This document shows positions 1 through 64,000 of a stretch of DNA of 64,000 nt, one piece after another; positions within the stretch are counted from its first letter, which is position 1; every line of letters begins with the position of its first letter. Made by a program: the position numbers and the translations under genes. Source of the DNA: a plasmid; sequence record NZ_CP025192.1; one strand, given 5' to 3'. The notes below the pieces were generated by a model. The model made no database searches, was not told the DNA's origin, and saw only the letters and a program-made list of their open reading frames with translations.

Positions 1-483
1 GAGCAGGCGGACAACGTCGTACTGATCGGCGGGCCCGGCACCGGCAAGACCCACCTCGCCACGGCACTGGGTGTCCAGGCCATCGAGCACGGCCGCAAAA
101 AGGTCCGGTTCTATTCCACGGTCGACCTGGTCAATGCACTGGAACAGGAAAAGACCGCGAACAAGGCCGGGCAACTCGCCGACCGCCTGCTCCGCCTCGA
201 CCTCGTCATCCTCGACGAGCTCGGCTACCTGCCGTTCAGCGCCTCGGGCGGTGCGCTGCTGTTCCACCTGCTCAGCAAGCTCTACGAGCGCACCAGCGTC
301 GTGATCACCACCAACCTGAGTTTCAGCGAGTGGGGTGGCGTGTTCGGCGACGCCAAGATGACGACGGCCTTGCTCGACCGGCTCACACACCACTGCCACA
401 TCCTGGAAACCGGCAACGACAGTTTCCGGTTCAGGAGCAGTTCGGCCGAACCCAGGAACAGGAGAGCTAAAACACCCGCTTGA
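1..483 (+). CDS. istB: IS21-family helper ATPase IstB, 5'-truncated by the window edge
   Basis: Walker [12 protein letters not shown], Walker [10 protein letters not shown] and the C-terminal [20 protein letters not shown] are typical of IstB. A paralogous full copy sits at 26213-26941. Confidence 0.85.
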
Positions 484-671
484 CCCACGACCAGAGCCCG
501 CGGGACATATCCCTGCACGGGTCAGTTCTCGATGAAAACCCCGGGTCAGTTCTCAGCGAAACTCAACAGGGTAAACGCCGAAGCGGCCGAAGGGTGCCGT
601 CGCCGAGGGCTCCGCGGCGGCGGCCATCCCCAGCGGCGCGGCGAGGGTCGTGCGGAGCACCAGGGCGGGCC

Positions 672-1436
672 TCAGAAGAACAGCCGGACGCCGGTCAGGA
701 AGGCCCAGCCGCCCACGTCCTCACCCTCGTTGCGGGCGTAGCGCGCGGTGTCGCCGAGCTTCCGCTCGTAGCTGACGCCAATGTAGGGCGACACCTCGCG
801 GGTGACCTCGTAGCGCAGCCGCAGCCCGACCTCGACGTCGTTTAAGCCGCTGCCGATGTCGCGTTCGGGCACCTTCTGGAGCGCGAAGTTGGCCTCGACG
901 TTGGGCTGGAGCACCAGCCGCTGCGTGATGTAGGCGTCGTAGGAGATCTCGGCGCGCGCCGAGAGGTCGCCCTTCTCGCTGACGAAGCCCTGGAGGTCGA
1001 CCTCGAACATGCCGGGCGCCAGCCCCTGCAGGCCGATGACGCCGTAGAAGCGGTCGGGGCGCGGGCGGATGTCGTAGCGGACACCGGCCTGGAAGTCCCA
1101 GTAGTAGCCGATCAGGCGCGAGTAGAGCAGTTGGACTTCGGCGTCCTCCACCCGGCCATTCCGCGCCGTCTCGCCTTCGGTCTTCAGCCAGACGCGGTTG
1201 ACGTCGCCGCCATACCAGGCCTGCCCGTCCCAACGGCCGATGTTCGGGCCGTCCAGTCCCCAGCCGTATTCGAGCTTCTCGAACAGTACCGCGCCGGTGA
1301 ACACTTCATGGCTGAACGGAGGCTCCGTGCTGTGCTGCATCGCCTGCGCATGCGCCGGTGCGACCTGGAGGATGCCCAAGGTCAGGGCGGCCAGGGAAGC
1401 GGCAGCAGTCAGGACGCTCTTGATCTTCATGACCAT
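672..1436 (-). CDS. copB: copper resistance outer-membrane protein CopB/PcoB family
   Basis: Signal peptide MVMKIKSVLTAAASLAALTLG followed by CopB-like beta-barrel sequence. It starts right at the copA stop. The longer ORF start at 1643 overlaps copA and is rejected. Confidence 0.8.
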   Translation of the reverse strand: MVMKIKSVLTAAASLAALTLGILQVAPAHAQAMQHSTEPPFSHEVFTGAVLFEKLEYGWGLDGPNIGRWDGQAWYGGDVNRVWLKTEGETARNGRVEDAEVQLLYSRLIGYYWDFQAGVRYDIRPRPDRFYGVIGLQGLAPGMFEVDLQGFVSEKGDLSARAEISYDAYITQRLVLQPNVEANFALQKVPERDIGSGLNDVEVGLRLRYEVTREVSPYIGVSYERKLGDTARYARNEGEDVGGWAFLTGVRLFF

Positions 1437-3367
1437 CACCGTGCCGAGGCCGTCTGGCGCGCCGGAACCACGGACACCTTGCGCATCATCCCGGTCTCCA
1501 TGTGGTAGAGCATGTGGCAGTGGAAGGCCCAGCCGCCGGGTGCGTCGGCCTCGATGTCCACGTCGACCGTCGAGCCGGGCTTGATGTTGACCGTGTGCAG
1601 CAAGGGGTTCTCGGCCCCGTTGCCGACCTGCGGCATCATCCACATGCCGTGCAGGTGCATCGGGTGGTTCATCATGGTCTCGTTGACGAAGCGGAAGCGC
1701 GCCCGCTCGCCGAGATGGAGTTGGATGGGCTGGGCCCGGCTGAAGTTGTTGCCGTTGATGGACCAGAAGTACCGCTCCATGTTGCCGGTCAGCCGGATCT
1801 CGATGACGCGGGTCGGCTCGCGCACGGGGTAGAGCGGCTTGGCGGCCCGCAGGTCGCGGTAGGACAGCACGCGGGCGCCCGGCGGGGCGCCGACGTCGTT
1901 CACCAGCGGGTCCGGCATCGCCATGCCGCCATGGTCCATTCCGGCCATTGCACCGGCGCCCGCCGCGCCATTGTTCATGTTGGGCATGCTGCCGTGGTCC
2001 ATGCCAGCCATGGAGCCCTGCTGCATGCCCTGCGGGCCTCCGGCGGGCATCTGCATTGCCGAGTGATCCATGCCAGCCATGCTTCCATGGTTCATGCCGC
2101 CCACGGACCCTTGCTGGGTGCCCATGGAGCCTCCAGCGGGCATCTGCATGGCGGAGTGGTCCATGCCGCCCATGTCCATCGGCGCGACATGGCCGGGCGC
2201 GTCCACCTCCGGCATCGGGGTTCCGCGGTCCAGCCCCTTGGGCCCGTAGTTCATGCCCATGTCGGCCATGGTCAGGACCGGGCGCGGGCGGTGCTGCGGC
2301 AGGGGCAGGGCGGGCAGGCCCTCCCGGGTGGCCAGGCTGAACTGCGCGAAACCCTGGCGCCCCATGGATTCCGCCAGCACCTGGTACTGGCGGCCGTCGC
2401 CCGGGCGGACCAGCACGTCGAAGGTCTCGGCCGGGGCGATGCGGAATTCATCGATAGTGACGGGGCGGACGTTGTTGCCGTGCGCCTGGACCACGGTCAT
2501 ATCGAGTCCGGGAATGCGCACGTCGAAATGCGTCATGGCGCCGCTGTTGATGAAGCGTAGGCGCACCGTCTCGCCCGGCCGGAACACGCCGGTGAAGTTC
2601 TGCGCCGGGGTGTGGCCGTTGACCAGGTAGGTATAGCCGCCGACATCCTCGATGTCGGTCGGGTCCATCCGCATGTCGCCCCACATGACGCGGTCGGAGA
2701 CGATGGCCGAGCGCGCGGCGGCGTCCGGCGCGCGGCGGAGCTCGCCGACCAGGCTGGCCAGGGTACGCTTGTTGTAGTTGTAGTAGCCGGGGTCGCGCTT
2801 GAGGTTGGCGATGACGTGGCTCGGCGTCTCGTCCGTCCAGTCCGACAACTGGACGATGTAGTCGCGGTCGTAGCCGAAAGGCTCCGGCGTCGCGGGGTCG
2901 ATGACGATGGAGCCGTAGATGCCGGACTGCTCCTGCACGCCCGAATGGCTGTGGTACCAATAGGTGCCAGCCTGCACGAGCGGGAAGCGGTACTGGTGCG
3001 TCCCGCCCGCGTCGATGCCCTGGAAGCCGTCGCTGATGCCCGGCACGCCATCCTGGCTGCTCGGCAGGATCAGGCCGTGCCAGTGGATCGAGGTGTGCTC
3101 GCGGAGTTGGTTGGTCACGTTGACCACCACTTCCTCGCCCTCGCGGAAGCGCAGGACAGGGCCGGGGATCTGCCCGTTGATGGCCATGGCCGGACGGCGG
3201 CGCCCGGTGATGTTGGCCGTCACGTGGGACAGGGTCAGGTTGAACTCGCGCGGCATCGCCCGCCCGACGGCGGGCTGCGCCAGGGCGTCGGGCGCGGCGG
3301 CGGGAAAGGCCAGGGCGGCGACCCCGAGCCCGAGGGCCTGCCGCCTGCTGAGCTTTTCATTGGTCAT
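1436..3367 (-). CDS. copA: multicopper oxidase CopA/PcoA
   Basis: Tat signal RRQALGLG, cupredoxin HWHG and HSH motifs, a Met/His-rich insert (MDHSAMQMPAGG repeats) and C-terminal HCHMLYHM. Confidence 0.9.
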   Translation of the reverse strand: MTNEKLSRRQALGLGVAALAFPAAAPDALAQPAVGRAMPREFNLTLSHVTANITGRRRPAMAINGQIPGPVLRFREGEEVVVNVTNQLREHTSIHWHGLILPSSQDGVPGISDGFQGIDAGGTHQYRFPLVQAGTYWYHSHSGVQEQSGIYGSIVIDPATPEPFGYDRDYIVQLSDWTDETPSHVIANLKRDPGYYNYNKRTLASLVGELRRAPDAAARSAIVSDRVMWGDMRMDPTDIEDVGGYTYLVNGHTPAQNFTGVFRPGETVRLRFINSGAMTHFDVRIPGLDMTVVQAHGNNVRPVTIDEFRIAPAETFDVLVRPGDGRQYQVLAESMGRQGFAQFSLATREGLPALPLPQHRPRPVLTMADMGMNYGPKGLDRGTPMPEVDAPGHVAPMDMGGMDHSAMQMPAGGSMGTQQGSVGGMNHGSMAGMDHSAMQMPAGGPQGMQQGSMAGMDHGSMPNMNNGAAGAGAMAGMDHGGMAMPDPLVNDVGAPPGARVLSYRDLRAAKPLYPVREPTRVIEIRLTGNMERYFWSINGNNFSRAQPIQLHLGERARFRFVNETMMNHPMHLHGMWMMPQVGNGAENPLLHTVNIKPGSTVDVDIEADAPGGWAFHCHMLYHMETGMMRKVSVVPARQTASAR

Positions 3368-3370
3368 CGT

Positions 3371-3526
3371 TCAATCCTTGGCCGCGACCGGCGCGGCATG
3401 GTCCTGCTCCTGAGCGCGTCCGCGGTCACCAAAGGCTTGGTGGGCCGAGGCCGCGGGCCGGGTCTGCGCCGCGACGGCGACAACGGCCATGGCGGCCGCC
3501 GCGATGGAGGTGACAAGGCGCATCCG
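3371..3526 (-). CDS. small putative exported protein (about 50 aa) upstream of copA
   Basis: ORF MRLVTSIAAAAMAVVAVAAQT has a signal-like N-terminus. No recognisable family. Confidence 0.25.
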   Translation of the reverse strand, partial: RMRLVTSIAAAAMAVVAVAAQTRPAASAHQAFGDRGRAQEQDHAAPVAAKD

Positions 3527-3693
3527 TGAGCTTCCCCGGTGGACACAGCGTGGGCGGGTCAACGGCTCGCCCGCCGAAGTCGATGGGGCCAGGATGTCCA
3601 CCAACTACGAGCCGGAGATTGCCCAAGTGTGACAAGATATTTCAGCCATCCGCCATCCGCTGTGCGCCGAGAGGCTGGCGGCACCCTAGCCGA

Positions 3694-3722
3694 TTGACCA
3701 TATCCCTACCAGGGGGATAGGA
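3694..3722 (+). promoter_or_regulatory. promoter-operator module: TTGACC then TATCCCTACCAGGGGGATAG (inverted repeat TATCCC-N7-GGGATA around a G tract)
   Basis: Nearly identical to the module at 5354-5382 that precedes the RcnR/CsoR-family gene. It lies 84 bp upstream of the 3806 ORF, on the same strand as the TTGACC -35-like hexamer. Confidence 0.5.
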
Positions 3723-3805
3723 CAAATGCATGCATCTCGCTCCTCCCCTCCGTTTCCCGCAGCGTTTCGTGCCTGGCCATCACCGGCGGAGCGGGGAGTT
3801 CCTGG

Positions 3806-5317
3806 ATGCCGCGTCAGGAACGCGTCCGCCGCCTTGCCAAGCAGGTCTGGCCCATGCGTGACGGCAGAGACCGCTCCGCCGTCGGCTTCGCCGCCTTCGC
3901 CTCGGGCTGGAGCGTGATGTCGCTGGAGATGCTGGACGGACGCCTGATGGCGCCGGTCTTCGGCCAGACGATTCACCAGTGGGGCGCCATCATCGGCACC
4001 GCGCTGGCCTTCATGTCACTCGGCTACTGGGCCGGAGGACGCTTGGGCGGGCGGGCGAACGCCGCCAGGCTGCTGCCGCTGCTGCTGGCAATCGCCGCCT
4101 GCGCGGCGGCCCTGACGCCTTGGATCGGTCGCCCGCTGGCCAGTGCCCTCGAAAACCTGCTCGGCCCTTTGGCGGGAGCCGTCGCTACCTCGGCGGTGCT
4201 GATCGGCCCGCCCGCCTTCACCCTGGCCGCCGTCTCGCCACTCTGCGTGGCGCGGCTGGCGGCCTCCGGCTCTCCCGCCAAGGCCTCGGGCAGCATTTCA
4301 GCGCTGGCCGCGCTGGGGAGCATTGGCGGTACCTTCTTCGCCGCGTTCTATGCCATCCCCTATATGGGTCTGACGGCAGGCTACGCCTCCGCCTCCTTGC
4401 TGTCCGCCGCCGCCGCTTTGGCTACCGGCCTGGCCCCATTGCGCGCGGCACTGGTGATGGCACCGCTCGCTCTCGGCATCTGGGCCGAGCGGGCCCAGGC
4501 CAGTCGCTTCACCGAGTATTTCGAGACGATCTACAACACAGTGATGGTCTGGGACGCCCCGGAGGCGACCTACCTGCTGTTGAACTCGCCGCTCGCCGTG
4601 CAGTCGGCCCGGCGCAAAGACGGCCGCTTGACCGGCTCGTACTGGGAAATGATGGCGGCGGTGCCGTCCCTGACCCAGGGTCGGGACTCGCTGTTCCTGG
4701 GCGTAGCCGGAGGCTCGGCGGTGGATGCCATGACGAAGGCATGGGCGGACGTGCGGAGCACCGGCGTGGAGATCGACCCCGGCGTCACCGACGTCGCCCG
4801 GCGCCACTTCGGCCTGACCATTCCAGTGACGCATGACGACGCGCGCCGCTTCGTCGAAACGAGCCAGACGCAGTTCGACATCATCGTGGTCGACCTCTAC
4901 GCCACCGGCCAGATCCCCTCCCACGTCGCCACGGTGGAGTTCTTCCAGGCAGTGTCGCGGCGGCTCCGCTCCGGCGGCGTGGTGGCAGTGAACGTCTTCG
5001 GGGCCGGAGACCCTCGCAGCATCGTGGCACCCATGGCGGCGACGATGATGGCGGCTTTCCCAAGCGTGCTGGCGACCCAGACGGGCAGCGGCAACACTAT
5101 CCTGCTGGCTTGGCAAGAGCCTGTCGCGGTCGAGCAGGCGAGGGAGATGCTGGACGCCACGCCAGCCAGCGCGGCCTCGGCATCAACGAGAATGCAGGCC
5201 ACGCTGCGGGAAGCCAGCCTGGTGGCCAATGGCGCGGTCCCGCTGACCGACGAGTTGTCGGACATGGACACTCGGGCTGCCCGCGCCGTGGCCGCCCAAC
5301 GCCGTGCGCCGCGCTGA
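3806..5317 (+). CDS. fused polytopic membrane domain / spermidine-synthase-like (class I methyltransferase fold) protein
   Basis: N-terminal half has multiple TM helices. C-terminal half has the spermidine-synthase-like motifs GVAGGSAVDA and DIIVVDLY. Confidence 0.75.
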   Translation: MPRQERVRRLAKQVWPMRDGRDRSAVGFAAFASGWSVMSLEMLDGRLMAPVFGQTIHQWGAIIGTALAFMSLGYWAGGRLGGRANAARLLPLLLAIAACAAALTPWIGRPLASALENLLGPLAGAVATSAVLIGPPAFTLAAVSPLCVARLAASGSPAKASGSISALAALGSIGGTFFAAFYAIPYMGLTAGYASASLLSAAAALATGLAPLRAALVMAPLALGIWAERAQASRFTEYFETIYNTVMVWDAPEATYLLLNSPLAVQSARRKDGRLTGSYWEMMAAVPSLTQGRDSLFLGVAGGSAVDAMTKAWADVRSTGVEIDPGVTDVARRHFGLTIPVTHDDARRFVETSQTQFDIIVVDLYATGQIPSHVATVEFFQAVSRRLRSGGVVAVNVFGAGDPRSIVAPMAATMMAAFPSVLATQTGSGNTILLAWQEPVAVEQAREMLDATPASAASASTRMQATLREASLVANGAVPLTDELSDMDTRAARAVAAQRRAPR

Positions 5318-5353
5318 CAAGACGGAATGGCCGCCGTTCCTAGGCCGACCGGC

Positions 5354-5382
5354 TTGACGGTATCCCTACCGGGGGGATAGCT
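5354..5382 (+). promoter_or_regulatory. promoter-operator module: TTGACG then TATCCCTACCGGGGGGATAG, a candidate autoregulatory RcnR/CsoR-type operator
   Basis: A G6 tract flanked by the inverted repeat TATCCC/GGGATA resembles the RcnR-type TACT-G6-N-AGTA operator architecture. It sits 8 bp upstream of the regulator start, with an AGGAGA RBS at 5385. Confidence 0.55.
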
Positions 5383-5389
5383 CAGGAGA

Positions 5390-5668
5390 ATGACAGCCCC
5401 CCATGTCCATGCATCGCATCCGGAGATCGTGAAGCGCCTGAAGCGCGCCGACGGCCATCTCCGCAGCGTGGTCGAGATGATCGAGCAGGGCCGCCCCTGC
5501 CTCGACATCGTGCAGCAACTCCATGCGGTCGAGGCGGCCATCGCCAACGCCAAGCGGACCCTGATCCACGACCACCTCGACCACTGCCTCGACGATGTCG
5601 TGGGCGCGGTGCCGCGCGCCGACCGCGGCCCGATCGACGAGTTCAAGGCCATCACGAAGTATCTCTGA
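5390..5668 (+). CDS. rcnR: CsoR/RcnR/FrmR-family (DUF156) metal-sensing transcriptional repressor
   Basis: 92 aa. N-terminal His cluster HVHASH. W-X-Y-Z fingerprint residues Cys (RPCLD), His (HDH) and His-Cys (LDHC). Immediately upstream of rcnA. Confidence 0.8.
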   Translation: MTAPHVHASHPEIVKRLKRADGHLRSVVEMIEQGRPCLDIVQQLHAVEAAIANAKRTLIHDHLDHCLDDVVGAVPRADRGPIDEFKAITKYL

Positions 5669-5678
5669 AGGCGCCTCG

Positions 5679-6857
5679 ATGACTCCTTTCTCCGAACTGC
5701 TGGCCCAAGGATCAGCCCACGCCTGGCTTTTCGTTCCCAGCGCCATCCTGCTGGGAGCCCTGCACGGCCTGGAGCCAGGCCATTCGAAGACCATGATGGC
5801 GGCCTTCATCGTCGCCGTTCGCGGCACCGTCACGCAGGCGGTTCTGCTCGGAGTAGCGGCGACCTTCTCGCACACGCTGGTGGTCTGGGGCATCGGACTC
5901 GGGGGCCTGTACCTTTGGAAGGGCTTCGACGCCGAGACCGCGGAGCCGTACTTCCAGCTTGCCTCCGCCGTGGCGATCATCGCCATGGCCATCTGGATGC
6001 TGTGGCGGACCTGGCGGGACCAGCAGGCCAGCAGTGCCCACGGACACTCGCATGACCATGGGCACCACCATGGCCATGAGCACAGCCATAGTGAGGGGCA
6101 TGGCCACAGCCACAGCCACGGCGAGGAGGTGCGGCGCATCGACACCGGCCATGGCGTCGTCGCCCTGGAGGTGTTCGAGGACGGCGTTCCGCCGCGCTGG
6201 CGGCTGCGGTCGGAGCGTGGTCCGCACTGGGCGGCCGAGGATGTGACGGTGGAGACCCTTCGTCCGGACGGGCAGCGCCAGAGCTTCGGCTTCGTCGACC
6301 GCGGCGGCTACCTCGAGTCCACGACCGATATTCCAGAGCCTCACGAGTTCACCGCCCGCCTGAGCCTGTCCCACGGCAACCATGCCCACGACTACGAGGT
6401 GGTCTTCGCGGAGCAGGGCGACGGTCACGAGCAGGAGCCTCTGGCTCCCGGTGCCTTCGCGACCACGGACGGCTACCAGGATGCTCATGAGCGCGCCCAT
6501 GCCAACGACATCCAGCGCCGGTTCGCCGGACGCGAGGTGACGACCTGGCAGATCGTGCTGTTCGGGCTGACGGGCGGGCTGGTGCCGTGCCCGGCCGCGA
6601 TCACGGTGCTGCTGATCTGCCTCCAGCTTCAGGAGTTCACCCTCGGCGCGGCGCTGGTGCTGTGCTTCAGCATCGGCCTCGCCATCACCCTGGTGACCGT
6701 CGGCGTCATCGCCGCGACCGGCATGCGCCACGCGTCCCGCCGCTGGTCGGGCTTCGACACCTTCATGCGCCGGGCGCCTTATGCCTCGGGCGCGCTCATC
6801 ATCCTGGTGGGCTTCTATGTCGGTGCCGTCGCGCTGACGCAGATCGCGGCGGCCTGA
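5679..6857 (+). CDS. rcnA: nickel/cobalt efflux permease RcnA (NicO family)
   Basis: HGLEPGHSK motif, a His-rich cytoplasmic loop (HGHSHDHGHHHGHEHSHSEGHGHSHSHGEE) and C-terminal GGLVPCPAAI. Start taken at MTPFSELL, not at the upstream in-frame extension. Confidence 0.9.
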   Translation: MTPFSELLAQGSAHAWLFVPSAILLGALHGLEPGHSKTMMAAFIVAVRGTVTQAVLLGVAATFSHTLVVWGIGLGGLYLWKGFDAETAEPYFQLASAVAIIAMAIWMLWRTWRDQQASSAHGHSHDHGHHHGHEHSHSEGHGHSHSHGEEVRRIDTGHGVVALEVFEDGVPPRWRLRSERGPHWAAEDVTVETLRPDGQRQSFGFVDRGGYLESTTDIPEPHEFTARLSLSHGNHAHDYEVVFAEQGDGHEQEPLAPGAFATTDGYQDAHERAHANDIQRRFAGREVTTWQIVLFGLTGGLVPCPAAITVLLICLQLQEFTLGAALVLCFSIGLAITLVTVGVIAATGMRHASRRWSGFDTFMRRAPYASGALIILVGFYVGAVALTQIAAA

Positions 6858-7083
6858 TGCGGGCGTGTTCCGGCTGCGTGGGCGAAAGCTCAGGCCGGAA
6901 CGCGCAGCCCCGGACCTTACCCCTGCTATGGCATGCGCAGCCCGGAAAACTCAGGGACGGCCATCGGGTCGGCCACTCTTGCTTGACAGACCAGCACGCC
7001 ATTCACCATCCTGGGCGCAAGGGGACATCCGCGATCGCCCCGTGAGGCTTCGGCCGAAGCATCGCGTCCGACACTCCACAACC

Positions 7084-7932
7084 ATGGAGGGGACGCCCAT
7101 GCCTGCACCTGACACCATCACCACCACACAGCTCGCTCGGCTCGTCGGCCTGCCCGATGCACCGGTGCTGCTCGACGTACGGACCGAGGAGGACTACGCG
7201 GCCGACCCGCGCCTGCTCCCGGCTTCCTTCCGGCGCGAACATCGCGACGTGACCACCTGGATGGCGGGCCACGCCGGTCGGCACGTGGTGGTCGTCTGCC
7301 AGCGCGGCCTCAAGCTCAGCCACGGTGTCGCCGCCTGGCTGCGTCACGGCGGTGCCAGGGCCGAGGTGCTCGAGGGCGGCTTCGAGGCATGGGCTGCCGA
7401 AGGCCACCTGCTGGTGCATCCGAACCGCCTGCCGACACGCGATGCGCAGGGGCGCACGGTGTGGGTGACCCGTTCCCGGCCCAAGGTGGACCGGATTGCC
7501 TGCCCCTGGCTGATCCGGCGCTTCGTGGATCCGTCCGCCGTCTTCCTCTTCGTCGCGCCGTCCGAGGTCGGCGCGGTGGCCGAACGCTTCGGGGCCGCGC
7601 CCTTTGACGTCGAGGGGGTGTTCTGGAGCCATCGTAGCGAGACCTGCACCTTCGACACCATGGTCCAGGAGTTCGGATTGACCTCTGAGCCGCTGCTCCG
7701 GCTGGCGGAGATCGTCCGCGGCGCCGACACCGCCCGGCCCGACCTCGCGCCGCAGGCGGCGGGGCTGCTCGCGGCGTCCCTGGGCCTGTCCCGCATGCAC
7801 CGGGATGACCTGGCGCAACTCGACGCCGCAATGGGTCTGTACGATGCCTTCTACCGCTGGAGCCGCGATGCCGTCGCCGAGACCCACAACTGGCCAGCGT
7901 CGCCGAGCGCAGCTGGGAGGTCTGGCCAGTGA
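7084..7932 (+). CDS. rhodanese-domain / chromate-resistance ChrB C-terminal-domain protein
   Basis: N-terminal rhodanese-like fold (LLDVRTEEDY...VVVVCQRG) followed by a ChrB-C-like segment (VDRIACPWLIRRFVD). It overlaps the chrA start. Confidence 0.7.
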   Translation: MEGTPMPAPDTITTTQLARLVGLPDAPVLLDVRTEEDYAADPRLLPASFRREHRDVTTWMAGHAGRHVVVVCQRGLKLSHGVAAWLRHGGARAEVLEGGFEAWAAEGHLLVHPNRLPTRDAQGRTVWVTRSRPKVDRIACPWLIRRFVDPSAVFLFVAPSEVGAVAERFGAAPFDVEGVFWSHRSETCTFDTMVQEFGLTSEPLLRLAEIVRGADTARPDLAPQAAGLLAASLGLSRMHRDDLAQLDAAMGLYDAFYRWSRDAVAETHNWPASPSAAGRSGQ

Positions 7933-9308
7933 ACGACAAAACAGTGCTCGAGGTCCGGCGGCCCGCCCCTTCCATCCCTGAGAGCCAGCCTGCGCTGCCT
8001 TCATTCGCCGAAGCCGTGCGCGTCTGGATGAAGATCGGCCTGCTGTCCTTCGGCGGCCCGGCGGGGCAGATCGCGCTGCTGCACCGGGAGGTGGTGGACG
8101 AGCGGCGCTGGATCTCCGACGCCCGCTTCCTGCATGCGCTGAACTTCTGCACCCTGCTGCCCGGGCCCGAGGCCCAGCAGCTCGCCACCTATCTTGGCTG
8201 GCTGTTGCACGGGGTGCGCGGCGGGGTGGCGGCGGGCGTCCTGTTCGTGCTGCCGGGCATGGCGGTAATGCTAGGCCTGTCCGTCCTCTACGCCACGCTG
8301 GGGCAGGTGCCGGTGGTCTCGGCGCTGTTCTTCGGCCTGAAATGCGCCGTGCTGGTGCTGGTGGTCGAAGCGCTCCTGCGTGTGGCGCGGCGGGCGCTCA
8401 AGACCAACGCCGCATGGGCACTCGCCACGGCCGCCTTCTTCGCGCTTTACGTCTTCGGCGTGCCTTTCCCAGCCGTCGTGCTGGCGGCGGCGCTGATCGG
8501 CTACTTCGCCCCCATGGCGTTCAAGGGCGGCAGCCACGGATCGGCCAAGGATGGCCCGCCCGCGCTGCTGGACGCGGTGCTGGCGGCGGATCCCGGCCGT
8601 CCCGCCCGGCTCGCCGTGCGCGCTTGGCGCGCGGGCTGGGTCGCGGTCGTGCTTTGGCTCCTTCCGGTCGCCGTGCTCATGGCAACCGGGGCCGGGGTCT
8701 TCGCCGACGTTGCCTGGTTCTTCTCCAAGATGGCGGTGGTGACCGTGGGCGGCGCCTACGCCGTGCTGTCCTACGTGGCGCAGGAGGCGGTGCAGGGATA
8801 CGGCTGGCTGTCGCCCGACCAGATGCTGGTGGGTCTTGGCCTTGCCGAGACCACGCCCGGCCCGCTGATCCTGGTCCTCCAGTTCGTGGGCTTCCTGGCG
8901 GGCTTCGGTCAGGGCGGGCTGGCCTGGGGCGTACTGGCGGCCGTGCTGACGGTGTGGGTCACCTTCGCGCCCTGCTTTGCCTTCATCTTCCTGGGCGCCC
9001 CCTATGTCGAAAGGCTGCACTCCAACCGGGAACTCACCAGCGCCCTGGCGGCGGTCACGGCCGCCGTGGTCGGCGTCATTGCCAACCTCGCGCTCTGGTT
9101 CGGCCTGCGGGTGCTGTTCGCCGAGGTGCGGCGGGTGGAGGTCGGACCGGCGGCCCTGGACATCCCGGTTCCGGACAGCCTGGACATCCTTGCCTTGGCG
9201 CTTGCCGCCGCCGCCGCGGCCTGCCTGTTTGGCTTCAAGCTCGGCCTGATGAGAACGCTCGGCATCACCGCGGCTCTCGGTTTAGTGGCGAAGCTCGCCC
9301 TGGGCTAA
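7929..9308 (+). CDS. chrA: chromate transporter ChrA (CHR family), GTG start
   Basis: Two CHR halves with about 12 TM helices. Carries LLSFGGPAGQIALL and LAETTPGPLIL, characteristic of ChrA. Confidence 0.9.
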   Translation: MNDKTVLEVRRPAPSIPESQPALPSFAEAVRVWMKIGLLSFGGPAGQIALLHREVVDERRWISDARFLHALNFCTLLPGPEAQQLATYLGWLLHGVRGGVAAGVLFVLPGMAVMLGLSVLYATLGQVPVVSALFFGLKCAVLVLVVEALLRVARRALKTNAAWALATAAFFALYVFGVPFPAVVLAAALIGYFAPMAFKGGSHGSAKDGPPALLDAVLAADPGRPARLAVRAWRAGWVAVVLWLLPVAVLMATGAGVFADVAWFFSKMAVVTVGGAYAVLSYVAQEAVQGYGWLSPDQMLVGLGLAETTPGPLILVLQFVGFLAGFGQGGLAWGVLAAVLTVWVTFAPCFAFIFLGAPYVERLHSNRELTSALAAVTAAVVGVIANLALWFGLRVLFAEVRRVEVGPAALDIPVPDSLDILALALAAAAAACLFGFKLGLMRTLGITAALGLVAKLALG

Positions 9309-9451
9309 GGCCGCTGCACGTGAGGGCTGCTTCCGGCATGCCGTGCCTGAAAGCGGACCGGCCGCTTCCGGCTAAGTCCAGTCGTTTAGGACGGCGTGCC
9401 GGGAGTCTGCCTCTATGCAATCGGTTTGCCTTCGACCTCCGTAGCTGGCCT

Positions 9452-10021
9452 CTACGAAGCCGACCGGGCGTCGCGGATGGAAAGCAGGAATACCTCGTGC
9501 AGGAAACCGGGTTGACCCCCGCCTACCTGATGGAATGCGAGAGCGTGAAGGTAGCGGCGTCTCTGGTGCCCCTCGATCAACCAGTAACGGGTTTCGGGGT
9601 GCTCACCCGTGTCCGTCAGGAGGCCGTCCGGCGCTTCAAGGATGACGGGCGGGATGTTCCAGGTTCCGGTCGCGTCCATCGTCCGACCCGGCTCGAACTC
9701 CTTGCCGTGGAATACGCGAAAGTTGAACTCGGGATCCTCGTCACTGTCCGGCATTCCCCAAGCGACATCCCTCAAGATGCGTTCCACGGTCCATCGCTCG
9801 ACGCGGCACGACAGGCACTCAAGCGGCAGATGGCAGAACGGAGAATGCCTCCAGCACTTGTACACCCACTGCTCCGCGACGAGCGGGTGCAGGTTCGTCA
9901 ATCGGTGGTGATTCCTCGCCCACCACGCTTCAAACGGCTCCTTGCCGAGGCTGCCTTCCCCAATCGGCTTCAGTGAGGCGTCCCAAGCCAGCGCGTGACG
10001 CGCGCGAACATCGACAAGCAT
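9452..10021 (-). CDS. hypothetical protein
   Basis: 189-aa ORF with protein-like composition in a slightly lower-GC stretch. No family recognised. Confidence 0.4.
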   Translation of the reverse strand: MLVDVRARHALAWDASLKPIGEGSLGKEPFEAWWARNHHRLTNLHPLVAEQWVYKCWRHSPFCHLPLECLSCRVERWTVERILRDVAWGMPDSDEDPEFNFRVFHGKEFEPGRTMDATGTWNIPPVILEAPDGLLTDTGEHPETRYWLIEGHQRRRYLHALAFHQVGGGQPGFLHEVFLLSIRDARSAS

Positions 10022-10072
10022 TGGTCCCGAGTAACAGTGCCTGAGATAGCGCTCAAGCCTCGGTGCATGGTG

Positions 10073-11314
10073 TCAGGGTCCCGCACCCGCCCTCCTGAGC
10101 ACGGCTGGCAGCAGTGCAAGCACCAACAGGATGTTGAGCACGGCGGCACCGCAGAGCGCAGCCAGCGTCGCCTGCGTCCCGAAGCTGTCCAGCAGCCAAG
10201 CGCCCAGGAAGGGCGAGGCTGCCTGAGCGATTAGAGTCGGCATCGCGATGCGGCCCATCAGCACGGCGTAGCCCTCCCTGCCGAAAAGCGCCAAGGGCAC
10301 CGTCCCGCGGGCGATGGAGCGGATGCCGCTGCCCATGCCGTACATTACAATGCCCGTTGCCACGATGCCGGGCGCGCCCACCAACATGCCCAGGCCGACG
10401 GCCACTAGAACGGCCGAGGCGATCAGGCTCCAGATCGGATGCGCCTTCCTGCCGAAGAGCATCTCCAGCACGCGGGCGCCAACCTGGGCCGGGCCGATGA
10501 GCGTGCCCAGAGCAACGGCGGCGGTGAGAGCCAGCCCCTGCGACTGGAGCAGGGTCAGCAGGTGGACCGAGATGACGGTCATGATGACCGCGGCCAGGGT
10601 AAAGCTCGCCGCCAGCATGACGAGGGCATAGCGCTGGCCCGCCCGCACAGGGCCCGGCACCGAAACAGCCTTGGCGGCCGTGGGTGCTGCGGCGGGCTTG
10701 GACGCCTCGCGCGGCACCCCGAAGAGGTAGAGCGGTAGCACCACCGTAAGATGGATGGCGGCGTAGGTCAGGCAGGCGCCGCGCCAGCCCAGGTGGTCGA
10801 CCAGCAAGGCGCTGAGTGGCCAGCAGACGGTGCTGGCGAAGCCGCCGAACAGGGTGACGTGGGTGATGGCCGGGCGGGCATGGTCGCCATACAGCCGCCC
10901 CAGCGTCGAGAAGGCCGGGTCATAGAGCCCGGCGCCCATGGCCAGGCCGAGGACGATCCAGGCCAGCACAAACACCGGCAGGCTGGGTGCCAGCCCGAGC
11001 AGCAGCAGGCCAGCGGAGAAGAGGACGGCGCTGGCCGCCAGAACGGGCCTGCCGCCGCGCTGCTCGATCAGGAAGCCGATGCGCGGCGACACCAGGCCAG
11101 ACACCAGCATGCCGATGGACAAGGCGCCCATGAGCCAGGTCAGCGGCCAGCCGGTGTCCGCCAGCACGGGCCCCGCCAGCACGGCCAGCAGGTAGTAGGA
11201 GGAACCCCAGGCGAGGATCTGGGCGACGCCGATGGTGGAGACGACCACCAGCCTGGAGCGGCTAGTGGCTGGACCTGTAGAGCCTGCGTCGGCCGGGAGG
11301 GCGGCCTGGCTCAT
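10073..11314 (-). CDS. MFS transporter
   Basis: 12 predicted TM helices with MFS signature-like loops (GFLIEQRGGRP). Overlaps the upstream gene by ATGA. Confidence 0.8.
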   Translation of the reverse strand: MSQAALPADAGSTGPATSRSRLVVVSTIGVAQILAWGSSYYLLAVLAGPVLADTGWPLTWLMGALSIGMLVSGLVSPRIGFLIEQRGGRPVLAASAVLFSAGLLLLGLAPSLPVFVLAWIVLGLAMGAGLYDPAFSTLGRLYGDHARPAITHVTLFGGFASTVCWPLSALLVDHLGWRGACLTYAAIHLTVVLPLYLFGVPREASKPAAAPTAAKAVSVPGPVRAGQRYALVMLAASFTLAAVIMTVISVHLLTLLQSQGLALTAAVALGTLIGPAQVGARVLEMLFGRKAHPIWSLIASAVLVAVGLGMLVGAPGIVATGIVMYGMGSGIRSIARGTVPLALFGREGYAVLMGRIAMPTLIAQAASPFLGAWLLDSFGTQATLAALCGAAVLNILLVLALLPAVLRRAGAGP

Positions 11315-12765
11315 TCGGCAGGTTCGGCCGAGAGGGGCACCTTCTGGTCAGCGGTCCCGCAGCACGGCGTGTCCTCAGCCAATTCAGGCTTGAGCGGGCA
11401 GCCCGCCCCCTGGATTGTCGTCGGCGTGCAGCATGCGGCTTCGGCATCGAGCGCTGCCACCACGCGGCTGCTGCTGCACACGCCGGTCTGCGGCAGGTCC
11501 AGCTCCACCCGACGTGCGGCCTCCATGTCACCCACGAGGAAGGCGGCAATGGAGCGCACCTGCTCGTAGCCGGTGGCCAGCAGGAAGGTGGGCGCACGGC
11601 CGTAGCTGGCCATCCCGGCAAGGAAAAGTCCCGTATCGGGCTGCTGGAGTTCGTGGGCACCGTGAGGCCGAACGGTGCCGCAGGAGTGCAGGTTGGGGTC
11701 GATGAGCGGGGCCAGCACGCGCGGGCATTCCAGCGCCGGGTCCAGGTCGAGGCGGACCTCACCGAGAATGCCGAGGTCGGGCCGCAAGCCGGTGGCGACC
11801 ACCATCTCGTCGGCTTCCGCCGTCTCCCCCTCGAGGCTCATGACCTGCAGGGAACCGTCGGCAGCCTGGCCGACCTCGTCCACCGAAAAGGGCGCGAGCA
11901 GCTCTACGGTGCCGCTTTCGACGAGGTGGTGCAGCTGCTGACCCAGGGCGCCGCGCTCCGGCAGCTGGTCGGCCGCGCCGCCGCCGTAAGCCCGCGTCAG
12001 GTCCGCGCTGCGGACCGCCCACAGGACGGTGGTGCCCGGCGCCTGCTCAGCCAAGCTGGCGAGGTCGAGCAGGGTGCCGACGGCCGAGTGGCCCGAGCCG
12101 ACGACAAGGACGCGTCGCCCGGCGTAGCGACCGCGGTCGGCGCCGAGGACGTCGGGCATGCCATAGCGGATGCGGTCGGCGGCCCGATGCTCGCCGATGG
12201 CGGGCAGGCCGGAGGCGCCCGCCGGGTTGGGATGTCCCCAAGTGCCGGTGGCTACGATGACGGACTGGACCAGGAGGCGGTCCTCCATGCCCTCAGCCTG
12301 GAACCTGACCTCGAAGGGCTGCCGCTCACGACCGGCGTCGCGAACCTTGCCAGCGCGCTGTCGGGCAACTCCGGTCACCCGGGTGTTCAGACGGAGGCGG
12401 CCAGCCATCTCCGGCAGGGCAGCGAGAGGTGCCAGGTAGTCCTCGACGAGGTCACGGCCGGTGGGGAACGCCTCGGCATCGGGCGCCGTCCATCCATGCC
12501 GCTCCAGGAGCGTGCGGCACGCCCGGTCCACGTTGTAACGCCACGGGGAAAACGTGTGAACGTGACCCCATCCCAGCGGCGCCGTGCCGACCGAGGGACC
12601 AACCTCGAACACCAGCGGCTCCAGGCCGCGCTCCAGCAGGTGCGCTGCGGCGGCCAAGCCAACCGGGCCGCCGCCGATGATGGCGATGGGCAGCGTTGCG
12701 GGGCTGGGGAAGCCCTCAGGGCCCCTGCTCTGAGGGGCAGGCTTGGCAGAGCAACAGGAGCTCAT
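11311..12765 (-). CDS. FAD/NAD(P)-binding flavoprotein oxidoreductase with Cys-rich N- and C-terminal tails
   Basis: Rossmann GxGxxG (IAIIGGGPVG) and a second dinucleotide motif (VLVVGSGHSA). N-terminus MSSCCSAK. C-terminus CCTPTT...GCPLKP...TPCCGTADQ with vicinal cysteines reminiscent of metal-handling tails. Confidence 0.7.
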   Translation of the reverse strand: MSSCCSAKPAPQSRGPEGFPSPATLPIAIIGGGPVGLAAAAHLLERGLEPLVFEVGPSVGTAPLGWGHVHTFSPWRYNVDRACRTLLERHGWTAPDAEAFPTGRDLVEDYLAPLAALPEMAGRLRLNTRVTGVARQRAGKVRDAGRERQPFEVRFQAEGMEDRLLVQSVIVATGTWGHPNPAGASGLPAIGEHRAADRIRYGMPDVLGADRGRYAGRRVLVVGSGHSAVGTLLDLASLAEQAPGTTVLWAVRSADLTRAYGGGAADQLPERGALGQQLHHLVESGTVELLAPFSVDEVGQAADGSLQVMSLEGETAEADEMVVATGLRPDLGILGEVRLDLDPALECPRVLAPLIDPNLHSCGTVRPHGAHELQQPDTGLFLAGMASYGRAPTFLLATGYEQVRSIAAFLVGDMEAARRVELDLPQTGVCSSSRVVAALDAEAACCTPTTIQGAGCPLKPELAEDTPCCGTADQKVPLSAEPAE

Positions 12766-12820
12766 CTGACGGTTTCCTTCCTTATGCCTCGGTGGGCGAT
12801 GTATAGAGGCAAGCTGATGG

Positions 12821-13243
12821 TCAGCATTGGCATGCACCCTTGGCCCTGCCGCGAGCCTTGGCGGCACGGCCGGTCTCGGTCAGGGCGGTGGTGGCGTCCA
12901 TCCAGGCCCCTAAACCAACGCGGAATGCCTCCCGCCCCTTGTCGGTCAGGGTGTAGACCTTGCGCTCACGGCCGGAGACGACCTCGGCTTCCGATGTCAG
13001 GTAGCCGCCCTGCTCGAACTCCCGGAGCGTCGGATACAGGGCGCCCTCAGAGGGCGAGCAGCAGCCGTTCGTGGTCCGCTCCACCGCGCGCGCGATGTCG
13101 TAGCCATGAGCCGGGCCGTCGTGCAGCACCTGCAGGACGAAGAAGCGACTGAGCGCCATCTTGATGGTCCCGGCCCAGTAGCCTCGGTCCGTGAAGTCCG
13201 GCGGGGGACGAGGCACGGCACGAAGGATGGGCTGCTGTGACAT
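12821..13243 (-). CDS. PadR-family transcriptional regulator with C-terminal CQC
   Basis: PadR wHTH (GYDIARAVER...GALYPTLREFEQGGYL...RERKVYTLTDKGREAF). Ends ...KGACQC. Confidence 0.8.
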   Translation of the reverse strand: MSQQPILRAVPRPPPDFTDRGYWAGTIKMALSRFFVLQVLHDGPAHGYDIARAVERTTNGCCSPSEGALYPTLREFEQGGYLTSEAEVVSGRERKVYTLTDKGREAFRVGLGAWMDATTALTETGRAAKARGRAKGACQC

Positions 13244-13896
13244 GGAGGAAGGCTATGCATCGATGGGCGATGCGTCAACAACAATGAAGGAGCGGCTCGG
13301 GGCATGTCTCAACCCACGCCCACAAGGTCCCAGACGCTAAGCCCGGCCGCCCTGGAAATCTGGCAGATGCCGCTGGCCCGCGCCCTCGGCCCACTCCGGC
13401 TCTCCGGCGGCACCGGCGGCGTCGGCATCAGCCTGATGCAGCGCCGGGTCGTGGGGTGGCGCCCGTTGCCCGACTGGGTCGACGGCACCGCCTGCGCGGC
13501 CGTCATGCGGCACGCCCTGCGGGAGCACCTCGATGCCGCGGGGCGCCTCGGGCTCTGGCGGCGGGGCTCGCAGGCAAGGACTCGATCCCGGCAAGGATTC
13601 GGCGGCGGGGCAGGGCAGGGCAGGGGGCCGCGACGTCCCGGCTGACTCACCGAATTTCTCGGCGCGGGAAGGGCGGGCATCTGGTAATCCCGGGCGCACA
13701 GCAGCAGGCCGGTCGGGCCGGGCCGCGTCGGCGCCATCCCGGCCGCCGCGCGGCTTGCGCTGCGACGGTGAGCCGGAGGCGGGTGCAGTCAAGTGGTCAA
13801 GGTCGTCTCCTTCGCGTCAGCCATGAAGTCCATCGAGGGTGATCCTCCTTGGTTTCCGTGGACACCCAGAGGCAAGCTTTGAGCTGGAGGTGTTCA

Positions 13897-14241
13897 ATGG
13901 ATCAGCAGGCGACGAGGGCCAAGCCACGTTCCTATACGGAGGACTACAAGCGCCAGGTCGTGGATATGGTGGTCGGTGGCGGGCGCACGCCGACGGCGGT
14001 GGCGGGCGAGGTCGGCCTGCACCCGACGCTGCTGTGCCGGTGGGTGCGCCAGTATAGCGCCGGCGGTGGCAAGACCGAGGTGCCGCGGCCTGCAGCTGCC
14101 ACCTCCCTCAAGCCCTTGCCGGTCCCGACGGCCGACCAGGCTGCCGAGATCGCGCGGCTGCGGCGCGAGTGCGACCGGCTCCGCATGGAGCGAGACATTT
14201 TAAAAAAGTCCATTTCGATCTTCGCGGGACCACTGAGATGA
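13897..14241 (+). CDS. IS3-family transposase OrfA (HTH)
   Basis: MDQQATRAKPRSYTEDYKRQVVDMVV... with the leucine zipper and RLRMERDILKK typical of IS3 OrfA. Confidence 0.8.
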   Translation: MDQQATRAKPRSYTEDYKRQVVDMVVGGGRTPTAVAGEVGLHPTLLCRWVRQYSAGGGKTEVPRPAAATSLKPLPVPTADQAAEIARLRRECDRLRMERDILKKSISIFAGPLR

Positions 14242-14644
14242 AGTTTCGTGTGGTCGAGGACTGCCGCGATGTCTGGGCGGTCCAGCCGTTGTGCCGTGTG
14301 CTGGGGATCTCGACCGCCGGCTACTACGCTTGGCGGTCGCGGCCGGATAGCAAGCGCGCCGTCGAGGATTGTGCCCTGCTGGCCGACATCCGCCAGGCCC
14401 ATGCCAACAGCGGTGGCCGTTACGGCAGTCCCCGTGTGTATGCCACCTTGCGGGCGCAGGGGCGACAGGTTGGACGTGGACGGATCGAGCGCCTGATGCG
14501 GCGGCATGGCGTGCGCGGCCTTGTCGCCCCGCACCGCCGCGTGCAAACCACCGACAGCCGCCACGCCTTCCCGGTCGCTCCCAATCTGCTGGAACGCAAG
14601 TTCTCCACCACCAGCAGGCCGAACCAAGTCTGGCTGGCAGACCT
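14169..14644 (+). pseudogene. IS3-family transposase OrfB, 5' part, interrupted by the nested IS at 14645
   Basis: MKFRVVEDCRDVWAVQPLCRVLGIS...RPNQVWLADL then breaks into IS terminal sequence. It continues in frame at 15966. Confidence 0.75.
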
Positions 14645-14683
14645 TGAACCGCCCCGGGATTGCCGGAGGCCATTGGGCTTAAA

Positions 14684-15589
14684 TTATGCGGCCATGGGAG
14701 TGCCGTCCAGCATGGCGTAGTAGCGTTCTTCGGCTTCGGCAGGTGGTATATTGCCGATGGGCGCGAGAAGCCGGCGGTTGTTGAACCAGTCCACCCATTC
14801 CAGCGTGGCGTATTCGACGGCCTCAAAGGATCGCCACGGACCACGCCGGTGGATCGCCTCGGCCTTGTAAAGGCCGTTGATCGTCTCTGCCAAAGCGTTG
14901 TCGTAGCTGTCGCCTACACTGCCCACCGATGGCTCGATCCCGGCTTCGGCAAGGCGCTCGGTATATTTGATCGAGACATACTGGCTGCCGCGGTCGCTGT
15001 GATGGATCAGGCCACCACGACGGACAGGACGCCGATCATGGATCGCCTGCTCCAGGGCATCCAGCACGAAGCTGGCATGCGCCGTCCTGCTTACCCGCCA
15101 GCCCACGATATAGCGGGCGTAGACGTCGATCACGAAGGCCACGTAGACGAACCCTGACCAAGTCGCGACATAGGTGAAGTCCGACACCCACAGCATGTTC
15201 GGCGCCGGGGCGTGGAACTGCCGGTTCACCTGGTCGAGCGGGCAAGGCGCGGCCTTGTCGCTCATCGTCGTGCGCACCGGCTTGCCGCGGATCACGCCCT
15301 GCAAGCCCAGCTCGCGCATCAGCCGCTCCACCGTACATCGGGCTATGTCGAAGCCTTCGCGCCGCATCTGTCGCCAAACCTTGCGCACGCCGTAGACGCC
15401 GAAGTTCTCGGTAAAAACCCGCATCACCTCTGGCTTCAGGGCCCGATCACGCTGGGCACGCGACGATAAGCGCGAGGGATCGCGCCGCTGCGCCAGGTGC
15501 TCATGGTAGGTGGATGGGGCGATCGGCAGAACCCGGCAGATCGGCTCGACCCCATAGTCACCGCGATACTCGTCGATGAACGCGATCAT
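14684..15589 (-). CDS. IS3-family transposase OrfB (DDE integrase core)
   Basis: 301 aa with DDE motifs HHSDRGSQY and YDNALAE. Confidence 0.85.
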
Positions 15590-15912
15590 CGCTTGAACGG
15601 GCGGTCGAGCTCCGCCTGGGCAAAATACGCAGATGCCTTGCGCAGGATCTCGTTGGCCTGGCGCAGCTCGCGGTTCTCGCGCTCCAGCGCCTTGAGCTTG
15701 TCAGCCACATCGGTGGGCACACCAGCTCGTTTGCCGCTGTTCACCTCGGCCTTCTTCACCCACTCCAGCAGCGTGTGCCCCGAACAGCCGAACTTCTCAG
15801 CAATGGATGTGATTGCGGCCCAGCGGGACGGATGGTCGCCTTCGTGATCCAGCACCATGCGGACCGCCCGTTCACGAACCTCCGGTGCAAACTTGTTCGT
15901 CGTCTTGCTCAT
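15586..15912 (-). CDS. IS3-family transposase OrfA
   Basis: 108 aa. HTH plus leucine zipper. [29 protein letters not shown]. Confidence 0.85.
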
Positions 15913-15965
15913 AGTAGACCCTTCCTCTCAGGAGTTGGGGCCTCCGACAATCCCGGGGCGGTTCA

Positions 15966-16434
15966 CCTGACCTACATTCCGACAGCTGAAGGTTGGCTGT
16001 ACATGGCCGCCATCATGGACCTGCACACCCGTAAGATCGTGGGCTGGTCCATGCGCGACCATCTTAGGGCCGAGCTGGCGACCTCGGCGCTGCTGATGGC
16101 CATCCAGCGCCAGCGTCCCAGTGCCGGCCTGATCCAACATTCCGACCGCGGCGTCCAATATGCCTGCGGTGACTACCAGGCGGCGCTGACCAAAGCAGCC
16201 ATCATCCCGTCGATGAGCCGGCGGGCCAACCCGCTGGACAACGCGCCAATGGAGAGCTTCTTCCATACGCTGAAAACCGAGCTGGTGCATCACCGGGCCT
16301 ATGCCACCAGGGATGAGGCCAAGCGCGACCTGTTCTCCTACGTCGAGGGCTTCTACAACCGACAGCGCCTTCATTCGGCCCTGGACTACCGCACGCCAGA
16401 CCAGGCAGAACGGCAGGCAGCAAACGTAGCGTAA
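15966..16434 (+). pseudogene. IS3-family OrfB, 3' part of the outer copy
   Basis: TYIPTAEGWLYMAAIMDL...HSDRGVQY...DNAPMESFF continues the reading frame broken at 14644. Confidence 0.75.
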
Positions 16435-16469
16435 CCCGTCCACAGAAGTCGTGGAGGATCACCCCGAAG

Positions 16470-16620
16470 CCCGAGCTTTCCTGTCTCAGTTCAACGAGTT
16501 GCTGGTTGTTCAAGGCCGACTACTTCACCGACCTGCTGACCCGCCTCGTCAATGGCTGGCCCAACAGCCGCATCGACGAACTCATGCCGTGGTGCTGGGC
16601 CGCCAAAAACGGCAGTTGAT
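16470..16620 (+). pseudogene. IS66-family TnpC C-terminal fragment
   Basis: KADYFTDLLTRLVNGWPNSRIDELMPWCWAAK matches the conserved C-terminal end of IS66 transposases. No N-terminal body is present. Confidence 0.45.
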
Positions 16621-16655
16621 CTCAAATACAGCCAGCATGGGTCTGTAGGCCTCGC

Positions 16656-16957
16656 TTACGGTATAGGCGTCGTCAACGCCCTTTGAGCCTCAACAACCGG
16701 CAGCGCGGCAGGAGACCTCTCCGCCGCCGCTGGAGGCAGTCGCGGTGTAGCCGGTCCGGGTGCGATCCCCGCGAGGAGATCCCGGCGCCAGGTGTAGAGC
16801 AGGCCCGTCCCGATCCCCTCACGCTGCGCGACCTCCTTGGCAACCACGCCGGGCTGCATCGCCTCCGCGACGATCCGCAATTTCTGCTCCGCGCTCCAGC
16901 GCCGACGCCGCTCACCGCGCGTCACCACCTCTACGAACTCGCTCCGAGCACTCATAC
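16656..16957 (-). CDS. IS66-family accessory protein OrfA (TnpA-like HTH)
   Basis: MSARSEFVEVVTRGERRRRWSAEQKLRIVAEAMQPGVVAKEVAQREGI is a typical IS66 orfA N-terminus. The start lies inside the palindrome at 16941-16982. Confidence 0.6.
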
Positions 16958-16982
16958 GATCACTCGTATGAGTGCTCGGAGC
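16941..16982. repeat. 42-bp perfect palindrome (19-bp arms GCTCCGAGCACTCATACGA, 4-bp spacer TCAC)
   Basis: Read directly. The arms are exact reverse complements. Both strands therefore encode MSARS going outward. Confidence 0.9.
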
Positions 16983-17079
16983 CGTGCTCTCCACCTTGTC
17001 TCCGTCCACCGAACGCCCCCTCACCAGGAGAGCAAACCTCGGAGGCTCAGCCAGGACCCTCAACCATGGGGTTCAGCCG

Positions 17080-17436
17080 ACGGATACCGCCGAGGCGCTG
17101 CATGCCTATATCCAGACTGCCGGGATCGCTGACGACCGCAGGGGCTGGCTGTTCCGCACAGCGCCAGGCCACAAGGCAACCGAGCTCACCAATCAGCCGC
17201 TGGCCCAGGCTGACGCGTGGCGCATGTTGCGCCGCCGTGCTGTCGCCGCCGGCATCACAGCGCCGATCGGCAACCACACCTTCCGCGCGACCAGCATCAC
17301 CGCCTATCTCGCGAACGGCGGTGCTCTTGAGCATGCGCAGGAAATGGCAGCGCATGAGAGCCCGCGCACCACCAAGCTCTACAACCGCACCAAGGAGCGG
17401 CTGACGCAGGACGAGGTAGAGCGGATCAGACTGTGA
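17080..17436 (+). pseudogene. tyrosine recombinase (phage-integrase family) C-terminal catalytic fragment
   Basis: HTFRATSITAYLANGG...ESPRTTKLYNRT contains the HxxR and Y catalytic residues. No N-terminal domain upstream. Confidence 0.65.
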
Positions 17437-17474
17437 TGCGTCTCGATTCTCGTACTATTCACCATAAGGAGACC

Positions 17475-18164
17475 TCAAGCAGATTTCAGGTACTTTCGTC
17501 CACTTAGGGCGCTGTATATCTCACCTTGCATGAAAGCCATGATGGCTAAAGTCGTCGCGAGATAGTCAGATAACGCCTGATCGCTTGGGATCAACAATCT
17601 GTCGCCATGCGAAATCGCGTTCCTAATACCCAATAACTTGCTGATATTCGAACGGTGGACTTCGATAGAAAGGCAATCTAGTCCGAGTTGAAAAAGCAAT
17701 TTTTTAAGAACATCCGGCGACAAGTTGGATTTTGTGTCAACTACCTGATCCGGAATATCCACTTTATGCGCCGTAATTCTCTCATAAGACTCAACAAACA
17801 TCTGCTCGCGAGCTGATAGGTGCAATTGTGTGTCGTCCGGCATGCGATTGCGAAAAGTTTCGTGTTTGCTATTCGGGTCCCTTAACGCGGCAAAAACCTT
17901 ATGCAGAGTGGCAGCTGCAACTGGATAGCTAGCCTCGGCACAGGTCAACCCTAAAGCATTGAGCGCCGATGTATAGGAGAGAAGAGAAAATTTACAAAAT
18001 CCTTCAAGATGCGCGTACATTAGCAGAATGAGCGAGCGTTTAAGCATCGCCTGCTCATTTGCGGATGCTGCCGCCTGGATTAAGCGGTCTATCAGACGCA
18101 TTTCAGCCTCGCGACTGGCTCGGTCAGCTTCCAGGTCCTCAAAAACAGACTCAGGGGAACGCAT
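17475..18164 (-). CDS. HEPN-domain protein (Rx4H motif RNAISH), putative RNase/effector
   Basis: 229 aa, all-alpha composition, C-terminal R-N-A-I-S-H-G-D HEPN motif. Overlaps the DUF262 gene by 14 bp. Lower GC than its surroundings. Confidence 0.65.
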   Translation of the reverse strand: MRSPESVFEDLEADRASREAEMRLIDRLIQAAASANEQAMLKRSLILLMYAHLEGFCKFSLLSYTSALNALGLTCAEASYPVAAATLHKVFAALRDPNSKHETFRNRMPDDTQLHLSAREQMFVESYERITAHKVDIPDQVVDTKSNLSPDVLKKLLFQLGLDCLSIEVHRSNISKLLGIRNAISHGDRLLIPSDQALSDYLATTLAIMAFMQGEIYSALSGRKYLKSA

Positions 18165-19287
18165 GGATGAGCCGTTGCCTTACAAAATTGATCCGATCAT
18201 TCAGCGGGCCAGGCGAGTTTTTCCCACCGCCAGTTGTTTGTCTGACAAATTCGCTGTCAAGCTTAATGCTTTTAAGGCAGTCAGCAATGGCGGCCATTAC
18301 GACGTGGTCTGTCGGGTCAAGTTTGTCGATGACGCTCTGAAGAGCAACTGTAATTGCCTCGAAATGGTACACACTGAAGCCCGACGCCAGATCGGTTCCA
18401 CTCTTATTCCTGAATGCAAAGGACTTGTCGCCTAGAGAGGCCTTCAAAACCGCAAAGGTCTTGCGAAAGTTGGCTTCCTCTCCAGCAAAGTCAAAACTGT
18501 GTGCGCGGCTTGGATCGGCGACGTCCTCCATATACTCTGTCAGAAAATCAGATACTTCGTGTTTGAATTTATCCAGCCGATTCTTGAGCGCGAAAAATCT
18601 TAAGACCAGTTCCTGATCGATCCCTGAAAGAAGCCGCGCCTCCGTCAAGGCGCTTGTGCAGACCTGAAAATCATCAACCCCGCTCATATTGATGATGAAA
18701 TCGGGAAACTCAGTACTGAGCATGCGAATTGTGCAATTACGAATCTGCTGCTCCGACAGGCCTTCTCCGCCTGTGTTAAGCCGCTTGAACATGTGATATT
18801 TGAAATGCGGATCAGCGCCCCTGCGAACAACCTCCACTCGAATGAATGCGCGCTTCAACCTGATCTGCATGGAGGTTGGCAGATCGTCAAAGGTGAGATC
18901 GTTCAGCGCGTGCACGATGTCACAATCTACAAGTTTCAGCTTGTCGCCCTTTTGAACAGGACGATCGAGATGAGGGGCGTCCAACGCGCCTCGTAAATGC
19001 AAGTAGGATGAAATCCGTTGCAGTCCGTCGATCAGCTGATAGCGGCCTTCCTCCTCCTCGATTACAAAGATCGGCGGCACAGGCATTTCTAGAATCAGCG
19101 ACTCTATGAGACGCGAACGCTGTCCTTCGGTCCACCTAAAGAGCCTCTGATAGTCCGGGGTGATGTTGAGCTCGCCTGCCTCGGCCATGTCGAGAAGTTC
19201 ATTGAAAGAAAGATCAAGTGCCTGAGTGCTGGCGCGTTTTAGCGTTCCCGCGACCTCCTCGATAAGGCGCGCGCTTGAGCCTGACAT
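18151..19287 (-). CDS. DUF262 (ParB/Srx-like nuclease or NTPase domain) protein
   Basis: N-terminal ITPDYQRLFRW...ILEMPVPPIFV and QLIDGLQRISS, the DGQQR-type motif diagnostic of DUF262 (GmrS/DndB-like). Confidence 0.8.
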   Translation of the reverse strand: MSGSSARLIEEVAGTLKRASTQALDLSFNELLDMAEAGELNITPDYQRLFRWTEGQRSRLIESLILEMPVPPIFVIEEEEGRYQLIDGLQRISSYLHLRGALDAPHLDRPVQKGDKLKLVDCDIVHALNDLTFDDLPTSMQIRLKRAFIRVEVVRRGADPHFKYHMFKRLNTGGEGLSEQQIRNCTIRMLSTEFPDFIINMSGVDDFQVCTSALTEARLLSGIDQELVLRFFALKNRLDKFKHEVSDFLTEYMEDVADPSRAHSFDFAGEEANFRKTFAVLKASLGDKSFAFRNKSGTDLASGFSVYHFEAITVALQSVIDKLDPTDHVVMAAIADCLKSIKLDSEFVRQTTGGGKNSPGPLNDRINFVRQRLIHAFP

Positions 19288-19289
19288 CG

Positions 19290-20591
19290 CTAACGATCTC
19301 CACGTTGAAAACAGAGGACGGACTCAACTGTTCCGAGCCTGTTTGTGCGACCTGTAGCATGCGGATGAATCGCCGCCATAGTTCGATGCACTGTAAAATC
19401 TTCTCGTCGCATTAACTGCAGGTTCCGACTGGCTGCCATCTCTACCAGAACGGCAGGAAGATTATTGTGAATGTCTTTGTAGTGCGAATCCTGTACTACA
19501 AAAATCGCTGCTGCACCGTCCTTAAGAACACTGGAAATCCTGGAGATAGACCGGCTCATTTTATCGAAGTAGTCGAGATGCGTCTTTAAGTAATATCCTG
19601 CAGATGACTTGGACGGGTGAAGTCTAACTTTTTCTAAGAAGTCGCGGCAGGTGGTGCCCCACTGGTTATCGTATTCGATAGGTTGCGATGGGACGCGAGT
19701 TGAACCAATCATCCGCCGGCCAAGGGCATGCACATCCGACCGAATAAGGCCATTCAATACAGCCAATTCAATCTGAGTGGCCACTGCGTAGTCTATCCGA
19801 GTGCAGTAAGGTGGTGAAGTGAGCACAAAATCTACTGTCGCCTCCCCCGCGAAAAACGAAGTGCTATCTGCTAGTCGAGCTTCTGCGAAGGTGCATTTCA
19901 GAGGATGATCGTCTGCACACTTTGAAAGCGCTTCTGCCATGCCTCTAATCTGGGATAAAAAGGTGCTCCGCAGCTCGTCATCGCGGACATGAACGAGCTC
20001 CTCGGCAGATTTCGCCCTACGCCACCATGTCGGATTGGAAGATCGGAAGGTGACGGACGCACTTCGTGCCACAGCAAATAGTGCGACGTAGAAGGCTGAA
20101 GCGATGCTTGATAGACGATCAAGATCAGCGCCCCGTTCCGATATTGTGAACCGACCCACGAGGCTGCTTGAAATCGCCTGCTCGATTGCACGGACATGGC
20201 GCGCCGTCTCGTGATCGAACCAACTCAGCAGAGGATCATCCGCCGGAAGAGTCACTGGAACATCGCAATGATCAATTAGCTTCTGACCAAGTGGCTCAAG
20301 GCTGTCTGCTTCGCTTGGAGGTAGAAGCCTTGCTCGCGCAACAGCAATCATAACCGGATTGAGATCGAGACCAATCCCAAGGTGACCGTGATTCCGAGCT
20401 GCATAAATTGTTGTCCCGCTTCCGTTCCACGGATCCAGGACAACAGCACGTGGCGCTAGGCGTGCAGAGCTGATTATGTCGGAAGCAAAAGCCTCCGGAT
20501 AACCGGCGTAGTAGGGAAAAAACCCCTCCCATCCAACTTGTAGGCGCCGATTTCGCTTGGGAGACGGGATTGCGAGACTGTCGAACATCAT
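19290..20591 (-). CDS. DNA methyltransferase (amino-MTase, N6-adenine or N4-cytosine)
   Basis: Motif I DPWNGSGTT near the N-terminus and motif IV TSPPY near residue 265. 433 aa. Its stop is 3 bp from the DUF262 start. Confidence 0.8.
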   Translation of the reverse strand: MMFDSLAIPSPKRNRRLQVGWEGFFPYYAGYPEAFASDIISSARLAPRAVVLDPWNGSGTTIYAARNHGHLGIGLDLNPVMIAVARARLLPPSEADSLEPLGQKLIDHCDVPVTLPADDPLLSWFDHETARHVRAIEQAISSSLVGRFTISERGADLDRLSSIASAFYVALFAVARSASVTFRSSNPTWWRRAKSAEELVHVRDDELRSTFLSQIRGMAEALSKCADDHPLKCTFAEARLADSTSFFAGEATVDFVLTSPPYCTRIDYAVATQIELAVLNGLIRSDVHALGRRMIGSTRVPSQPIEYDNQWGTTCRDFLEKVRLHPSKSSAGYYLKTHLDYFDKMSRSISRISSVLKDGAAAIFVVQDSHYKDIHNNLPAVLVEMAASRNLQLMRREDFTVHRTMAAIHPHATGRTNRLGTVESVLCFQRGDR

Positions 20592-20643
20592 GTCTGCGCA
20601 GTCTGTAGGAGGTACGCAGGGGTCAAGTCTGCCTTGCTCTCCA

Positions 20644-20961
20644 TCATGCGACCGTTGTCAGCCCGTTCTTGGCGACGAGCGAGAGAAGCTTAAGGGACGG
20701 GCCTTGCGGGCGCTTCTCGCCGCGCTCCCACTGGCTGACGAGGCCCGTCGTGACGTTGAGATAGCGCGCGAACACGGCTTGGCTGGCCCCTTCCCGTTCA
20801 CGGAGAGCACGGATTTCTTCAGGTGTGAGCGGGCGCACGGGCGTCAGGCAGGCGTCGTCGAACTGGCGCATGGTCTGCTTGTCCATGAGCCCGGCATTGT
20901 GGAGGCCCTCGGCGGTCTCGTGGATCGAGGCCATGGCCCTGCTGCGATACTGCTTACTCAT
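20644..20961 (-). CDS. XRE-family HTH antitoxin
   Basis: 105 aa. HTH LTPEEIRALREREGASQAVFARYLNVTTGLVSQWERGEK. Overlaps the upstream toxin gene by 8 bp. Confidence 0.75.
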   Translation of the reverse strand: MSKQYRSRAMASIHETAEGLHNAGLMDKQTMRQFDDACLTPVRPLTPEEIRALREREGASQAVFARYLNVTTGLVSQWERGEKRPQGPSLKLLSLVAKNGLTTVA

Positions 20962-21328
20962 CCTCCGTTACCTCCGTCAGCACGCCGGCGCCGATCGCTG
21001 TCGCGAGCGCCGCATCGTCATAAGCCAGCAACTGCGCCGCCAGCAGCTTGAAAGCGGCCAGCTCGTCATCGCGGATGTTGTCCTGCTCGTTCTTGGCGAA
21101 GCCATGCACGAAGAAGGACCGCTCCCCAACCCGGAAGAGGATGATCGTGCGGAACCCGCCCGACTTCCCTGCTCCCTCGCGGGCAATGCGCTGCTTGATG
21201 ACCCCGCCGCCCAGATCGGCGTCGATCAGTCCCCGCCCTGCCCTGCCGACCGCCTCGCGCAACGCCGCGTCGCTCAACCGCGCCTTCCTGGCGAACCGCG
21301 CAAACGGCTTGTTCTTGAATATCCTCAC
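20954..21328 (-). CDS. RelE/ParE-superfamily toxin (HigB-like, toxin-first arrangement)
   Basis: 124 aa. KSGGFRTIILFRVGERSFFVHGFAKNE is typical of this RelE-fold toxin family. Confidence 0.7.
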   Translation of the reverse strand: MRIFKNKPFARFARKARLSDAALREAVGRAGRGLIDADLGGGVIKQRIAREGAGKSGGFRTIILFRVGERSFFVHGFAKNEQDNIRDDELAAFKLLAAQLLAYDDAALATAIGAGVLTEVTEDE

Positions 21329-21654
21329 CTGCCCTCACCAACAGCCGCCGCGAGGTCATCCAAAAATTACTATAGCACTTAGTGCTATAAAATGCAAGGC
21401 GGGCGTCCCCCCTACCCTTGGGCCGCCAGACGGGGCCAGGCTGTGCCATAATGGCGGCTGAACCCGGTGTCGGGCGGGCTCAAGGCCTGCCCGGCCGTCT
21501 GCCAGAGGGCCGATGTGCAACCGCTGCGCTGACCGCCTCCCGCTTGAACTCCTCCGTCCAGCCCCGCTGACGTGGATCTCCCATCGCGCCCTCCAAGTCA
21601 TCATGACCTTACCTGAGCGCTCTCCACTTCTCCCGGGAAAGTCCAAGGAGGGGC

Positions 21655-21908
21655 TGTCCTGGACTCCTGCGGGGCAGTCCAGTGGCCCTGGACTCTTGCG
21701 GGACCCGAGTCGTCGGTCTCTCGGAGACATGGCGGAGCCTCGTCCACAGGGCAAACCTGGGCTTTTGCGGGTATCCCCAGGATTCATGCGGGATACCCTC
21801 GTGTAGAAATCAATGACTTATGAAGTTATCTACTGGGTTCCTGCGGGGCATAACTAATAGAGTTTCTAATAATCTTCAAATAGCTCGTCCCGCAGAAGTC
21901 CAGGTGGA
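21655..21908. repeat. iteron array (five direct and one inverted copy of a roughly 17-bp repeat, consensus near CTGGAYTCNTGCGGGRY) plus an AT-rich stretch: candidate oriV
   Basis: Copies at about 21657, 21688, 21758, 21780, 21834 and inverted at 21889. One more inverted copy lies after repA at about 22944-22962. AT-rich segment at 21805-21880. Confidence 0.6.
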
Positions 21909-21950
21909 CACGCCACCCCAGATCGAGCACGTTCTTCAGCGAGATTTGGG

Positions 21951-22934
21951 ATGGCATCTGTGGAGGACGAGGCGATGGGGACAGTCCATCGACTCATTGA
22001 GGAGCACGGGCGGCAAGGGGCATTGAAAATGGCTCCAACCGACGGAGACCGCCGCGCCATCGAGGCCGCCATCCAGTACATGGCCGACGAGGACGCCGGG
22101 ATCGGCTTCCTCTACAGCGGTTGGTGCCAAGCCGCCCTACCCCACAAGAAGCTCGCTGACGATGCGGCCTGGAAGATCGAGACCGACCGGGTCGCGCTCA
22201 TCGTCGAGCCAGGGCGTCGCAACATCCCCGGTGGAGGCATAGAATGGGTCGGCGCACCTTACGGCTCGCGAGCCCGCCTCATCTTGCTGTTTCTACAGAG
22301 CGAGGCGCTCCGGACCAATTCCCGCGACATCGAACTCGGGAGAAGCCTACACATGTGGCTCGGGCGCCTCGGGATCCCGATCGGCGGCAAGAGCTTCAAG
22401 GACGTCCGGGAACAGGCCGAGCGCCTCTCTAGGTGCCGGATGACCTTCCACATCATCGCAGGCGACCGGGCTGGGCTGGTCAACCAGAACATTGTAGACA
22501 CTGCGATGTTCGTGCAGGAACCGTCGGCCGAGGGCCAGGGTTCCCTGTTTGTCGAAACAGCGCGCCTCTCGGAGACCTTTTTCGAGCAACTCAGGAAGCA
22601 CCCGGTGCCCCTAGAAGAGTCGGCGATACGGGCGATCTCAAATAACTCGCAAGCTCTCGACATCTACTGCTGGCTCGCATACCGGCTCCACGTTCTTCCG
22701 CCCGGGAGGCCGGTCTCGGTGTCCTGGCGGGCACTGTTCGGGCAGTTCGGGGCCTCCTACAAGCGCATCGATCACTGGAAAGAGCGCTTCGTGGACAGCC
22801 TGAAGATCGCGACTGCGGTCTACCCACACGCAAGCATCGAAGTGGCACCCGAGGGCCTCGTGTTGCGCCAGTCCCGCCCGCCGGTGGCGCCTCGCCTCGT
22901 CTCTGGCGGATCTCCCGCAAGAGCCCAAGGATAA
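21951..22934 (+). CDS. repA: plasmid replication initiator RepA (RPA family)
   Basis: 327-aa protein similar to alphaproteobacterial plasmid replication initiator protein A. Preceded and followed by iterons. Start could be at 21975 instead. Confidence 0.65.
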   Translation: MASVEDEAMGTVHRLIEEHGRQGALKMAPTDGDRRAIEAAIQYMADEDAGIGFLYSGWCQAALPHKKLADDAAWKIETDRVALIVEPGRRNIPGGGIEWVGAPYGSRARLILLFLQSEALRTNSRDIELGRSLHMWLGRLGIPIGGKSFKDVREQAERLSRCRMTFHIIAGDRAGLVNQNIVDTAMFVQEPSAEGQGSLFVETARLSETFFEQLRKHPVPLEESAIRAISNNSQALDIYCWLAYRLHVLPPGRPVSVSWRALFGQFGASYKRIDHWKERFVDSLKIATAVYPHASIEVAPEGLVLRQSRPPVAPRLVSGGSPARAQG

Positions 22935-23391
22935 GCAGCACCGTTTTCCTGGACCCCGCAAAAGTCCAAGAAAAACCGGGCAGCTCGGGACCCCTCCTGA
23001 CGCTGGGGCGGCCAATCCTACCGCAGCCCCTTCCCGCCGCCGATCCATGCACCACGGTCCAGGAACGGGACAAACAGGTCCAGCTGGGGCCGGACGACCG
23101 GGCGCTTTCCGCTCATGCCCCCCTGCCCTTCTTGACGCGCTCCCTCTCCAGGGCCGCCAGGGCCATCTCAACGATCTCACCGAGCGCCTGGCTGCTTAAT
23201 GCCCGCTTTCCAAGATCAAGCCCCAGGATGTTCACCGTGCCTCCGGGTGCCGCCACCCAGTTCGATAGTATGATGCGTGTGGATCGGCATGGAATAGGAA
23301 CCCTGTTGGAGGGGTGATCGGCGTCCAAACGGGACCCCACTGACGGCGGGGTTCACAGTGGTTTCCGGGATGATCGGGAGCCAGTGCTGGG

Positions 23392-24644
23392 ATGCTGGTC
23401 GTGGAGACAGTGGCAAAGATCCGGCGCCTGCACCGGGTGCAGGGCAAGTCGATCAAGGCGATCTGTCGTGAGCTCGGGATTTCGCGAAAGGTGGTCCGGA
23501 AGGTTCTGCGGTCCGGGGAGACGGAATTCCGCTACAGCCGGGCGCGGCAGCCGCAGCCCAAGCTGGGGCCGTGGCAGGCCGAGCTGGAGCGCCTGCTGGA
23601 GGCGAACGAGGCGCGGCCGCGGCGCGAGCGGCTGACGCTGGTGCGGGTCTACGAGACGCTGCGTGAGCTGGGGTACGAGGGCGGCTACGACGCGGTCCGG
23701 CGACATGCGCGGGGGTGGCAGGCGTCACGGGCGACGGCGGTGGCAGCAGCCTTCGTGCCGCTGAGCTTCGCGCCGGGCGAGGCATACCAGTTCGATTGGA
23801 GCCACGAGGTCGTGCTGATCGGCGGCACGACAGTGACCGTCAAAGTCGCGCATGTGAGGCTGTGCCACAGCCGGATGCTGTTCGTCCGCGCTTATCCGCG
23901 CGAGACGCAAGAGATGGTGTTTGACGCTCATGACCGGGCGTTCGCCTTCTTTCGCGGTACCTGCACGCGGGGCATCTACGACAACATGCGCACGGCGGTG
24001 GACGCGATCCTGGTGGGACGGGATCGCGCCTACAACCGGCGTTTCCTGCGCATGTGCAGCCACTACCTGGTCGAGCCGGTGGCCTGCACTCCGGCCTCGG
24101 GCTGGGAGAAAGGTCAGGTCGAGAACCAGGTCGGGCTGGTGCGGGAGCGGTTCTTTACGCCGCGGCTGCGGGTGAGGAGTTACGAGGAGCTGAACGCCCT
24201 CCTGCTGGAGCGGTGCGTGTCCCATGCCCGGGCCAATCGGCATCCGGAGCAGAGGGAGCGGACCGTCTGGGAGGCGTTCGAGGCAGAGCGGCCAAGCCTG
24301 GTGCCTTACGCTGGGCGGTTCGACGGGTTCCATGCCGTGCCTGCCGCGGTATCCAAGACCTGCCTGGTGCGGTTCGACAACAACAAGTACTCGGTGATGG
24401 CGAGCGCGGTGGGGCGGCCGGTCGAGATCCGGGCCTATGCCGAGCGGATCGAGTTGCGCCAGGACGGCCGGGTGGTGGGCGAGCACCGGCGCGTGTTCGG
24501 CCGGGACCAGACGGTGTTCGACCCCTGGCACTACGTGCCCGTGCTGGCGCGCAAACCTGGAGCGCTGCGCAACGGGGCACCGTTCAAGGACTGGCTGCTC
24601 CCCAGTGCACTGGAACGGGTCCGCCGCAAGCTGGCCACAGCCAC
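23392..24644 (+). pseudogene. istA: IS21-family transposase IstA, 5' part
   Basis: HTH plus DDE core (FDWSHEV...). The frame is broken at 24645 by the IS3 insertion and resumes at 25980. Confidence 0.8.
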
Positions 24645-24683
24645 TGAACCGCCCCGGGTATGCCGGAGGCTGATTGGTTTGGG

Positions 24684-25586
24684 TTAGGCTGCCAGGGCGG
24701 GCTCCTCAAGCCTGGCGTAGTAGCGCGCCTCTGCTTCGGCCGGTGGCATGTTGCCGATCGGCTCGAGGAGGCGGCGGTGGTTGAACCAGTCGACCCACTC
24801 GAGGGTGGCATATTCGACGGCCTCGAGGGATCGCCACGGGCCACGGCGCCGGATGACCTCGGTCTTGAACAGGCCGATGACGGTCTCGGCGAGGGCGTTG
24901 TCGTAGCTGTCGCCGACGCTGCCGACCGAGGGCTCGATCCCGGCCTCGAGCAGGCGTTCCGTGTACCGAATGCTGAGGTACTGCCCACCCCTGTCGCTAT
25001 GATGGGTCAGGCCGCCCTTCGCCGGGCGGCGGTCATGCAGGGCTTGTTCCAGGGCATCGAGGACAAAGCCCGCATGCGCCGTCCGCGAGACCCGCCAGCC
25101 GACGATGCGGCGGGCGAAGACGTCGATGACGAAGGCGGCATAGACGAAGCCCTGCCAGGTCGCGACGTAGGTGAAGTCCGACACCCACAGCATGTCCGGT
25201 CGCGGCGCCCGGAACTGGCGGTTCACCTTGTCCGCCGGGCAGGGCGTGGCCTTGTCGGCGATCGTGGTCCTGACCTCCTTGCCGCGGACGACGCCGCGCA
25301 GGCCCATGCTCCGCATCAGGCGTTCCACCGTGCAGCGGGCCACCGCGATGCCCTCCCGGCCGAGCTGCCGCCAGACCTTGCGGGCGCCGTAGACCCCGAA
25401 GTTGGCCGCATGCACCTGCCGGATCCCCTCCATGAGCACCAGGTCCTGCCGGGCGCGCGGCGAGGTCTTGGCCGGATCACCACGCCGGGCAACATGGGCG
25501 TGGTAGGTCGACGGCGCGATCGGCAGCACCCTGCAGATCGGCTCGACACCGTAGACCCCGCGGTGATCGTCGATGAAGGCGATCAT
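24684..25586 (-). CDS. IS3-family transposase OrfB
   Basis: 300 aa. DDE motifs HHSDRGGQY and YDNALAE. Confidence 0.85.
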
Positions 25587-25912
25587 GGCTTCGAGCGGCG
25601 GTCGAGCTCCGCCACCGCGAAATAGGCCGACGCCTTGCGCAGGATCTCATTGGCCTGGCGCAGCTCGCGAACCTCGCGTTCCAGAGCCTTGATCCGCTCC
25701 CCCTCCGCACTCGTCGGCCCAGGCCGCAGGCCCCGGTCGCGCTCAGCCTGCCTTACCCAGCCGCGCAGAGTCTCCGTCGTGCAGCCGATCTTGGCCGCGA
25801 TCGAGCCGATCGCCGCCCACTGCGAGGCGTGGTCGCCTCCGTGCTCCAGCACCATCCGCACCGCCCGTTCCCGGACCTCAGGCGAATACCGGTTCGACGT
25901 CTTCTTCGTCAT
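25583..25912 (-). CDS. IS3-family transposase OrfA
   Basis: 109 aa. HTH plus leucine zipper. Confidence 0.85.
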
Positions 25913-25979
25913 GGCTCCATCCTCTCAAGAATAGGAGCCTCCAGGGAAACCGGGGCGGTTCACCACCGATGGCGACCGG

Positions 25980-26213
25980 CAGATGGTGGAGATCCTGACC
26001 AGGGTGTTGGACGACGGTCTGGCTGCGGTTGAGGCCGCTTGCAGCGAGGCGCTGCGTGAGGGCGTCCACTCGGCCGATGTCATCCTCAACATCCTCGCCC
26101 GCCAGCGCGAGCCACCGCCACCGGTGACCATCCTGACCCCGGAGGCGCTCCGGCTGCGGCATGCGCCCCTGGCCGACTGCAGCCGCTACGACAGCCTGAG
26201 GAGAGGACCCTGA
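25980..26213 (+). pseudogene. istA: IS21-family IstA, 3' part
   Basis: TDGDRQMVEILTRVLDDGLAAVEAACSEAL continues IstA in frame once the IS3 and its duplicated CCAC are removed. Confidence 0.75.
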
Positions 26214-26941
26214 TGGAACGCACCGCTATCCTCGCCACCATGGGCGAGCTGAAGCTCTACGGCATGCGCGCGGCGTTTGACGCCATCATCACGACCGCCG
26301 TCAAACGCCAGCATGAGCCACAGCAGGTTATCGGCGACTTTGTCTCGGCCGAGATCGCCGAGAAGCAGGCGCGCTCGATCAAGTATCAGATCGCCACCGC
26401 CAAGCTGCCGCTGGCCAAGGACGTGGACGAGTTCGGGTTCGACGGTACCCCGGTTAACGAGGCTCTGGTCCGTGATCTCGCGGGTGGCGGGTTCCTGGCC
26501 CAGCAGCGCAACGTGGTGCTCGTCGGTGGCACCGGCACGGGCAAAACCCATTTGGCTATCGCCATTGCCCGGGCCTGCATCCGCGATGGAGCGCGCGGAC
26601 GGTTCTACAACGTGGTTGACCTGGTGAACCGCCTCGAGGCCGAGACCCGGGCCGGACGACAAGGGCGCATCGCCGATCATCTCTGCCGCCTGGATTTCGT
26701 TGTCCTCGACGAGCTCGGCTATCTGCCATTCGCCCAGTCCGGCGGCCAGTTGCTGTTCCACCTTGTCAGCCGTCTCTACGAGCAGACCTCGGTCATCGTC
26801 ACCACCAACCTCGCTTTTGGTGAATGGCCCAGCGTCTTTGGGGACGCCAAGATGACCACCGCCTTGCTCGACCGCCTCACTCACCACTGCGACATCGTCG
26901 AGACCGGCAACGACAGTTGGCGATTCAAGAACCGCGCCTGA
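26213..26941 (+). CDS. istB: IS21-family helper ATPase IstB
   Basis: Walker [12 protein letters not shown], Walker [10 protein letters not shown] and the conserved C-terminal [21 protein letters not shown]. Confidence 0.9.
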
Positions 26942-26966
26942 ACGCCTTACAAGAGGGGTCCCTTTT

Positions 26967-28610
26967 GGGCTCTGACGCAATTTCGATGGCGGTCATCGGC
27001 CTGCTGCTATGACGCGGGCCTGGAGCAGGTCGAGATTCCCTCTGCCATACATCTGGCGTTTGACCACCTTCAGCTTGTTGATCTGCCCCTCGGCTTGGGC
27101 GTTGGACCAAGCGGAGGAAATTGCGGCTCGGACGGCGACATGATCCCGGGCGAGCCCGCGCGCGAACGGGGCCAGGAGGCTGGCTGCCGCCCTGTCGAGC
27201 CAGCCATCCAACGCGGCCTCATGTTTTCGGCGGATCAAGGCGTGAAAGGCTTCGACGATCTCCCGCGCCTGGACCAGGGTAGGCACCGCTGCTTCGATAG
27301 CAGCCACCGTCACAGTCTGCGTCTTGGACAGGCTGTCACGCGCCATGGTCATCAGGCGTGCCACGGTGCGGGCCGACGGAACACGGCTCAGCCCCTCGAC
27401 GTTGACCTGCTCTGACCGGCGGCGACGCGTCGCCCACTCTGCGACCACCCGCAGCGAGCCGTGGAAGCCGAGATCGCGAAGCTCGCGCCACAGCGCGGCG
27501 CCGTTGCGGACTCCAGCCGCCCAGCGCGCGTCCAGCCAGGGGAGGTGTGCGTCGAGCGAGCTTTCCCGCGTGCGGAACACATCCGCGCGCTGGCCGCGCA
27601 GGATGCGCCGCACCGTTCCGCGGCTATGACCGGTGCACCGGACGATCTCCTTGATCGCCTTGCCCGCCTTGTGCAGCGCCAAGACCGCGGCGTTGGCGTC
27701 CTCACGTCGGAGATAACCCTCGTACTGGAGCTTCTCCGCCGCGGTCAGCAGCCGGGGGTCGACCGTGGTGGCGCCGATAGCCGCGCGCACCTGGCGCATG
27801 CAGGCTCGGGTCGCGGCCAGAAAAGCCTGGCTGGCGTTCTCCATCAGGTGCCAACGATCGGCTACCTGCATCGCATCAGGTAGCGCCCGTGCCGCGGCCA
27901 GGGCGTAGGCGCCACCGCGGTCGCGGGTCACGATCTCGATCTGCGGCTGGCCGGACAACCAGGCCTGCGCCGTTGCGGGCTCGCGGTCGGGCAAGAGGGC
28001 GATAGTGCGTCGTCGCTCCAGGTCGCAGATCAGCGTGCCGTAACGGTGGTTGCGCTTCCACGCCCAATCATCGATCCCGACCGCCTGCGGTGGCGTGAAC
28101 GCTGGGCTTCCACGGCGCCGGACGACCCGCAGCAAGGTGTCGTTGCTGACCGGTAATCGCAGCCTCTGGGCGAAGCTCGCGGCCGGACGGCCGCCAAGCG
28201 CCAGGCCGAGGTGGTGGACGATCTCGTCCAGCCGGGCCGTGCGCCGAGCCCATGGCGTCGCAGCCACGAACCGTTCGGAGAAGATGCGGCGGGGGCACAG
28301 GGCACGGTCGCAGCGGAACCGCCGGACGAGGAGCTTCAATTCCACAGGACGCCCGCTCAACGGGAGATCGGCCAAGTTCCGAGTGTAGCGGCTGTGCACT
28401 CGATGGCTGACGCCACCACAGCCGGGACAGATCCCTGCTACCGTTGATGGTCGCACCGTCATCACCACCGCTGTGCCGGTCTCGTCCACGCTCTCCAGGA
28501 CGAATCCTGGCGGGATTAAAGCTGCTGGACTGAGGTTCCTCGCCATCCTGCTGATCCCTGACTGACCAGGGAACCCAGCACGTCAACTTCAGCAAAATTG
28601 AGTCAGAACC
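26967..28610 (-). mobile_element. ISL3-family element with roughly 8-bp TSD CCCTTTTG
   Basis: IRs GGCTCTGACGCAATTTCG (26967) and the inverted match CAAAATTGAGTCAGAACC (28593-28610). CCCTTTTG is present at both junctions. Inserted into the very end of the IS21 element. Confidence 0.8.
26993..28546 (-). CDS. ISL3-family transposase
   Basis: 517 aa. N-terminal zinc finger CPGCG...H and the C-terminal signature QAEGQINKLKVVKRQMYGRGNLDLLQARV. Confidence 0.9.
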   Translation of the reverse strand: MARNLSPAALIPPGFVLESVDETGTAVVMTVRPSTVAGICPGCGGVSHRVHSRYTRNLADLPLSGRPVELKLLVRRFRCDRALCPRRIFSERFVAATPWARRTARLDEIVHHLGLALGGRPAASFAQRLRLPVSNDTLLRVVRRRGSPAFTPPQAVGIDDWAWKRNHRYGTLICDLERRRTIALLPDREPATAQAWLSGQPQIEIVTRDRGGAYALAAARALPDAMQVADRWHLMENASQAFLAATRACMRQVRAAIGATTVDPRLLTAAEKLQYEGYLRREDANAAVLALHKAGKAIKEIVRCTGHSRGTVRRILRGQRADVFRTRESSLDAHLPWLDARWAAGVRNGAALWRELRDLGFHGSLRVVAEWATRRRRSEQVNVEGLSRVPSARTVARLMTMARDSLSKTQTVTVAAIEAAVPTLVQAREIVEAFHALIRRKHEAALDGWLDRAAASLLAPFARGLARDHVAVRAAISSAWSNAQAEGQINKLKVVKRQMYGRGNLDLLQARVIAAGR

Positions 28611-28938
28611 CCTTTTGCGCGCCGATCTGGGGTCCCAATTCAGTGCCGATTGACAGGTAGGGCGGCTCGTCGACCAGGAGGGCGTAGGCGCGTTGCAGAG
28701 CCTCCAGCTTCAGCGGATCGGTCTGCTCCGCGAAGCCCCGCAGCGTGCCCATCGCGATCTCCACCTCGCTCCGGCGCGGGGCCAGCGCCGCCTCGAACTC
28801 CGCTATCGAGGCGGCTTTCGCCGGCTCGACCGCGACCAGGAAGTCGAGGGCCGCCCGCACGTCGCGCTCGGTGATGAAGTGCGGGTGGTCGGGGCCGGCA
28901 TAGCGGATCACGGTGGGACGCGAGACGAAGGTCATGGC
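28603..28938 (-). CDS. small hypothetical protein, last gene of the dotL operon, with its 3' end running into the ISL3 terminal repeat
   Basis: MTFVSRPTVIRYAGPDHPHF...GAQKGF. The final codons and the stop are supplied by the ISL3 TSD and IR, so the native C-terminus is probably lost. Confidence 0.45.
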   Translation of the reverse strand, partial: AMTFVSRPTVIRYAGPDHPHFITERDVRAALDFLVAVEPAKAASIAEFEAALAPRRSEVEIAMGTLRGFAEQTDPLKLEALQRAYALLVDEPPYLSIGTELGPQIGAQKGF

Positions 28939-29867
28939 ATGGCCTCCTGGTGGGGCTTCGGGAGGGTGCGGGGGCGCCGCAGGCAGCGCTCCCCGGGGGG
29001 CGGCAGGCCGGGCATGTCGGCCCGCGCGTACCGGCCCCAGCCGATGCGGACCACCAGCCCCGCGACGCGCAGGGCACGCAGATGGCCGGTGACGTTCGAC
29101 ACCGAGCGGCCGACCTCGCCGGCGATGTCGCAGGCCTGCCGCGGGGTCTCCAGACAGGCCAGGATGGCGTCGCCCACGCGCCGCGGCCGCCGCCTCGGAT
29201 TCCCGCCCGACGGGGCCGGCAGGGAGACCAATCCCGTCCGTGAGGTTTCGGTCGCCACGTAGCGGCCGTGGCCGGTGCGGGCCAACTCGCCGCCGCGCAG
29301 CAGCGTCTGCGCCAGGTCGTTCACCCGCGACGTCGGCAGGTCCAGTGCCCAGGCCACGTCCTGGATGCGAAGTTCCTGCCCCGGTGCCGCCAGCAGGGCG
29401 CCACGCACCACCATCAGCTCCAGCGCACCGAGGCGGCTCGGCGTCAGGGGGCGCGTGCCGGCGCAGTGCCAGCGCAGCACCCGTTTCCGGTGACTTTCCG
29501 CGCTGCCGAGGCGGACCAGCGCCTGCAATTCGGTGGCAGCCGTGTCCATGGGCAGGCCGCTGCGCGCCGCGACATCGGCGAGGTCGATCAAGGCTCCACC
29601 CGCGAGCGCTGCCGCCACGCGCCGGCTCGGGGACCAATCCGGGGCAACCGGCCCATCCCGCAGGCCCGAGAGCGCATCGCGGGCGATCAGCAGGTCCTGG
29701 CAGTAGGGGCGCACCCGGCCGTCGCGGCAGAGCCGCAGCAGCCTCCGCGCCACCACGAGCGGCGCGGCGCCGCAGCGCCGGGCGAGATCCGCGACCCCTC
29801 GCGGCGTCGACAGCGCGGCCAGGAGGCGACCCGGCAGATCCTTTTCCATGGCCCGGGGTGCCGTCAT
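28932..29867 (-). CDS. protein built of four tandem winged-HTH-like repeats (putative DNA-binding)
   Basis: Four segments of about 60 aa share the pattern L..L....R.ADLA...G..........L..L...G.V.R...GRY. Translationally coupled to dotL upstream and to the small ORF downstream. Confidence 0.5.
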   Translation of the reverse strand: MTAPRAMEKDLPGRLLAALSTPRGVADLARRCGAAPLVVARRLLRLCRDGRVRPYCQDLLIARDALSGLRDGPVAPDWSPSRRVAAALAGGALIDLADVAARSGLPMDTAATELQALVRLGSAESHRKRVLRWHCAGTRPLTPSRLGALELMVVRGALLAAPGQELRIQDVAWALDLPTSRVNDLAQTLLRGGELARTGHGRYVATETSRTGLVSLPAPSGGNPRRRPRRVGDAILACLETPRQACDIAGEVGRSVSNVTGHLRALRVAGLVVRIGWGRYARADMPGLPPPGERCLRRPRTLPKPHQEAMP

Positions 29868-32179
29868 GCCACGAGCCGCGTGACCAGGGAGCGCAGGAGC
29901 TCCGCAAGGACCTCCGGCGGCATCGGCGGCGGCTCGGGCAGGGTGATGACCCTGGCCTCGGCCACCGTCGCGCCGATCGCCGCCGCAGTGGCCCGGGCTT
30001 CCGCCGGATCGCTGCCGGCCTGCCGCTCGATGGCGGCCACCGCCTGTTCCAGACGCGGGTCGCGCCCCATGCCGAAGGTGCCGGCCGCCACGACCGACGC
30101 GGCGCCCGCCGCCTCCGGCGCTGCCCGGGTCGCCGTCTCCAGCATCGTGGTGCTCGACGTGCTGGGCGGCTCCGTCCCGGCCTCGCTGGCAGGGCGCGGC
30201 ACCTCCACCGTCCCGGCGGCGGCCAGGGCCACGGCTGCCGCCTCATCCAGGGTCGGCGCTGCCGCCGTCTCCGCAGCTGCCAGCATCGCCGCGAGGACCG
30301 GATCGTTCTCGGCCGCCTCCCGCCCAACCGGGACCAGCCCCTTACCGATCTGGGCCGACACCTCGCCGATCCGCTCTGCCGTCTTCCTGGTGTCCTCGGA
30401 GGGGCCGTGTAGCAGCACCGGGCGGTTGCGGCGGATCGACCCCTCGACCGGGATATCGGCGTGGAACAGCTTCGCGTAGATGCGCCGGCCGCCCAGCATG
30501 ACGATCGCCTCGCCCTCCAGCAGCCGCTGCAGATCCGACCAGGCGACGCGGTTGACCTTGCGGACCTCGGCCGAGGGACCCTCGCGGTAGTTGCCCGCCT
30601 CGCCCGCCACGAAGCTGGTGGCCTGCGTCACCTCGGTCTCGCCGGCGGTCTTCTCGATCCAGTCGCGGGTGCGCTGCGCGTCCTGCTGGCGCATGGCGAT
30701 GGTCAGGTTGGCGTTGCCGAGCAGCGAGGCGGTCTTCTCGCCGAGCCGGGCCCAGAGGCCGCTGACCTCCTGGAAGGCCAGCCAGAAGCAGATGTTGAGG
30801 CCGCGCCCCATCGCCAGCATGCGGTCCATGCCGTTGGTGGCGTAGTAGGCCAGCTCGTCGAACACGACGTAGAACGGTCCCTCGCCCATGCCGGGCTTGA
30901 GCGCGAAGATCTCGCGGCTGTCGCCCTCCAGCCGGGCGCCGAGCAGCTGCGCCAGCATGCCGCGCAGGCTGGCCACGACGATCTTGCCCAGCGAGGCCAG
31001 GGTGTCGTCGGAGTTCTCCAGCGCCGGCAGGTTGACGACGAGGATGCGCCGGTTCAGCACCACGTCGCGCATGTCGATGTCACCATGCAGCACCTTGAAG
31101 ATGTGGCCGAGGCTGACCGAGAGCTGCGTGAAGGGGCCGGTGAAGTAGAACAGCGCGAAGCCATGCTGCTTGGAGGGTTCCTCGCCCTTCTGCTTGTTGA
31201 AGGGCTGGGTGGTGTCGTAGCCCGGCAGCTCGCCGAGATAGGCGTTCAGCGGGTAGATGATCTCCTCGGGCATGTTGTTGACGTGGATCTCCGTCACCGT
31301 GCCGCTGATACCCTCGCGGTGCAGGAAGATTCTCCGGGTGGCGAGCGTGCCGATGGAGCGCAGCTCCAGCGCGAAGCGGATGGTCTCGATGTTGACCGGG
31401 ATGCCCCGGTTGTCGCGCATCCAGACCAGCACCGGGGCGATGGTGCCGACCAGCGCGATGGCGCGGGTGCGGAAGACGCCGTTGCTGTCCTCGGAGCGCT
31501 GCTCGCCCAGCTGGCTGACCAGCATCTCGCGCAGCGCGTCGGCATTGCCCGAGGCGAAGGGATTGAAGGTGTTGCTGTCCTTCACGCCGGAGGCGACGAG
31601 GAGGTTGAGGGCGAGCAGGTCGTCCTCGCGGCCGTAGCGCCGCAGCAGCGCCGCCACCTGGCCGAACAGCTGGTTGTCGGCCTTGCCGTCCACCAGCACG
31701 AAGCCCGAGCCCTGGGCGAGCGCGTTGGTCAGCAGGCTCAGGATGGCGGTTGTCTTGCCGGCGCCGGTGGTGCCGGGGATGGTGCCGTGCTGGCGGGCAT
31801 CCTCGTTGGTGATCCACAGCTCCTGCCCGCTCACCTGGTCGTTGCCGATGTAGAGGCTGCCCGCGGCCATGCGCGGGCGGCGGTCCTTGGGGCTGGGGTA
31901 GTTCCAGTCCGGCTGCGCGGCGCTGCGCGGCAGGCGCAGCGGCAGCCTGATACGCCGGCGCATCACCCAGGCCGCATAGGCGAGCGACCCCGGCACCAGC
32001 AGGTCGATGGCGGCCGGGTAGAGGAAGGCCACGGCCGCCGTCGTGCTCAGCAGGAGGCCGGAGAACTGGCTGCCGAGCAGGTCCGCGAGCCGGACGGTGA
32101 AGGGCCGCACGTCGCGGTACCCCATCCCGCCGCCGCGCTCGAATTGACTCTGCGGCCCGGAGATCTCGCGCTGGATCAT
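29864..32179 (-). CDS. dotL: type IVB coupling protein DotL/IcmO (TrbC of I-type plasmids)
   Basis: 771 aa from MIQREIS. Two N-terminal TM helices, Walker A GTTGAGKTT, and the size and architecture of DotL. The upstream in-frame Arg/Pro-rich extension is rejected. Confidence 0.8.
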   Translation of the reverse strand: MIQREISGPQSQFERGGGMGYRDVRPFTVRLADLLGSQFSGLLLSTTAAVAFLYPAAIDLLVPGSLAYAAWVMRRRIRLPLRLPRSAAQPDWNYPSPKDRRPRMAAGSLYIGNDQVSGQELWITNEDARQHGTIPGTTGAGKTTAILSLLTNALAQGSGFVLVDGKADNQLFGQVAALLRRYGREDDLLALNLLVASGVKDSNTFNPFASGNADALREMLVSQLGEQRSEDSNGVFRTRAIALVGTIAPVLVWMRDNRGIPVNIETIRFALELRSIGTLATRRIFLHREGISGTVTEIHVNNMPEEIIYPLNAYLGELPGYDTTQPFNKQKGEEPSKQHGFALFYFTGPFTQLSVSLGHIFKVLHGDIDMRDVVLNRRILVVNLPALENSDDTLASLGKIVVASLRGMLAQLLGARLEGDSREIFALKPGMGEGPFYVVFDELAYYATNGMDRMLAMGRGLNICFWLAFQEVSGLWARLGEKTASLLGNANLTIAMRQQDAQRTRDWIEKTAGETEVTQATSFVAGEAGNYREGPSAEVRKVNRVAWSDLQRLLEGEAIVMLGGRRIYAKLFHADIPVEGSIRRNRPVLLHGPSEDTRKTAERIGEVSAQIGKGLVPVGREAAENDPVLAAMLAAAETAAAPTLDEAAAVALAAAGTVEVPRPASEAGTEPPSTSSTTMLETATRAAPEAAGAASVVAAGTFGMGRDPRLEQAVAAIERQAGSDPAEARATAAAIGATVAEARVITLPEPPPMPPEVLAELLRSLVTRLVA

Positions 32180-32725
32180 GGCGTGGCGCTCAGCGTTCCA
32201 GCCCGAAGCCGTCGCGCGCCGGCCGCGCGGGGCCAGGGGCCGCAGCCGCCGGTACGGTGGGCGGCCGGGGCGTGGCGGCCTGGGGCAATGGCGCCGTGCC
32301 CGGTGGCACGGAGGGTGGCAGCACGACCGGTCCCTGGCCGAGCTGCTGCCGCAGCTGCTGCATCGGCGACGGGCCGGGTACCGGCAGGTCGGCGCCGGGC
32401 TGCGGACCACGCGGTGGGGGCGGCTGGGAGAGCGACGCCCGGGCTCCGGCGTCGGCGCTCGCCAGCCGCTCCGCCCTGCCGCTTTCCGCGTTGCCGCCGA
32501 GGATCGCGCCGCCCGTGAAGGACAGGACCGTGCAGGCAACCAGGACGACCCAGTCGAAGCGGTTCCGCACGGCTCGCACGGTGGTCGCTTCCGACACCTT
32601 TCCGGCTGCCCTTTCGGAATCGCCGAGGTGGAAGTGGACATGCACGGGCCGGCCCGCGTCCTGCTGCGGGACCGACGCGACGGTCCGGCCCAGGAAGTCG
32701 GCGAGCGGGCTCTCGGGGTTGGGGT

Positions 32726-33907
32726 TCACGGCTGCGTCCTCGCTGTCTGCTCCTCGGCATGCTGGAGGAGCGCGATGCGAACGGCCCGCTCCGCCTCGTC
32801 GAGCTGCGGTGGGAACAGGGGACAGCGAGCCTGGCGCTCGGCCTGCCAGTGCGAGCGCGAACCGACCGCCTCGACCCGTGGATTGGGCTGGCTGTTCTGC
32901 CCGGGGCCGTGGCCGGGGAAGCCCAGCGAATGCAGGGCGTACCAGAGGGAGCGGTCGAGCAGCTTGAGGCCGTTGAACTGCGCCGGGGCGAGGATGCCGG
33001 ACTCCAGCCGCGCGGCGTTGAGCAGCCCCATCAGGGCGGTGGTCTCGTAGGCGTGGCGGGCAGCCGCCGCCTCGGCCGCCTCGTGCGCCGCTCCCTCGGC
33101 CAGCACGGCATCGGCCCGCAGCAGCACCGCCGGAGGGACCGGCAGGCTCTCCGCAGGGCCGGTGGGCGACGGATCACGGGCCTGCCCCAGCGCCTCGGCG
33201 AGATCGCCCAGCAGCTGCTGGCATTCCTCGCGCCGCCCGCTTAGGTGCAGCGCGAAGGCCGCGAAGATGACGCGCCCCGCCGGGGAGGCCCGGCGCGGGC
33301 CGCGCCAGACGGGGCCGAGCTGAAGGAGCAGCGCCTGCCGCAGCCTGGTCCCGTCCACCTCTCCCTTGGCATCGAGGCAGAAGCGGCCGGCCCATTCCTG
33401 GACGTGCAGGGCGGGATCGGCCGGCCGAGGCGCCTTGGGAGCCGGATCGACGAGCTTCAGGTGCCGGCCGAGCATGGCACTGGCCGCCCGGTAGAAGCGG
33501 GCCTGCTCGCGCAGCAGGCCGTCGAGGTCGAAGCGCCGCCGAAAGCGGCCCGGCGGCGCCCCGACGAAGCAGAGCACGGCCAGGGCGCCGATCAGCCCGG
33601 CCGCCGGCCACCGGAAGAAGCCGTTGACCTGCCCGCACATCGCCACCAGGCGCTCGAAGCTGACGGTCGCGTAGTTGCCGTGGATCACGCCCTGCCGCAG
33701 CGCCTCGTAGCCGTCGGTGAAACGGCCGATGAAGGTCATCTTGCGGATCTGCAGCCAGGCCACCGCCTCGACCACCTCGCGGTGGTAGCTCGACCACAGC
33801 ATCCAGCCGAGGAAGCCGCAGCCGATGACGATCACGATCAGGCTGAGGAAGACGTAGTCGTCGCTCGACGCCCAGCCGCGGCGGGCGCCACCTCCCGCCG
33901 TGCTCAT
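32726..33907 (-). CDS. dotM: DotM/IcmP-like inner-membrane protein (TrbA-like)
   Basis: 393 aa with N-terminal TM helices and a large cytoplasmic domain. Position immediately upstream of dotL matches the icmP-icmO order. Confidence 0.55.
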   Translation of the reverse strand: MSTAGGGARRGWASSDDYVFLSLIVIVIGCGFLGWMLWSSYHREVVEAVAWLQIRKMTFIGRFTDGYEALRQGVIHGNYATVSFERLVAMCGQVNGFFRWPAAGLIGALAVLCFVGAPPGRFRRRFDLDGLLREQARFYRAASAMLGRHLKLVDPAPKAPRPADPALHVQEWAGRFCLDAKGEVDGTRLRQALLLQLGPVWRGPRRASPAGRVIFAAFALHLSGRREECQQLLGDLAEALGQARDPSPTGPAESLPVPPAVLLRADAVLAEGAAHEAAEAAAARHAYETTALMGLLNAARLESGILAPAQFNGLKLLDRSLWYALHSLGFPGHGPGQNSQPNPRVEAVGSRSHWQAERQARCPLFPPQLDEAERAVRIALLQHAEEQTARTQP

Positions 33908-34360
33908 GCCGGGGCTCCGAAGAACACGATGTTGGCGTGGTGCCGTCTTGGCTCGATGCCTTGCCGCTCCGCCGGCTGGGTGCCGTCATAGCCTGGCAGC
34001 GCCGCGAGATAGAGGTTCAGCGGCCAGACGATGCCCTCGGGCATCGCCCGGGCATCGACCTCCATCACCTCGCCGCCGATCCGTCGCCGGAAGCGGCGCC
34101 GGGTGGCGAGGGCGGCGATCGAGGACAGCTCCATCGCGAAGCGCACCGCCGCGTTGTCGAGCGGCAGGCCGGTGTGGTCGCGCATCCAGACCAGCACCGG
34201 GGACAGCGCCCGGATCAGCCGGGCCGCCAGGCTGCGCCAGGGGCCGTGGCAAACCGCGCGGAAGCCCGTCATGCGGCGCAGCAACGCGAGGCTGACCGCC
34301 TCGGCGTCGCCGTCGCGCAGGGCATCGGGCGGGCGGTCGGGAAAGCAGGCGCTGGCCATG
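33904..34360 (-). CDS. paralogous fragment of the DotL middle domain (about 150 aa; stand-alone protein or pseudogene)
   Basis: LSPVLVWMRDHTGLPLDNAAVRFAMELSSIAALATRR...PLNLYLAALPGYDGTQP aligns at roughly 45 percent identity with residues about 395-515 of the dotL product in this window. Confidence 0.5.
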
Positions 34361-34399
34361 CGGGTCTCCGGTCTCATACGCGGAATCTGCCCTGGCTCC

Positions 34400-34409
34400 T
34401 TGCGAACGG
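34400..34409 (-). promoter_or_regulatory. instance of the recurring motif (coding-strand CCGTTCGCAAGG), 40-49 bp upstream of the dotL-fragment operon start
   Basis: One of at least seven intergenic occurrences of (A/T)TGCGAAC(G/A)G and its complement inside the T4BSS cluster. Confidence 0.45.
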
Positions 34410-34415
34410 CGCCGC

Positions 34416-34928
34416 TCAGGGTGTGCCCCTGGACCCCGTGCCGCTGGTCCGGTCGCGCAGCCGCAGGACCTGGGTCAGCACCTGGCGCAGATAGCGGTCC
34501 TTGTAGACCTCGGTGCGGGAGTGGTAGCGGCCGACACCCTCCCAGAAGTCGCCGCCGGCGCTGTCGAGGGCCGTGCGAAGGATCCAGGCGCCCGCCTCGA
34601 CATTGGCGCAGAAATTGTTGAGCAACGCCTCGCGCGCGGCGGCGACGCTGGTCCCCCAGCGCCGGGCGATGGCCGGCAGGTGGATCTCGTTGATCTGCAT
34701 CGGGCCGATATCGACCGTGCCGTTGGTGTTGCCGCTGGTCCGGCCGATCGAGCCGCCCTCGACCGCGAGCAGCACCGCGATCACGCCCGGTGGCACCCGG
34801 TGCAGCGCCGCCGCGGCGCGGATGCACTCGGTCACCGCCGTCACCGTGGCGTCGGAGACGTCGTCTGCCCTGGCTTGCCCCACCAGGAGGTAGGGGAGGA
34901 TGGCGGCAGCCAGCAGGGTGGCTCTCAT
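34416..34928 (-). CDS. lytic transglycosylase (SLT domain), VirB1/TrbN-like
   Basis: Signal peptide. SLT motifs AVEGGSIGRTSGNTNGTVDIGPMQIN and AGAWIL. Confidence 0.8.
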   Translation of the reverse strand: MRATLLAAAILPYLLVGQARADDVSDATVTAVTECIRAAAALHRVPPGVIAVLLAVEGGSIGRTSGNTNGTVDIGPMQINEIHLPAIARRWGTSVAAAREALLNNFCANVEAGAWILRTALDSAGGDFWEGVGRYHSRTEVYKDRYLRQVLTQVLRLRDRTSGTGSRGTP

Positions 34929-35351
34929 GGGCTGGCTCCCGGGGCCGGGCGCCGGGGTGGGGAGGCCTCCGCGCGCAGCGTGCGCCAGACCTCGGCGAAG
35001 TCGTTGACGACCAGCGCGGTCGGGCCGCCGGTCCGGTGGATCGCCTCCAGCGCCGAGAGGGCGACCACCGTGAAGGGCTCGCCCCGCACCCCTGCCACCC
35101 GGTAGCCCAGCAGCGCGGCGGGATCGCGGTGCTGCTCGACGCCCAGCCCGCGCCCGGTGGCCGCCTGCCAGACGGCGCCGGCGGCGGCGAGGATGCTGGG
35201 CATCACCCCGTCCGGTGCGCCGGCCAGATCGGCGGGCAGGCGGTGCAGCCGGCCGGAACCCTCGTCGCGCAGCAGCAGGGGCCGGCCATCGCGCTCGACC
35301 ATCGCCTGCAGGGCGCGGCCGAGCCGGTCGAGATCCAGGGGCGGGCTCATG
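34925..35351 (-). CDS. hypothetical cytoplasmic protein (142 aa) in the icmS position after icmT
   Basis: Start at MSPPLDLDRLG. Sits between icmT and the SLT gene. Family not recognised. Confidence 0.45.
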
Positions 35352-35597
35352 CCAGCCTCCGGCGGCGCCAGGCGGGGACGGCGGGCCGCAGCCGGCCGAC
35401 CAGCCAGCGGCGCAGCACCCGCAGCAGCGCCGGCACCGTCAGCCCGAAGAAGCTGATCGTGCCGAAGAACACGGTGCCGGCGAGGGCGACGTAGAGGGTG
35501 GCCCAGCTCCAGTAGACCACGAAGCACAGCACCGGCAGGCAGGCGCGGGCGTCGAGCATGAGGATGCGCACGGGCAGGGCGGTGTTGCGCCACATCA
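35347..35597 (-). CDS. icmT: IcmT/TraK-family small membrane protein
   Basis: 83 aa. MWRNTALPVRILMLDARACLPVLCF fits the IcmT N-terminal WRDSARxxRFFxLDAR pattern, followed by TM helices. Directly downstream of dotB, as in dotDCB-icmT and traHIJK. Confidence 0.65.
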
Positions 35598-36782
35598 GCC
35601 GATCTCCTTGAGCGCGCGGGCCGCCACGGCCTCGGTGATCCGGCCCTGTTCCAGGGCCGAGCGGATCGAGGCGGTGAAGCTCTGACCCTGGGTGTCGACC
35701 GCCTCGCGGGTGATGACCGGCCAGGCGCCGGGATCGGCCCGCAGCAGCCGGGTCCGCAGCCCGGCATCGAAGGCGAGGAACTCGCGGATCGCGGTCCGGC
35801 GGCCGTCGGCCGAGGGCAGCAGGCGCTGGTTGACGACGAGGCGCAGCGACTGCGCGACCGAGGCCACGAGGTTGTCGCGCTCGTCGCGCGGGCACAGGGT
35901 GGTGATGCGCTGCATGGTCAGCGGCACGTCGTCGGCGTGGATGGTGGTGGTCAGCGCGTGGCCGGAGATGGCGGCGTGGATCGAGGCGGCCATGGTGGCG
36001 CTGTCGCGGCACTCGCCGACGATGATGTCGGTGGGCTCGCGGCGCATGCAGCCGCGGATGAAGGCCTCGAAGCTGGGCAGGTCGCGCGGCACCTCGGTCT
36101 GGGCCATGGTGGAGCTGGCGGTCGGGAAGCGGTCGAGCAGGAACTCGACCGGCGCCGCCGCCTCCTGGATGTTGTAGTGCCCCTCCGGGTCGGCCAGCTT
36201 GGCCACCGTCATGCCGGCGATCAGGGTGGACTTCCCCGAGCCGGTGCCGCCCGAGACGATCACCATGCCGCGCTCGGGAAAGCAGGCGGCGAGGATGCCG
36301 GGCTCGACCAGCTGCTGGGCCAGCGAGGGCGGCAGGTCGGGGATCGGGCGCAGCACGATGTTGGCGCCCTCGCGCCGCGCCGCGCGGATCGGGGTGGCGT
36401 TGAGCCGGAAGCGCAGCCGGCGCGAGCGGGACAGGCCCACCTCGTAGCTGACGTCGAAGTCGGAGCCGCCCTGCAGGCGGGCGGTGCCGTCGGCGCCGTA
36501 GAGGTGGTTGGTGATGTCGCCGAGCTCGACCTCGCTCAGCATGCCGCGCGTGGCGCGGCGGTTGCGGCCGTGGATGCGGACCCAGACCGGGTGGCCGGTC
36601 TGGAAGGCGATGCGCGAGGCGCCGTGCTCGTAGGCCCAGACCAGTAGCGCATCCAGCCCCGGCGCCTGCTTGCGTGGCTCCGTCACCCAGCGCTGGCCTT
36701 CGCCGGGCCAGGGATCCGGGTCGCGCGCCGGGGCGGTCGCCTCGCCGACTTCGGCTGGCAGCGGCAGGACGAGGTTCATCGG
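35595..36782 (-). CDS. dotB: DotB ATPase (VirB11/PilT-like)
   Basis: 395 aa from MNLVLPL. Walker A GGTGSGKST, Asp box and His box of the secretion ATPase superfamily. Confidence 0.85.
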   Translation of the reverse strand, partial: PMNLVLPLPAEVGEATAPARDPDPWPGEGQRWVTEPRKQAPGLDALLVWAYEHGASRIAFQTGHPVWVRIHGRNRRATRGMLSEVELGDITNHLYGADGTARLQGGSDFDVSYEVGLSRSRRLRFRLNATPIRAARREGANIVLRPIPDLPPSLAQQLVEPGILAACFPERGMVIVSGGTGSGKSTLIAGMTVAKLADPEGHYNIQEAAAPVEFLLDRFPTASSTMAQTEVPRDLPSFEAFIRGCMRREPTDIIVGECRDSATMAASIHAAISGHALTTTIHADDVPLTMQRITTLCPRDERDNLVASVAQSLRLVVNQRLLPSADGRRTAIREFLAFDAGLRTRLLRADPGAWPVITREAVDTQGQSFTASIRSALEQGRITEAVAARALKEIG

Positions 36783-37741
36783 CAGCCTGCCCCAGGCTGC
36801 CAGCGCCGGATATTCGCCTGCAGACCGGGCTGCTCGGTGATGCGCACCACCCGGTCGCCGATGTTCAGCCGCGACCGGCCGCCCTCGGTGTTGCGGGTCT
36901 CGAAGGCGACCCGCGGCTCCTCCACCAGCCCGGCGCGCAGCAGCACCCGGTAGCGGGCCATGCCGACGATGTCGCGCTGCAACCGGCCGAGATCGGAGAG
37001 GAAGATCGTCACCGCCTGCTTCTCGCCCTGGGCCCAACCCTCGGCGACGCCACGGTTCCAGTAGGCCACCTCCTGGCGGGTGCGCGGCAGTGCCGCGTCG
37101 GCCGGGCGGGCCGGGCTGCCCCAGGCACGGACCAGGTAGGAGCGCCAGTCCGGCGGCGCGGAGGTCAGCTGTGCCTCGCGGGTGATCTCGAAGATGCAGG
37201 AGGTCTCGCGCGCCACCTGGCCGTTCTCGCCCAGCGCGAAGGCCATCTGCGCCTCGGAGACGATGGGCGGGCGCATCAGCGTCTGGCCGCCGCCCACCGG
37301 CAGCACCAGGGGGCGGAAGTCGTAGGTGGCGGTGAGCTGGGCCTCGTAGCGGCGCAGCATCTCGTTGATGGCGAAAGAGCGGGCGGCGAGGCCGCCCTGG
37401 GCGCCATAGGTCATGGCGGCCTGCCGGAGCACCTCGGCGCGGCCGGTCTCCAGCCCGTCGCCGGGCAGGTCGCCCGGGCGGGCGGCCTGCAGCGCCTCCA
37501 GCGAGGGCGGGGCGTCGCCACCCTCCACCACCGGCATGTTGCCGGCGCCGGTGATCGGCTGGTTCAGCTGGCTGGCGAGCGACCGGGCGGCGGCGTCGTA
37601 CTGCGCCTCGTTGGGCATGGGCGGGCTGGGGAGGAGGCGCACCGAACCCTCGGCACGCACGCCAGGGGCGAAGGCCAGGGCGAGGAGGGCGGTCGCGGCG
37701 AGCAGCGCCGGGCGCCGCGGGGCGGGGCGGGGCTCAGACAC
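36776..37741 (-). CDS. dotC: DotC-like outer-membrane lipoprotein, GTG start
   Basis: About 320 aa with a signal peptide (LLAATALLALAFAPG). Sits between dotD and dotB as in Legionella dotDCB and R64 traHIJ. Confidence 0.6.
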   Translation of the reverse strand: MSEPRPAPRRPALLAATALLALAFAPGVRAEGSVRLLPSPPMPNEAQYDAAARSLASQLNQPITGAGNMPVVEGGDAPPSLEALQAARPGDLPGDGLETGRAEVLRQAAMTYGAQGGLAARSFAINEMLRRYEAQLTATYDFRPLVLPVGGGQTLMRPPIVSEAQMAFALGENGQVARETSCIFEITREAQLTSAPPDWRSYLVRAWGSPARPADAALPRTRQEVAYWNRGVAEGWAQGEKQAVTIFLSDLGRLQRDIVGMARYRVLLRAGLVEEPRVAFETRNTEGGRSRLNIGDRVVRITEQPGLQANIRRWQPGAGCR

Positions 37742-38216
37742 GATGCACCACCTGGACCGTGCGGGAGGCCGGATCGAGCTGCACCGTGGCATAGGCCCCG
37801 GCCTGCTCGCCGAGGGCGGCGAAGGCGTCCACGACCGTGGTGGCGGGCAGGTTGAGCGAGACCGGCACGGGCTGCGGCCGCTCGACTCCCTCGACGCTCG
37901 ACACCACCACCCGGTAGCCCACGACATCGGCGAGCTTGCGCACGCCATCGGCCAGCGGGCCGTTCCAGGCGAAGGCGATGGGACGCTGCAGCTCCTCCGG
38001 CACCACGCGGCCGCGACGGGCGGTGAGGTCCACCCGGCTGACGCCGCCGAGCTGCGAGAGCTGCTGCCCCACCTGCTCCATCGACTGGCGGAGCGCGATC
38101 TCCGGGTTGGGCATGCCGGGGGTTGCGATCTCGGCCGTGGGGCCGCCCGTGGCGCAGCCCGCGAGGCCGACCAACCCCATCAAGGCCAGCATCAGCCGGC
38201 TGTTCATCCTCGCCAT
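37734..38216 (-). CDS. dotD: DotD-like lipoprotein
   Basis: 160 aa. Lipobox LAGC. Size and position match DotD/TraH. Confidence 0.65.
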   Translation of the reverse strand: MARMNSRLMLALMGLVGLAGCATGGPTAEIATPGMPNPEIALRQSMEQVGQQLSQLGGVSRVDLTARRGRVVPEELQRPIAFAWNGPLADGVRKLADVVGYRVVVSSVEGVERPQPVPVSLNLPATTVVDAFAALGEQAGAYATVQLDPASRTVQVVHRV

Positions 38217-38256
38217 GCGGGACCTCCGTTCCTATGCGTGAAGCATGGAGCGGAGC

Positions 38257-38267
38257 GATGCGAACGG
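38257..38267 (-). promoter_or_regulatory. recurring motif GATGCGAACGG, 41-51 bp upstream of dotD
   Basis: Same motif. A second inverted copy lies at 38341-38350 and a partial one at 38295-38303 in the same intergenic region. Confidence 0.45.
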
Positions 38268-38373
38268 GAGGCCTCCCTTTGCAGCTGCGGGCTCGTTCGC
38301 CGACCTGTCAGGCTGACGAGGACGGGGCTACGAATCCTGTGTTCGCATCGAACACGGCCCCTATGCGACGCGA

Positions 38374-41300
38374 CTATTCGGCCGCCAGCTTCTGGGAAGG
38401 CTGGCCATGATCGGGCGCCACGTCCCGCAGGACGATGCCGAGGCCTTTGCCGTCGATCAGCTCGGCGGCGATCTCGTCCACCACGCCGGCTTCGGCGCGC
38501 GTGTCCAGCTCGCCGAGCTTGAGCCGCTCGTTCTTGCGCCGCTCGATCTCCTTCACCGCCGAGCCGCGCTTGAACACCTTCGCCAACCGCCGCAGCGCCT
38601 CCGAGAAGCCCAGGGCCGCATAGAGGCGGTTGCGCAGGCTGGTGTCGCCCGGCGTGGTGCTCAGCGCCCACAGCTCGACCGGGCCCAGCGAGTTGATGAG
38701 CATCTGCTCGTACTTGGCACCGCCGGCGGTCAGCACCGCGAGGAAGGGAGCCCCGTTCGGTCCCGGGCCGTTGAGCGCATAGCGCACGACATCCGCACTC
38801 GCGGCCGACAGGTCGAAGCGCGTGATGATCTCTTCGCGCTCCTTCTCGTCGCCGGTCCGCAGGATGAAGCGCCCGGTGCTCTGGGCGACGATGGCCTCGC
38901 CCATGTCCTCCAGCCGCTGCGACGAGAAGCCGAGCTGGATGTTGTGCTTGCGGCCCTCGCGCACGTCGAGCTCGGCCTGGGCGCGGACCAGCGGGCTGCC
39001 CCTGGTGCGGTGCCACTCGTCGTAGTCGAGGCGCTTGACCGCCTCCATCACCTCCTGGAACCGCTCGCGGTGGTAGTCGCGCACCGGCTCGGGGACGAAC
39101 TGCGCGTAGTCCGGGTGCAGGAAGAAGTTCCGCGCCAGCAGATGCCGCGCCAGCATGTACATCAGCTCGGTCTGCCGGTTCGCCGCCGCCGAGCCGGCCG
39201 GAGCCACCGCGGCGAGGTCGAGCACGATGATGCGGGCCGGGCCGAAATCCAGGCGGGTTGGCCGGCTCAACGAGGGAAAGCGCCGGATCAGATCGTAGAC
39301 GTAGCGCTCGAACAGGGTGCAGGCGGACTCGCTGGTCTCGGCGATATGCAGGTCCTTGAAGGCGTCGCGGATCTGGTCCGAGCGGGCGGCGGCGATCAGG
39401 TCCTGCAGCACCGGCACGGCATGGCGCTGCGCTACCTCGGCCAGCCGCATCTCGCCGGCGCCGATCAGCGCATCCACGGCGTCGCGCCACCAGGGGGTAT
39501 CGCCGGGCAGGACGAGCCCGTGGCGGCGCAGCGCGGCATCCACCTCCGGCTCCACGCCGGCCCGGTAGGGCTTCGGCGAGCCGCCGGTGACGTCGGTGCA
39601 GAGCCGGTAGGCCTCGTCGATCACGGCGCCGATCAGCTGCGCCATGCCCTCGAAGGGAGTGGAGGTATCCGGGGGCGTGGTGGCCAGCGCCAGGAAGTTC
39701 TGCAGGAAGGACCGCTCCAGTGGCAGCGGGTAGTGGCAGCCGACCTGCAGGTCGAAGATATTGACCTCGTAGCCCGGCCCGAACTGCATGGTGACGAAGA
39801 TCGCCTCGTGCTCGCGCGCGGGGCCGAGCGCCTCGCGCACCAGCCGCACGAAGCCCTGCGCCGAAGGGCCGATATCGGCCTTGCCGATCAGCGGCAGCCT
39901 GGCGCCCTTGACCCCGAGCACGGCGGGGCTGAGCACCAGGCCGAGGTTGATGCAGTTGGCCAGCACCGACTTGCCGGAACCGGGCGGCGCCACGAAGACG
40001 TCGCAGACGAGCGGGCGCTTGTCGCCGCCGGAGGGGTCGTAGGGCCAGATGGCGCCGTCGGGCCGGCGGAACAGCACCGAGCCCTGCTCCCAGGGCGAGG
40101 CGGTGCGGTTCCAGGGCAGCATGGCGAAGGCGTCGCCCAGCAGGGCGATCTGCGGCGTGCCGGTCGAGGTGAGCGACAGGCCGGGGACGCTGGACAGCGC
40201 CCCCTCCAGCGGATCGCCGGCGATCGGGGTGGTCTTGCAGTTGCCCCAGCCCTCGATGCGCTGCGCCAGGGTCGAGGCGCGACGGCGCAGCAGCCGCATC
40301 TCGCCGGCCGGGGCCCAGGTCGCGAAGGAGGCGCGCAGCCGCACGCCGATGTGGTTGTCCTCGTTGCGGGCCTGCCGCAGGGCGTCGAAGGCGCGCCGGA
40401 TATCGGCGTTGCCGGGGAACATCGAGAAGAAGGTCGCGGCGACCTCCTTGATCTGCATGGCGTTGCGGCCGCCGCCCTCGATCACCACGGCGCTGCGCCA
40501 GGGGATGCGGTCCTGGCCCAGCCGGGCGGAAAGCTCGACGAAGGGACGCGGATCCTCGGGCCCCACCGCCATGTCCACCGGGGCATAGTCGTGATCGCCG
40601 ATGCGGACGCGCTGGCCCCCCAGCGTCTCGGCATCGGCATGGAACATCTGCTCGGCCACGGCCGGCCACAGCATGCCGGCGGTGGGGCTCTCGCCGCCAT
40701 CGGGATCCTCGGTCGCCCGCGGCATCACCCGGTCGCCCGGCAACGTCGCCTTCCAGTCGGAGCCGGCGGTTTCGCGGTAGACGGATTCGCGGATCACCCT
40801 GAGCGCCTCGTGGGCATCCAGTTCGCGGGTGGCGACGTCGTTGTTGCCGAGCGACGCGACGACCCGCGAGACGAAGGCCGTGTGCCGCGCCGCCATCACC
40901 TCGGAGCGCAGGTAGTAGCGCTGGCTGTTGCCGGCGCGCGGCCCCTCGCGCGAGAGGACCTTCTGCTCCTCGGCCATCTGCCGGCGCTCCTCCTTGGTCA
41001 GGACAGCGCGGCGGGTCCAGAGCACGTAGTAGGCGGCCTCCCAGCGCATGATCCGGGGCCACAGCGCCGCGCGTTCCTCGAGCACGTCCGAGACGTTGAG
41101 ACCGAGTTCCCGTGCGATGGTGCGGCAGGAGGCGAGGTTCAGCCGCTCGATCTCGACCCCGGCCATGTCCGGGTCGGAGACGTACCAGCCGACAATGGCG
41201 TGGCCACGGTCCTCCAGCGCGCCCGCCAGGTCGATGCGCTGTGCCGTGGCGATGCGCTCGACGTCGTCGCGCTTGGCCATCCGCCGCATGCCCTCGATAC

Positions 41301-41445
41301 GGACCACGCTGAGGTAGTCGCATTGGCGCGTCACCAGGGCGTCGCCATGGGCGGTCTCGATCTCGCAGAAGGCCGGCAGCGGCTGGCGGAGAACCAGCGA
41401 CAGGCCGGCGAGGCCACGGGTGATGGCGGTGGCGATCATGCGGCC
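38374..41445 (-). CDS. dotO: DotO/IcmB ATPase (TraU-like)
   Basis: 1023 aa from MIATAIT. Walker A PPGSGKS. Size and composition of IcmB/DotO. The overlapping 1039-aa ORF in another frame is rejected. Confidence 0.8.
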   Translation of the reverse strand, partial: GRMIATAITRGLAGLSLVLRQPLPAFCEIETAHGDALVTRQCDYLSVVRIEGMRRMAKRDDVERIATAQRIDLAGALEDRGHAIVGWYVSDPDMAGVEIERLNLASCRTIARELGLNVSDVLEERAALWPRIMRWEAAYYVLWTRRAVLTKEERRQMAEEQKVLSREGPRAGNSQRYYLRSEVMAARHTAFVSRVVASLGNNDVATRELDAHEALRVIRESVYRETAGSDWKATLPGDRVMPRATEDPDGGESPTAGMLWPAVAEQMFHADAETLGGQRVRIGDHDYAPVDMAVGPEDPRPFVELSARLGQDRIPWRSAVVIEGGGRNAMQIKEVAATFFSMFPGNADIRRAFDALRQARNEDNHIGVRLRASFATWAPAGEMRLLRRRASTLAQRIEGWGNCKTTPIAGDPLEGALSSVPGLSLTSTGTPQIALLGDAFAMLPWNRTASPWEQGSVLFRRPDGAIWPYDPSGGDKRPLVCDVFVAPPGSGKSVLANCINLGLVLSPAVLGVKGARLPLIGKADIGPSAQGFVRLVREALGPAREHEAIFVTMQFGPGYEVNIFDLQVGCHYPLPLERSFLQNFLALATTPPDTSTPFEGMAQLIGAVIDEAYRLCTDVTGGSPKPYRAGVEPEVDAALRRHGLVLPGDTPWWRDAVDALIGAGEMRLAEVAQRHAVPVLQDLIAAARSDQIRDAFKDLHIAETSESACTLFERYVYDLIRRFPSLSRPTRLDFGPARIIVLDLAAVAPAGSAAANRQTELMYMLARHLLARNFFLHPDYAQFVPEPVRDYHRERFQEVMEAVKRLDYDEWHRTRGSPLVRAQAELDVREGRKHNIQLGFSSQRLEDMGEAIVAQSTGRFILRTGDEKEREEIITRFDLSAASADVVRYALNGPGPNGAPFLAVLTAGGAKYEQMLINSLGPVELWALSTTPGDTSLRNRLYAALGFSEALRRLAKVFKRGSAVKEIERRKNERLKLGELDTRAEAGVVDEIAAELIDGKGLGIVLRDVAPDHGQPSQKLAAE

Positions 41446-42095
41446 TCCGGGCGGTGGTGGATCATCCTGGGCGCGCCCCAGGCGCGCAGCAGGTCCGGAT
41501 AGATGTCCTCCTTGCCGCGCGGCATCCGGCCGAGCGGCAGCAGGCGGACGCCGCCAAGGAGGTAGGCCCGGTCCTGGTAGGCGCGCGGCGCGAGGCCGAG
41601 CAGCGCGGCGCCGAGCACCGCCGGATCGTGGGTCAGGAGCTTGCTGGCGCAGATCGCCTGGCGGGCCCGGAACGCGGTCAGGGCCCGCCAGGCGGCGATG
41701 GTGGCCGGGCTTTCCCGGCGTGGCAGGATGTCGAGCGTCGGATCGTCGCCCGCCTCCAGCAAGGAGAGCTGGGCGGCGCGCGCGACGGCGAACAGCGCCT
41801 GCTGGCTCATCTCCGGCAGCCAGATCAGGGTCGCGGATCCCTCGGCCGCCGCGGTGTCGAGGTGCTGCGTGAGATGGCAGAGGGTACAGGCCACGGCGAG
41901 GTTGCCGGGCGCGGCGTCGGCCTCGTCGCCGTTCAGGTGGAACCATTCCTGCCGGCCCGCGGCGAGGGCGCCGCAGAACCGGCAGGGAATGTCGGGCACC
42001 GGGGCGGGGTCCACCTTGGTCGCCCGCCGCTCCCGGCAGGCCGCGCCGCCCCAGGAGGACGTATGCGACGACAGCAGGAGCGGCGGGAAACGCAT
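41436..42095 (-). CDS. icmJ: IcmJ/DotN-like Cys-rich protein
   Basis: 219 aa from MRFPPLL. Cys cluster CRFCG...CTLCH. Immediately upstream of dotO, matching the icmJ-icmB pairing. Confidence 0.65.
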   Translation of the reverse strand: MRFPPLLLSSHTSSWGGAACRERRATKVDPAPVPDIPCRFCGALAAGRQEWFHLNGDEADAAPGNLAVACTLCHLTQHLDTAAAEGSATLIWLPEMSQQALFAVARAAQLSLLEAGDDPTLDILPRRESPATIAAWRALTAFRARQAICASKLLTHDPAVLGAALLGLAPRAYQDRAYLLGGVRLLPLGRMPRGKEDIYPDLLRAWGAPRMIHHRPEAA

Positions 42096-42111
42096 GGTGG
42101 GAGGCCCCGGC

Positions 42112-42546
42112 TCAGTTGAAGGTGACGACCGAGTTGGTGCCGCTGACCGTCGCGGAGCCACCGGAGGCGGTCTGCGCTGCCTTGCCGATCCAGACGCCGC
42201 CGGTGGCGAAGAGGCCGCAGAGCACGATGCCGGCGAGGCCCATGGCGACCTTGCCGCCCTCGCGGTTCTGCGGCTGGCGCGACTGCCACAGGGCCCAGGC
42301 GCCGCCGATCAGGCAGATCAGCGCCGCGACGTACATCGCCATGGAGCCGAGGTTGCCGCCGGCGGTGGCCGCCTCCTGCGCCATGGTGCCGACCTGGCCG
42401 CCGATGGTGTTGGCGGCCTGGGCGAAGGCGTTGCCGGAGAAGAACGCCCCCATGGCCGCCGCCATCAGCGCCAGCCCGACGCGGCGGCGCAGGATCGCGC
42501 CCTGGGGGCGCGGGGCGAGGGTGGTCTTGTGGGAGATGATCGACAC
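42112..42546 (-). CDS. icmD: IcmD/DotP-like small membrane protein (GTG start; ATG alternative at 42465)
   Basis: Signal/TM N-terminus RRRVGLALMAAAMGAFF. Paralogous to the next gene, sharing WALWQSRQPQNREGG with its WGFWQQAQPHNPFRG. IcmC and IcmD are paralogs in Legionella. Confidence 0.5.
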   Translation of the reverse strand: MSIISHKTTLAPRPQGAILRRRVGLALMAAAMGAFFSGNAFAQAANTIGGQVGTMAQEAATAGGNLGSMAMYVAALICLIGGAWALWQSRQPQNREGGKVAMGLAGIVLCGLFATGGVWIGKAAQTASGGSATVSGTNSVVTFN

Positions 42547-42613
42547 GATGATCGCTTTCCTGTTCAGGGCCGGGGCGCCGTCGGCGACCCTGCGATGATG
42601 CTGTGCGAGGTCC

Positions 42614-42623
42614 TTGCGAACGG
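42614..42623 (-). promoter_or_regulatory. recurring motif TTGCGAACGG in the icmC-icmD intergenic region
   Basis: Same motif, 68-77 bp upstream of the proposed icmD GTG start. Confidence 0.4.
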
Positions 42624-42647
42624 CGCGCAGGATTTTTCGCGCGATCC

Positions 42648-43175
42648 TCAGGCGAACAGCGCGGCGAGGAAGGTCGCCAGCGGCAGCACGTTGATGAGCA
42701 TGACGCCAAAGACGAACTGCACGAGGCAGCCACCCTGCGGCCGGCGGCTGATGCCGCGCATCACCGCCCACCAGGCGAACACGGCCATCAGCGCCATCAT
42801 CGCGCCGAAGGCCTGGAAGAAACCCTGGAAGATGGTGACGACGTTGACGACGGTCTCGGCGGGAGTGGCACCCAGGGCGCCGCTGGCGCTCGGCACGTAG
42901 CCGAAGGCGCCGCCGGTGCCGACGATGATGGACGAGCCGCCGCTGCGGTTGGCCATGGTCAGGATGCCGTCGAAGCTGGCGAAGACGCCGCTCAGCACCA
43001 GCGACACCCAGGGGATCCAGGGCTTGCCCCGGAAGGGGTTGTGCGGTTGCGCCTGCTGCCAGAAGCCCCAGGCGCCGAAAAGGAAGGCGGCGATGGCCGC
43101 CAGGTAGCAGAAGGCGGGGACGAGGAAGGTGATCGCGCCACCGACATCGGCCGCGAAGTTGGCGAGGCCCTGCAT
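42648..43175 (-). CDS. icmC: IcmC/DotE-like small membrane protein
   Basis: 175 aa, 4 TM helices, paralog of the icmD-like gene. Order icmG-icmC-icmD-icmJ-icmB is conserved. Confidence 0.5.
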   Translation of the reverse strand: MQGLANFAADVGGAITFLVPAFCYLAAIAAFLFGAWGFWQQAQPHNPFRGKPWIPWVSLVLSGVFASFDGILTMANRSGGSSIIVGTGGAFGYVPSASGALGATPAETVVNVVTIFQGFFQAFGAMMALMAVFAWWAVMRGISRRPQGGCLVQFVFGVMLINVLPLATFLAALFA

Positions 43176-43186
43176 GGTGGCGCGTC

Positions 43187-44584
43187 CTACTGGATGGAGC
43201 CGCGCTCAGCGCGCACGACCCAGGTCGCGCCCTGCTGCGCGATGGCGGTGATGCGGCCGTAGCCCGGCACCCGGTCACCGACGGCGACCTGGAGCTGGGT
43301 GCCGGACTCGCCGGTGTTGTCCACCTCGGAGAGCATGGCGAGCCCGGGAGAGGCCGCCTGGACCCGGTAGCGGCGCCTCACGGTGTCGCTGGGAGCCGGG
43401 GTCCGCGACGCGGCGGCGGTGACCGGCGGTGCCGGGGCGGGAGCTGCTGCCAGAGGCATTGGCGCCGGCGGCACCGGCGAACCCATGGCGGCCGCCACGG
43501 AGCCGCGCGCCTCGGCGAGTGCCACGCGACGCGAGAGATCGGCCGTGGCGGCATCGAGGCGCTCCCGGGCGGCCGCCATGTCCGCGCGCAGCTGCCGGTT
43601 CTCCTCGCGTAGGTCGCGCACCATGGTCCCGATCGTCGTCACCAGCCCCAGCACCTCGACCTGCTGCGGCGTGCTCATCGGTGCCGGGCGCAACCCGGCC
43701 GCCACGGTGACCGGATCGGGCGTCGCGAACTGGCTGGCTACCGTCGCGGGGGCCGGCACCGGGATGACCGTCAGGGGCGCCGGCGTGGTCACGACCCCCG
43801 CCGCCCTTGCCGGGGGTGCGGCGGACGCCACGGCGGCTGGGGGCGGCTCCGCCGCGGCGGTGGCTGCGGGTGTGCTGGTCGTCACGGACGGGATGACCGC
43901 GGTCGGCGGCGTCTGGATCGGGGCAGGGTCGGCAGGCGCCGTGACCATGGCAGGGCGCGGCGTGGTCACCTCGGGGGGCGTGCCGCCGGTTGCCACGGGC
44001 GGCCGGGCGGGGACTTCCCCGATCCGGGGTGCCAGTGGCGTCGGTTCCACGATGCGGCGAGCGGGCGGCGAGGCGGCCGGCGTGGGAAGGTTGCCTTCGG
44101 CCGTGGCCGGCGCGGGGCGGGCAGGGTTGGCCTGGAAGCCCACGATCTCCTGCAACTGCTGCTGCGGCGGGGCCGGGCGGTGCCGCTCGCGCTCGACCGG
44201 CGGCACCGACACCGGCGCGGGGCCGGCGGCGATCCGCGCCGAGGGCGCGACCAGCTCGGGGCCATGCGGCGCGATGACCTGCCGGGCGCCTTCCATCGCA
44301 CCCTGCAGGCTCGCCGACACTCGCCGGAGGTCGAGGGGATAGATCGTGTTGTAGGGGGACGCCAGGAAGGCACCACCCGCGAGCAGCAGCACGGCACCGA
44401 GGGCCACACCACCGAGGAGGCGGCTGCGCCTCCTGGCGCGAGGGGCGGGCTTCGCCGGGCTTATCGCCTCGCTAGGCCGCTGCGGAGGCTCCTGCGGCGC
44501 ACCGGGGCTCGACGGGCCCGCCGGGCCCGGCGCGTCCGCGGTCAGCGGCCGGAAATCGGGATGCGCGACGAGGTGGGTGTCCAT
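43187..44584 (-). CDS. icmG: IcmG/DotF-like protein with a long Pro/Ala-rich linker
   Basis: About 465 aa from MDTHLVAHPD. One TM helix (LLGGVALGAVLLLAGGAFLA), Pro-rich periplasmic linker, coiled-coil, C-terminal globular domain. The in-frame Arg-rich N-terminal extension of the 1004-aa ORF is rejected. Confidence 0.5.
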   Translation of the reverse strand: MDTHLVAHPDFRPLTADAPGPAGPSSPGAPQEPPQRPSEAISPAKPAPRARRRSRLLGGVALGAVLLLAGGAFLASPYNTIYPLDLRRVSASLQGAMEGARQVIAPHGPELVAPSARIAAGPAPVSVPPVERERHRPAPPQQQLQEIVGFQANPARPAPATAEGNLPTPAASPPARRIVEPTPLAPRIGEVPARPPVATGGTPPEVTTPRPAMVTAPADPAPIQTPPTAVIPSVTTSTPAATAAAEPPPAAVASAAPPARAAGVVTTPAPLTVIPVPAPATVASQFATPDPVTVAAGLRPAPMSTPQQVEVLGLVTTIGTMVRDLREENRQLRADMAAARERLDAATADLSRRVALAEARGSVAAAMGSPVPPAPMPLAAAPAPAPPVTAAASRTPAPSDTVRRRYRVQAASPGLAMLSEVDNTGESGTQLQVAVGDRVPGYGRITAIAQQGATWVVRAERGSIQ

Positions 44585-44664
44585 GAGACGATCCTGCTGG
44601 GCGTTGGCCCGCAGGATCGTCCACCCCGACGCGAACGGCGCCCGGGAAAGCCACCGGCCAGGCG

Positions 44665-45975
44665 TCAGTCGGCGGCGCGCAGATCCTGTAGGAACATGAT
44701 CCCGACCGGTGCATTGGCGGCGAGATGGATGGTCGGGCCGCGCGGCGCCGCCTGTTCCAGTGCCCGGCCAACCTGCTGCGCGGCGACGCCGGCACCGACC
44801 GCGAGCTGCTGCTCCGGGTTGAGGCGGGTGATGAAGGAGGTGCCACCCAGGGGGTTGAGCTGCCCATAGGTGTTCGAGGTGGTCGCGACGGCCTGGCCGA
44901 GCCCGGCGATGAAGGCCGCGGCGGCGGGCAGCACGAAGCGCTCCAACATCCGCTGGTCGACGTTGGTGGCCACCGCGGTCTCCATGCTGTCGGGGGCCAC
45001 CACGATGCCGTCGGCCTGGATGGTCTGACCCTGGTACTGCACACGCGTGACGCGGACGACGAGGCGGTTGCTCTGCCCGGCCCGGTTGAAGCTGCCGATC
45101 AGGCGAGCGCCCGCGATGGGGCCGCTGTCGGCCTGCAGCACGATGGGACCGCCCGTCTCCGAGCTGACCGCCAGCACGGTGTGGGCATAGAGACCCCGCC
45201 CGGCCGGCATCAACACACGGCCCTGGCGCACGCTGCCGCCGGGGAGGGCGCCATCCGTCTCCGTGGTCGCCGGGCGCGTGACACGGCCGGCGGAAGCCGG
45301 TCGGGCGAAGGCACCTGCGCCGTCCCGGCCGTCCTCGGCGGCGGCGGATGGCGCGAGGGTCACGGTGGTCTGCCCCGGGCGACCCTGCCAGCCGCCGAAC
45401 AGCCCATTCACCGCGGCGCGGAAGGCCGGATCGTCGGCCGGCGTCGTCGGCGTATTCGTTTGGGCGACTGTGCGGATCGGGTTCGGGGAGGGGGTCGCGC
45501 GCATCGGCGGAGGCGCGTAGAGCAGGGCCGGGGGCGGTGCCTCCACCGTGGCCGGTCGCACGGCCGGCGGGGAGACAACCGGTGCCGCCGGCGCGGGCGT
45601 TGCGATCGCGGCCGGGAGCTGGACGGGCGGCGGCAGCTGCAGATCCGGCGGAATGCCGCGCTGGCTGGCGTTGATCGGGGGCGTGAAGGACCGTCCAGCC
45701 TGCTGCGCTCGCTCGGCTTGCCGCTGGTTGTCGGCCACCGCGAGGCGGTCCTGGTAGGGGTTGCTGTTGGGACCACCCGGCAGCGTGTTGACCGGGGTCT
45801 GCCGCGCCGCGCGGCTTTCCGCGGGGGGCTCGGTGGAGCCGAGTGCCGCCCAGATGGCGGTGCCCACCACGGTCGCGCCGAGGGCGGCGATCCCGGCGAG
45901 CCGCATCGGCCCGGCGCCGAGGGCGCGGTTGAAGGGGTTGCGCAGCACCCTGCGCCGGATGGCGGCGTCGGACAT
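44665..45975 (-). CDS. icmE: IcmE/DotG-like (VirB10-family C-terminal domain)
   Basis: 436 aa from MSDAAIRRR. TM helix, Pro-rich region, then a VirB10/TrbI-like beta domain (YAHTVLAVSSETGGPIVLQ...GARLIGSF...RVQYQGQTI). Confidence 0.7.
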   Translation of the reverse strand: MSDAAIRRRVLRNPFNRALGAGPMRLAGIAALGATVVGTAIWAALGSTEPPAESRAARQTPVNTLPGGPNSNPYQDRLAVADNQRQAERAQQAGRSFTPPINASQRGIPPDLQLPPPVQLPAAIATPAPAAPVVSPPAVRPATVEAPPPALLYAPPPMRATPSPNPIRTVAQTNTPTTPADDPAFRAAVNGLFGGWQGRPGQTTVTLAPSAAAEDGRDGAGAFARPASAGRVTRPATTETDGALPGGSVRQGRVLMPAGRGLYAHTVLAVSSETGGPIVLQADSGPIAGARLIGSFNRAGQSNRLVVRVTRVQYQGQTIQADGIVVAPDSMETAVATNVDQRMLERFVLPAAAAFIAGLGQAVATTSNTYGQLNPLGGTSFITRLNPEQQLAVGAGVAAQQVGRALEQAAPRGPTIHLAANAPVGIMFLQDLRAAD

Positions 45976-46949
45976 CAGCGTTCCTCGCGCAGCTCGGCCG
46001 AGACCGTGCGGTTGTTGACGGAGAGCAGCACGACCGGCGTCTGCGCCAGTGCGTAGACCGTGGTTCCACCCTCGCCGTACTGCGAGGCGTCCCAGGGCGG
46101 CGACAGCAGGGTGTGGCGCGTGCGCAGGTAGAGCTGGCTGCCCAGCCGCCAGGCCCGCACGTCGTCGGGCGAGACACCGCTGACGGCGAGGGGCACGGCA
46201 TCGGCCGGGGCCACGCCGGAGAGCATGGCGGTCAGGTAGGGGGCGCCGGTCACGGGCGCGCCCGGACGGGTGTCGATCTGAATGCGGGCGTTCGGCCCTC
46301 GGTTGGAGACGTGGATGCTGACATCCGCGTCGTAGCGCGACTGGCCGGCCACCAGCAGGAAGGAGATCGGCTTGGGCGCCCCCTGCAGGTTGACCAGCAG
46401 GCCGCCGCGCGGCGCCACGGACATCGGCGTGATCTGGATGGTGTTGGAGCCGCGCACCGGGACGCAGACATGGAAACCCGTCAGGTCGGCAGACGGCCCT
46501 CCGGGGCCGGCGGGTCCGGCATTGGGCGAGGTCGAGCAGCCGCCGACGCCGGCACCGCCGCCGCCCGAGACGTTGGCGTTGTTGGAGTTGGTATCCCAGG
46601 CGATGGGCCATGGCTGGCCGGTGTTGTCGAAGAAGCTGAGCGCGGTGGGGTAGCCGCGCACGGTCTGCACGATGGAGGTCGGCTGGCCGGGCTGGAAGCC
46701 GACATTCACCGGCCGGCTCACGGGCGCCGCCACGATGGCGACGCTCTCCTCCTGGGCGCGGCGCACCTCGCCGTAGCGGCGCGCCAGCTCGCGGATCATC
46801 TCCGGGGTGAGCGGGATCGCGTCCTCCAGGATGCGGTCGCGCGTGGCGGCCCGATCCGCCGGGCTCGGCGGTGGCGGCGCCTGGGCCGATGCGGCAGCGG
46901 CGAGCACGGAGCCCGCGGCAAGGCCAAGGATGGCGTGACGGACATGCAC
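45975..46949 (-). CDS. icmK: IcmK/DotH-like (VirB9-like) periplasmic/outer-membrane protein
   Basis: Signal peptide MHVRHAILGLAAGSVLAAAASAQA. 324 aa with beta-rich composition. Position between icmL and icmE. Confidence 0.65.
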   Translation of the reverse strand: MHVRHAILGLAAGSVLAAAASAQAPPPPSPADRAATRDRILEDAIPLTPEMIRELARRYGEVRRAQEESVAIVAAPVSRPVNVGFQPGQPTSIVQTVRGYPTALSFFDNTGQPWPIAWDTNSNNANVSGGGGAGVGGCSTSPNAGPAGPGGPSADLTGFHVCVPVRGSNTIQITPMSVAPRGGLLVNLQGAPKPISFLLVAGQSRYDADVSIHVSNRGPNARIQIDTRPGAPVTGAPYLTAMLSGVAPADAVPLAVSGVSPDDVRAWRLGSQLYLRTRHTLLSPPWDASQYGEGGTTVYALAQTPVVLLSVNNRTVSAELREER

Positions 46950-46969
46950 GAGAGGAGCTCCTGATCCGG

Positions 46970-47599
46970 CTATCGGGCGATGGCGACCAGCTGGTCGATC
47001 ATCAGGCCGTCCGGACGATCCTCGTCGTTGGTGCGAACGACGACCGTCGAGATGGTCAGGTTGGTCTGGCTCGTCTGCTGCGAGTTCTCGCAGGTCTGCA
47101 CGATGGGAAACTGCACCGTGTGGCTCAGGCGCCCCCGCACGATCTGCGTGTCGGCGATGGTGGCGGCGCGCTGCGCCTGGGCGTAGCAGACCATGCGCCC
47201 GGCCTTCATCGCCTCGAAGTTGCCGCTGGCTTGGTAGCTACGGGCGAAGCTGTTCCAGCCCTGCAGCGAGAAGCGCCGTCCCGCCGTGTTCAGCTGCGTC
47301 GGGTAGTCGTGATAGTTGACATTATAGGCGGCGAGCACCGCCCGGACCGTCCATTCCAGCAGCTGCGCGTCATCCACGACGGGGCTTTCGAGCGCGCGGA
47401 TCGGCCGCGGCGGGTTGCGACCGTCGACCAGGAAGTAGCGGGTTTCGCTGGGGCGTGTCTGCAGCCAGTAGGAATGCGCCAGCGCCGAGAGGGTGACGAC
47501 GGACATGGCGACCGTCAGGAGGGTGAGGCGATTGACCAGGCGTCCCTGGAACTCCGGATCGCTCAGCCGGTGACTGATCGCCGTGCGCGCATTCTGCAT
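46970..47599 (-). CDS. icmL: IcmL/DotI-like (VirB8-like) bitopic membrane protein
   Basis: 209 aa, one TM helix (LTLLTVAMSVVTLSALA), periplasmic NTF2-like domain. Size and position match IcmL/TraM. Confidence 0.7.
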   Translation of the reverse strand: MQNARTAISHRLSDPEFQGRLVNRLTLLTVAMSVVTLSALAHSYWLQTRPSETRYFLVDGRNPPRPIRALESPVVDDAQLLEWTVRAVLAAYNVNYHDYPTQLNTAGRRFSLQGWNSFARSYQASGNFEAMKAGRMVCYAQAQRAATIADTQIVRGRLSHTVQFPIVQTCENSQQTSQTNLTISTVVVRTNDEDRPDGLMIDQLVAIAR

Positions 47600-47639
47600 G
47601 ACAAGGTTCCATCCTGATGACGGAATCCTCGGTCATGGT

Positions 47640-47650
47640 GATGCGAACAG
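47640..47650 (-). promoter_or_regulatory. recurring motif GATGCGAACAG, 41-51 bp upstream of icmL
   Basis: Same motif, followed 20 bp further on (coding strand) by GATTCCG, as at the 34400 site. Confidence 0.45.
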
Positions 47651-47663
47651 CCACGGATCGCCG

Positions 47664-48797
47664 CTAATGGTCCAGGTTGGATACCTCTCGCTGGTAGCCG
47701 CTCGACCGCTTGGTGAGTGGGGCGACATAGGTCCATCGGTTGCCGAAGAACAGACGACCCGCATGCTTGTGGCATTGACGGACCTCCATTCCGGCCTCGT
47801 GCAGCCGCCTGCGCGCCAGGTCGGGGTCATAGGTGTCGGTCAGCTCCTCCCGCGGCCGTGGCGGGACATTCATCAGGTGCAGCCGCGATACGACGGCGCT
47901 GAAGGGAATGCCGAGATCGCGGGCGACGGCGCGCGGGTGCTGGCCGGCCCAGCGGGTGCTCGCGAGGTAGAGTTCGAGGCGTGGCGTCCAGGCCACCTGA
48001 CCGCGGCTGGCGCGCACCTCGACGGCGAGCGGCAGGCCATCGAAGCCCGTCAGCGTCCGGACGCGCCGCATCCCGGCCTCCGGCGTGGGGAGGGGGGCCA
48101 TCTCCGCCTGGGTATCGGCCTGCTGCAGGCCACTCGTCCTGCGCCCGGACACCGCCGCGGTGGGAGCCTCGACGGGGGACAGGGTGCAGATGACCTGCGC
48201 GCGCCTCCGAGACGTCAGGATCGGGGGCTGTGCGACGGGGGAGTGGCTCACGATCGGCGGCAATGCCTGACTGCCGCCCGCGAGAGATGATCCGGCTCTG
48301 GGGGCTGCAGCGGCCTGTCGGGCCTCGCCCATCTCGCCGACCGCGCGGATCGTGGGGCGACGGATGTCGCCTCGCCGGCGGCTCGGGAGGCCGAGGCGTC
48401 GGCTCAGGGCGTAGATGCCACCCCGGGAGCGCCCGAAGGTGTCGGCCATGCTGCCGCCGTCCCAATTGGCGATCCAGCACTCGATGAATAGTGATAGATC
48501 ACTGGTCTTCCAGGCACGAGGATGGTTGCTTCGCCGCATGGGATGATCGGGCGGCGTGGCCATCCCGCATGCCACGACACGCTCCAGAATGAAGGCGACG
48601 GTCACGCCGAGGCAGCATTGCAGGGCTTCCAGGCCGTGTCCCTTCGCGATCATCGCTGCGAGAACCCGGTCGAACCTCCAGTTGGAGACCGTGCCCGCCC
48701 CGCTTGGTGCCGCGCCCTGGTTACCCTTCCTGCCGGCGACAGCGCCGCCGGAAATCTGCCCTGACATGCCCGAAGCCCCAGTCGTTCCCGGGCGCAC
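47664..48797 (-). CDS. regulator with two (possibly three) tandem GcrA-like N-terminal DNA-binding repeats and a C-terminal CHKH motif; true start uncertain
   Basis: Repeats WKTSDLSLFIECWIANWDGGSMADTFGRSRGGIYALSRRLGLPSR and WTPRLELYLASTRWAGQHPRAVARDLGIPFSAVVSRLHL follow the GcrA pattern W-x7-L-x3-W-x2-G-x-S-x3-IA-x2-LG-x-SR-x-AV-x5-RLGL. Confidence 0.45.
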   Translation of the reverse strand: MRPGTTGASGMSGQISGGAVAGRKGNQGAAPSGAGTVSNWRFDRVLAAMIAKGHGLEALQCCLGVTVAFILERVVACGMATPPDHPMRRSNHPRAWKTSDLSLFIECWIANWDGGSMADTFGRSRGGIYALSRRLGLPSRRRGDIRRPTIRAVGEMGEARQAAAAPRAGSSLAGGSQALPPIVSHSPVAQPPILTSRRRAQVICTLSPVEAPTAAVSGRRTSGLQQADTQAEMAPLPTPEAGMRRVRTLTGFDGLPLAVEVRASRGQVAWTPRLELYLASTRWAGQHPRAVARDLGIPFSAVVSRLHLMNVPPRPREELTDTYDPDLARRRLHEAGMEVRQCHKHAGRLFFGNRWTYVAPLTKRSSGYQREVSNLDH

Positions 48798-48949
48798 ACT
48801 GTCACAACCGTGATCGAAGAAGCAATGAGAATTGGATTTAACCGAAGCGATTTGGCGTTGTTTTCGGCTCTATCGCAATCAAGAACCAGGGTTCCGTCCA
48901 TGGCCCTTAAGGCTATCCTACTGTATTCGCTGCCTTCAGGGGATCGGGA

Positions 48950-49444
48950 CTACCGCTTGCTGCGGCCACCATAGGGGTTCGATCGTGTTCGCATCGTCCG
49001 GGCTAACTGCACCAGACGATCGATTTCGGCCAGGACCGTATCGAGGTCCTCCAGACGGTGCCCCTCGTCGCTCTCCGGCTGAGATCTCCTGCCTGTCCTG
49101 CGGTCGGGCTCCGGCGCCGTGTCGCGCTGGCCCTCTGTCGCATAGATGGAAGGCAGCAGATCGGCCGGCTCGACGCCAAGGCTTCGGGCGATGCCGAGCA
49201 GGGTCTTGAGCGTGAGGTACTGCAGCCCGTTCTCGACCGAGAAGATCGTGGTGACCTGCAACCCGGCCTTCACGGCCAGCTCTGCCTGGGTCAGGGACTG
49301 TTCAGTCCGGATTTCCCTGATGCGTCTGCCCACGACGGCAAGATAGGGATCGACATCACGCTCCGCGCCGCGAGTGCGGCGAGACGGCGCCGAGGGTACG
49401 GCCGTTGGCGATTGGGTAACCGAGGCCTGCTCGGGCTTCTTCAT
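48950..49444 (-). CDS. XRE-family HTH transcriptional regulator
   Basis: HTH LTQAELAVKAGLQVTTIFSVENG. 164 aa. Confidence 0.75.
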   Translation of the reverse strand: MKKPEQASVTQSPTAVPSAPSRRTRGAERDVDPYLAVVGRRIREIRTEQSLTQAELAVKAGLQVTTIFSVENGLQYLTLKTLLGIARSLGVEPADLLPSIYATEGQRDTAPEPDRRTGRRSQPESDEGHRLEDLDTVLAEIDRLVQLARTMRTRSNPYGGRSKR

Positions 49445-49494
49445 CGGGGACAGGCCGCCCGGCCGTCACGCCCGGGCATCGGACGTCGTGGATG

Positions 49495-49505
49495 CCGTTC
49501 GCATC
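49495..49505 (+). promoter_or_regulatory. recurring motif CCGTTCGCATC, 38 bp upstream of the plus-strand operon start at 49543
   Basis: Same motif in the same orientation relative to the downstream gene. Confidence 0.45.
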
Positions 49506-49542
49506 GGCGAAGGGCAGTGGAGGGAGAAGGAGAACCCACGCC

Positions 49543-49974
49543 ATGGCATTTCCCCCGGTCGTCCTGTTGACCTTGCAACTCCTGCACCCCTCCACTGTCC
49601 CGGTTACCCCGGTCGACTTCCGTTTGATGCCATCCGGCGCCGTCGTGGCGGAATCCGGCCATATGGATCAAGCGAATACACCCCATGGTAGCACCGATAC
49701 ATCGCAAACGCCCACCCGCCGCTCATCGCGGCCGGCGGCCGGCGATGCCGGGCCCGCCAGGATGCAGGGCTACGGCACTGATATCCCACTGTCATTTGCC
49801 GTCCGGCAGATCGTCCCGAGGGGAATCAGGGTGGTCTACGGCCCCGGTGTGACACCCGAAACAACGGTTTCCTGGACCGGTGGCAAGGTCTGGTACGAGG
49901 TCCTGCGGGACGCCCTCAAGCCCCAGCGGCTTCGGCTGCTGCTCTCGGGGCAGACCGCCACCATCGCCCGCTAG
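49543..49974 (+). CDS. hypothetical exported protein, first gene of the plus-strand operon ending in dotA
   Basis: Start chosen at MAFPPVVLLTLQLL because of the RBS GGAGAAGGAGAA and the recurring upstream motif at 49495-49505. Conserved-looking C-terminal segment VSWTGGKVWYEVLRDAL. Confidence 0.4.
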   Translation: MAFPPVVLLTLQLLHPSTVPVTPVDFRLMPSGAVVAESGHMDQANTPHGSTDTSQTPTRRSSRPAAGDAGPARMQGYGTDIPLSFAVRQIVPRGIRVVYGPGVTPETTVSWTGGKVWYEVLRDALKPQRLRLLLSGQTATIAR

Positions 49975-50046
49975 GCCGGGTGGCTGGCACGCCGTTCGCG
50001 TCGCGCCCTGCCAGCCTGTGCCCTCCTTGGAGAGTGGAGGGGCACC

Positions 50047-50505
50047 GTGCCCGACCTGGAGCGAGATGGCGTCTTGGAATGGGTCCGGCGCGCCGAGCCC
50101 GCCGTGGCGGCGATGGTGGCGGGACTGATCCGGTCCGTGGAGGACGATCCGGCCGTGCTGCCGCTGCTGACCGCATTTGGCCAGCATCTCGATAAGGATG
50201 CCGGCGGCGGCGGCAGCCTCGCCGGCCTTTTCACCGACGAGGGCCTGCATCTCCGGGAGGCCATGGCCCAGCTCGGCGTCGCACGGCTGCTGCGGCTGCT
50301 CGCCTGGTTCGACGAGGCGCCCGTGGGCCGCTTTCATCCCTGGCCCGAGGCCCTGCTGCGCGACGAAACCACCGAAGCCGGCGCCTGCCTTCGGGCCATG
50401 CTGGCGGCGCTGCACCGCCAGACCCTGCTGGAACGCCTGTTCGCCCCAGCGCGGCTGCAGCTGCTGGCCGAGGTCCTGGGCGAAGCCCGCCGGGAGGCCG
50501 CGTGA
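50047..50505 (+). CDS. hypothetical cytoplasmic protein (152 aa, GTG start), similar in size to IcmW
   Basis: Acidic, helical, 152 aa. No motif recognised, so the IcmW assignment is size and position only. Confidence 0.35.
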   Translation: MPDLERDGVLEWVRRAEPAVAAMVAGLIRSVEDDPAVLPLLTAFGQHLDKDAGGGGSLAGLFTDEGLHLREAMAQLGVARLLRLLAWFDEAPVGRFHPWPEALLRDETTEAGACLRAMLAALHRQTLLERLFAPARLQLLAEVLGEARREAA

Positions 50506-51026
50506 TGCGTCGCACCTGCCTCGCCCTGGCGCTGCTCGCGACCCTGCTCGCCGCGCCCTCCCTCGCCCGGGCGCAATCGACCGGCAGCGTGGGCTGTACC
50601 GCGATCACCCAGGCCGCCGCCGGAGCCATCGAGGCGCGGGTCCAGGCCGACGACACGGCCATCCAGGCGCCCACCAGCGTCCGCAACCTGACCTGCCTCG
50701 ACGGCTTCTTTCGCGGCGTCGGCCTCAACGTGATCGCCAGCCTGCTCGATCCTACCAACCTGCTCGACGCCATCCAGGGTCAGATCTGCGCCACGGTCAG
50801 CCAGGCCTGGCAGTCGGCGCTCGGCTCCATCCAGTGCGGCCTCACCGTCAGCGGCTTCAACCTGGGCTTCGGCGGGATCGGCGGTGGCCTGATGTGCCCG
50901 CGTCTGTCCTTCGGCGGCGGCGGTCCGCCCATCGGTACCTTCGGAACGGGCTTCGGGACGTCGGGCAACTTCTACGTCAACGGCTCACCCCTGGCGCCCT
51001 CCGGCTACACCCTGCCAAGCCGCTAG
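50502..51026 (+). CDS. secreted Cys-containing Gly-rich protein
   Basis: Signal peptide MMRRTCLALALLATLLAAPSLARAQS. Six Cys. C-terminal Gly-rich repeats GFGGIGGG/GGGGPPIGTFGTGFGTSG. Confidence 0.5.
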   Translation: MMRRTCLALALLATLLAAPSLARAQSTGSVGCTAITQAAAGAIEARVQADDTAIQAPTSVRNLTCLDGFFRGVGLNVIASLLDPTNLLDAIQGQICATVSQAWQSALGSIQCGLTVSGFNLGFGGIGGGLMCPRLSFGGGGPPIGTFGTGFGTSGNFYVNGSPLAPSGYTLPSR

Positions 51027-51044
51027 ACGGCACGGAGCGATCCC

Positions 51045-52244
51045 ATGCGGAAACATCTCAGGACCACTGTCGCCATCCTGGTCGTGGCCGGCACCGTGAC
51101 AACGGTTGCCCCCCGCCCGGCCCATGCGGAATGGCCGACCTTCGATGCCGTCACCCACCTCCTGCTGACGCAGGCGCAGCAGGTCCTCAACAATGCGATC
51201 ACCCGTGTCTATGACAACATCACCAGTATCGGGAACCTGATCGGCGACCGCATCACCAACATGGGGGGGCTGCTGGACACCAAGCTGGGCGATGGCTTCA
51301 CCCAGGTCTCCAACTATCAGCGCGCGCAGATCAGCGCGGTCCAGCAGATCGCCGACGCCTCCAACACCGCCAATGCACGCTTCCAGCGCGACATGCGGAA
51401 CACCGAGATCCGCGACGAGCACACTGCCTCGCCGCAGGCCTGCCTTGCTCTCGACAGCGGCCAGGCGGCCACGGTGTCGCGCATCCAGGGCGACCGGATC
51501 GCGACCGCCATCGCTGACGTCATGGACTTGCGGGGCGAAGGCGGTCAGGGCACCGCCGCCTGGTACGGGCAGGCGCAGTCCATGACGTCGAGCAACGCGC
51601 TGCATCTCGCCCGCTACTGCGACCAGGACGAAGAGGCGGCTGGCCTCTGCACCATCTCCGTTCGCCCCAATGCCGACGTGCGAGCCTCGTCCTTCAACGG
51701 CCGCGAGGTCTACGCCGACGTCGACGAGGTGAACGCCGCGAACGACTACGCCACCAACGTCGTGCAGCCGGTCGTGCCGGCGGCGCTGCGCGGCGACCAC
51801 CTCACCTCCGTTGAGGGTCAGAACGCCTCGGCCCTTCGCCGGGCCTACGACGCCCGCATGTCCCTGGCGCGCTCTGTGTTCAGCACGCAGATCGCCATGA
51901 CGGCGCCGGCGGTGACGCTGAACGAGGCCCAGCGCGCCCAGATCACGGCGCGCGGCGGCACGCCGCCCGCGGCCGGTTCCTGGATGCAGGTGCTCTCCCT
52001 GGAAGTGGACCGTCGCTTCTCGGATACGGCCTGGGCGGCGTCTTTGCAGGCGATGACGCCGGCGGCCGTCTCGCGTGAGATCGCGGCGCAGCTCGCGCTC
52101 TCCAACTACCTCGCGCTGCAGAACCTGCGCGTGCAGCAGCAGGTGGCGGCCGTCGGCGCGGCGAACCTCGCGATCGCCGCCGAGCGGGGCTTTCCCGGCG
52201 TCGGCGCGACCCCGATCCCCTCCCCGTCCTTCGTCGCCAACTGA
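51045..52244 (+). CDS. secreted protein (399 aa)
   Basis: Signal peptide ending AHA-EW. Helical Ala/Gln-rich. Possibly the IcmX-like periplasmic component, judged from position only. Confidence 0.5.
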   Translation: MRKHLRTTVAILVVAGTVTTVAPRPAHAEWPTFDAVTHLLLTQAQQVLNNAITRVYDNITSIGNLIGDRITNMGGLLDTKLGDGFTQVSNYQRAQISAVQQIADASNTANARFQRDMRNTEIRDEHTASPQACLALDSGQAATVSRIQGDRIATAIADVMDLRGEGGQGTAAWYGQAQSMTSSNALHLARYCDQDEEAAGLCTISVRPNADVRASSFNGREVYADVDEVNAANDYATNVVQPVVPAALRGDHLTSVEGQNASALRRAYDARMSLARSVFSTQIAMTAPAVTLNEAQRAQITARGGTPPAAGSWMQVLSLEVDRRFSDTAWAASLQAMTPAAVSREIAAQLALSNYLALQNLRVQQQVAAVGAANLAIAAERGFPGVGATPIPSPSFVAN

Positions 52245-52255
52245 GGAGCTTTCCC

Positions 52256-53692
52256 ATGTCCACCACCCTATCCGACGCGCCACGCCCAGCGGCGCGTGGT
52301 CCCGATCCGCTCCGTGAGCTGTTCGACCGGATGAACGAGGTGCGTGCCACCCTCTCCGGGCACGATCCCAGGCTGAGCCGCCAGATCGAGGAGGTCACCC
52401 GGCTGCTGCACCAGCCCGATGTCGTCCGCGACGAGGCGCTGCGGACCCGCGCTGCCTACGCACATCAGGATTTCTCCCGCCTGGCCGGTCCGGTCGGCGG
52501 CGTGCCGGAGGGTCTGCGTGCCGAACTCGGCCGCCTTGCCAACTCGGCGCCGGGGCTGGAAAACGAGCGTATCCGCGACCTGCTGCGCGAAGTGCCGGAC
52601 CTGCGGGATCGGCGCCTCGCCCATGATATCCGCACCCTCGCCGTCGTCACGGGCAAGGAGGGTGGCGACCAGTACCGCCCCGACGTCATGGATAAGGTGG
52701 AGGCGCTGGAGCGGCGGGTGATGACGCTCTCGCCGACCTTCGGGAGTGCTGCCGCCCGGCACGCGCAGCCTGACCTGGCCGCCGGCGGGCCGCAGGCGAC
52801 CGCAACCCCAGCCGCCGCGGCGTCCACGGCGCGGACGCCCCAGCCCGAGGAGAAGCCGACCGTGCCGGCTTCGCCGTTGGTGCAGTCCAGCGTCTCCCCA
52901 GGCGAAGGCGCGCGCGCACCGCGACAGCCCGAGACCGGCCAGCAGGCTACCCAGCAGCCTACCCCGGCCCCGGCCGCCATTCGTGCGGCCGAGGGGCAGG
53001 CCCAGCCGGCTCAGCCCGCGCTGGGTGCCCGCGATGCAGGTCCGGTCGAGCGGCTGGTGGCTTCGATGGTGCCCCCTCGTCCCGCCAGCCCGCCTCCCTG
53101 GGAGCCGCAGCCGACCCCGATCACCGAGCGGATCGGGAGCTACCTGGCCAACCGTGCCGACAGCAAGGCACTGGAGACCGCCGAGGCGTCCGGGCAGCGC
53201 GCCGTGGATGCTCTGCGGGGCTTCGCCCAGGGGGCCGGCGCGGCGGTGATGGCTCGGATCAATGAGGCCGCCCGCTCCGATCCCCGCAGCATGGAGGGGG
53301 TGCTGGCCGAGATGCGCGAAGGTGGACGGCATGCCGAGCTGCGCACGCAGTTCAACAACGCCCTCGTCCAGGAGAAGGGTCTGGCCGCCGCTTACGATGC
53401 CGCCGCCTCGGCCGTGAAGCAGTACGGGACCGATCGCCAGGCCGCCGAGGCGGTGATCCTCAAGCGATCCGAGCCGGCGGCCCTGGCCGGGCGCTTCGAG
53501 CGGCTCGACGCCGCCATCGGCGAGGCCGCGTCCCACCTGCCCAGCCGCCAGGAGGGGAAGAGCGTGGTGGACGAACTCGGCCAGAAGGTCGCCGAGCTGG
53601 TGCGGCGAGCGGCCGACGCGGTTCGCAACGTCTTCCAGCAGGACCATCGCCAGGGCGTCTCGGCCGCCTCATCCCCGTCTCCCAGCCCATAG
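52256..53692 (+). CDS. hypothetical protein (478 aa) with a Pro/Ala/Gln-rich central linker
   Basis: Protein-like N- and C-terminal domains separated by a low-complexity linker. Immediately upstream of dotA. Confidence 0.45.
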   Translation: MSTTLSDAPRPAARGPDPLRELFDRMNEVRATLSGHDPRLSRQIEEVTRLLHQPDVVRDEALRTRAAYAHQDFSRLAGPVGGVPEGLRAELGRLANSAPGLENERIRDLLREVPDLRDRRLAHDIRTLAVVTGKEGGDQYRPDVMDKVEALERRVMTLSPTFGSAAARHAQPDLAAGGPQATATPAAAASTARTPQPEEKPTVPASPLVQSSVSPGEGARAPRQPETGQQATQQPTPAPAAIRAAEGQAQPAQPALGARDAGPVERLVASMVPPRPASPPPWEPQPTPITERIGSYLANRADSKALETAEASGQRAVDALRGFAQGAGAAVMARINEAARSDPRSMEGVLAEMREGGRHAELRTQFNNALVQEKGLAAAYDAAASAVKQYGTDRQAAEAVILKRSEPAALAGRFERLDAAIGEAASHLPSRQEGKSVVDELGQKVAELVRRAADAVRNVFQQDHRQGVSAASSPSPSP

Positions 53693-53749
53693 GCTCATTC
53701 GCGTCGCCCTCTCCCATCCTCGTCTGCAAATTCCGGCCGCGAGGATGCG

Positions 53750-56071
53750 ATGCGACGCCCAACCCTGTTTCTGGCCCTGGCCACCCTGGCGCCGGTCCTG
53801 CTCCTCGCGGGGCCGGCGCTCGCCCAGGGGACGGGCGTGAACCTCAGCTGGTCCGCCCTTGATCCCGGTGACGACTGGGCTGCCATAGTCATCCGCTCCG
53901 TCTTCCCGATCAATGGCTCGGCCGGAACCGTCAGCACCGGCAACGCCGCCACGGTGATCGGCACCCTGGTCCGCTCCCTCACCGGCTTCGTGGCGGCCAT
54001 CGCCATGTTCTACCTCGTCTATTCCATGGTGATGCAGATCTGGCGCGGTGCCGAGACCTCGCGCCTGCTCACCGACGGCATGAGCGGCATGATGGCCCTC
54101 CGTCTCGGGGTGGCGGCGATCTTCATGTTCCCGCTGGCCAACGGCTTCTCCGCCGGGCAGGCCGCCGTGGTGCAGGCCTCGATGTGGGGCATCGGCATGG
54201 CCAAGACCGTCTACACCTCGGCCGTCACGGCGATCGGCGCCGATGCGCGCGTCATCGCCGATCCGATTGTCCCGGGCAGCCGCACCATCGTCGCCGGGCT
54301 GATCCGCAACGAGTTCTGCCGCGCACTCGTCAACGCCGCCGCCAACAACCCCAACCTGGTGCCGGCGCCGGGCGCCATCGCCTCAAGCGGGGTCGGCAGC
54401 GTGCCGGCCTTCGAGACCTGGGCCTACCGCCTGTCCAGTGGCAACGAGAGCGGCGCCCCGGCCTGCGGCACCGTCACCCTGGCCCAGCCGGCCAGCACCA
54501 ACACCGTCGCCGGTGTCGATGTCGGCATGGTCGACCAGCAGCGCCGGATCCTGAACAGCGTCGTCACGGGCAGCATCCGGCCGCAGGTCGAGAGCGCCGC
54601 GCAGGCCTTCTACGCCACCCGCCAGGCGTCGGCGCTGCAGCCACTGCTGGGCGTGCTGACCAGCGCCACCAGCCAGTACAACAGCCAGCTCACGGCGGCA
54701 GCCAGCGGTGCCATGAGCCGCATCCGCGGCTCCCTGCAGGATGCCCGCGGCAGCGGCGCCACCCCGGACGCCACCGCGATCCGCCTGAGCGCGCTCGGAT
54801 GGTCGGCCGCCGGTGCCTACTATCTCGAATTCTCCCGCCTCAACGGCGCCACCCTCTCGCTGATGAGCGGCGTACCGCGCGTCGAGCGTCCCTCCTATCT
54901 GGGCCTCGGCCCGGCCCTCACCGCCGATGTGGCGCCGCTTTCCGCTGCCGCCGAGGCGTTCATGGAGCGGGTCAGCGCCTACGTCGCCACCACCGACCAA
55001 GCCAACACGCCCTTCGGCGGCTCGGGCCTGTTCTCCGGCGCCTCGCCGGCCGAGGACGGCGCCGGCATGATGGAGCGGGTGTTCCGCTCCCTGGGCCTGA
55101 GCGAGCGGATCCTCGGCCTCGTCACCAACTACTTCGTCACCCCTGGTACCTTGGTCTGGATCGACCCGTTCGGCAGCCTGATGCAACTCGGCCACGCCAT
55201 GGTCGCGGCCGGTATGGGGGCGCTGGGGCTGGCGGGGATCGGGGTGGGCGGGTCCAATGCCGTCGGCACCGCCCTGGGCGGCGTGCCGCTGGTGGGTGGG
55301 GTGCTGGCGGCCAGCTTCAGCGGATTGGGCAAGGCGTTGGAATTCCTCGGCCCGGCGATCTTCGCGCTGATCTCCGGCCTGCTCCTCCCCGGCCTGACCA
55401 TCGCCTTCGTGCTGCCGCTCATCCCCTTTCTGATCTGGGTCGCCGGCGTCGCCGGCTGGCTGATCCTGGTCTGCGAGGCGGTGATCGCGGTGCCGCTGTG
55501 GATGCTGGCGCACATGACCATGCGCGGCGAGGGCCTGCACGGCCGGGCCACCGAGGGATACTCGCTGCTGTTCAACGTGCTGTTCCGCCCGGTGCTGATG
55601 CTGCTCGGGCTGTTCCTCGGCTACTTCATCTTCGCCAGCATGTCCTGGCTGCTGCGGCTGAGCTTCGGGGTGGCGGCAGGCTTCGTGCTGGGCAACGGCT
55701 GGATCGTAACCAACGTGCTCGGGGTCGTGGTGCTGCTCTGCGTCTTCGTGCTGGCCCACGTCGTCCTGGCGCTGCTGTCCTTCCGCATGATCTCCCTGGT
55801 GCCCCACCACGTCCCGCGCCTGATCGGCTTCCTGCCGGCGAACCGGGTCGACATGGACGGCTTCAGCCGGGATGCTGCGCTGGTTGGGGCGGCAGGGGCA
55901 TTGCAAAACATCGACGGTGCCGCTCGAAGGCTTGGTGGTTCGGCTCGCAATTCTGGTGATCGAACCCTGGCGCCGACGGCAATAGCTGGACCGCAAGGGC
56001 GGGCAGCAAGTAAGGAGATGGACTCTACCCTCCGGGCATCGACAGAGATCTCCGGCGCTAGGGATGAATGA
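53750..56071 (+). CDS. dotA: DotA-like polytopic membrane protein (TraY-like)
   Basis: Signal peptide, two early TM helices, a large periplasmic domain (about residues 150-520), then 6-8 C-terminal TM helices. This is DotA architecture. Confidence 0.65.
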   Translation: MRRPTLFLALATLAPVLLLAGPALAQGTGVNLSWSALDPGDDWAAIVIRSVFPINGSAGTVSTGNAATVIGTLVRSLTGFVAAIAMFYLVYSMVMQIWRGAETSRLLTDGMSGMMALRLGVAAIFMFPLANGFSAGQAAVVQASMWGIGMAKTVYTSAVTAIGADARVIADPIVPGSRTIVAGLIRNEFCRALVNAAANNPNLVPAPGAIASSGVGSVPAFETWAYRLSSGNESGAPACGTVTLAQPASTNTVAGVDVGMVDQQRRILNSVVTGSIRPQVESAAQAFYATRQASALQPLLGVLTSATSQYNSQLTAAASGAMSRIRGSLQDARGSGATPDATAIRLSALGWSAAGAYYLEFSRLNGATLSLMSGVPRVERPSYLGLGPALTADVAPLSAAAEAFMERVSAYVATTDQANTPFGGSGLFSGASPAEDGAGMMERVFRSLGLSERILGLVTNYFVTPGTLVWIDPFGSLMQLGHAMVAAGMGALGLAGIGVGGSNAVGTALGGVPLVGGVLAASFSGLGKALEFLGPAIFALISGLLLPGLTIAFVLPLIPFLIWVAGVAGWLILVCEAVIAVPLWMLAHMTMRGEGLHGRATEGYSLLFNVLFRPVLMLLGLFLGYFIFASMSWLLRLSFGVAAGFVLGNGWIVTNVLGVVVLLCVFVLAHVVLALLSFRMISLVPHHVPRLIGFLPANRVDMDGFSRDAALVGAAGALQNIDGAARRLGGSARNSGDRTLAPTAIAGPQGRAASKEMDSTLRASTEISGARDE

Positions 56072-56074
56072 CCG

Positions 56075-56524
56075 ATGAACGATGACGGCGAGAGCCAAGG
56101 AATGAGCGGAACGGCCGGCTACCTGCTAGGCAGGATGTCGGCAGAAAACGCTCGTTCGCGTTCGGATTGGGTCGATAATCTTGTGGCCCGTCGGCGGCGC
56201 CCGGAAGCGCGTTTCTTCCGTGAAGCTGATGTACATGCGAAGATCGCTGAATGGCAGGCTGCGCTCGCCTCAAGGGACGCCATCATCGATCAGCTACAGG
56301 AGCATGCTGCTGGTCTCGCCAGCGAGCGGGATCAGTGGCGTGACTACGCGAAGGCGATCGAGGGCGAGCGGGAGGAACTGAAGGAGCAGTTCCGCAGCCT
56401 GACCGTGAACGCCAACCTCATGGTCGAGCGCCTCGACGAGTACGACAGGGCGAACGAGGCGCTGGAGGCGGAAGTCGAGGCGCTGCGCGCCGAGATCGCC
56501 CGCCTCAAGGGCAGTGGCGGGTAG
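56075..56524 (+). CDS. coiled-coil protein (149 aa)
   Basis: Heptad-rich EALEAEVEALRAEIARLKG. Translationally coupled to dotA. Confidence 0.45.
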   Translation: MNDDGESQGMSGTAGYLLGRMSAENARSRSDWVDNLVARRRRPEARFFREADVHAKIAEWQAALASRDAIIDQLQEHAAGLASERDQWRDYAKAIEGEREELKEQFRSLTVNANLMVERLDEYDRANEALEAEVEALRAEIARLKGSGG

Positions 56525-56530
56525 CGCAGG

Positions 56531-56542
56531 CCGTTCGCAACG
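56531..56542 (+). promoter_or_regulatory. recurring motif CCGTTCGCAACG, 39 bp upstream of the lipoprotein gene
   Basis: Same motif and orientation. Confidence 0.4.
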
Positions 56543-56580
56543 ATACTGGGCAGCATGGGGCCGCAACCAGGACAGGCCCC

Positions 56581-56898
56581 ATGCCCTACGCTCGAAACCT
56601 CCTCCTCGCCGCTCTCGCGTCGATCCCACTCGCGGCCTGCAGCAGCGGCAACATCCGCACCGCCGGCAGCTACAGTGCTCCGGCCGCGCCGCAGGTCCAG
56701 AATCCCAACTACGATCCCTATGCCGCTCCGGGCACCGTCAATGCCACCTGGGCGCCGCCCGTGCTCAACCGTAACGGCACCATCGTGAAGCCCAACGATC
56801 CGCGCGGGGCGATGGCCGGCAGGCCGGACTACGAGCATGCCCCGTGGGCCACGGGCGCGGCCGGCGGTGCCACCTACGCCCCACCCGGCACCTTCTGA
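56581..56898 (+). CDS. small lipoprotein
   Basis: Lipobox LAAC after a signal peptide. 105 aa. The recurring upstream motif lies at 56531-56542. Confidence 0.5.
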   Translation: MPYARNLLLAALASIPLAACSSGNIRTAGSYSAPAAPQVQNPNYDPYAAPGTVNATWAPPVLNRNGTIVKPNDPRGAMAGRPDYEHAPWATGAAGGATYAPPGTF

Positions 56899-56921
56899 CG
56901 ACCTGGCGGCCGGTGCGGCGG

Positions 56922-57305
56922 CTATCGGGCCGGCCGCACATCCGTGCGGCTGAAATCGTCGCCGACGTAGAGCAGCGGCGCGTCGTGCTCGATCGCCAGC
57001 ACGTAGGCGAAGCAGTCGCCGAAGTTCAGCCCCGCCGGGTGGACGCCCTTGCCCCAGCGCGCATAGGCCTCGGCCATGCGCCGCGCCGTCCCCGGTGTGA
57101 CGCTCGCGACCTCGAAGCCCAGGCCCTCGACCAGCTGGCGCATCTCCACCCCGAGATCGCGCCGGCCCGCCACGATCAGCGCCTCCGCCATGGTCCCGGC
57201 CGAGATCGCCAGGGCGTCGGCCGCCTCCAGCACATCCATGCAGGCCTCGGCCTCGGGCTCGTCGAGCAGGATCGCCAGCAGCGCCGAGGTGTCGACCGCG
57301 ATCAT
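56922..57305 (-). CDS. vapC: VapC toxin (PIN domain)
   Basis: MIAVDTSALLAILLDEP with the conserved D-T-S opening, plus GDCFAY near the C-terminus. Confidence 0.8.
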   Translation of the reverse strand: MIAVDTSALLAILLDEPEAEACMDVLEAADALAISAGTMAEALIVAGRRDLGVEMRQLVEGLGFEVASVTPGTARRMAEAYARWGKGVHPAGLNFGDCFAYVLAIEHDAPLLYVGDDFSRTDVRPAR

Positions 57306-57559
57306 CGCGGCAGCCCGGCCTCGTCGTACAGATCGTCCTGACTGCGGGCGGCGCTCACGCCGGCCCGTGCCTTGGCGGCACCGACGCGGCGCAGCTCCTC
57401 CATCAGGGCGCGGCGTCCGGCTGCATCCGGTGTCCGGTGCACCGGGACCAGGCGCACGGCGGCGCGGCCATGACGCGTCAGCACGACCTCGTCGCCGGCC
57501 TCGGCCCGGCGCACCAGCTCGGTCAGCTGCCCCTTCGCATCCGTCACGGAGACCTGCAC
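57302..57559 (-). CDS. vapB: Phd/YefM-family antitoxin
   Basis: MQVSVTDAKGQLTELVRRAEAGDEVVLTRHGRAAVRLVP is the canonical Phd/YefM fold sequence. ATGA overlap with vapC. Confidence 0.75.
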   Translation of the reverse strand: MQVSVTDAKGQLTELVRRAEAGDEVVLTRHGRAAVRLVPVHRTPDAAGRRALMEELRRVGAAKARAGVSAARSQDDLYDEAGLPR

Positions 57560-57644
57560 GATCGAACCCCAGCAGAAAGCCTCCCGGCGAAATAGACCAT
57601 CGGGTGGTCCATTTCAACGATGCTGGCGCTGAGTGGTATCGGGG

Positions 57645-58199
57645 TCAGCCGGCGCTCGGCCAGAATCGGTCGGCCGATCGGAGGTACTCCCCGGCCGAGC
57701 CCAGCCGCCGCGTGCGCAGCTGCCAGTTCGCCCAGGCATTGCGGAAGGCGAGCACGAAGAACGCGGCGCAGAAGGGCAGGAACTGCACCGCCGCCCAGAA
57801 GCGTCCCTGGCCTGCGGGAAGCACCGTCATCTGCCAGGTCCATAGCCCCAGCGCGGCCCAGCCGGCCGCGAAGCAGCCCCAGGCCACCCGCGCCGTCTGC
57901 CGGCGCCGCCGCAGCCAGCGCCGCTTCAGCTCGAACTCGGTGAGGCCCATCGCGAAGGCCGTCGCCCCCGGGTCGAGGCGGCCGTCCTCGTCGGCGATCG
58001 GGCCACGCACCGGGGCCGGCTCGCGCCGGATCGCGGCGACGAGGCCCCGGACCAGCCCGTAGCCGGACCGGATCTCGGCCACTCCGGTCGTCTCGGCGGC
58101 CCTGCGAGCCGCCCAGCGGGGGCCGGCGAGTAGCCATCCGAAGCGCCGACGACTACCAGGGTGGTCGCCCTGCAGCCCGGGTCCCAGGTCGATGGCCAT
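57645..58199 (-). CDS. hypothetical membrane protein (184 aa)
   Basis: Two C-terminal TM helices (AWGCFAAGWAALGLWTW, AAVQFLPFCAAFFVLAF). Confidence 0.4.
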   Translation of the reverse strand: MAIDLGPGLQGDHPGSRRRFGWLLAGPRWAARRAAETTGVAEIRSGYGLVRGLVAAIRREPAPVRGPIADEDGRLDPGATAFAMGLTEFELKRRWLRRRRQTARVAWGCFAAGWAALGLWTWQMTVLPAGQGRFWAAVQFLPFCAAFFVLAFRNAWANWQLRTRRLGSAGEYLRSADRFWPSAG

Positions 58200-58202
58200 G
58201 GC

Positions 58203-59372
58203 TCAGCCCCCGGTTGCGGTCGCGACCAGCGCCTCGAGGTTGTTGGGCAGTCCATCCGTCCGCCCCTCCGTGCCATCGGCCCGGCGCCAGACCAGCGTCG
58301 GCGTCCCGCGCAGGCCGATCGAGGCCGCTGCGGCCCCATTCTCCCGCAACCGCGCGGCCGCTTCCGGCGCCGGCGGGGCCCGCAGGTCGCCCCGGCTCCA
58401 GGCGGCGATCATCGCTTCCTCCGAGCGGCTCAGCATCGCGAGCGCGTCGGCGGTGCTCCGCCCGGCATTGTGGTGATCGAGGATGGCCACGGGGATCACC
58501 GACAGGTGCAGCCGGCCGGCCGCGACCAGCGGCTGCAGGCGCCGCAGGGCCTGGACCGAGTAGCCGCACTGCGGATCCACGAACATCCAGACATGCGGCG
58601 CCCCCTCGGGGCCCGCAGTGCCGGCATGGGCTCGCTGGGCCACCGCGACCGGGCTGGCGGCCGGCGCGACTGCCCCGCCGCCGGCACCTTGAGCCGGCCC
58701 GCCGGCCGGCTGCGTCGCACCGGGCGCGACGTCCCCGATGGTGACGGTCGGGATCGCCCCTTCGATGCCCGCCACATGATCGCGGGTGAGGTTCTTGCCC
58801 GCCGTGTCCCACATCACCCCGGGAATGACGCGCTCCCCGTCGGGGGTCGCGTAGAATACCTGGAAGGCGTCGCCGCTGCGCAGCACCACGCTGCGAAGGC
58901 CCTCGCGCTCACCGAGATCCGTGACGCCCGCGCCCCCGATCTCACGGAGACGCGCCAGGGTCAGGTCCACCGGAAAGCCCGCCACCATGGCCCGTCCGGA
59001 AGGCAGCACCGAGAGCAGCATGAACTCGGCGCCGGAGCGGGCCACGACCAGGCGCAGGCCATGGCTCAGCCCCAGGTCCTGCAAGGTGGCACCGGCCTGG
59101 GACACGCGCTGCAGCACCGGCACCGAGAGATCTCCGCCGGGCGTCGCCACCGTGGCAGGAGCTGCTGACGGCGCAGCCGCCGGCGCCGCGGCACGCTGGA
59201 CCGCGGGCGTGGGCGCGGTTGGCCAGGCCTGGGGCGCGGCGGATACCGGAGCCGGGAGGGCCAGGGTGGGAGGCGCATCGGGCCCGGCAGAGGCGGGGCA
59301 GAGGGTCTGCGCCATGGAGATGGCCGGCAGGCCAACCAGGGCGCAGGTGGTCAGGAGGATGCGTCGCATGGG
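58203..59372 (-). CDS. periplasmic thiol:disulfide interchange protein, DsbC/TrbB-like
   Basis: Signal peptide MRRILLTTCALVGLPAISMA. Thioredoxin active site DPQCGYS. R64 TrbB of I-type T4SS is a DsbC-like isomerase. Confidence 0.75.
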   Translation of the reverse strand, partial: PMRRILLTTCALVGLPAISMAQTLCPASAGPDAPPTLALPAPVSAAPQAWPTAPTPAVQRAAAPAAAPSAAPATVATPGGDLSVPVLQRVSQAGATLQDLGLSHGLRLVVARSGAEFMLLSVLPSGRAMVAGFPVDLTLARLREIGGAGVTDLGEREGLRSVVLRSGDAFQVFYATPDGERVIPGVMWDTAGKNLTRDHVAGIEGAIPTVTIGDVAPGATQPAGGPAQGAGGGAVAPAASPVAVAQRAHAGTAGPEGAPHVWMFVDPQCGYSVQALRRLQPLVAAGRLHLSVIPVAILDHHNAGRSTADALAMLSRSEEAMIAAWSRGDLRAPPAPEAAARLRENGAAAASIGLRGTPTLVWRRADGTEGRTDGLPNNLEALVATATGG

Positions 59373-59401
59373 TCTCGTCCGGTGCTGATGACCGGCCGAG
59401 C

Positions 59402-60199
59402 CTAGGAAGGGGCGATGCGAACGGGGCTGTCGTGATACCCCGCTGCCGGGGCAAGGACGACGGGCTCCATGTTGTCGAGCAGCTGGCTCGTGGCCGACAG
59501 GACGTTGAACAACACAGGGGTGAACCAGGGCCGCGTCTCGAAACTCTCGCAGAATTCCAGGCCGCAGAGGAGCACGGCGGCCAAGGCGGTGATACCCGCG
59601 ACGGTGATCGGCGCGGCGAGGGCGAGCTCGTCCAGAACCTCGTCCAGAGGTCGCTGAGCATCGAGGTAGGCCTGCTCCTCGGCGGCGACGTCGCCGGCAC
59701 CTGCCCGCATGAGCGAGCATGCCTGCCGCGAGAGCGCCACGAGATGCAGATCCGCCGACCTGTCGTTCGCTGCCTCGATCACAGCGGCGTCTGACAGAAT
59801 TCGTGACAGGTGAGCATCGAGCGCCACCATGTGGGCGGTCGTCAGAGCCGCGAGACCCTCGTCCGGCTCCTCGTCCCGCCGCATCGAGCAGAGGGTGAGC
59901 AGAATGTCGCTTTGCAGGAGCAGTCCCCGCGCCGAGGTGGGCGACAGGCTCGCCGCATGAAACACAGCGCGTCCCAATCTCTTCTCGACCGCGATATGCG
60001 AGGCGCTGTCTGACTCGCCCTCGTTCGGCCCCGCCCTGCGACGAACCGTCGCCGCCTGGCGGCTCCAATGTTCCCGGACCTGTCCCAGCAGGGCGATTTC
60101 ACGGCGCAGGCTCTCCAGTGCCCATTCGTCGCCGCGTGTACCGATCGGGCCGGGGAAGGTCGTGATCTTCTGTCCGGCCCTGGTCGGGAACATGGTCAC
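59402..60199 (-). CDS. hypothetical protein with a C-terminal TM helix
   Basis: 265-aa ORF with protein-like composition. TM segment ITALAAVLLCGLEF. Confidence 0.35.
   Translation of the reverse strand: MTMFPTRAGQKITTFPGPIGTRGDEWALESLRREIALLGQVREHWSRQAATVRRRAGPNEGESDSASHIAVEKRLGRAVFHAASLSPTSARGLLLQSDILLTLCSMRRDEEPDEGLAALTTAHMVALDAHLSRILSDAAVIEAANDRSADLHLVALSRQACSLMRAGAGDVAAEEQAYLDAQRPLDEVLDELALAAPITVAGITALAAVLLCGLEFCESFETRPWFTPVLFNVLSATSQLLDNMEPVVLAPAAGYHDSPVRIAPS
59414..59424 (-). promoter_or_regulatory. recurring motif GATGCGAACGG, 42-52 bp upstream of the DsbC/TrbB-like gene
   Basis: Same motif and orientation relative to its gene. Confidence 0.45.
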
Positions 60200-60737
60200 G
60201 CGGCCCTCCCGGCCAGGCTGGTGCGGCCAGCCGTGGCGGCGTCGTCAGGGAAGATGGCGGCTTCGGCCGGCATCCAGGCGTCTGGTTCGCACGACGACAT
60301 CGCCCTGGAACCCGAACTGTGTCCGCAGCAGGATGAGCAGCCGATCGAGACTGCGGAAGGAACGGCGTACTGCCGTCTCACTGTCGCTGAGGACATGCCA
60401 GTCCGGGTGCCAACTGCCGACAACATAAACCGTGAAGATGTTGCCGCCATCGGCCGCTGGCTCTTGCTCGACCAACACGGAACGGAGGTAGCGACCGCTG
60501 CATAGCAAATGCCGCAGTTGACTGAAAAGGATCGGGGGAGGCCCGACGAGTGGTTGGACCCCCTCGGAGGGAACGGCGCGGTCGGCTCGACCATCGGATC
60601 CTGTGCCTTGAGTGTCGTTGCCGCGTCCCGCCATGCCGACAGAATGCGCGCCCATGTTACGTGCGACCAGTGCTGGAAATGCGCGTCTATCGCCGAGTGC
60701 TCATCCGCTTCGTCGGCTGAAGGCACCACCTGCGTCG

Positions 60738-61247
60738 TCACACATCAGCAATGGCGTGGAGCACTGATGCCAGCGATGGATAGCGTCGGCTGTCCCCATC
60801 GAATTCATCGAGCTGCCAGCCACCTTCTGTGGGGTAGGCGATCCAGCTCGGCGTGCCGTCGAGGTCGCCGATCTCGACGACCTTCGAGGCATGTTGACCC
60901 GGCTCGGGGATGCGTGCCCGTAGCCCCCAAGGCTCGGCCCCCGGATTCCAACGCGCGATTTCAGCATGATGCCGGCAGCCAAGCGCCTCGTTCGAGCAGA
61001 TGGCACGCGTGGCTCCCGTGGAATCAACGCAGTAGAGGGCGAAGAGATTGGCATTAACCCCAATACGCTCCGTCGGCACGGTGCGATTTAATAGAAATGT
61101 CCTTAGATTGTTGGTCCAGAATCCCATGCCGTCTTGTCCCACTTCAAACTTATTCAATGAGTTGATAGCGGGTAACGCAAGCTGAACACTCGTAGCAACG
61201 ACAAAAAACCTGATCCAAAAATAAGAATTTGTGTAAAACTGCGCCAT
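60738..61247 (-). CDS. hypothetical exported protein
   Basis: N-terminal hydrophobic segment FWIRFFVVATSVQLALPAINS. Lower-GC 5' region. Confidence 0.35.
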   Translation of the reverse strand: MAQFYTNSYFWIRFFVVATSVQLALPAINSLNKFEVGQDGMGFWTNNLRTFLLNRTVPTERIGVNANLFALYCVDSTGATRAICSNEALGCRHHAEIARWNPGAEPWGLRARIPEPGQHASKVVEIGDLDGTPSWIAYPTEGGWQLDEFDGDSRRYPSLASVLHAIADV

Positions 61248-61314
61248 TCCACGAGAAAGTCACTGCTCCGAGCGAAGCTATACATTCCTTCCCAGTGAGG
61301 GTTGCTCATACCTA

Positions 61315-62595
61315 GTGGCGATTTTAAGGTTATGCGCGAAGGACGGAGAGATAGGCCGCGTGAAGAAGGCAAATCGCACACATACTCACGGAATTGTGAC
61401 ATCGTTCGGGCGCTCCCCGGTTGCGGTCGATGCTGTCCGTGGCTGCCTCGACGACATGCGTCAGCATTGCGATGCTCCGCCAACGCTGGTTCTTCTCTTC
61501 GGGGGTGGAAAGCTGGAGCCGGAGGTGCTCCTGGAGACTCTCAACCAGACGCTTCCGGGTGTTCCCGTCATCGGCGGATCCGCCGCCGGCGTGATCGCGA
61601 CGTCAGCGTTGGGCTGCACCGGCCTCGAAGTCGGGATGGTCGCCTTTTTCGATCCGGCGGTCACGCCGAAGGTCCATGCGACCTATGAGCTGTTGGAGAG
61701 TGACTACGAGGCGGGCCGACAGTTGGGGATGTCGGCACGCGGCACCCACGCGCCGGCATCCGCCGTGCTGCTCTTCTACGACAGTGTCCGCGCCTTCCAA
61801 CCACGTCAGCTGCACCTTGCCGGCTCCGTCCTCGATGGCTTCCGGTCCGGCTGGCAGCGAGAGGCCCTGGTCATCGGTGGCGGTTTGCTGACGGATCTCA
61901 ATCTCTCGGATGGCTGGATGCTGCTGGATGGCAGTGTGCGCCGCCATGCCGCTGCAGCATTGGTCTTTCCTCCCGGCGTCAGCATCTCGACGGAGGTGCT
62001 TCATGCCTGCAGGCCCGTGAGCGCCTACATGACGATCACCAGGATCGAAGGTGCCGAGGTGTTCGAGCTCGATGGCGACCCGGCACTGGACGTCATCGAA
62101 GAGCGCATCGGCCAGCCGCTCGTTGACAGCGCCGGCCATCCCACGCGGATCCTGACACTCGGCGAGAAGCTCGACGATCCCTGGGAAGTCGGATCGCCCG
62201 AGGATTACGTCAACCGGTTGATCCTGACAGGAAACCGCTCTGTCGGAAGCGTCACGCTCTTCGAGCCCGATTTCAGCGAGGGGACGATGGTGCAGCTGAT
62301 GCAGAACGACAGCCAGATCATGCTGGATTCGGCCCGGGACGGCGCACTTGCCGCGATGCAGGCGACTGCGGAGGGCACCGATCCGTTCCTGCGTCTCTAT
62401 ATCGACTGCGCCGGGCGCGCCAGCATGATGAGCGGCACGGAGACCGAGGAGGCCAAGGTGGTGACGGAGACGCTGTCCGATGGCGTGCCGTTCCTGGGCT
62501 TCTATTCCGGCGTCGAGATTGCACCGGTTCGTGGGATCAGCCGCCCGCTCGACTGGACCGGCGTGCTTGCAACCCTGCGGGTGCAGCGGTCGTGA
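61315..62595 (+). CDS. FIST-domain sensor protein (FIST-N plus FIST-C)
   Basis: C-terminal GFYSGVEIAPV matches the FIST-C terminal motif. 426 aa. Start may lie downstream of 61315. Confidence 0.65.
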   Translation: MAILRLCAKDGEIGRVKKANRTHTHGIVTSFGRSPVAVDAVRGCLDDMRQHCDAPPTLVLLFGGGKLEPEVLLETLNQTLPGVPVIGGSAAGVIATSALGCTGLEVGMVAFFDPAVTPKVHATYELLESDYEAGRQLGMSARGTHAPASAVLLFYDSVRAFQPRQLHLAGSVLDGFRSGWQREALVIGGGLLTDLNLSDGWMLLDGSVRRHAAAALVFPPGVSISTEVLHACRPVSAYMTITRIEGAEVFELDGDPALDVIEERIGQPLVDSAGHPTRILTLGEKLDDPWEVGSPEDYVNRLILTGNRSVGSVTLFEPDFSEGTMVQLMQNDSQIMLDSARDGALAAMQATAEGTDPFLRLYIDCAGRASMMSGTETEEAKVVTETLSDGVPFLGFYSGVEIAPVRGISRPLDWTGVLATLRVQRS

Positions 62596-63620
62596 GCCGA
62601 GATCTCAAGAACTCCTTCGAGAAGGAGTTCCTCTACTATCGCCGCTTCTGCGACCGGTTGGGCAAGGACGTCCAACGCCTGCAGGCCGAGCGGGATCGCC
62701 TTGCCCAGGAAGTGAGGCTGCACCTTCTGCAAGGACGCTTCGAGCGCGACCTGAGCCACACGGCGGCCTACGCTCTGGACATCGAGCACCTGACCGAACG
62801 GGTCCTCGACGCCATCGCCCAGCACATGCTCTCAACGAAGGCCCTGATCCTGGCGGAAAGCGAGGCGAGCCGCGGAGAGTTCTGCATCGTCGCATCGCTA
62901 GGCCACGAGGCGGCGGCGCGGAAGCGTGTGTTCACCTTGAACAAGATCCCCGTCCTGGCCCTGATCGAAAAGGATGGTGGCGCTGCGACGGATCTTCGGC
63001 GCTCCCTCGCACCCGTTCTCGATTTCCTGGGTCCTGGCCCATTCATCTGGGAGTACGACGAGGAAAGCGGCTACGCGGTTGCTATCCTCGGCAGCATCGG
63101 CCAGAGCGAGGAGATATTCTGCCAACAGGCGGAGGAGTTGTCGCATACCGCGCTGACAGGTCTGGTGCATGGTCTGTGGCGCCTGCGTGCGCGTGAGGCC
63201 GTCGCCTCAGAGACCACTAATGGCCAGGGTCTGGCTGCCCAACCGCTCGGGGAGGTGCAGCGTTCCGATGATAGGAGCTCCGGGCCAAGCATGGATCCCG
63301 GTCGCCCGACGATCCGGGAGAGCGAGATCACGGCACAGCTCGGCCTGGGCGGAACGATCCTCGACGTCACGGTTCTGGCGCAGGCGGATGGCGAGTTTCG
63401 GCTGCTGCTGCGTCCGAGCTGGGGGCGTGGCTTTCGTTGCGTCGCGACCTATCGACGGAACAGCGACCGTACCTACAAGGACTTCAGCCGGCTTCTGGCC
63501 TTCGTGCGCGGCGTCTGCCGCTACCATGGCCCTCTACGTGTGCTGGAGGATAGCGAGCCGGAGGTGCCTGTGCATCAGGTGTCGGGCATGATCTTCAACA
63601 CCGGAACGAAACCGAATTGA
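62592..63620 (+). CDS. hypothetical protein coupled to the FIST gene
   Basis: 342-aa ORF overlapping the FIST stop by 4 bp. N-terminal coiled-coil, then a mixed alpha/beta domain. Confidence 0.45.
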   Translation: MSRDLKNSFEKEFLYYRRFCDRLGKDVQRLQAERDRLAQEVRLHLLQGRFERDLSHTAAYALDIEHLTERVLDAIAQHMLSTKALILAESEASRGEFCIVASLGHEAAARKRVFTLNKIPVLALIEKDGGAATDLRRSLAPVLDFLGPGPFIWEYDEESGYAVAILGSIGQSEEIFCQQAEELSHTALTGLVHGLWRLRAREAVASETTNGQGLAAQPLGEVQRSDDRSSGPSMDPGRPTIRESEITAQLGLGGTILDVTVLAQADGEFRLLLRPSWGRGFRCVATYRRNSDRTYKDFSRLLAFVRGVCRYHGPLRVLEDSEPEVPVHQVSGMIFNTGTKPN

Positions 63621-63877
63621 CGGCTGTGCAGTCAGCAATTTTCTCTTGCGGTGGATCGCGCCTCTTTATGCGAACGACCCAGTGAAAGTCACAAGGTTTG
63701 CGGCGATTGGGCATGCGGCTTCGATCTCATGTCCTGGGGCCGAGCTGTGTCCTGCTGCTGGCGCCGTGCCATGGTCCTTTCCAGAGGGAAGCCGTAGGCA
63801 CCTCAGGCGGTCCCACGGCATTGTCACGTTGGCCAGCTCTGGCTGGAACGAACTCGTCAGGCGAAGCTGGCGGCATG

Positions 63878-64000
63878 CCGTCCGAGCCCACCACCTACCC
63901 CGGCTACCGTTTCCCGGCCGAGGTCATCCAGCATGCTGTCTGGCTCTACCACCTGTTCAGCCTGAGCCTACGCGACATCGAGCTGATCCTGGCCGAGCGG
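63878..64000 (+). CDS. IS6-family (IS26-like) transposase, N-terminus only (runs off the window)
   Basis: MPSEPTTYPGYRFPAEVIQHAVWLYHLFSLSLRDIELILAER matches the conserved IS6 transposase N-terminus. Confidence 0.6.

Follow-up and report, generated by a model that had tools for sequence, protein, structure and literature searches.

Two NreA-type promoter–operator modules on a Roseomonas mucosa plasmid, one before a predicted nickel/cobalt efflux operon and one before a fused membrane/spermidine-synthase-fold gene

Among the described systems closest to the locus analysed here, NreA of Mesorhizobium acts on a 39-bp minimal promoter that carries the operator in its spacer, starts transcription without a leader and is induced by nickel (PMC12724321, Jensen & Griffitts 2025). 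The operator consensus, TATCCYCTCCRGGRGGATA, with its essential TCC and GGA arms, has been defined experimentally, and the key residues of the protein form a metal site (C38, H63, H66 and C67) and a DNA surface (R17, R20, Q44 and K91) (PMC12724321). In a further system, the repressor NcrB binds ATCCCCCTGGGGGGGAT and is released by nickel (PMC3046157).

We analysed a 64-kb stretch of a Roseomonas mucosa plasmid (hereafter the window, meaning the whole of that DNA), in which two copies of an NreA-type module lie on the same strand: a native copy immediately before a regulator gene, which is followed by an efflux pump gene, and an orphan copy upstream of a gene for a fused polytopic-membrane and spermidine-synthase-fold protein (Table 1). 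The original prediction, which placed this fused gene in the regulon of the metal sensor, had named all three genes correctly at the family level; family models identify them as a PF02583 regulator, a NicO/RcnA-type pump and a fused MFS/spermidine synthase (NF037959).

Table 1 Features of the locus, with positions in the window
Feature	Position	Strand	Basis
Orphan module copy	3684..3732	+	Repeat pair, blastn to promoters of relatives; unrelated DNA on both flanks
-35 box TTGACC	3694-3699	+	Orphan module
Operator TATCCCTACCAGGGGGATA	3701-3719	+	Orphan module
-10-like hexamer TAGGAC	3718-3723	+	Orphan module
Predicted leader ORF of captured transcript, 43 codons	3730..3860	+	Translation; relic ATG start, TGA 3858-3860 overlapping ATG 3854
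Fused polytopic-membrane/spermidine-synthase-fold gene, 487 aa (503 aa from 3806)	3854..5317	+	NF037959, AF2 model, DNA homology
Native NreA-type promoter–operator module of the regulator gene	5354..5392	+	Sequence anatomy, homology, geometry of the mapped NreA promoter
-35 box TTGACG	5354-5359	+	Native module
19-bp operator TATCCCTACCGGGGGGATA	5361-5379	+	Native module
-10-like hexamer TAGCTC	5378-5383	+	Native module
nreA-like metal-sensing repressor gene, 92 aa, CsoR/RcnR (DUF156) family	5390..5668	+	PF02583, identity to NreA
RcnA/MrdH-type (NicO family) nickel/cobalt efflux permease gene	5679..6857	+	NF007454, PF03824, identity to MrdH; next gene after the regulator

Anatomy of the two modules

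A scan of the 64-kb window with the 19-mer TATCCCTACCNGGGGGATA at up to three mismatches returned two matches, both on the + strand (3701–3719 and 5361–5379), against 0.02 expected from shuffled sequence, and allowing four mismatches added no further site in the window. A repeat search extended the pair to 3685–3720 and 5345–5380, 36 nt at 81% identity and 1660 bp apart, which confirms the two near-identical modules about 1.6 kb apart that had been proposed. The module as originally written is 27 nt long rather than 29 bp, and of the limits first given the end at 5382 is about right, the start of the downstream copy having to be placed at 5354. In both copies TTGAC(C/G) begins 7 nt 5′ of the operator, leaving 1 nt between the -35 box and the operator, the 19-bp dyad fills the spacer between the -35 and -10 elements, and 17 of 19 positions agree with the NreA operator consensus, with TCC-N9-GGA intact. 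The -10-like hexamers are poor sigma-70 matches, and a generic sigma-70 promoter scan, uninformative for a non-canonical promoter type, found no promoter; the NreA-family -10 consensus TAGNAT is equally non-canonical and works in Mesorhizobium constructs (PMC12724321). A terminator scan detected no terminator-like site in 3300–5800, nor between the orphan module and nreA.

The native copy lies directly 5′ of the regulator gene, with the ATG about 36–37 nt after the -35 box begins, the spacing by which we define the module. This ATG (5390, that is, 5354 + 36) coincides with the predicted transcription start, and by analogy with the mapped NreA promoter the regulator mRNA is predicted to be leaderless, beginning at the ATG. 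The operator had been placed 8 bp before the regulator; the ATG is in fact 10 nt past the last base of the operator, or 9 nt past the final G of GATAG. Homology of the cassette to its relatives begins exactly at 5352–5354.

The orphan copy keeps an ATG (3730) at the same +36 offset, with no regulator gene behind it, and is classed as an orphan module for that reason. By blastn it is 94% identical over 35 nt to the promoter of one related regulator locus (L062) and 84% identical over 49 nt, including the ATG, to that of another (L063), with no homology beyond, and its 26-nt core recurs unchanged in the modules of L062, L064, L075, L076 and L080. Since it matches foreign modules at 41 of 49 positions and its neighbour at 35 of 49, it is not a recent local duplicate, which rules out a recent tandem duplication and with it the simple duplication first proposed. 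Nor is the motif part of a repeated mobile sequence, a concern raised at the outset: the window has two copies and each related locus a single one, which rules out a dispersed mobile repeat. Past the orphan ATG, a relic of an rcnR coding sequence was sought and only an 8-nt match, CATGCATC, was found, too weak to claim.

Between the orphan module and the fused-gene CDS lie 121 bp, which could hold another promoter or expression-blocking signals. The 43-codon leader ORF, which starts at the relic ATG and overlaps the start codon at 3854, could give translational coupling to the fused gene. A riboswitch or structured leader in 3730–3875 was considered and rejected, the fold being no better than that of shuffles (z = +1.15) and there being no Rfam match. 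The distance of 84 bp first given between operator and fused gene applies to the longest ORF start at 3806; from the favoured ATG at 3854 it is about 134 bp.

The regulator, the pump and the fused protein

PF02583, with which we tested for the NreA clade (small all-helical proteins of about 90–95 aa), scores 77.3 bits on the regulator (cut-off 22.8). Among characterised proteins, the NreAs resemble the regulator more than RcnR or the CsoRs do: identity is 74% with the NreA of Mesorhizobium, 73% with that of Nitratireductor and 60% with both A. xylosoxidans NreA and MreA of pWW0. With the CsoRs of B. subtilis and M. tuberculosis it is 36–40%, with T. thermophilus TTHA1719 34%, and with E. coli RcnR 27%. 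The RcnR model NF011613 scores 19 bits (cut-off 138), and the best NCBIfam match, RicR, 48.5 bits, far under its cut-off of 175. In the alignment all eight functionally tested residues of NreA are present (R16, R19, C37, Q43, H62, H65, C66 and K90), and the nearest solved structure is that of the nickel sensor InrS (5fmn). RcnR proteins carry the metal fingerprint H-C-H-H, formed by His3, Cys35, His60 and His64. The regulator instead has a C-H-(H)-C site, with Cys66 where RcnR has His64, and neither in this fingerprint nor in similarity does it belong with the E. coli-type RcnRs. By sequence it is a member of the NreA/MreA/NcrB clade and not an RcnR in the strict sense, so that the original RcnR/CsoR label holds for the superfamily and not for RcnR proper.

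The pump scores 437.8 bits on NF007454 (cut-off 195), also matches PF03824, and shares 60% identity with the MrdH protein of P. putida pWW0; its start is that of the PGAP annotation. For the fused gene, PGAP places the start at 3854 in one record and at 3806 in another. The N-termini of homologues favour ATG 3854, as does the DNA homology to the nearest homologue, which spans 3853–5319. NF037959 (fused MFS/spermidine synthase) matches residues 38–446 with 179.6 bits against a cut-off of 40, with weak matches to PF01564 and PF13649, and the protein keeps every invariant residue of its family, the gene being intact. The AF2 model (pLDDT 92) has a helical membrane domain at about residues 17–232 followed by a β-hairpin and a Rossmann domain, the order in the model that characterizes the spermidine-synthase fold. 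In Foldseek the best PDB folds are the spermidine synthases 3gjy and 1uir, then 3o4f (target-normalised TM-scores 0.6–0.7).

The aminopropyltransferase family is defined by a GGG(D/E)G dcSAM motif and a D-x-x-D-P substrate motif. In a profile alignment with T. thermophilus SpeE (1uir), the counterparts of GGGEG and DLTDP are GvaGGa and DLy..at, and the acidic residue of the dcSAM motif and the second Asp of D-x-x-D-P are absent throughout the alignment of the fused family. All SpeE equivalog models score far under their cut-offs on the fused protein. Because the SpeE acidic residues are absent and these models stay below threshold, the protein has the spermidine-synthase fold and is probably not a canonical aminopropyltransferase. 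In the literature searched, we found nothing on fused MFS/spermidine synthases, including on any link to metals.

Comparative loci and the mosaic setting

In each of 27 further loci that we examined, the module lies directly 5′ of a regulator gene and its flanks are unrelated; these comprise 9 close loci, all 12 exact metagenome matches and all 6 plasmid matches examined (including mreA–mrdH of pWW0). It begins 36–37 nt before the regulator ATG in L062–L082, L089–L090 and L092–L093, and about 65 nt before the annotated start in L088 and L091; by coordinates, the same coupling occurs on S. meliloti pSymA. Upstream of regulators that are 62–99% identical, the module is the only conserved part. 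Together with the match to the NreA consensus, this retention bears out the original view of the motif as an operator for CsoR/RcnR (DUF156) repressors, and it argues that the copy before the regulator is an autoregulatory promoter–operator.

The fused gene is absent from all 27 regulator loci. Conversely, among 60 loci with homologues of the fused gene (56 from genomes, 4 from metagenomes; 36–85% identity), a scan allowing up to 4–5 mismatches, plus a generic dyad pattern, found no operator within 10 kb, and tblastn found no NreA-like regulator or RcnA/MrdH-like pump over the same distance. Searching these loci with regulator, pump, MCO and ChrB proteins returned nothing relevant, and even the homologues that are 85% and 82% identical lack an operator and an NreA or RcnA homologue within 10 kb. 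In these loci the operator does not travel with homologues of the fused gene, a comparison that had been put forward as a check, and the wider inference drawn for this family fails. Around its orthologues, the only synteny that emerged is at the genus level, in Azospirillum (a Usp-like and a TauE-like gene); it offers no hint of function, and naive ORF calling was noisy in this GC-rich DNA. Distant plasmid-borne members lie in unrelated contexts, near T4SS, integrase or nuclease genes; one distant member adjoins chrA on a Paracoccus plasmid. Since the comparative test fails and the fused gene is missing from the 27 regulator loci, the linkage is one lineage-specific rearrangement: judged from these comparisons, the pairing reflects a single promoter capture rather than a conserved regulon, and the orphan module itself is a further instance of a known regulatory module.

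The surroundings are a patchwork with breakpoints at approximately 3644, 3684, 3733, 3853 and 5352. The genes copA, copB and copRS lie directly upstream, the cop-side neighbour is a truncated gene, and IS elements are nearby. Homology of the cop region to another R. mucosa plasmid stops at 3644, with ars genes in the equivalent position there, and in close relatives of the cassette HupE/UreJ or other genes take the upstream place. From this composition the region is a mosaic metal-resistance island. The full arrangement is seen only as identical copies, on three R. mucosa plasmids, so its conservation cannot show selective maintenance of the orphan module.

Control of the fused gene and comparison with known systems

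We favour, at a probability of about 0.7, an explanation in which the native promoter of a nickel/cobalt efflux operon is accompanied by a captured copy that controls the fused gene in a one-off pairing. The native module is the compact promoter–operator, predicted to be leaderless, of an nreA–mrdH/rcnA-like operon, where an apo-NreA tetramer on the 19-bp dyad in the -35/-10 spacer would block RNA polymerase until Ni(II), and probably Co(II), occupied the Cys/His site and released the repressor, allowing transcription from the A of the ATG. The orphan stretch is a second complete 39-bp module plus ATG, which would derive from a different lineage of the cassette, have lost its own regulator gene and have been placed by recombination about 120 bp 5′ of an unrelated gene. 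Because its -35 TTG, TCC-N9-GGA arms and TAGNAc -10 are all intact, the one NreA-like repressor, whose gene lies 1.6 kb downstream, is expected to repress this promoter too, and such repression would make transcription of the fused gene respond to nickel or cobalt. As no terminator was detected, read-through into nreA–mrdH is possible, and the fused gene would then open a longer operon that has two operator-controlled promoters in tandem. The metal specificity assumed here is extrapolated from that of relatives. With an intact and correctly oriented module upstream, metal-responsive transcription toward the fused gene is a reasonable prediction on this plasmid, and nickel/cobalt-responsive, NreA-repressed transcription is plausible; what does not survive of the original prediction is a role in metal homeostasis for the widespread family, given 0 of 60 loci.

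The orphan module might instead be inert debris of a destroyed nreA cassette, the fused gene using its own signals in 3733–3853 or being hardly expressed, and in either case not responding to metal. The uniqueness of the pairing to one plasmid lineage, the breakpoints, IS elements and truncated neighbour, and the 121 bp before the CDS would all fit such an origin. Yet no decay is seen in the -35 box, the operator with both critical arms, the -10-like hexamer or the ATG; functional modules at other loci have the same 26-nt core, the repressor gene lies in cis 1.6 kb away, and a promoter of this type, which can be moved even to E. coli (PMC12724321), would probably not stay silent when intact. 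We consider inert debris unlikely. A much fainter prospect is that the regulator is a CsoR-type copper sensor whose two operators link the fused gene and the pump with the copper-resistance genes next to them. Cys37, His62 and Cys66 are arranged as in the Cu(I) site of CsoR, RicR is the best, if far sub-threshold, NCBIfam match, cop genes lie directly upstream and relatives are named CsoR in some database records. Yet InrS, a nickel sensor, has the same C-H-C site and is the closest solved structure, identity is 74% to nickel-responsive NreA versus 36–40% to CsoRs, the co-transcribed pump is of a type that exports Ni/Co(/Cd/Zn), and the cassette travels without cop genes in relatives; the end of cop homology at 3644 likewise marks the cassette as an independent module.

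It is also doubtful, if less so than copper sensing, that the fused protein genuinely contributes to nickel/cobalt tolerance and that the stray promoter was selected for placing its gene in the nickel regulon. An intact gene with every invariant family residue, a dense metal-resistance island with an intact nickel-type promoter, and the chrA neighbour of the distant Paracoccus member speak for such a role, whereas the 60 homologue loci without a metal-related regulator, operator or pump, the unrelated contexts of the other distant plasmid-borne members examined, the absence of a family–metal link in the literature searched and the frequency of hitch-hiking genes in mosaic islands speak against it. 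Were the promoter functional and selected, improbable as we hold this to be, a fused protein without the canonical acidic residues would be induced by nickel/cobalt in R. mucosa and aid metal tolerance, offering the first clue to the physiology of a widespread orphan family. As the link is absent at all 60 other homologue loci examined, the family should not be annotated as metal-related.

Under the captured-promoter explanation that we prefer, a self-contained, repressor-controlled leaderless promoter of about 39 bp can be moved before an unrelated gene by plasmid recombination. Such a move would add the gene to a metal regulon in one step, a concrete example from nature of how a regulon can grow by capturing a promoter, and it yields a testable prediction for an uncharacterised family, namely nickel/cobalt induction of the fused gene in R. 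mucosa.

The locus shares with E. coli RcnR–rcnA the regulator superfamily, a NicO-family exporter and, as predicted here, nickel/cobalt sensing and autoregulation, and differs from it in regulator identity (27%) and in the metal site, C-H-(H)-C here and H-C-H-H there. The E. coli RcnR operator is TACT-G6-N-AGTA, in the divergent rcnR–rcnA intergenic region, whereas here both genes run in the same direction and the operator has TATCC/GGATA arms. NcrB of the Leptospirillum ferriphilum ncrABCY operon is likewise a DUF156 repressor on a G/C-rich dyad with ATCC...GGAT arms that is released by Ni2+, although its operator lies downstream of the ncrA transcription start (-4 to +25) and the regulator gene is internal to the operon (PMC3046157). 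In mreA–mrdH of Pseudomonas putida KT2440/pWW0 (Haritha et al. 2009, cited in PMC3056050), an NreA-like regulator (60%) is followed by an RcnA/CzcB-chimeric pump (60%), with a TTGACCATATCCCxxCCAGGGGGATAGG module upstream and, as here, on mobile DNA; the module there is about 65 nt before the annotated start, so the transcript is not obviously leaderless, and there is neither an orphan copy nor a fused gene.

Similar to Mesorhizobium nreAXY, the locus combines a regulator that is 74% identical, and retains all eight mutationally defined residues, with a 19-bp dyad (17/19) in the -35/-10 spacer, a TAGNxx -10 element about 20 bp past the TTG, and an ATG at the predicted +1 of a leaderless transcript, the module fitting within 39 bp. 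The pump in Mesorhizobium is the CDF protein NreX, with NreY, whereas here it is of the NicO/RcnA–MrdH type, and the central tract of the operator is TCTCGGGGGGG there and CTACC(A/G)GGGGG here. In Mesorhizobium the only good second site precedes the paralogous nreA2–nreX2; here, the orphan module precedes a gene that encodes neither a transporter nor a regulator.

The repeated module and its surroundings

The 19-mer TATCCCTACCNGGGGGATA occurs twice in the window, at positions hereafter labelled sites 1 and 2 (table). These are the only matches with up to 3 mismatches in the 64 kb, against 0.02 expected from shuffles, and allowing 4 mismatches adds none. Both copies lie within a 36-nt repeat (3685–3720 and 5345–5380, 81% identity), and in each a TTGAC(C/G) box stands one base 5′ of the dyad. 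The two near-identical modules of the original prediction are thus borne out, but each measures 27 nt as written, not 29, and the regulator ATG lies 10 nt past the last base of the operator rather than 8 bp. The proposed 84-bp gap to the fusion gene holds or not by choice of start codon: for identical DNA, PGAP gives 487 amino acids in the HV2 RefSeq record and 503 in HV3 (3854 versus 3806). Homologue N termini and DNA homology favour ATG 3854; GGGGAG lies 7 nt before ATG 3806.

Features of the region around the two modules
Feature	Position	Strand	Remark
copB and copA	1436–3367 (copA)	minus	copA, multicopper oxidase
50-aa ORF	3371–3523	minus	
Site 1 operator	3701–3719	plus	
43-codon ORF	3730–3860	plus	
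Fused MFS/spermidine-synthase gene	3854–5317, or from 3806	plus	between 50-aa ORF and regulator
Site 2 operator	5361–5379	plus	
PF02583 regulator	5390–5668	plus	nreA-like
NicO/RcnA-type pump	5679–6857	plus	
chrB and chrA			after pump in gene order

Three plasmids of Roseomonas mucosa strains isolated from human skin share the region at 100% identity, with transposases of IS3, IS30 and IS6 nearby. Homology of the cop genes to another R. mucosa plasmid ends at 3644, with an ars operon at the same position there; the fusion gene and its nearest relative are homologous over 3853–5319, and the nreA cassette begins at 5352. The DNA around site 1 is a mosaic. The 50-residue ‘hypothetical protein’ upstream of copA is an N-terminal remnant, the signal peptide and some 20 further residues, of a 192-residue plastocyanin/azurin-family copper protein; plasmid p3 of R. 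mucosa GlSt084 has the whole protein at this position (L094, 5505–6083), whereas in the window most of its gene is deleted.

The regulator's own promoter-operator

Nine loci with regulators of 97–99% identity (L062–L070) each carry one copy of TTGAC-N2-ATCCCTACC(A/G)GGGGGATAGG, ending 8–10 nt before the regulator ATG, and their cassette homology to the window sets in exactly at 5352–5354, the −35 box. Searching the metagenome collection for the exact pattern gave 12 sites, all directly 5′ of a regulator homologue (62–88% identity), with 36–37 nt from the start of TTGAC to the ATG and unrelated flanks. Module and regulator likewise occur together in six plasmid matches (P. putida pWW0 mreA–mrdH, P. 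aeruginosa, Mesorhizobium, Ruegeria, Azospirillum and a Geminicoccaceae bacterium), and S. meliloti pSymA has the same arrangement, judged by coordinates. This recurrence is a strong phylogenetic footprint of a promoter-operator belonging to the regulator gene.

In Pseudomonas mreA (L088, pWW0, 3001–3066, and L091) about 65 nt, not 36–37, separate the promoter-operator from the annotated start; either the transcript has a leader there or the start codon is wrongly annotated. A divergent trio, encoding a small hypothetical protein, a HupE/UreJ-family protein and a ‘transmembrane anchor protein’, recurs directly 5′ of the genes for nreA-like regulators of Alpha- and Gammaproteobacteria (L062–L064, L069–L070 (about 6100–7500), L090, L091 and L093), with no second operator in the trio loci scanned (L062–L064, L069–L070). 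The window has the fusion gene in place of this trio.

Origin of site 1 and its link to the fusion gene

Site 1 matches the L062 and L063 promoters over 3684/3687–3721/3732 (94% over 35 nt; 84% over 49 nt) and neither locus past the module. It keeps the −35 box, the operator, a −10-like hexamer and, at +36, ATG 3730, the offset seen for the regulator start codon; what follows this ATG shows no relation to any regulator. Five foreign loci have modules with a 26-nt core identical to that of site 1. A fresh local duplication is ruled out, as site 1 shares 41/49 positions with L063 (39/49 each with L062 and L072) versus 35/49 with site 2. Since it is closer to foreign modules than to site 2, site 1 is, as judged from sequence, an orphan module from another lineage of the cassette, the only orphan among 28 modules examined.

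The operator does not travel with the fusion gene. Scanning up to 10 kb on each side of homologues in 56 genome loci (36–64% identity; Pseudoroseomonas, Azospirillum and various MAGs) and four metagenome loci (85%, 82% and 67%) found it at 0 of 60; the sole 4-mismatch match, in L039, is on the 3′ side of the gene. Homologues of the regulator, pump, multicopper oxidase and ChrB are absent from these loci as well, and the fusion gene is absent from all regulator loci examined. The link is specific to this plasmid lineage: the original reading stands for the regulator's own promoter-operator, whereas a family-wide role in metal homeostasis is unsupported. Distant plasmid-borne family members occur in unrelated contexts. 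One, on Paracoccus marcusii plasmid NZ_CP157013.1 (L086, 108781–110211), is divergent to chrA, the only other metal-gene neighbour among those examined.

The fusion protein scores 179.6 bits against NF037959 (cut-off 40). Its AlphaFold model (pLDDT 92) has a helical membrane domain (about residues 17–232), then a β-hairpin plus Rossmann domain whose best structural matches are spermidine synthases. Aligned by profile with T. thermophilus SpeE, the family shows neither the acidic residue of GGG(D/E)G nor the second Asp of DxxDP; the protein has a spermidine-synthase fold but is probably not a canonical aminopropyltransferase.

In the mechanism we propose, an apo-NreA-like tetramer would occupy both operators until freed by Ni/Co, whereupon RNA polymerase would initiate near 3730 and at 5390. 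The upstream transcript would open with the AUG of the 43-codon ORF, whose TGA (3858–3860) overlaps ATG 3854; this could reflect leaderless translation coupled to the fusion gene, or coincidence. The stretch from site 1 to nreA shows neither a terminator-like site nor a structured leader or Rfam match, so transcription may run through into nreA–mrdH.

Comparison with NreA and related systems

The regulator is 74% identical to Mesorhizobium NreA, characterised by Jensen & Griffitts (2025), and 60% identical to both MreA and A. xylosoxidans NreA, versus 36–40% for B. subtilis and M. tuberculosis CsoRs and 27% for E. coli RcnR. It keeps all eight mutagenesis-defined NreA residues, for metal (C38, H63, H66, C67) and DNA (R17, R20, Q44, K91), and among solved structures the nickel sensor InrS comes closest to it. 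Ni releases a relative, NcrB, from its target ATCCCCCTGGGGGGGAT (PMC3046157), and the pump shares 60% identity with MrdH, a determinant of resistance to Ni/Cd/Zn. The regulator is therefore of NreA type and its signal is most likely nickel/cobalt; the predicted RcnR/CsoR-family sensor is therefore right as to family (PF02583) but is not RcnR in the strict sense. In pump homologues (L062–L070), Pfam matches show two NicO segments separated by a CzcB_N-like insert, which is the RcnA/CzcB chimera known from MrdH; the L062 gene is broken into two ORFs.

The minimal Ni-inducible NreA promoter spans 39 bp, with a −35 TTG and, about 20 bp to the right, a −10 TAGNAT; the operator, a 19-bp dyad (consensus TATCCYCTCCRGGRGGATA) with essential TCC-N9-GGA arms, fills the spacer, and the nreA transcript is leaderless, +1 being the A of the ATG (PMC12724321). 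Both window sites match 17/19 consensus positions with both arms intact, the −10 position is taken by TAGGAC at site 1 (3718–3723) and TAGCTC at site 2 (5378–5383), and 36 nt separate the start of the −35 box from the ATG, comparable to the leaderless NreA layout. By these sequence features the element belongs to a known class, the compact leaderless promoter-operators of NreA type; what is unusual is the capture of an orphan copy before an uncharacterised gene.

Follow-up and report, generated by a model that had tools for sequence, protein, structure and literature searches.

Three adjacent genes on the Roseomonas mucosa plasmid NZ_CP025192.1, analyzed here within a window of 64,000 nucleotides, encode a DNA amino-methyltransferase (MTase), a DUF262/ParB-like protein and a HEPN protein. 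This combination raises the question of whether the three genes form an immunity system, whether such a system has been described before, and how the three products might act together.

A three-gene operon within a low-GC block

The operon consists of three tightly packed genes, all on the minus strand and in the order MTase, DUF262, HEPN, which together span 3,117 bp. The features of the locus are as follows:

19290-20591, minus strand: DNA amino-methyltransferase, 433 aa (ORF and Pfam)
18151-19287, minus strand: DUF262/ParB-like protein, 378 aa (ORF and Pfam)
17475-18164, minus strand: HEPN protein of the MAE_28990 / RiboL-PSP family, 229 aa (ORF and Pfam)
17475-20600, unstranded: low-GC block, coextensive with the three operon genes (GC profile)
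16972-17436, plus strand: C-terminal fragment of an integrase, 154 aa (Pfam Phage_integrase)

The ORF coordinates bear out the co-directional, tightly packed arrangement on the minus strand reported in the initial annotation of this DNA, as well as the 14-nt overlap of the DUF262 and HEPN genes, while the MTase stop and the DUF262 start, which had been placed 3 bp apart, are actually separated by 2 nt. The GC content lies between 0.46 and 0.55 across positions 17500-20500, as opposed to 0.63-0.72 in the surroundings, and the block marks a horizontally acquired unit, as had been proposed.

The HEPN gene is followed downstream by the convergent integrase fragment (3.1e-12, profile positions 74-169 of 172), while a pair of genes matching RelE (PF06296; 2.4e-47) and HTH_3 (1.3e-07) is located upstream of the MTase gene, and the RepA of the plasmid is encoded 1.3 kb from the locus. 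The RelE/HTH genes have a host-like GC content (0.63-0.65) and fall outside the low-GC block. Pfam thus agrees with the identities previously assigned to these neighbours. They are, however, incidental to the operon, the flank upstream of the MTase not being conserved across 84 loci, none of which matches the RelE/HTH pair of the window.

Domain composition of the operon proteins

The assignment of the three products to the MTase, DUF262 and HEPN families is corroborated by Pfam profile searches, and the motifs on which it had been based are all present, i.e., DPWNGSGTT and TSPPY in the MTase, DGLQR (residues 87-91) in the DUF262 protein and RNAISH in the HEPN protein. Conservation of the catalytic motifs extends to each of the operon proteins.

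The MTase matches N6_N4_Mtase (PF01555; 1.4e-11) and 42 PADLOC models, nearly all of which are named MTase_II (best match 2.1e-16). Motif I (residues 53-61) precedes motif IV (SPPYCTRIDY, residues 259-268), with ~200 aa between them, and both are invariant among 26 homologues, a feature in which the protein resembles the amino-methyltransferases of type II restriction-modification (R-M) systems. Residues 91-165 and 196-255 are less conserved among the same homologues and represent candidate target-recognition regions.

The only Pfam match of the second protein is to GmrSD_N (PF03235; 5.4e-24). It is composed of a ParB-like NTPase domain (residues ~30-186) and an all-helical C-terminal domain of the 'ParBDB' type (residues ~190-378), the latter being confidently modelled by AlphaFold (pLDDT 72.8 for the protein). 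The motifs QRxxxW (Q47, R48, W52), DGxQR (D87, G88, Q90, R91) and FxxxN (F167, N171) are invariant. Comparison of the model with the PDB returned weak matches, none of them at E<=0.001, with BrxU ranking first (E 0.014, probability 0.94), followed by ParB CTPases. Neither a DUF1524/HNH nor any other nuclease domain was detected in this protein by Pfam or in its AlphaFold model, and Pfam searches of the operon detected no PD-(D/E)xK, HNH or GIY-YIG domain.

The third protein matches HEPN_RiboL-PSP (1.9e-24) and HEPN_MAE_28990 (2.6e-24), and its gene is annotated in RefSeq as a 'MAE_28990/MAE_18760 family HEPN-like nuclease'. The Rx4H motif is intact (R181-N-A-I-S-H186), and a confident structure model confirms the HEPN fold, its closest relatives being HepT toxins of HEPN-MNT toxin-antitoxin systems. 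As it represents the sole nuclease-type domain in the operon, the HEPN protein is the predicted RNase effector.

Conservation and mobility of the operon

The linkage to an MTase, which had been put forward as a check on the initial annotation, holds in homologous neighbourhoods. Among 43 assessable HEPN-baited loci from unrelated reference genomes, 33 exhibit the order MTase, DUF262, HEPN in the same orientation, with MTase orthologues of 38-63% identity directly upstream of DUF262, an arrangement far beyond chance. Independently called genes of Bradyrhizobium brasilense confirm this order, and the hosts represent approximately ten phyla, including Alpha- and Gammaproteobacteria, Bacteroidota, Cyanobacteria, Acidobacteriota, Bacillota, Planctomycetota, Abditibacteriota and Desulfobacterota, as well as one archaeon. 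Start and stop codons of the DUF262 and HEPN genes overlap by 4 nt in 19 of the 33 triads, and the two genes are usually translationally coupled. Furthermore, the three proteins have co-diverged, their pairwise identities being correlated with one another (r = 0.72-0.82). Conservation is highest in the DUF262 protein, which has a mean column identity of 76% compared to 59% for the MTase.

An AT bias relative to the flanks was observed in 31 of 32 other triad loci (mean -10.3 GC points), and the HEPN family comprises ~170 close and ~1,900 total clusters at 50% identity. The operon of the window is intact and represents an ordinary example of a family that is widespread and moves horizontally. 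Most of the triads found are chromosomal, being located on contigs of hundreds of kb to Mb, while only seven plasmid records in PLSDB contain a relative. Intact DUF262-HEPN dyads without a methylase within ~5 kb were also found, scattered inside the triad clade; the MTase-less dyads L020, L034 and L035 have housekeeping neighbours.

Relationship to known systems

The initial annotation did not recognise this gene combination as a described system, a view that cannot be upheld. An operon comprising a MAE_28990-family HEPN gene together with ParB and DNA methylase genes is listed in Table 1 of Anantharaman, Makarova, Burroughs, Koonin and Aravind (2013, Biol Direct 8:15). Its HEPN family (PF18737/PF18735) is that of the window, it likewise comprises a ParB/DUF262 partner and a linked DNA methylase, and the architecture is identical. 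The entry is a single line derived from comparative genomics, in which the operon is not named as a defence system, and the mechanism given is the general idea of HEPN proteins as a second line of R-M. In addition, the family already carries a RefSeq name, and the DUF262 and HEPN core has the architecture of PD-T4-2.

PD-T4-2 (Vassallo et al. 2022), from E. coli ECOR65, is a DUF262 and HEPN pair which protects E. coli against T4 both natively and after transfer, and which was selected on this phage, whose DNA is hypermodified. As in the window, a separate DUF262 protein is followed by a HEPN protein, the latter listed as PF18735 in a review. The PD-T4-2_A model (PDLC04027) matches the window DUF262 protein over almost its entire length (5.1e-35), residues 29-367 being aligned with positions 41-355 of the 363 in the profile, yet this score is generic for the class of DUF262 proteins with a helical domain, all relatives tested scoring between 1e-31 and 1e-38. 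The two systems differ in that PD-T4-2 consists of two genes in 1,540 bp and lacks a methylase, while the PD-T4-2_B model matches neither the window HEPN protein (E<=10) nor the HEPN proteins of related dyads.

The best PADLOC match of the DUF262 protein, likewise nearly full length, is to NsnA (1.3e-54) of the Menshen system (NsnA-NsnB-NsnC). Both have the ParB-DUF262 domain and the helical 'ParBDB' domain, and both are frequently linked to methylases. Effector polymorphism is also common to both, that of Menshen being described in PMC12065111. In contrast to Menshen, the window lacks the NsnB ATPase and the inPIN-containing NsnC, the next gene being that of the HEPN protein. The PADLOC comparison suggested in the initial annotation places the DUF262 protein near two named systems, but it leaves the HEPN protein unassigned, since no model matched it at E<=0.01 or at E<=10; for this reason PADLOC v2 would not call the triad.

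More distant parallels are provided by GmrSD, BrxU and SspE, which possess an N-terminal DUF262 domain with the DGxQR NTP-binding motif, BrxU also being the best, though weak, structural match. In these characterized proteins DUF262 acts as an NTPase/sensor, and cleavage resides in DUF1524. In contrast, the window protein lacks this His-Me nuclease, the predicted nuclease is an RNase-type HEPN protein supplied in trans, and an MTase is attached. The coupling of a HEPN RNase to a DNA modification or restriction unit is also reminiscent of PrrC-EcoprrI, an analogy made by Anantharaman et al. (2013), although PrrC contains an ABC-type NTPase domain of its own and occurs with HsdMSR, whereas in the window the NTPase function lies in a distinct ParB-like protein and, apart from a weak REase_II model match on the DUF262 domain, no restriction endonuclease is recognizable.

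The resemblance of the HEPN fold to HepT raises the possibility of an addiction module, in which HEPN would be the toxin and DUF262, with or without the MTase, the antidote, the main role being post-segregational stabilization of a mobile element and phage defence being secondary. The proximity to RepA and to the RelE toxin-antitoxin pair is consistent with this view, as are the AT-rich, mobile nature of the triads and the location of a related dyad on a Psychrobacter plasmid beside RepM. It is nevertheless improbable, given that triads are mostly chromosomal, that the related PD-T4-2 provides phage defence, and that the MNT-type antitoxin gene is absent, its place as partner being taken by DUF262.

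An exchangeable third gene

The MTase subfamily and DUF262 are joined to three alternative third genes, encoding the MAE_28990 HEPN protein, a 215-aa protein or a SIR2-like protein, and 50 of the 73 assessable MTase-baited loci belong to these cassettes taken together; in ten of these 50, the third gene is cut short or of another kind. The 215-aa proteins possess a conserved R[NH]F[FY][AS]H motif, i.e., a divergent Rx4H, and are assigned to HEPN by motif only, the hhalign comparison not being significant. At least four types of cassette share this MTase subfamily as their constant component. A constant MTase and DUF262 with alternative third genes is the pattern expected of a constant sensor with a swappable effector, and cassette swapping suggests such an organization.

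This pattern bears on the two-tier R-M scheme of Anantharaman et al. (2013), according to which the DUF262/ParB-like protein would be a DNase directed against unmethylated DNA, its cognate enzyme being the MTase, while HEPN would be a PrrC-like second line, silenced by the R-M proteins and unleashed only once a phage disables restriction. This is the published reading of HEPN genes located within R-M operons, the partner being termed a 'ParB nuclease' in Table 1. A weak match (1e-07) of the PADLOC 'Type II restriction enzyme' (REase_II) model PDLC03418 to the DUF262 domain and the conserved MTase linkage are in line with it. The scheme nonetheless appears rather unlikely: GmrSD, BrxU and SspE cleave through the very domain that is absent here, MTase-less dyads exist, and a third gene which changes (HEPN, Rx4H, SIR2-like) while DUF262 stays is better described as an effector than as a back-up.

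Proposed mechanism

We tentatively favour the view, which we hold at somewhat below even odds, that the three genes constitute one mobile R-M-like immunity module, in which the MTase provides the self-mark, DUF262 the sensor and the HEPN RNase the output. Judging from its family, the MTase would methylate its target sites in the host's own DNA. By homology to GmrSD, BrxU and SspE, and with its motifs intact, the DUF262 protein is predicted to be a DNA sensor and switch which may bind DNA through its helical C-terminal domain, and translational coupling would ensure that HEPN is made in fixed proportion to it. The two proteins are predicted to form a physical complex. When it encounters DNA whose modification state is 'wrong', in the simplest case because the cognate methyl mark is missing, DUF262 would undergo an NTP-driven change that releases or activates the HEPN RNase. 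The latter would then cut cellular and/or phage RNA, translation would stop, and infection, or the establishment of foreign DNA, would be aborted.

The modification-dependent self/non-self logic, already advanced in the initial annotation, is plausible but not established. The MTase-less dyads inside the triad clade, together with PD-T4-2, indicate that the DUF262-HEPN pair is not lethal without a linked MTase, and unmethylated DNA as the trigger is therefore hard to reconcile with these dyads unless a methylase acts in trans. Furthermore, judged from the alignments, the higher conservation of DUF262 is not what one expects if it tracked changing MTase specificities.

These same observations, and the selection of PD-T4-2 on T4, are cited in favour of type IV-like sensing, whereby DUF262 would, like GmrSD, recognize foreign modified DNA or another phage cue and activate HEPN. 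The MTase would then be an accessory passenger, which may, for example, make the mobile element resistant to other restriction systems or adjust background binding, and not the self/non-self determinant. We regard this as unlikely. A passenger would not retain one location and one strand, almost without a gap to its neighbour, in 33 of the 43 loci from different phyla, nor would it co-diverge with its partners to the extent observed, while the constancy of the MTase subfamily across cassette types is the behaviour of a dedicated modification subunit.

The module may also be viewed more broadly, although this extension is doubtful, as part of a modular superfamily in which the MTase subfamily sets the 'self' mark, the DUF262 NTPase reads it, and the output is an exchangeable suicide or arrest effector and not DNA cleavage; the effector would be the HEPN RNase here, and the divergent Rx4H protein or the SIR2-like enzyme elsewhere. 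Were this correct, R-M logic would be wired to an abortive-infection output, a class so far without experimental demonstration.

The locus in the window is a real, ordinary member of a predicted system noted in 2013, whose core resembles the validated PD-T4-2. PADLOC v2 has no name for the triad, and this family is therefore probably overlooked in current censuses of defence systems. If the favoured mechanism is true, the operon would be a compact system of three genes with an RNase, and not a DNase, under the control of an epigenetic self-mark, it would link classical restriction-modification with abortive infection, and it would provide a function for the DUF262 class common to PD-T4-2 and Menshen NsnA.

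Genes of the triad and their surroundings

The locus consists of three minus-strand genes lying end to end, as the initial annotation had described, and the Pfam assignments agree with the domains named there, although the first spacing measures 2 nt. According to the ORF map of the window, these 2 nt separate the methyltransferase (MTase) and DUF262 genes, while the DUF262 and HEPN genes overlap by 14 nt.

Genes at and around the triad
14638-15912 and 24638-25912, two related IS3-family elements in the same orientation
16972-17436, plus strand, C-terminal fragment of a tyrosine recombinase, 154 aa (Pfam profile positions 74-169 of 172), downstream of and convergent with the triad
17475-18164, minus strand, HEPN protein, 229 aa (Pfam HEPN_RiboL-PSP, 1.9e-24; HEPN_MAE_28990, 2.6e-24)
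18151-19287, minus strand, DUF262 protein, 378 aa (Pfam GmrSD_N/DUF262, 5.4e-24)
19290-20591, minus strand, DNA methyltransferase, 433 aa (Pfam N6_N4_Mtase, 1.4e-11)
20644-20961, minus strand, HTH protein, upstream of the triad on the same strand
20954-21328, minus strand, RelE-type toxin (PF06296, 2.4e-47), upstream of the triad on the same strand
21951-22934, RepA_C replication protein (Pfam)
23392-24687, transposase-like ORF

RefSeq labels the three products 'DNA methyltransferase', 'DUF262 domain-containing protein' and 'MAE_28990/MAE_18760 family HEPN-like nuclease'. The GC content of their genes is 0.46-0.55, as against 0.63-0.72 outside. Two Roseomonas mucosa plasmids, NZ_CP025063.1 and CP099475.1, match segment 17000-22000 at 100% identity; they are the only two with this region in the plasmid comparison, and it is absent from other Roseomonas plasmids. 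A promoter and terminator scan of 17200-21700 returned no excess of sites over shuffled sequence.

The tyrosine recombinase fragment is a C-terminal remnant of host-like GC whose end lies 38 bp from the stop codon of the HEPN gene, and it therefore probably marks an old insertion boundary; it is unlikely to represent an active integrase. The two IS3-family elements, whose start-to-start spacing is exactly 10,000 bp, flank a segment holding the integrase fragment, the triad, the toxin-antitoxin pair, RepA and the transposase-like ORF. At 74-79% nucleotide identity, their sequences are too divergent for a recent composite transposon.

Conservation of the triad

HMMER searches of 1.84 billion cluster representatives returned 1,940 relatives of the HEPN protein at E<=1e-3, of which 971 pass E<=1e-10 and 170 pass E<=1e-30. 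Fifty loci with a relative were drawn from one-genome-per-species reference contigs, 43 of which had enough upstream sequence for assessment. The linkage to an MTase in homologous neighbourhoods, by which the initial annotation had proposed that its claim be judged, holds: 33 of these 43 loci carry an orthologous MTase (phmmer 1e-57 to 1e-149), DUF262 and HEPN genes in this order on one strand, and in 19 of the 33 triads the DUF262 and HEPN genes share a 4-nt ATGA overlap. Among the hosts are Alpha- and Gammaproteobacteria, Bacteroidota, Cyanobacteria, Acidobacteriota, Bacillota, Planctomycetota, Abditibacterium, Desulfobacterota, Binatia and an archaeon, and the same triad is found in Bradyrhizobium brasilense by independent gene calls with precomputed Pfam domains.

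In 31 of 32 loci the GC of the triad is below that of the flanking DNA (mean difference -10.3 points), and the three proteins show correlated pairwise identities (r = 0.72-0.82), as would fit a unit that is inherited and transferred as a whole. That the triad acts as an addiction module is a reading that we regard as improbable. Viral contigs yielded only two weak matches, and the triad is thus, as judged from these sequences, not typically phage-borne.

The toxin-antitoxin pair, which had been taken as bounding the island, proved incidental: RelE/HTH were rejected as fourth and fifth components, since their GC is host-like and none of 84 loci has a counterpart 5' of the MTase. That region shows no conservation among the loci (160 of 173 ORF clusters are singletons), and thus, on comparative grounds, the unit begins at the MTase.

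Protein features and proposed mode of action

Motifs I (DPWNGSGTT, residues 53-61) and IV (SPPYCTRIDY, residues 259-268) of the MTase lie ~200 residues apart and are invariant across 26 homologues, as are the blocks DxNP (76-79) and SNPTW (185-189). Conservation is poor in residues 91-165 and 196-255, which are candidate target-recognition regions. An SPPY motif IV is commoner in N4-cytosine than in N6-adenine enzymes.

The motifs defined for the DUF262 domain, i.e., QRxxxW, DGxQR and FxxxN (PMC12065111), are all invariant in the family alignment. The AlphaFold model of the DUF262 protein is of moderate quality (pLDDT 72.8), confident in the C-terminal half and poor in the N-terminal domain, and fold matches in the PDB are consequently weak: BrxU is the best (E 0.014, prob 0.94), followed by ParB CTPases, with none at E<=0.001. 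A PDB sequence search with all three proteins returned no related solved structure and no informative relatives.

The best-supported reading, which we hold tentatively, is that of a restriction-modification (R-M)-like module, in which the MTase would mark self DNA and the ParB-like DUF262 NTPase would survey DNA via its DNA-binding domain. The HEPN RNase, as the only nuclease-type domain present, would be the effector, released when DNA of the wrong modification state is met and thereby causing translational arrest. Domain identities, intact motifs, conserved gene order and coupling, co-divergence, mobility and effector exchange are observed, and we infer the biochemical part of this model in its entirety. 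A general proposal casts R-M-linked HEPN RNases as a second line of defence (Anantharaman et al. 2013), and in the two-tier model of 2013 DUF262 would be a DNase with HEPN as a PrrC-like back-up. The C-terminal domain of the DUF262 protein is all-helical in the AlphaFold model, with no nuclease fold, and we consider the two-tier model somewhat unlikely.

Loci lacking the methyltransferase

The orthologous MTase is absent from ten of the 43 assessable HEPN loci: two of these homologous loci (L010 and L049) are degraded, one (L016) carries a beta-class N6_N4 MTase instead, and seven are intact DUF262-HEPN dyads, three of which (L020, L034 and L035) have housekeeping genes and no methylase as neighbours. 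In the DUF262 tree, L016, L020, L034 with L035, and L045 form four lineages scattered within the triad clade, which implies, from the tree, that the MTase has been lost or replaced repeatedly; L046, L048 and L050 form an outgroup.

The DUF262+HEPN core of the triad has the architecture of PD-T4-2, described by its discoverers as 'DUF262, HEPN', with two CDSs over 1,540 bp in E. coli ECOR65, at QOYX01000002:338334-339873; its activity against T4 has been validated in the native strain as well as in K-12, and a review gives its HEPN as PF18735. The intact dyads and PD-T4-2 are the main counter-evidence to the R-M-like model, and a second point against it is the conservation of DUF262, which far exceeds that of the MTase (mean column identity 76% vs 59%). 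Type IV-like sensing of modified DNA, in which the MTase would be an accessory, is considered unlikely, and the R-M-like model is retained as the preferred reading.

PD-T4-2 was compared by proxy, through PADLOC models and a pair at the genome end of the P2-like coliphage Peduovirus P24B2, beside gene A (L134:140-2015; NC_049387.1, 30104-31979). This pair comprises a 381-aa DUF262 protein, with 28% identity to that of the window along the whole length, and then a 239-aa protein that contains an RNDLAHG motif. The former matches NsnA/PD-T4-2_A in PADLOC and the latter matches nothing, so that this PD-T4-2-like pair would escape PADLOC v2. A further dyad that neighbours both a replication gene and an R-M system is found on the Psychrobacter cryohalolentis plasmid NZ_CP022042.2 (L132:3878-8076), where DUF262 and a MAE_28990 HEPN directly follow repM, back-to-back with a BsuBI/PstI-type restriction enzyme and an Eco57I-like methylase. 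The PD-T4-2_B model matched none of the HEPN partners of dyads, including the Psychrobacter plasmid and coliphage pairs. An Enterobacter plasmid match (H18) was rejected as a PD-T4-2-like pair, being a solo HEPN.

Relation to known systems

In PADLOC v2, the DUF262 protein of the window matches NsnA of Menshen (1.3e-54) better than PD-T4-2_A (5.1e-35), the MTase matches many type II MTase models, and the HEPN protein matches no model even at E<=10. Menshen requires the NsnB ATPase and the NsnC effector (PMC12065111); both are absent from the window locus, and an assignment to Menshen was rejected. The PADLOC 'Type II restriction enzyme' model PDLC03418 matches residues 39-185 of the DUF262 protein (1e-07; relatives down to 1.8e-13), and by this match some catalogued type II restriction enzymes are therefore DUF262 proteins, presumably named after their methylase neighbours.

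Table 1 of Anantharaman et al. (2013) covers the MAE_28990-family HEPN operon with ParB and a DNA methylase, and gives 'operon with ParB' for RiboL-PSP-HEPN; the published record of the triad thus goes back to 2013. The combination had been thought unrecognised; it is instead a real member of the MAE_28990 HEPN/ParB/methylase operon class noted then, with a core of PD-T4-2 architecture. It is uncharacterised in experiments, and PADLOC v2 does not pick it up. Full-text literature searches returned no later paper naming or studying the triad, and none on the mechanism of PD-T4-2.

Exchangeable cassettes behind the methyltransferase

With the MTase as bait, 80 metagenomic loci with orthologues at 38-54% identity were collected, 73 of which were assessable; not all carry the triad.

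Gene content of the 80 metagenomic MTase loci
15 loci, MTase, DUF262 and MAE_28990 HEPN
18 loci, MTase, divergent DUF262 (PF03235, 1e-17 to 1e-20) and a ~215-aa Rx4H protein
7 loci, MTase, weakly SIR2-like protein and DUF262
10 loci, MTase and DUF262, third gene cut off or different
18 loci, MTase and an unrelated four-gene cassette (one only partial, at a contig end)
7 loci, contig ends too soon after the MTase
5 loci, other

DUF262 accompanies the MTase in 50 of the 73 assessable loci while the third gene varies, and we therefore read the pattern, at the level of sequence, as one dedicated modification enzyme joined to a DUF262 sensor that stays constant and to effectors that can be exchanged. 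The ~215-aa proteins belong to no Pfam or PADLOC family, and their R[NH]F[FY][AS]H (Rx4H) motif is invariant; hhalign against the MAE_28990 HEPN alignment aligned only this motif, without significance. From the motif alone, they are probably an unrecognised HEPN family. Examples of this cassette, with DUF262 proteins of 344-358 aa, are L101:3005-4687, L104:5267-6972, L110:6387-8077, L115, L117 and 13 more.

In the SIR2-like cassette (L055:3332-5457, L057, L060, also L114, L119, L126 and L129) the MTase is followed by a 367-aa protein and then by a 341-aa DUF262 protein. The 367-aa protein is weakly SIR2-like (PADLOC SIR2, 1.2e-06; Pfam SIR2_2, 0.0028, below cut-off), and it is possible that an NADase fills the HEPN slot here.

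The four-gene cassette (~286, 369, 477 and 451 aa; L069:6400-11141, L077, L093, L095, L097 and L071) has a Pfam match only in its last protein (AAA_12/AAA_19 helicase) and no meaningful PADLOC match for any protein. By its gene content, it looks like a separate, undescribed methylase-linked system. It is also present in a Burkholderia pseudomallei chromosome (L138; OZ241753.1, 728230-739600), adjoining an integrase and an AAA_16 ATPase. An Xre/MbcA/ParS-type antitoxin and a RES-domain toxin lie directly 5' of the MTase, co-directional with it, in 16 of the 80 loci, most of which have the four-gene cassette (L062:2758-4955, L069:4364-4960 and 14 others); the pair at the equivalent position in the window differs, being RelE/HTH rather than Xre-RES. 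The pattern of an MTase hub with exchangeable effectors suggests a larger modular family, which is worth testing.

Follow-up and report, generated by a model that had tools for sequence, protein, structure and literature searches.

A Legionella-like type IVB gene cluster with IcmS and IcmW homologues on a Roseomonas mucosa plasmid

The described systems closest to the locus reported here are the Dot/Icm effector-translocating system of Legionella, the conjugative machine (MPF_I) of IncI1 plasmids of the R64/ColIb-P9 type, compared here via plasmid pB64, and the kib system of Pseudomonas putida IsoF. The IncI1 machine is associated with a MOBP relaxase, NikB, with NikA, the nikB gene adjoining trbC, and with thin-pilus (pil) genes and a shufflon. 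The kib cluster is likewise a type IVB system outside the Legionellales with an annotated icmW gene. It occupies a genomic island in the chromosome that also carries an effector-immunity pair; the word 'relaxase' is absent from the text of the paper (PMC9519443), and the likeness drawn here is one of description, not of sequence.

The present locus is a type IVB (Legionella-like) gene cluster of about 30 kb on a Roseomonas mucosa plasmid, contained in a 64-kb stretch of sequence record NZ_CP025192.1 (hereafter, the window; Table 1). The cluster comprises about 32 genes between positions 28932 and 59369, and every ORF is intact. The replicon is identified as a plasmid because it carries a RepA gene and because deposited, PGAP-annotated R. 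mucosa plasmids match the window DNA at 97-100% identity; the cluster ORFs are 97-99.8% identical to copies in other strains. The I-type system on a plasmid that the initial annotation had proposed is thereby borne out. Its gene order (icmL-K-E-G-C-D-J-B, dotD-C-B-icmT, dotM-dotL) was correct and a type IVB gene set is present where it was placed, except that the ORF at 28603-30327 with which it began the cluster is a miscall, replaced by the genes for a winged-helix protein and DotL; the GcrA-like regulator that it mentioned was not detected in the ORFs that were scanned. The machine is of a familiar type, here in a variant with little previous description.

Table 1. Features of the window, with the supporting matches
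Feature	Coordinates	Strand	Evidence or remark
RepA gene	21951-22934		
311-aa basic protein, several winged-helix DNA-binding domains	28932..29867	-	Pfam HTH_IclR, HTH_5, HTH_24
DotL/IcmO type IV coupling protein (T4CP), 771 aa	29864..32179	-	Pfam TrwB_AAD_bind, TraG-D_C
179-aa proline-rich protein, one membrane-spanning segment, between dotM and dotL	32190..32729	-	topology
DotM/IcmP	32726..33907	-	Pfam DotM_C 1.2e-43
Free-standing paralogue of DotL residues 195-345	33904..34365	-	start codon uncertain
Periplasmic lytic transglycosylase	34416..34928	-	Pfam SLT 5.1e-6
IcmS homologue, 141 aa	34925..35350	-	profile and structure; directly after icmT
IcmT/TraK	35347..35595	-	NCBIfam NF038220 5.5e-33
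DotB ATPase	35595..36779	-	Pfam T2SSE 1.7e-25
DotC/TraI outer-membrane lipoprotein	36776..37741	-	Pfam PF16932 (T4SS_TraI/DotC) 2.8e-79
DotD/TraH lipoprotein	37734..38216	-	Pfam DotD 1.4e-22
DotO/IcmB/TraU ATPase (VirB4 class)	38374..41439	-	IncI1 TraU match
DotN/IcmJ	41436..42095	-	NF038221 2.3e-10, below model cut-off
Candidate IcmD/TraR by position, small, two membrane-spanning segments	42112..42546	-	TraR match E 0.022 (weak)
Candidate IcmC/TraQ by position, small, four membrane-spanning segments	42648..43175	-	topology
Probable DotF/IcmG analogue, single membrane-spanning segment	43187..44407	-	NF038218
DotG/IcmE (VirB10-like)	44665..45975	-	Pfam TrbI 5.3e-11
DotH/IcmK	45975..46949	-	Pfam PF12293 4.1e-74
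DotI/IcmL/TraM	46970..47599	-	Pfam PF11393 1.5e-50
367-aa protein, one membrane-spanning segment, first in long minus-strand operon	47664..48767	-	
XRE-type helix-turn-helix regulator, between divergent operons	48950..49444	-	Pfam HTH_3 1.6e-11
143-aa protein, first in plus-strand operon	49543..49974	+	conserved in relatives
IcmW homologue, 152 aa, pI 5.1	50047..50505	+	Pfam IcmW PF23130
Glycine-rich 173-aa protein	50505..51026	+	hydrophobic signal-peptide-like N-terminus
TraW-like protein	51045..52244	+	NF033888 conj_TraW 1.1e-10, near full length, below model cut-off
478-aa protein	52256..53692	+	conserved in L003, L005, L006
DotA/TraY	53750..56071	+	TIGR04346 5.5e-118
Two small genes: 149-aa acidic protein, 105-aa protein	56075..56898	+	
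VapC/Phd toxin-antitoxin pair within cluster	56922..57559	-	PGAP annotation of 99.8%-identical locus L001
184-aa membrane protein	57645..58199	-	NF033887 E 0.0043
DsbC/DsbG-like thiol:disulfide isomerase	58203..59369	-	NF008657 DsbG 3.8e-24, below model cut-off

Profile or pairwise matches confirm dotL, dotM, dotB, dotC, dotD, icmT, dotO, icmJ, icmE, icmK, icmL and dotA, together with the TraW-like, lytic transglycosylase and DsbC/G-like proteins. Among the members that had been assigned with low confidence, dotC, dotD and dotM are thus secured, icmG retains weak but recurring matches to NF038218 (E 0.009 in the window and 0.07 in the orthologue from related locus L003, with the same model end), and icmC and icmD are not confirmed, fitting only in position and membrane-spanning topology, with no significant profile support across four orthologue sets. 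For DotO/IcmB, searches of Pfam, NCBIfam and PDB sequences gave no match; the protein matches IncI1 TraU (phmmer, 311 bits; tblastn, 1e-86, 27.6% identity over 95% of the length), and tblastn with this query matched 3778 plasmids. DotN/IcmJ matches Legionella DotN (5x42) at 2.6e-8, and DotG matches IncI1 TraO at 2.2e-8.

Homologues of Legionella DotL, DotM, DotN, IcmS, IcmW, DotB, DotO, DotC, DotD, DotH, DotG, DotI, IcmT and DotA are encoded in the cluster, and the Legionella local orders icmT-icmS...icmP-icmO, icmL-K-E-(G-C-D)-J-B and dotD-C-B are matched. In contrast to Legionella Dot/Icm, the cluster is plasmid-borne in Alphaproteobacteria, is linked to a MobF relaxase in its relatives, has no known effector repertoire, and includes a DotL-domain paralogue, a winged-helix protein and, embedded among its genes, a toxin-antitoxin pair; DotU, IcmF, IcmQ, IcmR, IcmV, DotK, LvgA, DotY and DotZ were not detected among the cluster proteins. 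With IncI1 the cluster shares the character of a plasmid MPF_I conjugative machine, with one-to-one matches to TrbC, TrbA, TraJ, TraI, TraH, TraU, TraT, TraO, TraN, TraM, TraK, TraY and TraW and a DsbC-like counterpart of TrbB. Nevertheless, the sequences resemble each other little (26-28% in the best-conserved proteins), pil genes and a shufflon are missing from the window, and the cluster contains IcmS and IcmW homologues, for which a search of IncI1 found none. For four coupling-complex and ATPase proteins, the score against Legionella exceeds the IncI1 score about 2-8 fold, namely DotL (6sz9_A, 377 bits, E 1.6e-111, residues 11-672, 35% identity; TrbC, 150 bits, 26% identity), DotB (6geb, 257.8 bits; TraJ, 120 bits), DotM (73.7 bits; TrbA, 8.9 bits) and DotN (37 and 12 bits).

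The initial annotation saw no clear IcmS or IcmW in the window, but both are present. A profile of 71 IcmS-like sequences matches Legionella IcmS at E 1.2e-6, the next match being at 0.3. The AF2 model of the window protein (pLDDT 95.9) retrieves from the PDB, using Foldseek, five IcmS-IcmW-DotL entries as the top matches, all with probability 1.00 and target-normalised TM-scores of 0.74-0.82, followed by a match at E 0.54; we read the five matched chains as IcmS. The IcmW-like protein scores 40.1 bits against Pfam PF23130 (cut-off 27), and a 15-sequence profile matches Legionella IcmW (5xnb_C) at E 4.7e-5 in a near full-length alignment (profile 1-145 of 152, chain 1-148 of 151), with both proteins starting PDL after the start codon. 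IcmW-like homologues are also found on the Lichenicola and Methylosinus plasmids. In all existing annotation, the IcmS-like gene is labelled 'hypothetical protein'.

These two homologues and the higher Legionella scores of DotL, DotB, DotM and DotN are also what would be expected of an effector-translocating system in which DNA transfer is secondary or absent, IcmS and IcmW act as effector chaperones, and the targets are eukaryotic cells, as for Legionella Dot/Icm, or rival bacteria, as for kib. The icmW gene in the IsoF killing system (PMC9519443; preprint 10.1101/2024.06.14.598817), the human association of R. mucosa and the absence of a relaxase from the window are compatible with this possibility as well. 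However, we consider it quite unlikely, given that the same gene set, including the IcmS-like gene, is linked to MobF/TrwC across many free-living genera, that DotU, IcmF, IcmQ, IcmR and LvgA family matches are missing among the cluster proteins, that toxin-immunity or effector-like genes were not identified in the cluster, and that an insertion-sequence junction better explains the missing relaxase.

The system, which had been called uncommon, is carried by 52 plasmids in PLSDB, and a species-level genome scan confirmed 156 relatives; the listed 80 of these are almost all Alphaproteobacteria and include Roseomonas, Komagataeibacter, Gluconobacter, Acetobacter, Methylosinus, Methylocapsa, Rhodoblastus and other genera. 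Members of the family are common among the plasmids that acetic-acid bacteria and methanotrophs carry. In R. mucosa p2-HV1, R. mucosa AD1 (plasmid NZ_CP025190.1), Lichenicola, Methylosinus and two more genome assemblies, the T4CP gene has a MobF/TrwC relaxase gene next to it or nearby; this placement just past the coupling protein recalls that of nikB adjoining trbC in IncI1, although the relaxase type differs. Among the 47 related loci whose 10-kb flanks are complete, MobF is found within 10 kb in 30 and not within that distance in 17, and the IcmS-like protein, IcmT and DotM are present in 44. Komagataeibacter medellinensis pGXY010 is typed in PLSDB as conjugative, MOBF and MPF_I. Because of this typing and the relaxase genes adjoining the coupling protein, the plasmid family is predicted to be conjugative, and the function, previously held to be undecidable, can be addressed. 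The cluster itself probably provides mating-pair formation and coupling for a conjugative type IVB (MPF_I) secretion system, within a family of alphaproteobacterial plasmids whose intact members combine such a machine with MobF/TrwC. The 17 loci with no MobF in range, and the non-mobilizable typing of many matching plasmids given below, count against this reading.

The cluster belongs with the MOBF/MPF_I plasmids of Acetobacteraceae, Beijerinckiaceae and Methylocystaceae, such as pGXY010, Methylosinus sp. C49 pMSC49b, the Lichenicola cladoniae plasmid and p2-HV1, which share gene set and order, with the IcmS-like gene following icmT and, in those examined for it, an IcmW-like gene. The window copy differs in the lack of the MobF module and in the Roseomonas-specific DotL-domain paralogue, and it does not contain the PIN/Phd pair located between dotD and icmB in p2-HV1. 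As to whether this is a well-described plasmid family, a point raised initially, the family is large and machine-annotated, and a literature search turned up no publication that describes it.

The window lacks the module of relaxase and origin of transfer; the earlier statement that it contains no relaxase or nikAB is correct within the 64 kb, where no MobF or relaxase-region remnant was found either. Similarity to the intact relatives runs out where the winged-helix gene ends, near 28999, and the expected relaxase site is occupied by transposases of ISL3, IS21 and IS3 elements (23392-28546). Therefore, the plasmid would not transfer itself unless a relaxase acts in trans, which could come from elsewhere on the replicon or from a sister plasmid. 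The dense insertion-sequence nest could also mean that the cluster is a stranded, non-functional remnant that lost its relaxase and origin of transfer by rearrangement and is retained because the loss is recent. Truncated copies occur in other R. mucosa plasmids (in NZ_CP025191.1, the cluster is broken off by an IS6 element following the transglycosylase gene, and CP099475.1 has only fragments), and a non-mobilizable type is assigned by MOB-suite to 37 of the 52 matching plasmids. We regard this reading as unlikely: all of the approximately 32 ORFs are intact and near-identical to the copies in other strains, there are strains whose sister plasmids encode a MobF that could work in trans, and the absence of the relaxase pertains to the 64-kb window rather than the whole replicon.

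For the conjugation machine that we favor, assembly and the roles of the parts follow from the Legionella and IncI literature (PMC9302130, PMC5802825, PMC3441705). By analogy, DotC, DotD and DotH would form the outer-membrane core, DotG and the DotF-like protein would span the periplasm, and DotI, IcmT, DotA and small membrane proteins would make up the inner-membrane part, with energy presumably provided by DotO and DotB. The lytic transglycosylase, recognized initially and supported by its SLT match, would open the cell wall, and the DsbC-like isomerase would help to fold periplasmic parts. Substrates would enter via a coupling complex in which DotL, DotM and DotN are joined by the IcmS and IcmW homologues, these two probably binding the DotL tail; in intact relatives, the substrate would be plasmid DNA to which the MobF relaxase is attached. 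The two adaptor homologues most likely recruit this relaxase, a client that we infer, or other co-transferred proteins; in other systems, IcmS and IcmW are known to act as adaptors for effectors, which makes protein substrates conceivable as well.

Several additional proteins are encoded at the coupling-protein end. DotL has a C-terminal tail of about 100 aa, and its free-standing paralogue (BLASTP, 41% identity, E 3e-34), found in the Roseomonas lineage only, corresponds to what we take, from coupling-protein architecture, to be the all-alpha domain. The start of the winged-helix gene overlaps the dotL stop codon; PGAP also calls this gene in related locus L002, the orthologue in L003 lies between the T4CP and MobF genes, and the gene is found in 7 of the 47 loci. 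Its product is possibly a relaxosome or regulatory accessory. Pfam and NCBIfam searches gave no family match for the 179-aa proline-rich protein.

Elsewhere in the cluster, the 367-aa, 143-aa and 478-aa proteins have no profile matches, the first being conserved in related loci L003, L005 and L006, and the glycine-rich protein has only a weak TraL match. The TraW-like protein is likely periplasmic, with a hydrophobic, signal-peptide-like N-terminus. The 149-aa acidic protein matches coiled-coil families only, and the 105-aa protein has a lipoprotein-like N-terminus. The 184-aa membrane protein is possibly TraX-like, but hhalign (probability 9.5%) does not confirm this. Finally, the TrbB/DsbC-like protein noticed initially is supported by the DsbG model, with weak Pfam DsbC_N, DSBA and Thioredoxin_2 matches, and is the functional counterpart of IncI TrbB.

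The machine encoded by the cluster is a type IVB (MPF_I) system and as such of a known kind. The signature envelope set, namely DotC/TraI, DotD/TraH, DotH/TraN, DotI/TraM, IcmT/TraK and DotA/TraY, is present along with the DotB/TraJ ATPase, the DotL/TrbC coupling protein, its DotM/TrbA partner and a VirB4-class ATPase of the DotO/IcmB/TraU type. Profile matches above the curated cut-offs were obtained for DotM (E 1.2e-43), DotC (2.8e-79), DotD (1.4e-22), DotH (4.1e-74), DotI (1.5e-50), IcmT (5.5e-33) and DotA/TraY (5.5e-118), and likewise for DotB, DotG, DotL and the SLT transglycosylase; the TraW-like and DsbG-like proteins score under the cut-offs with convincing E-values. The dotC, dotD and dotM assignments, rated low-confidence in the initial annotation, are thus firmly confirmed by profile, and the gene orders given there are correct. 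Its icmG assignment retains weak, though recurrent, matches, and the icmC and icmD assignments found no support from any profile, even over four orthologue sets (including NCBIfam scans of the orthologues). DotN/IcmJ matches Legionella DotN (E 2.6e-8). DotO/IcmB has no Pfam or NCBIfam match and its single-sequence PDB search was also empty, so that its identity rests on IncI1 TraU (311 bits; traU genes aligned over 95% of its length by tblastn, which matched 3778 plasmids). Small orthologue alignments of the functionally uncharacterized proteins, compared by hhalign with IncI1 TraL, TraP, TraQ, TraR, TraV and TraX, gave nothing significant, the best pairs being h173 with TraL (15.7% probability) and h184 with TraX (9.5%).

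Gene calls were carried over from the PGAP annotation of the Roseomonas mucosa plasmid p2-HV1 (NZ_CP034926.1) and of a second locus, L002, with start, stop and frame verified for each gene; in the window, the mean GC content of which is about 68%, true reading frames were chosen by third-codon-position GC. An open frame reported at 28603-30327 is a high-GC artefact overlapping dotL, the real genes in this region being dotL itself and the gene for a 311-aa winged-helix protein, and no GcrA-like protein, also listed previously, was found among the ORFs scanned. Many deposited R. mucosa plasmids match the window at 97-100% identity (megablast), p2-HV1 being 99.8% identical to positions 39001-63816; the DNA is thus that of a plasmid of this species, and the sequence is already deposited and mostly machine-annotated.

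Features of the window discussed in the text
Feature	Position	Strand	Support or remark
Metal-resistance region	1-13300		precedes the cluster
Multicopper oxidase gene	1436-3367		within the metal-resistance region
Low-GC island, three genes	17475-20591	-	51-59% GC
RepA_C-type replication gene	21951-22934		
IS21 istA	23392-24687		
IS3 element	24684-25912		separates istA from istB of IS21
IS21 istB	26213-26941		
ISL3 transposase gene	26993-28546		follows the end of similarity to the AD1 plasmid
311-aa winged-helix protein gene	28932-29867	-	pI 11.3; three or four winged-helix units
dotL	29864-32179		
Copy of a DotL segment	33904-34365	-	about 150 aa; 41% identity, E 3e-34
IcmS homologue, 141 aa	34925-35350		directly after icmT; 71-sequence profile and structure model
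Site of a toxin-antitoxin pair in p2-HV1	38217-38373		pair absent here
IcmW homologue, 152 aa, acidic	50047-50505		Pfam IcmW model, 40.1 bits against a cut-off of 27
VapC/Phd pair	56922-57559		
FIST-N/FIST-C protein and 342-aa protein	61315-63620	+	adjoin the cluster

Both adaptor proteins, IcmS and IcmW, neither of which had been visible to the initial annotation, have homologues in the cluster. The IcmS relationship is visible solely with a 71-sequence profile and a structure model, weaker searches having failed: single-sequence phmmer gave a hint only (E 0.8), a shallow profile of 8 sequences gave no match, and members of the IcmS-like family have no match in Pfam. The 71-sequence profile retrieved the four Legionella IcmS entries of the PDB at E 1.2e-6 (next match 0.3). 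The AlphaFold model of this protein (pLDDT 95.9) has significant Foldseek matches in the PDB only to chains of IcmS-IcmW-DotL entries, which we read as the IcmS chains (probability 1.00, target-normalised TM-score 0.74-0.82, rmsd 2.3-2.8 Å; next match E 0.54). The family comprises at least 136 clusters at 50% identity in a search of 1.84 billion representative proteins, and in all 36 of the 36 plasmids that hold the IcmS homologue it is a 'hypothetical protein' or unannotated. The IcmW homologue is matched not only by Pfam: a profile of 15 homologues aligns with Legionella IcmW at E 4.7e-5, over positions 1-145 of 152 in the profile and 1-148 of 151 in the chain, and the residues PDL directly follow the start codon in both proteins. 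Its single-sequence PDB search was empty and its AF2 model is poor (pLDDT 51); a 98%-identical protein is already named IcmW by NCBI. IcmW-like genes are also present in the plasmids of Lichenicola cladoniae and Methylosinus sp. C49 (pMSC49b). In the latter, the open frame at 35412-35957 (+) is matched by the IcmW profile at E 4.4e-20; PGAP places no plus-strand gene within it, and its call there is a 131-aa minus-strand ORF (35529-35924).

The coupling complex of Legionella has eight listed parts, DotL, DotM, DotN, IcmS, IcmW, LvgA, DotY and DotZ (preprint 10.1101/2024.06.14.598817; PMC3441705), and homologues of five of the eight, both adaptors included, are carried by plasmids of this family. 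LvgA, DotY and DotZ have no family match among the cluster proteins in Pfam or NCBIfam, a search that divergent homologues could escape. In PDB searches, DotL, DotM and DotN match their Legionella counterparts with 377, 73.7 and 37.2 bits, compared with 150, 9 and 12 bits against IncI1, and the corresponding values for DotB are 258 and 120 bits. DotL is 35% identical to Legionella DotL and 26% identical to IncI1 TrbC (589 ungapped columns); the DotL comparison, which covers 8 taxa, is reported as pairwise identities only, neighbour-joining bootstraps being unusable after rerooting. [quoted passage not shown] The order icmT-icmS...icmP-icmO in the cluster is presumably that of Legionella. On the bit scores, the DotL identities and this order, the system is judged by pairwise comparison to stand closer to Dot/Icm than textbook IncI does. 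The IncI1 comparator, plasmid pB64 standing in for R64 (AP005147), has no counterpart of IcmS or IcmW in its transfer region, whereas the cluster has both. Conversely, the NikA/NikB (MOBP) relaxosome, the thin pilus with its shufflon and the IncI replicon of IncI1 have no genes in the window, where the replication gene is of the RepA_C type, and the relaxase in relatives of the cluster is MobF.

With the DotL alignment as query, 156 relatives were confirmed in 185,579 species-level genomes, so the system, thought to be uncommon, belongs to a family that is common rather than rare. The 80 listed among these 156 come from Roseomonas, Plastoroseomonas, Acidisphaera, Acidisoma, Acidocella, Komagataeibacter, Novacetimonas, Gluconacetobacter, Acetobacter, Gluconobacter, Methylosinus, Methylocapsa, Rhodoblastus, Roseiarcus, Aliidongia and a Terriglobus plasmid. 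Among the 47 loci with full flanks, the IcmS-like protein, IcmT and DotM are found together in 44, and mobF lies no more than 10 kb downstream in 30. In particular, the R. mucosa AD1 plasmid NZ_CP025190.1 contains the coupling protein gene followed by the winged-helix gene and a convergent MobF relaxase gene with a small upstream ORF; mobF is also nearby in p2-HV1, the Lichenicola plasmid and pMSC49b. Distant members of the IcmS-like family occupy the same context (DotD-DotC-DotB-IcmT-[IcmS-like]-...-T4CP-TrwC), in one locus with an additional shufflon-type pilus protein. The plasmid pGXY010 of K. medellinensis is typed by PLSDB as conjugative, MOBF and MPF_I. Although function had been considered undecidable for the window, the relatives answer the question: given the MobF linkage and the typing of pGXY010, the family is best read as conjugative. 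The presence of both adaptors and the closeness to Legionella would also suit a system that translocates effectors toward host cells or, as P. putida IsoF does (PMC9519443), toward other bacteria. This alternative is disfavored by the relaxase linkage across free-living genera, by DotU/IcmF and IcmQ/IcmR of the Legionellales effector system being, like IcmV and DotK, unmatched in every cluster protein (Pfam, NCBIfam), and by the lack of any recognizable effector gene in the cluster.

MOB-suite types 37 of the 52 cluster-matching PLSDB plasmids as non-mobilizable, including the Lichenicola plasmid with its full type IVB set and MobF, and this divergent family seems to escape BLAST-based typing. 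Since most matching plasmids are labeled in this way, the capacity for transfer is probably underestimated for the plasmids of Roseomonas, which is a skin commensal and opportunist, and for those of acetic-acid bacteria. In pGXY010, a DUF1173 protein and a 514-aa Fic-family protein are encoded between the coupling protein gene and mobF (17027-21323). Some other type IV systems secrete Fic proteins as substrates, and by this analogy the pGXY010 protein may be a candidate IcmS-IcmW client.

The window copy departs from its relatives in the DNA-processing module. As the initial annotation had noted, there is no relaxase: neither a MobF homologue nor a remnant of the relaxase region is present in the 64 kb, the flanking ORFs scanned contain no relaxase domain, and the window has no counterpart of the sequence that lies upstream of mobF in relatives. 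The on-element relaxase of self-transmissible conjugative elements is found in the relatives and not within the window. Similarity to the intact AD1 locus runs out near 28999, where the winged-helix gene ends, and beyond this point follow ISL3, IS21 split by IS3, and repA. These nested insertion sequences (23392-28546) occupy the exact place of the relaxase module in relatives. Either the DNA-processing module of the window copy has been lost or the copy relies on one elsewhere; R. mucosa strains hold several sister plasmids, some with MobF. It is possible that the cluster is a decaying remnant, as the insertion-sequence junction and the truncation of sister copies might suggest, but every ORF here is undamaged, those for mating and coupling included. 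The start of the winged-helix gene overlaps the dotL stop codon, and in the AD1 plasmid this gene lies between dotL and mobF; its product, found in only 7 of the 47 related loci, is a candidate relaxosome accessory factor.

The occurrence of five of the eight coupling-complex parts on plasmids, an IcmS homologue among them, bears on the origin of the effector-recruitment platform of Legionella. [quoted passage not shown] We tentatively propose, with somewhat less than even confidence, that the IcmS-IcmW pair, DotM and DotN are ancestral in a large MobF-linked conjugative type IVB clade, where they would bring the relaxase, or other proteins transferred with it, to the DotL tail, and that Legionellales, contrary to that reconstruction, received the module by descent from a conjugative system and turned it to the recruitment of effectors. 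No publication describing the MobF-linked alphaproteobacterial family was found in the literature. The cluster is an ordinary finding if regarded only as a rare Dot/Icm system in high-GC DNA; a MobF-linked conjugative clade with both adaptors is a modest addition that is directly testable, and with this family the contribution of IcmS, IcmW, DotM and DotN to substrate recruitment could be examined in the context of conjugation.

Several other features were identified in and around the cluster. The ORF between the transglycosylase gene and dotM encodes a free-standing copy of DotL residues 195-345, which we take to be the all-alpha domain of the coupling protein. This copy is present only in Roseomonas-lineage loci; it might act as a decoy, might modulate substrate binding, or might be no more than a partial duplication that became fixed. 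In p2-HV1, a PIN/Phd toxin-antitoxin pair (20994-21654) lies between dotD and icmB; the window is without it and keeps another pair, VapC/Phd, suggesting that toxin-antitoxin modules move in and out of the operons. The low-GC island resembles a defense module that the plasmid gained by horizontal transfer: it encodes a HEPN (RiboL-PSP/MAE_28990) nuclease, a GmrSD_N/DUF262 protein and an N6/N4 DNA methylase. Besides the multicopper oxidase, the metal-resistance region encodes Ni/Co efflux, chromate efflux (chrA) and a fused MFS/spermidine synthase, according to the annotation of 100%-identical plasmids. Finally, the FIST-N/FIST-C sensor-domain protein and its 342-aa neighbor also adjoin the cluster in the diverged AD1 plasmid and may form a linked sensory or regulatory module.
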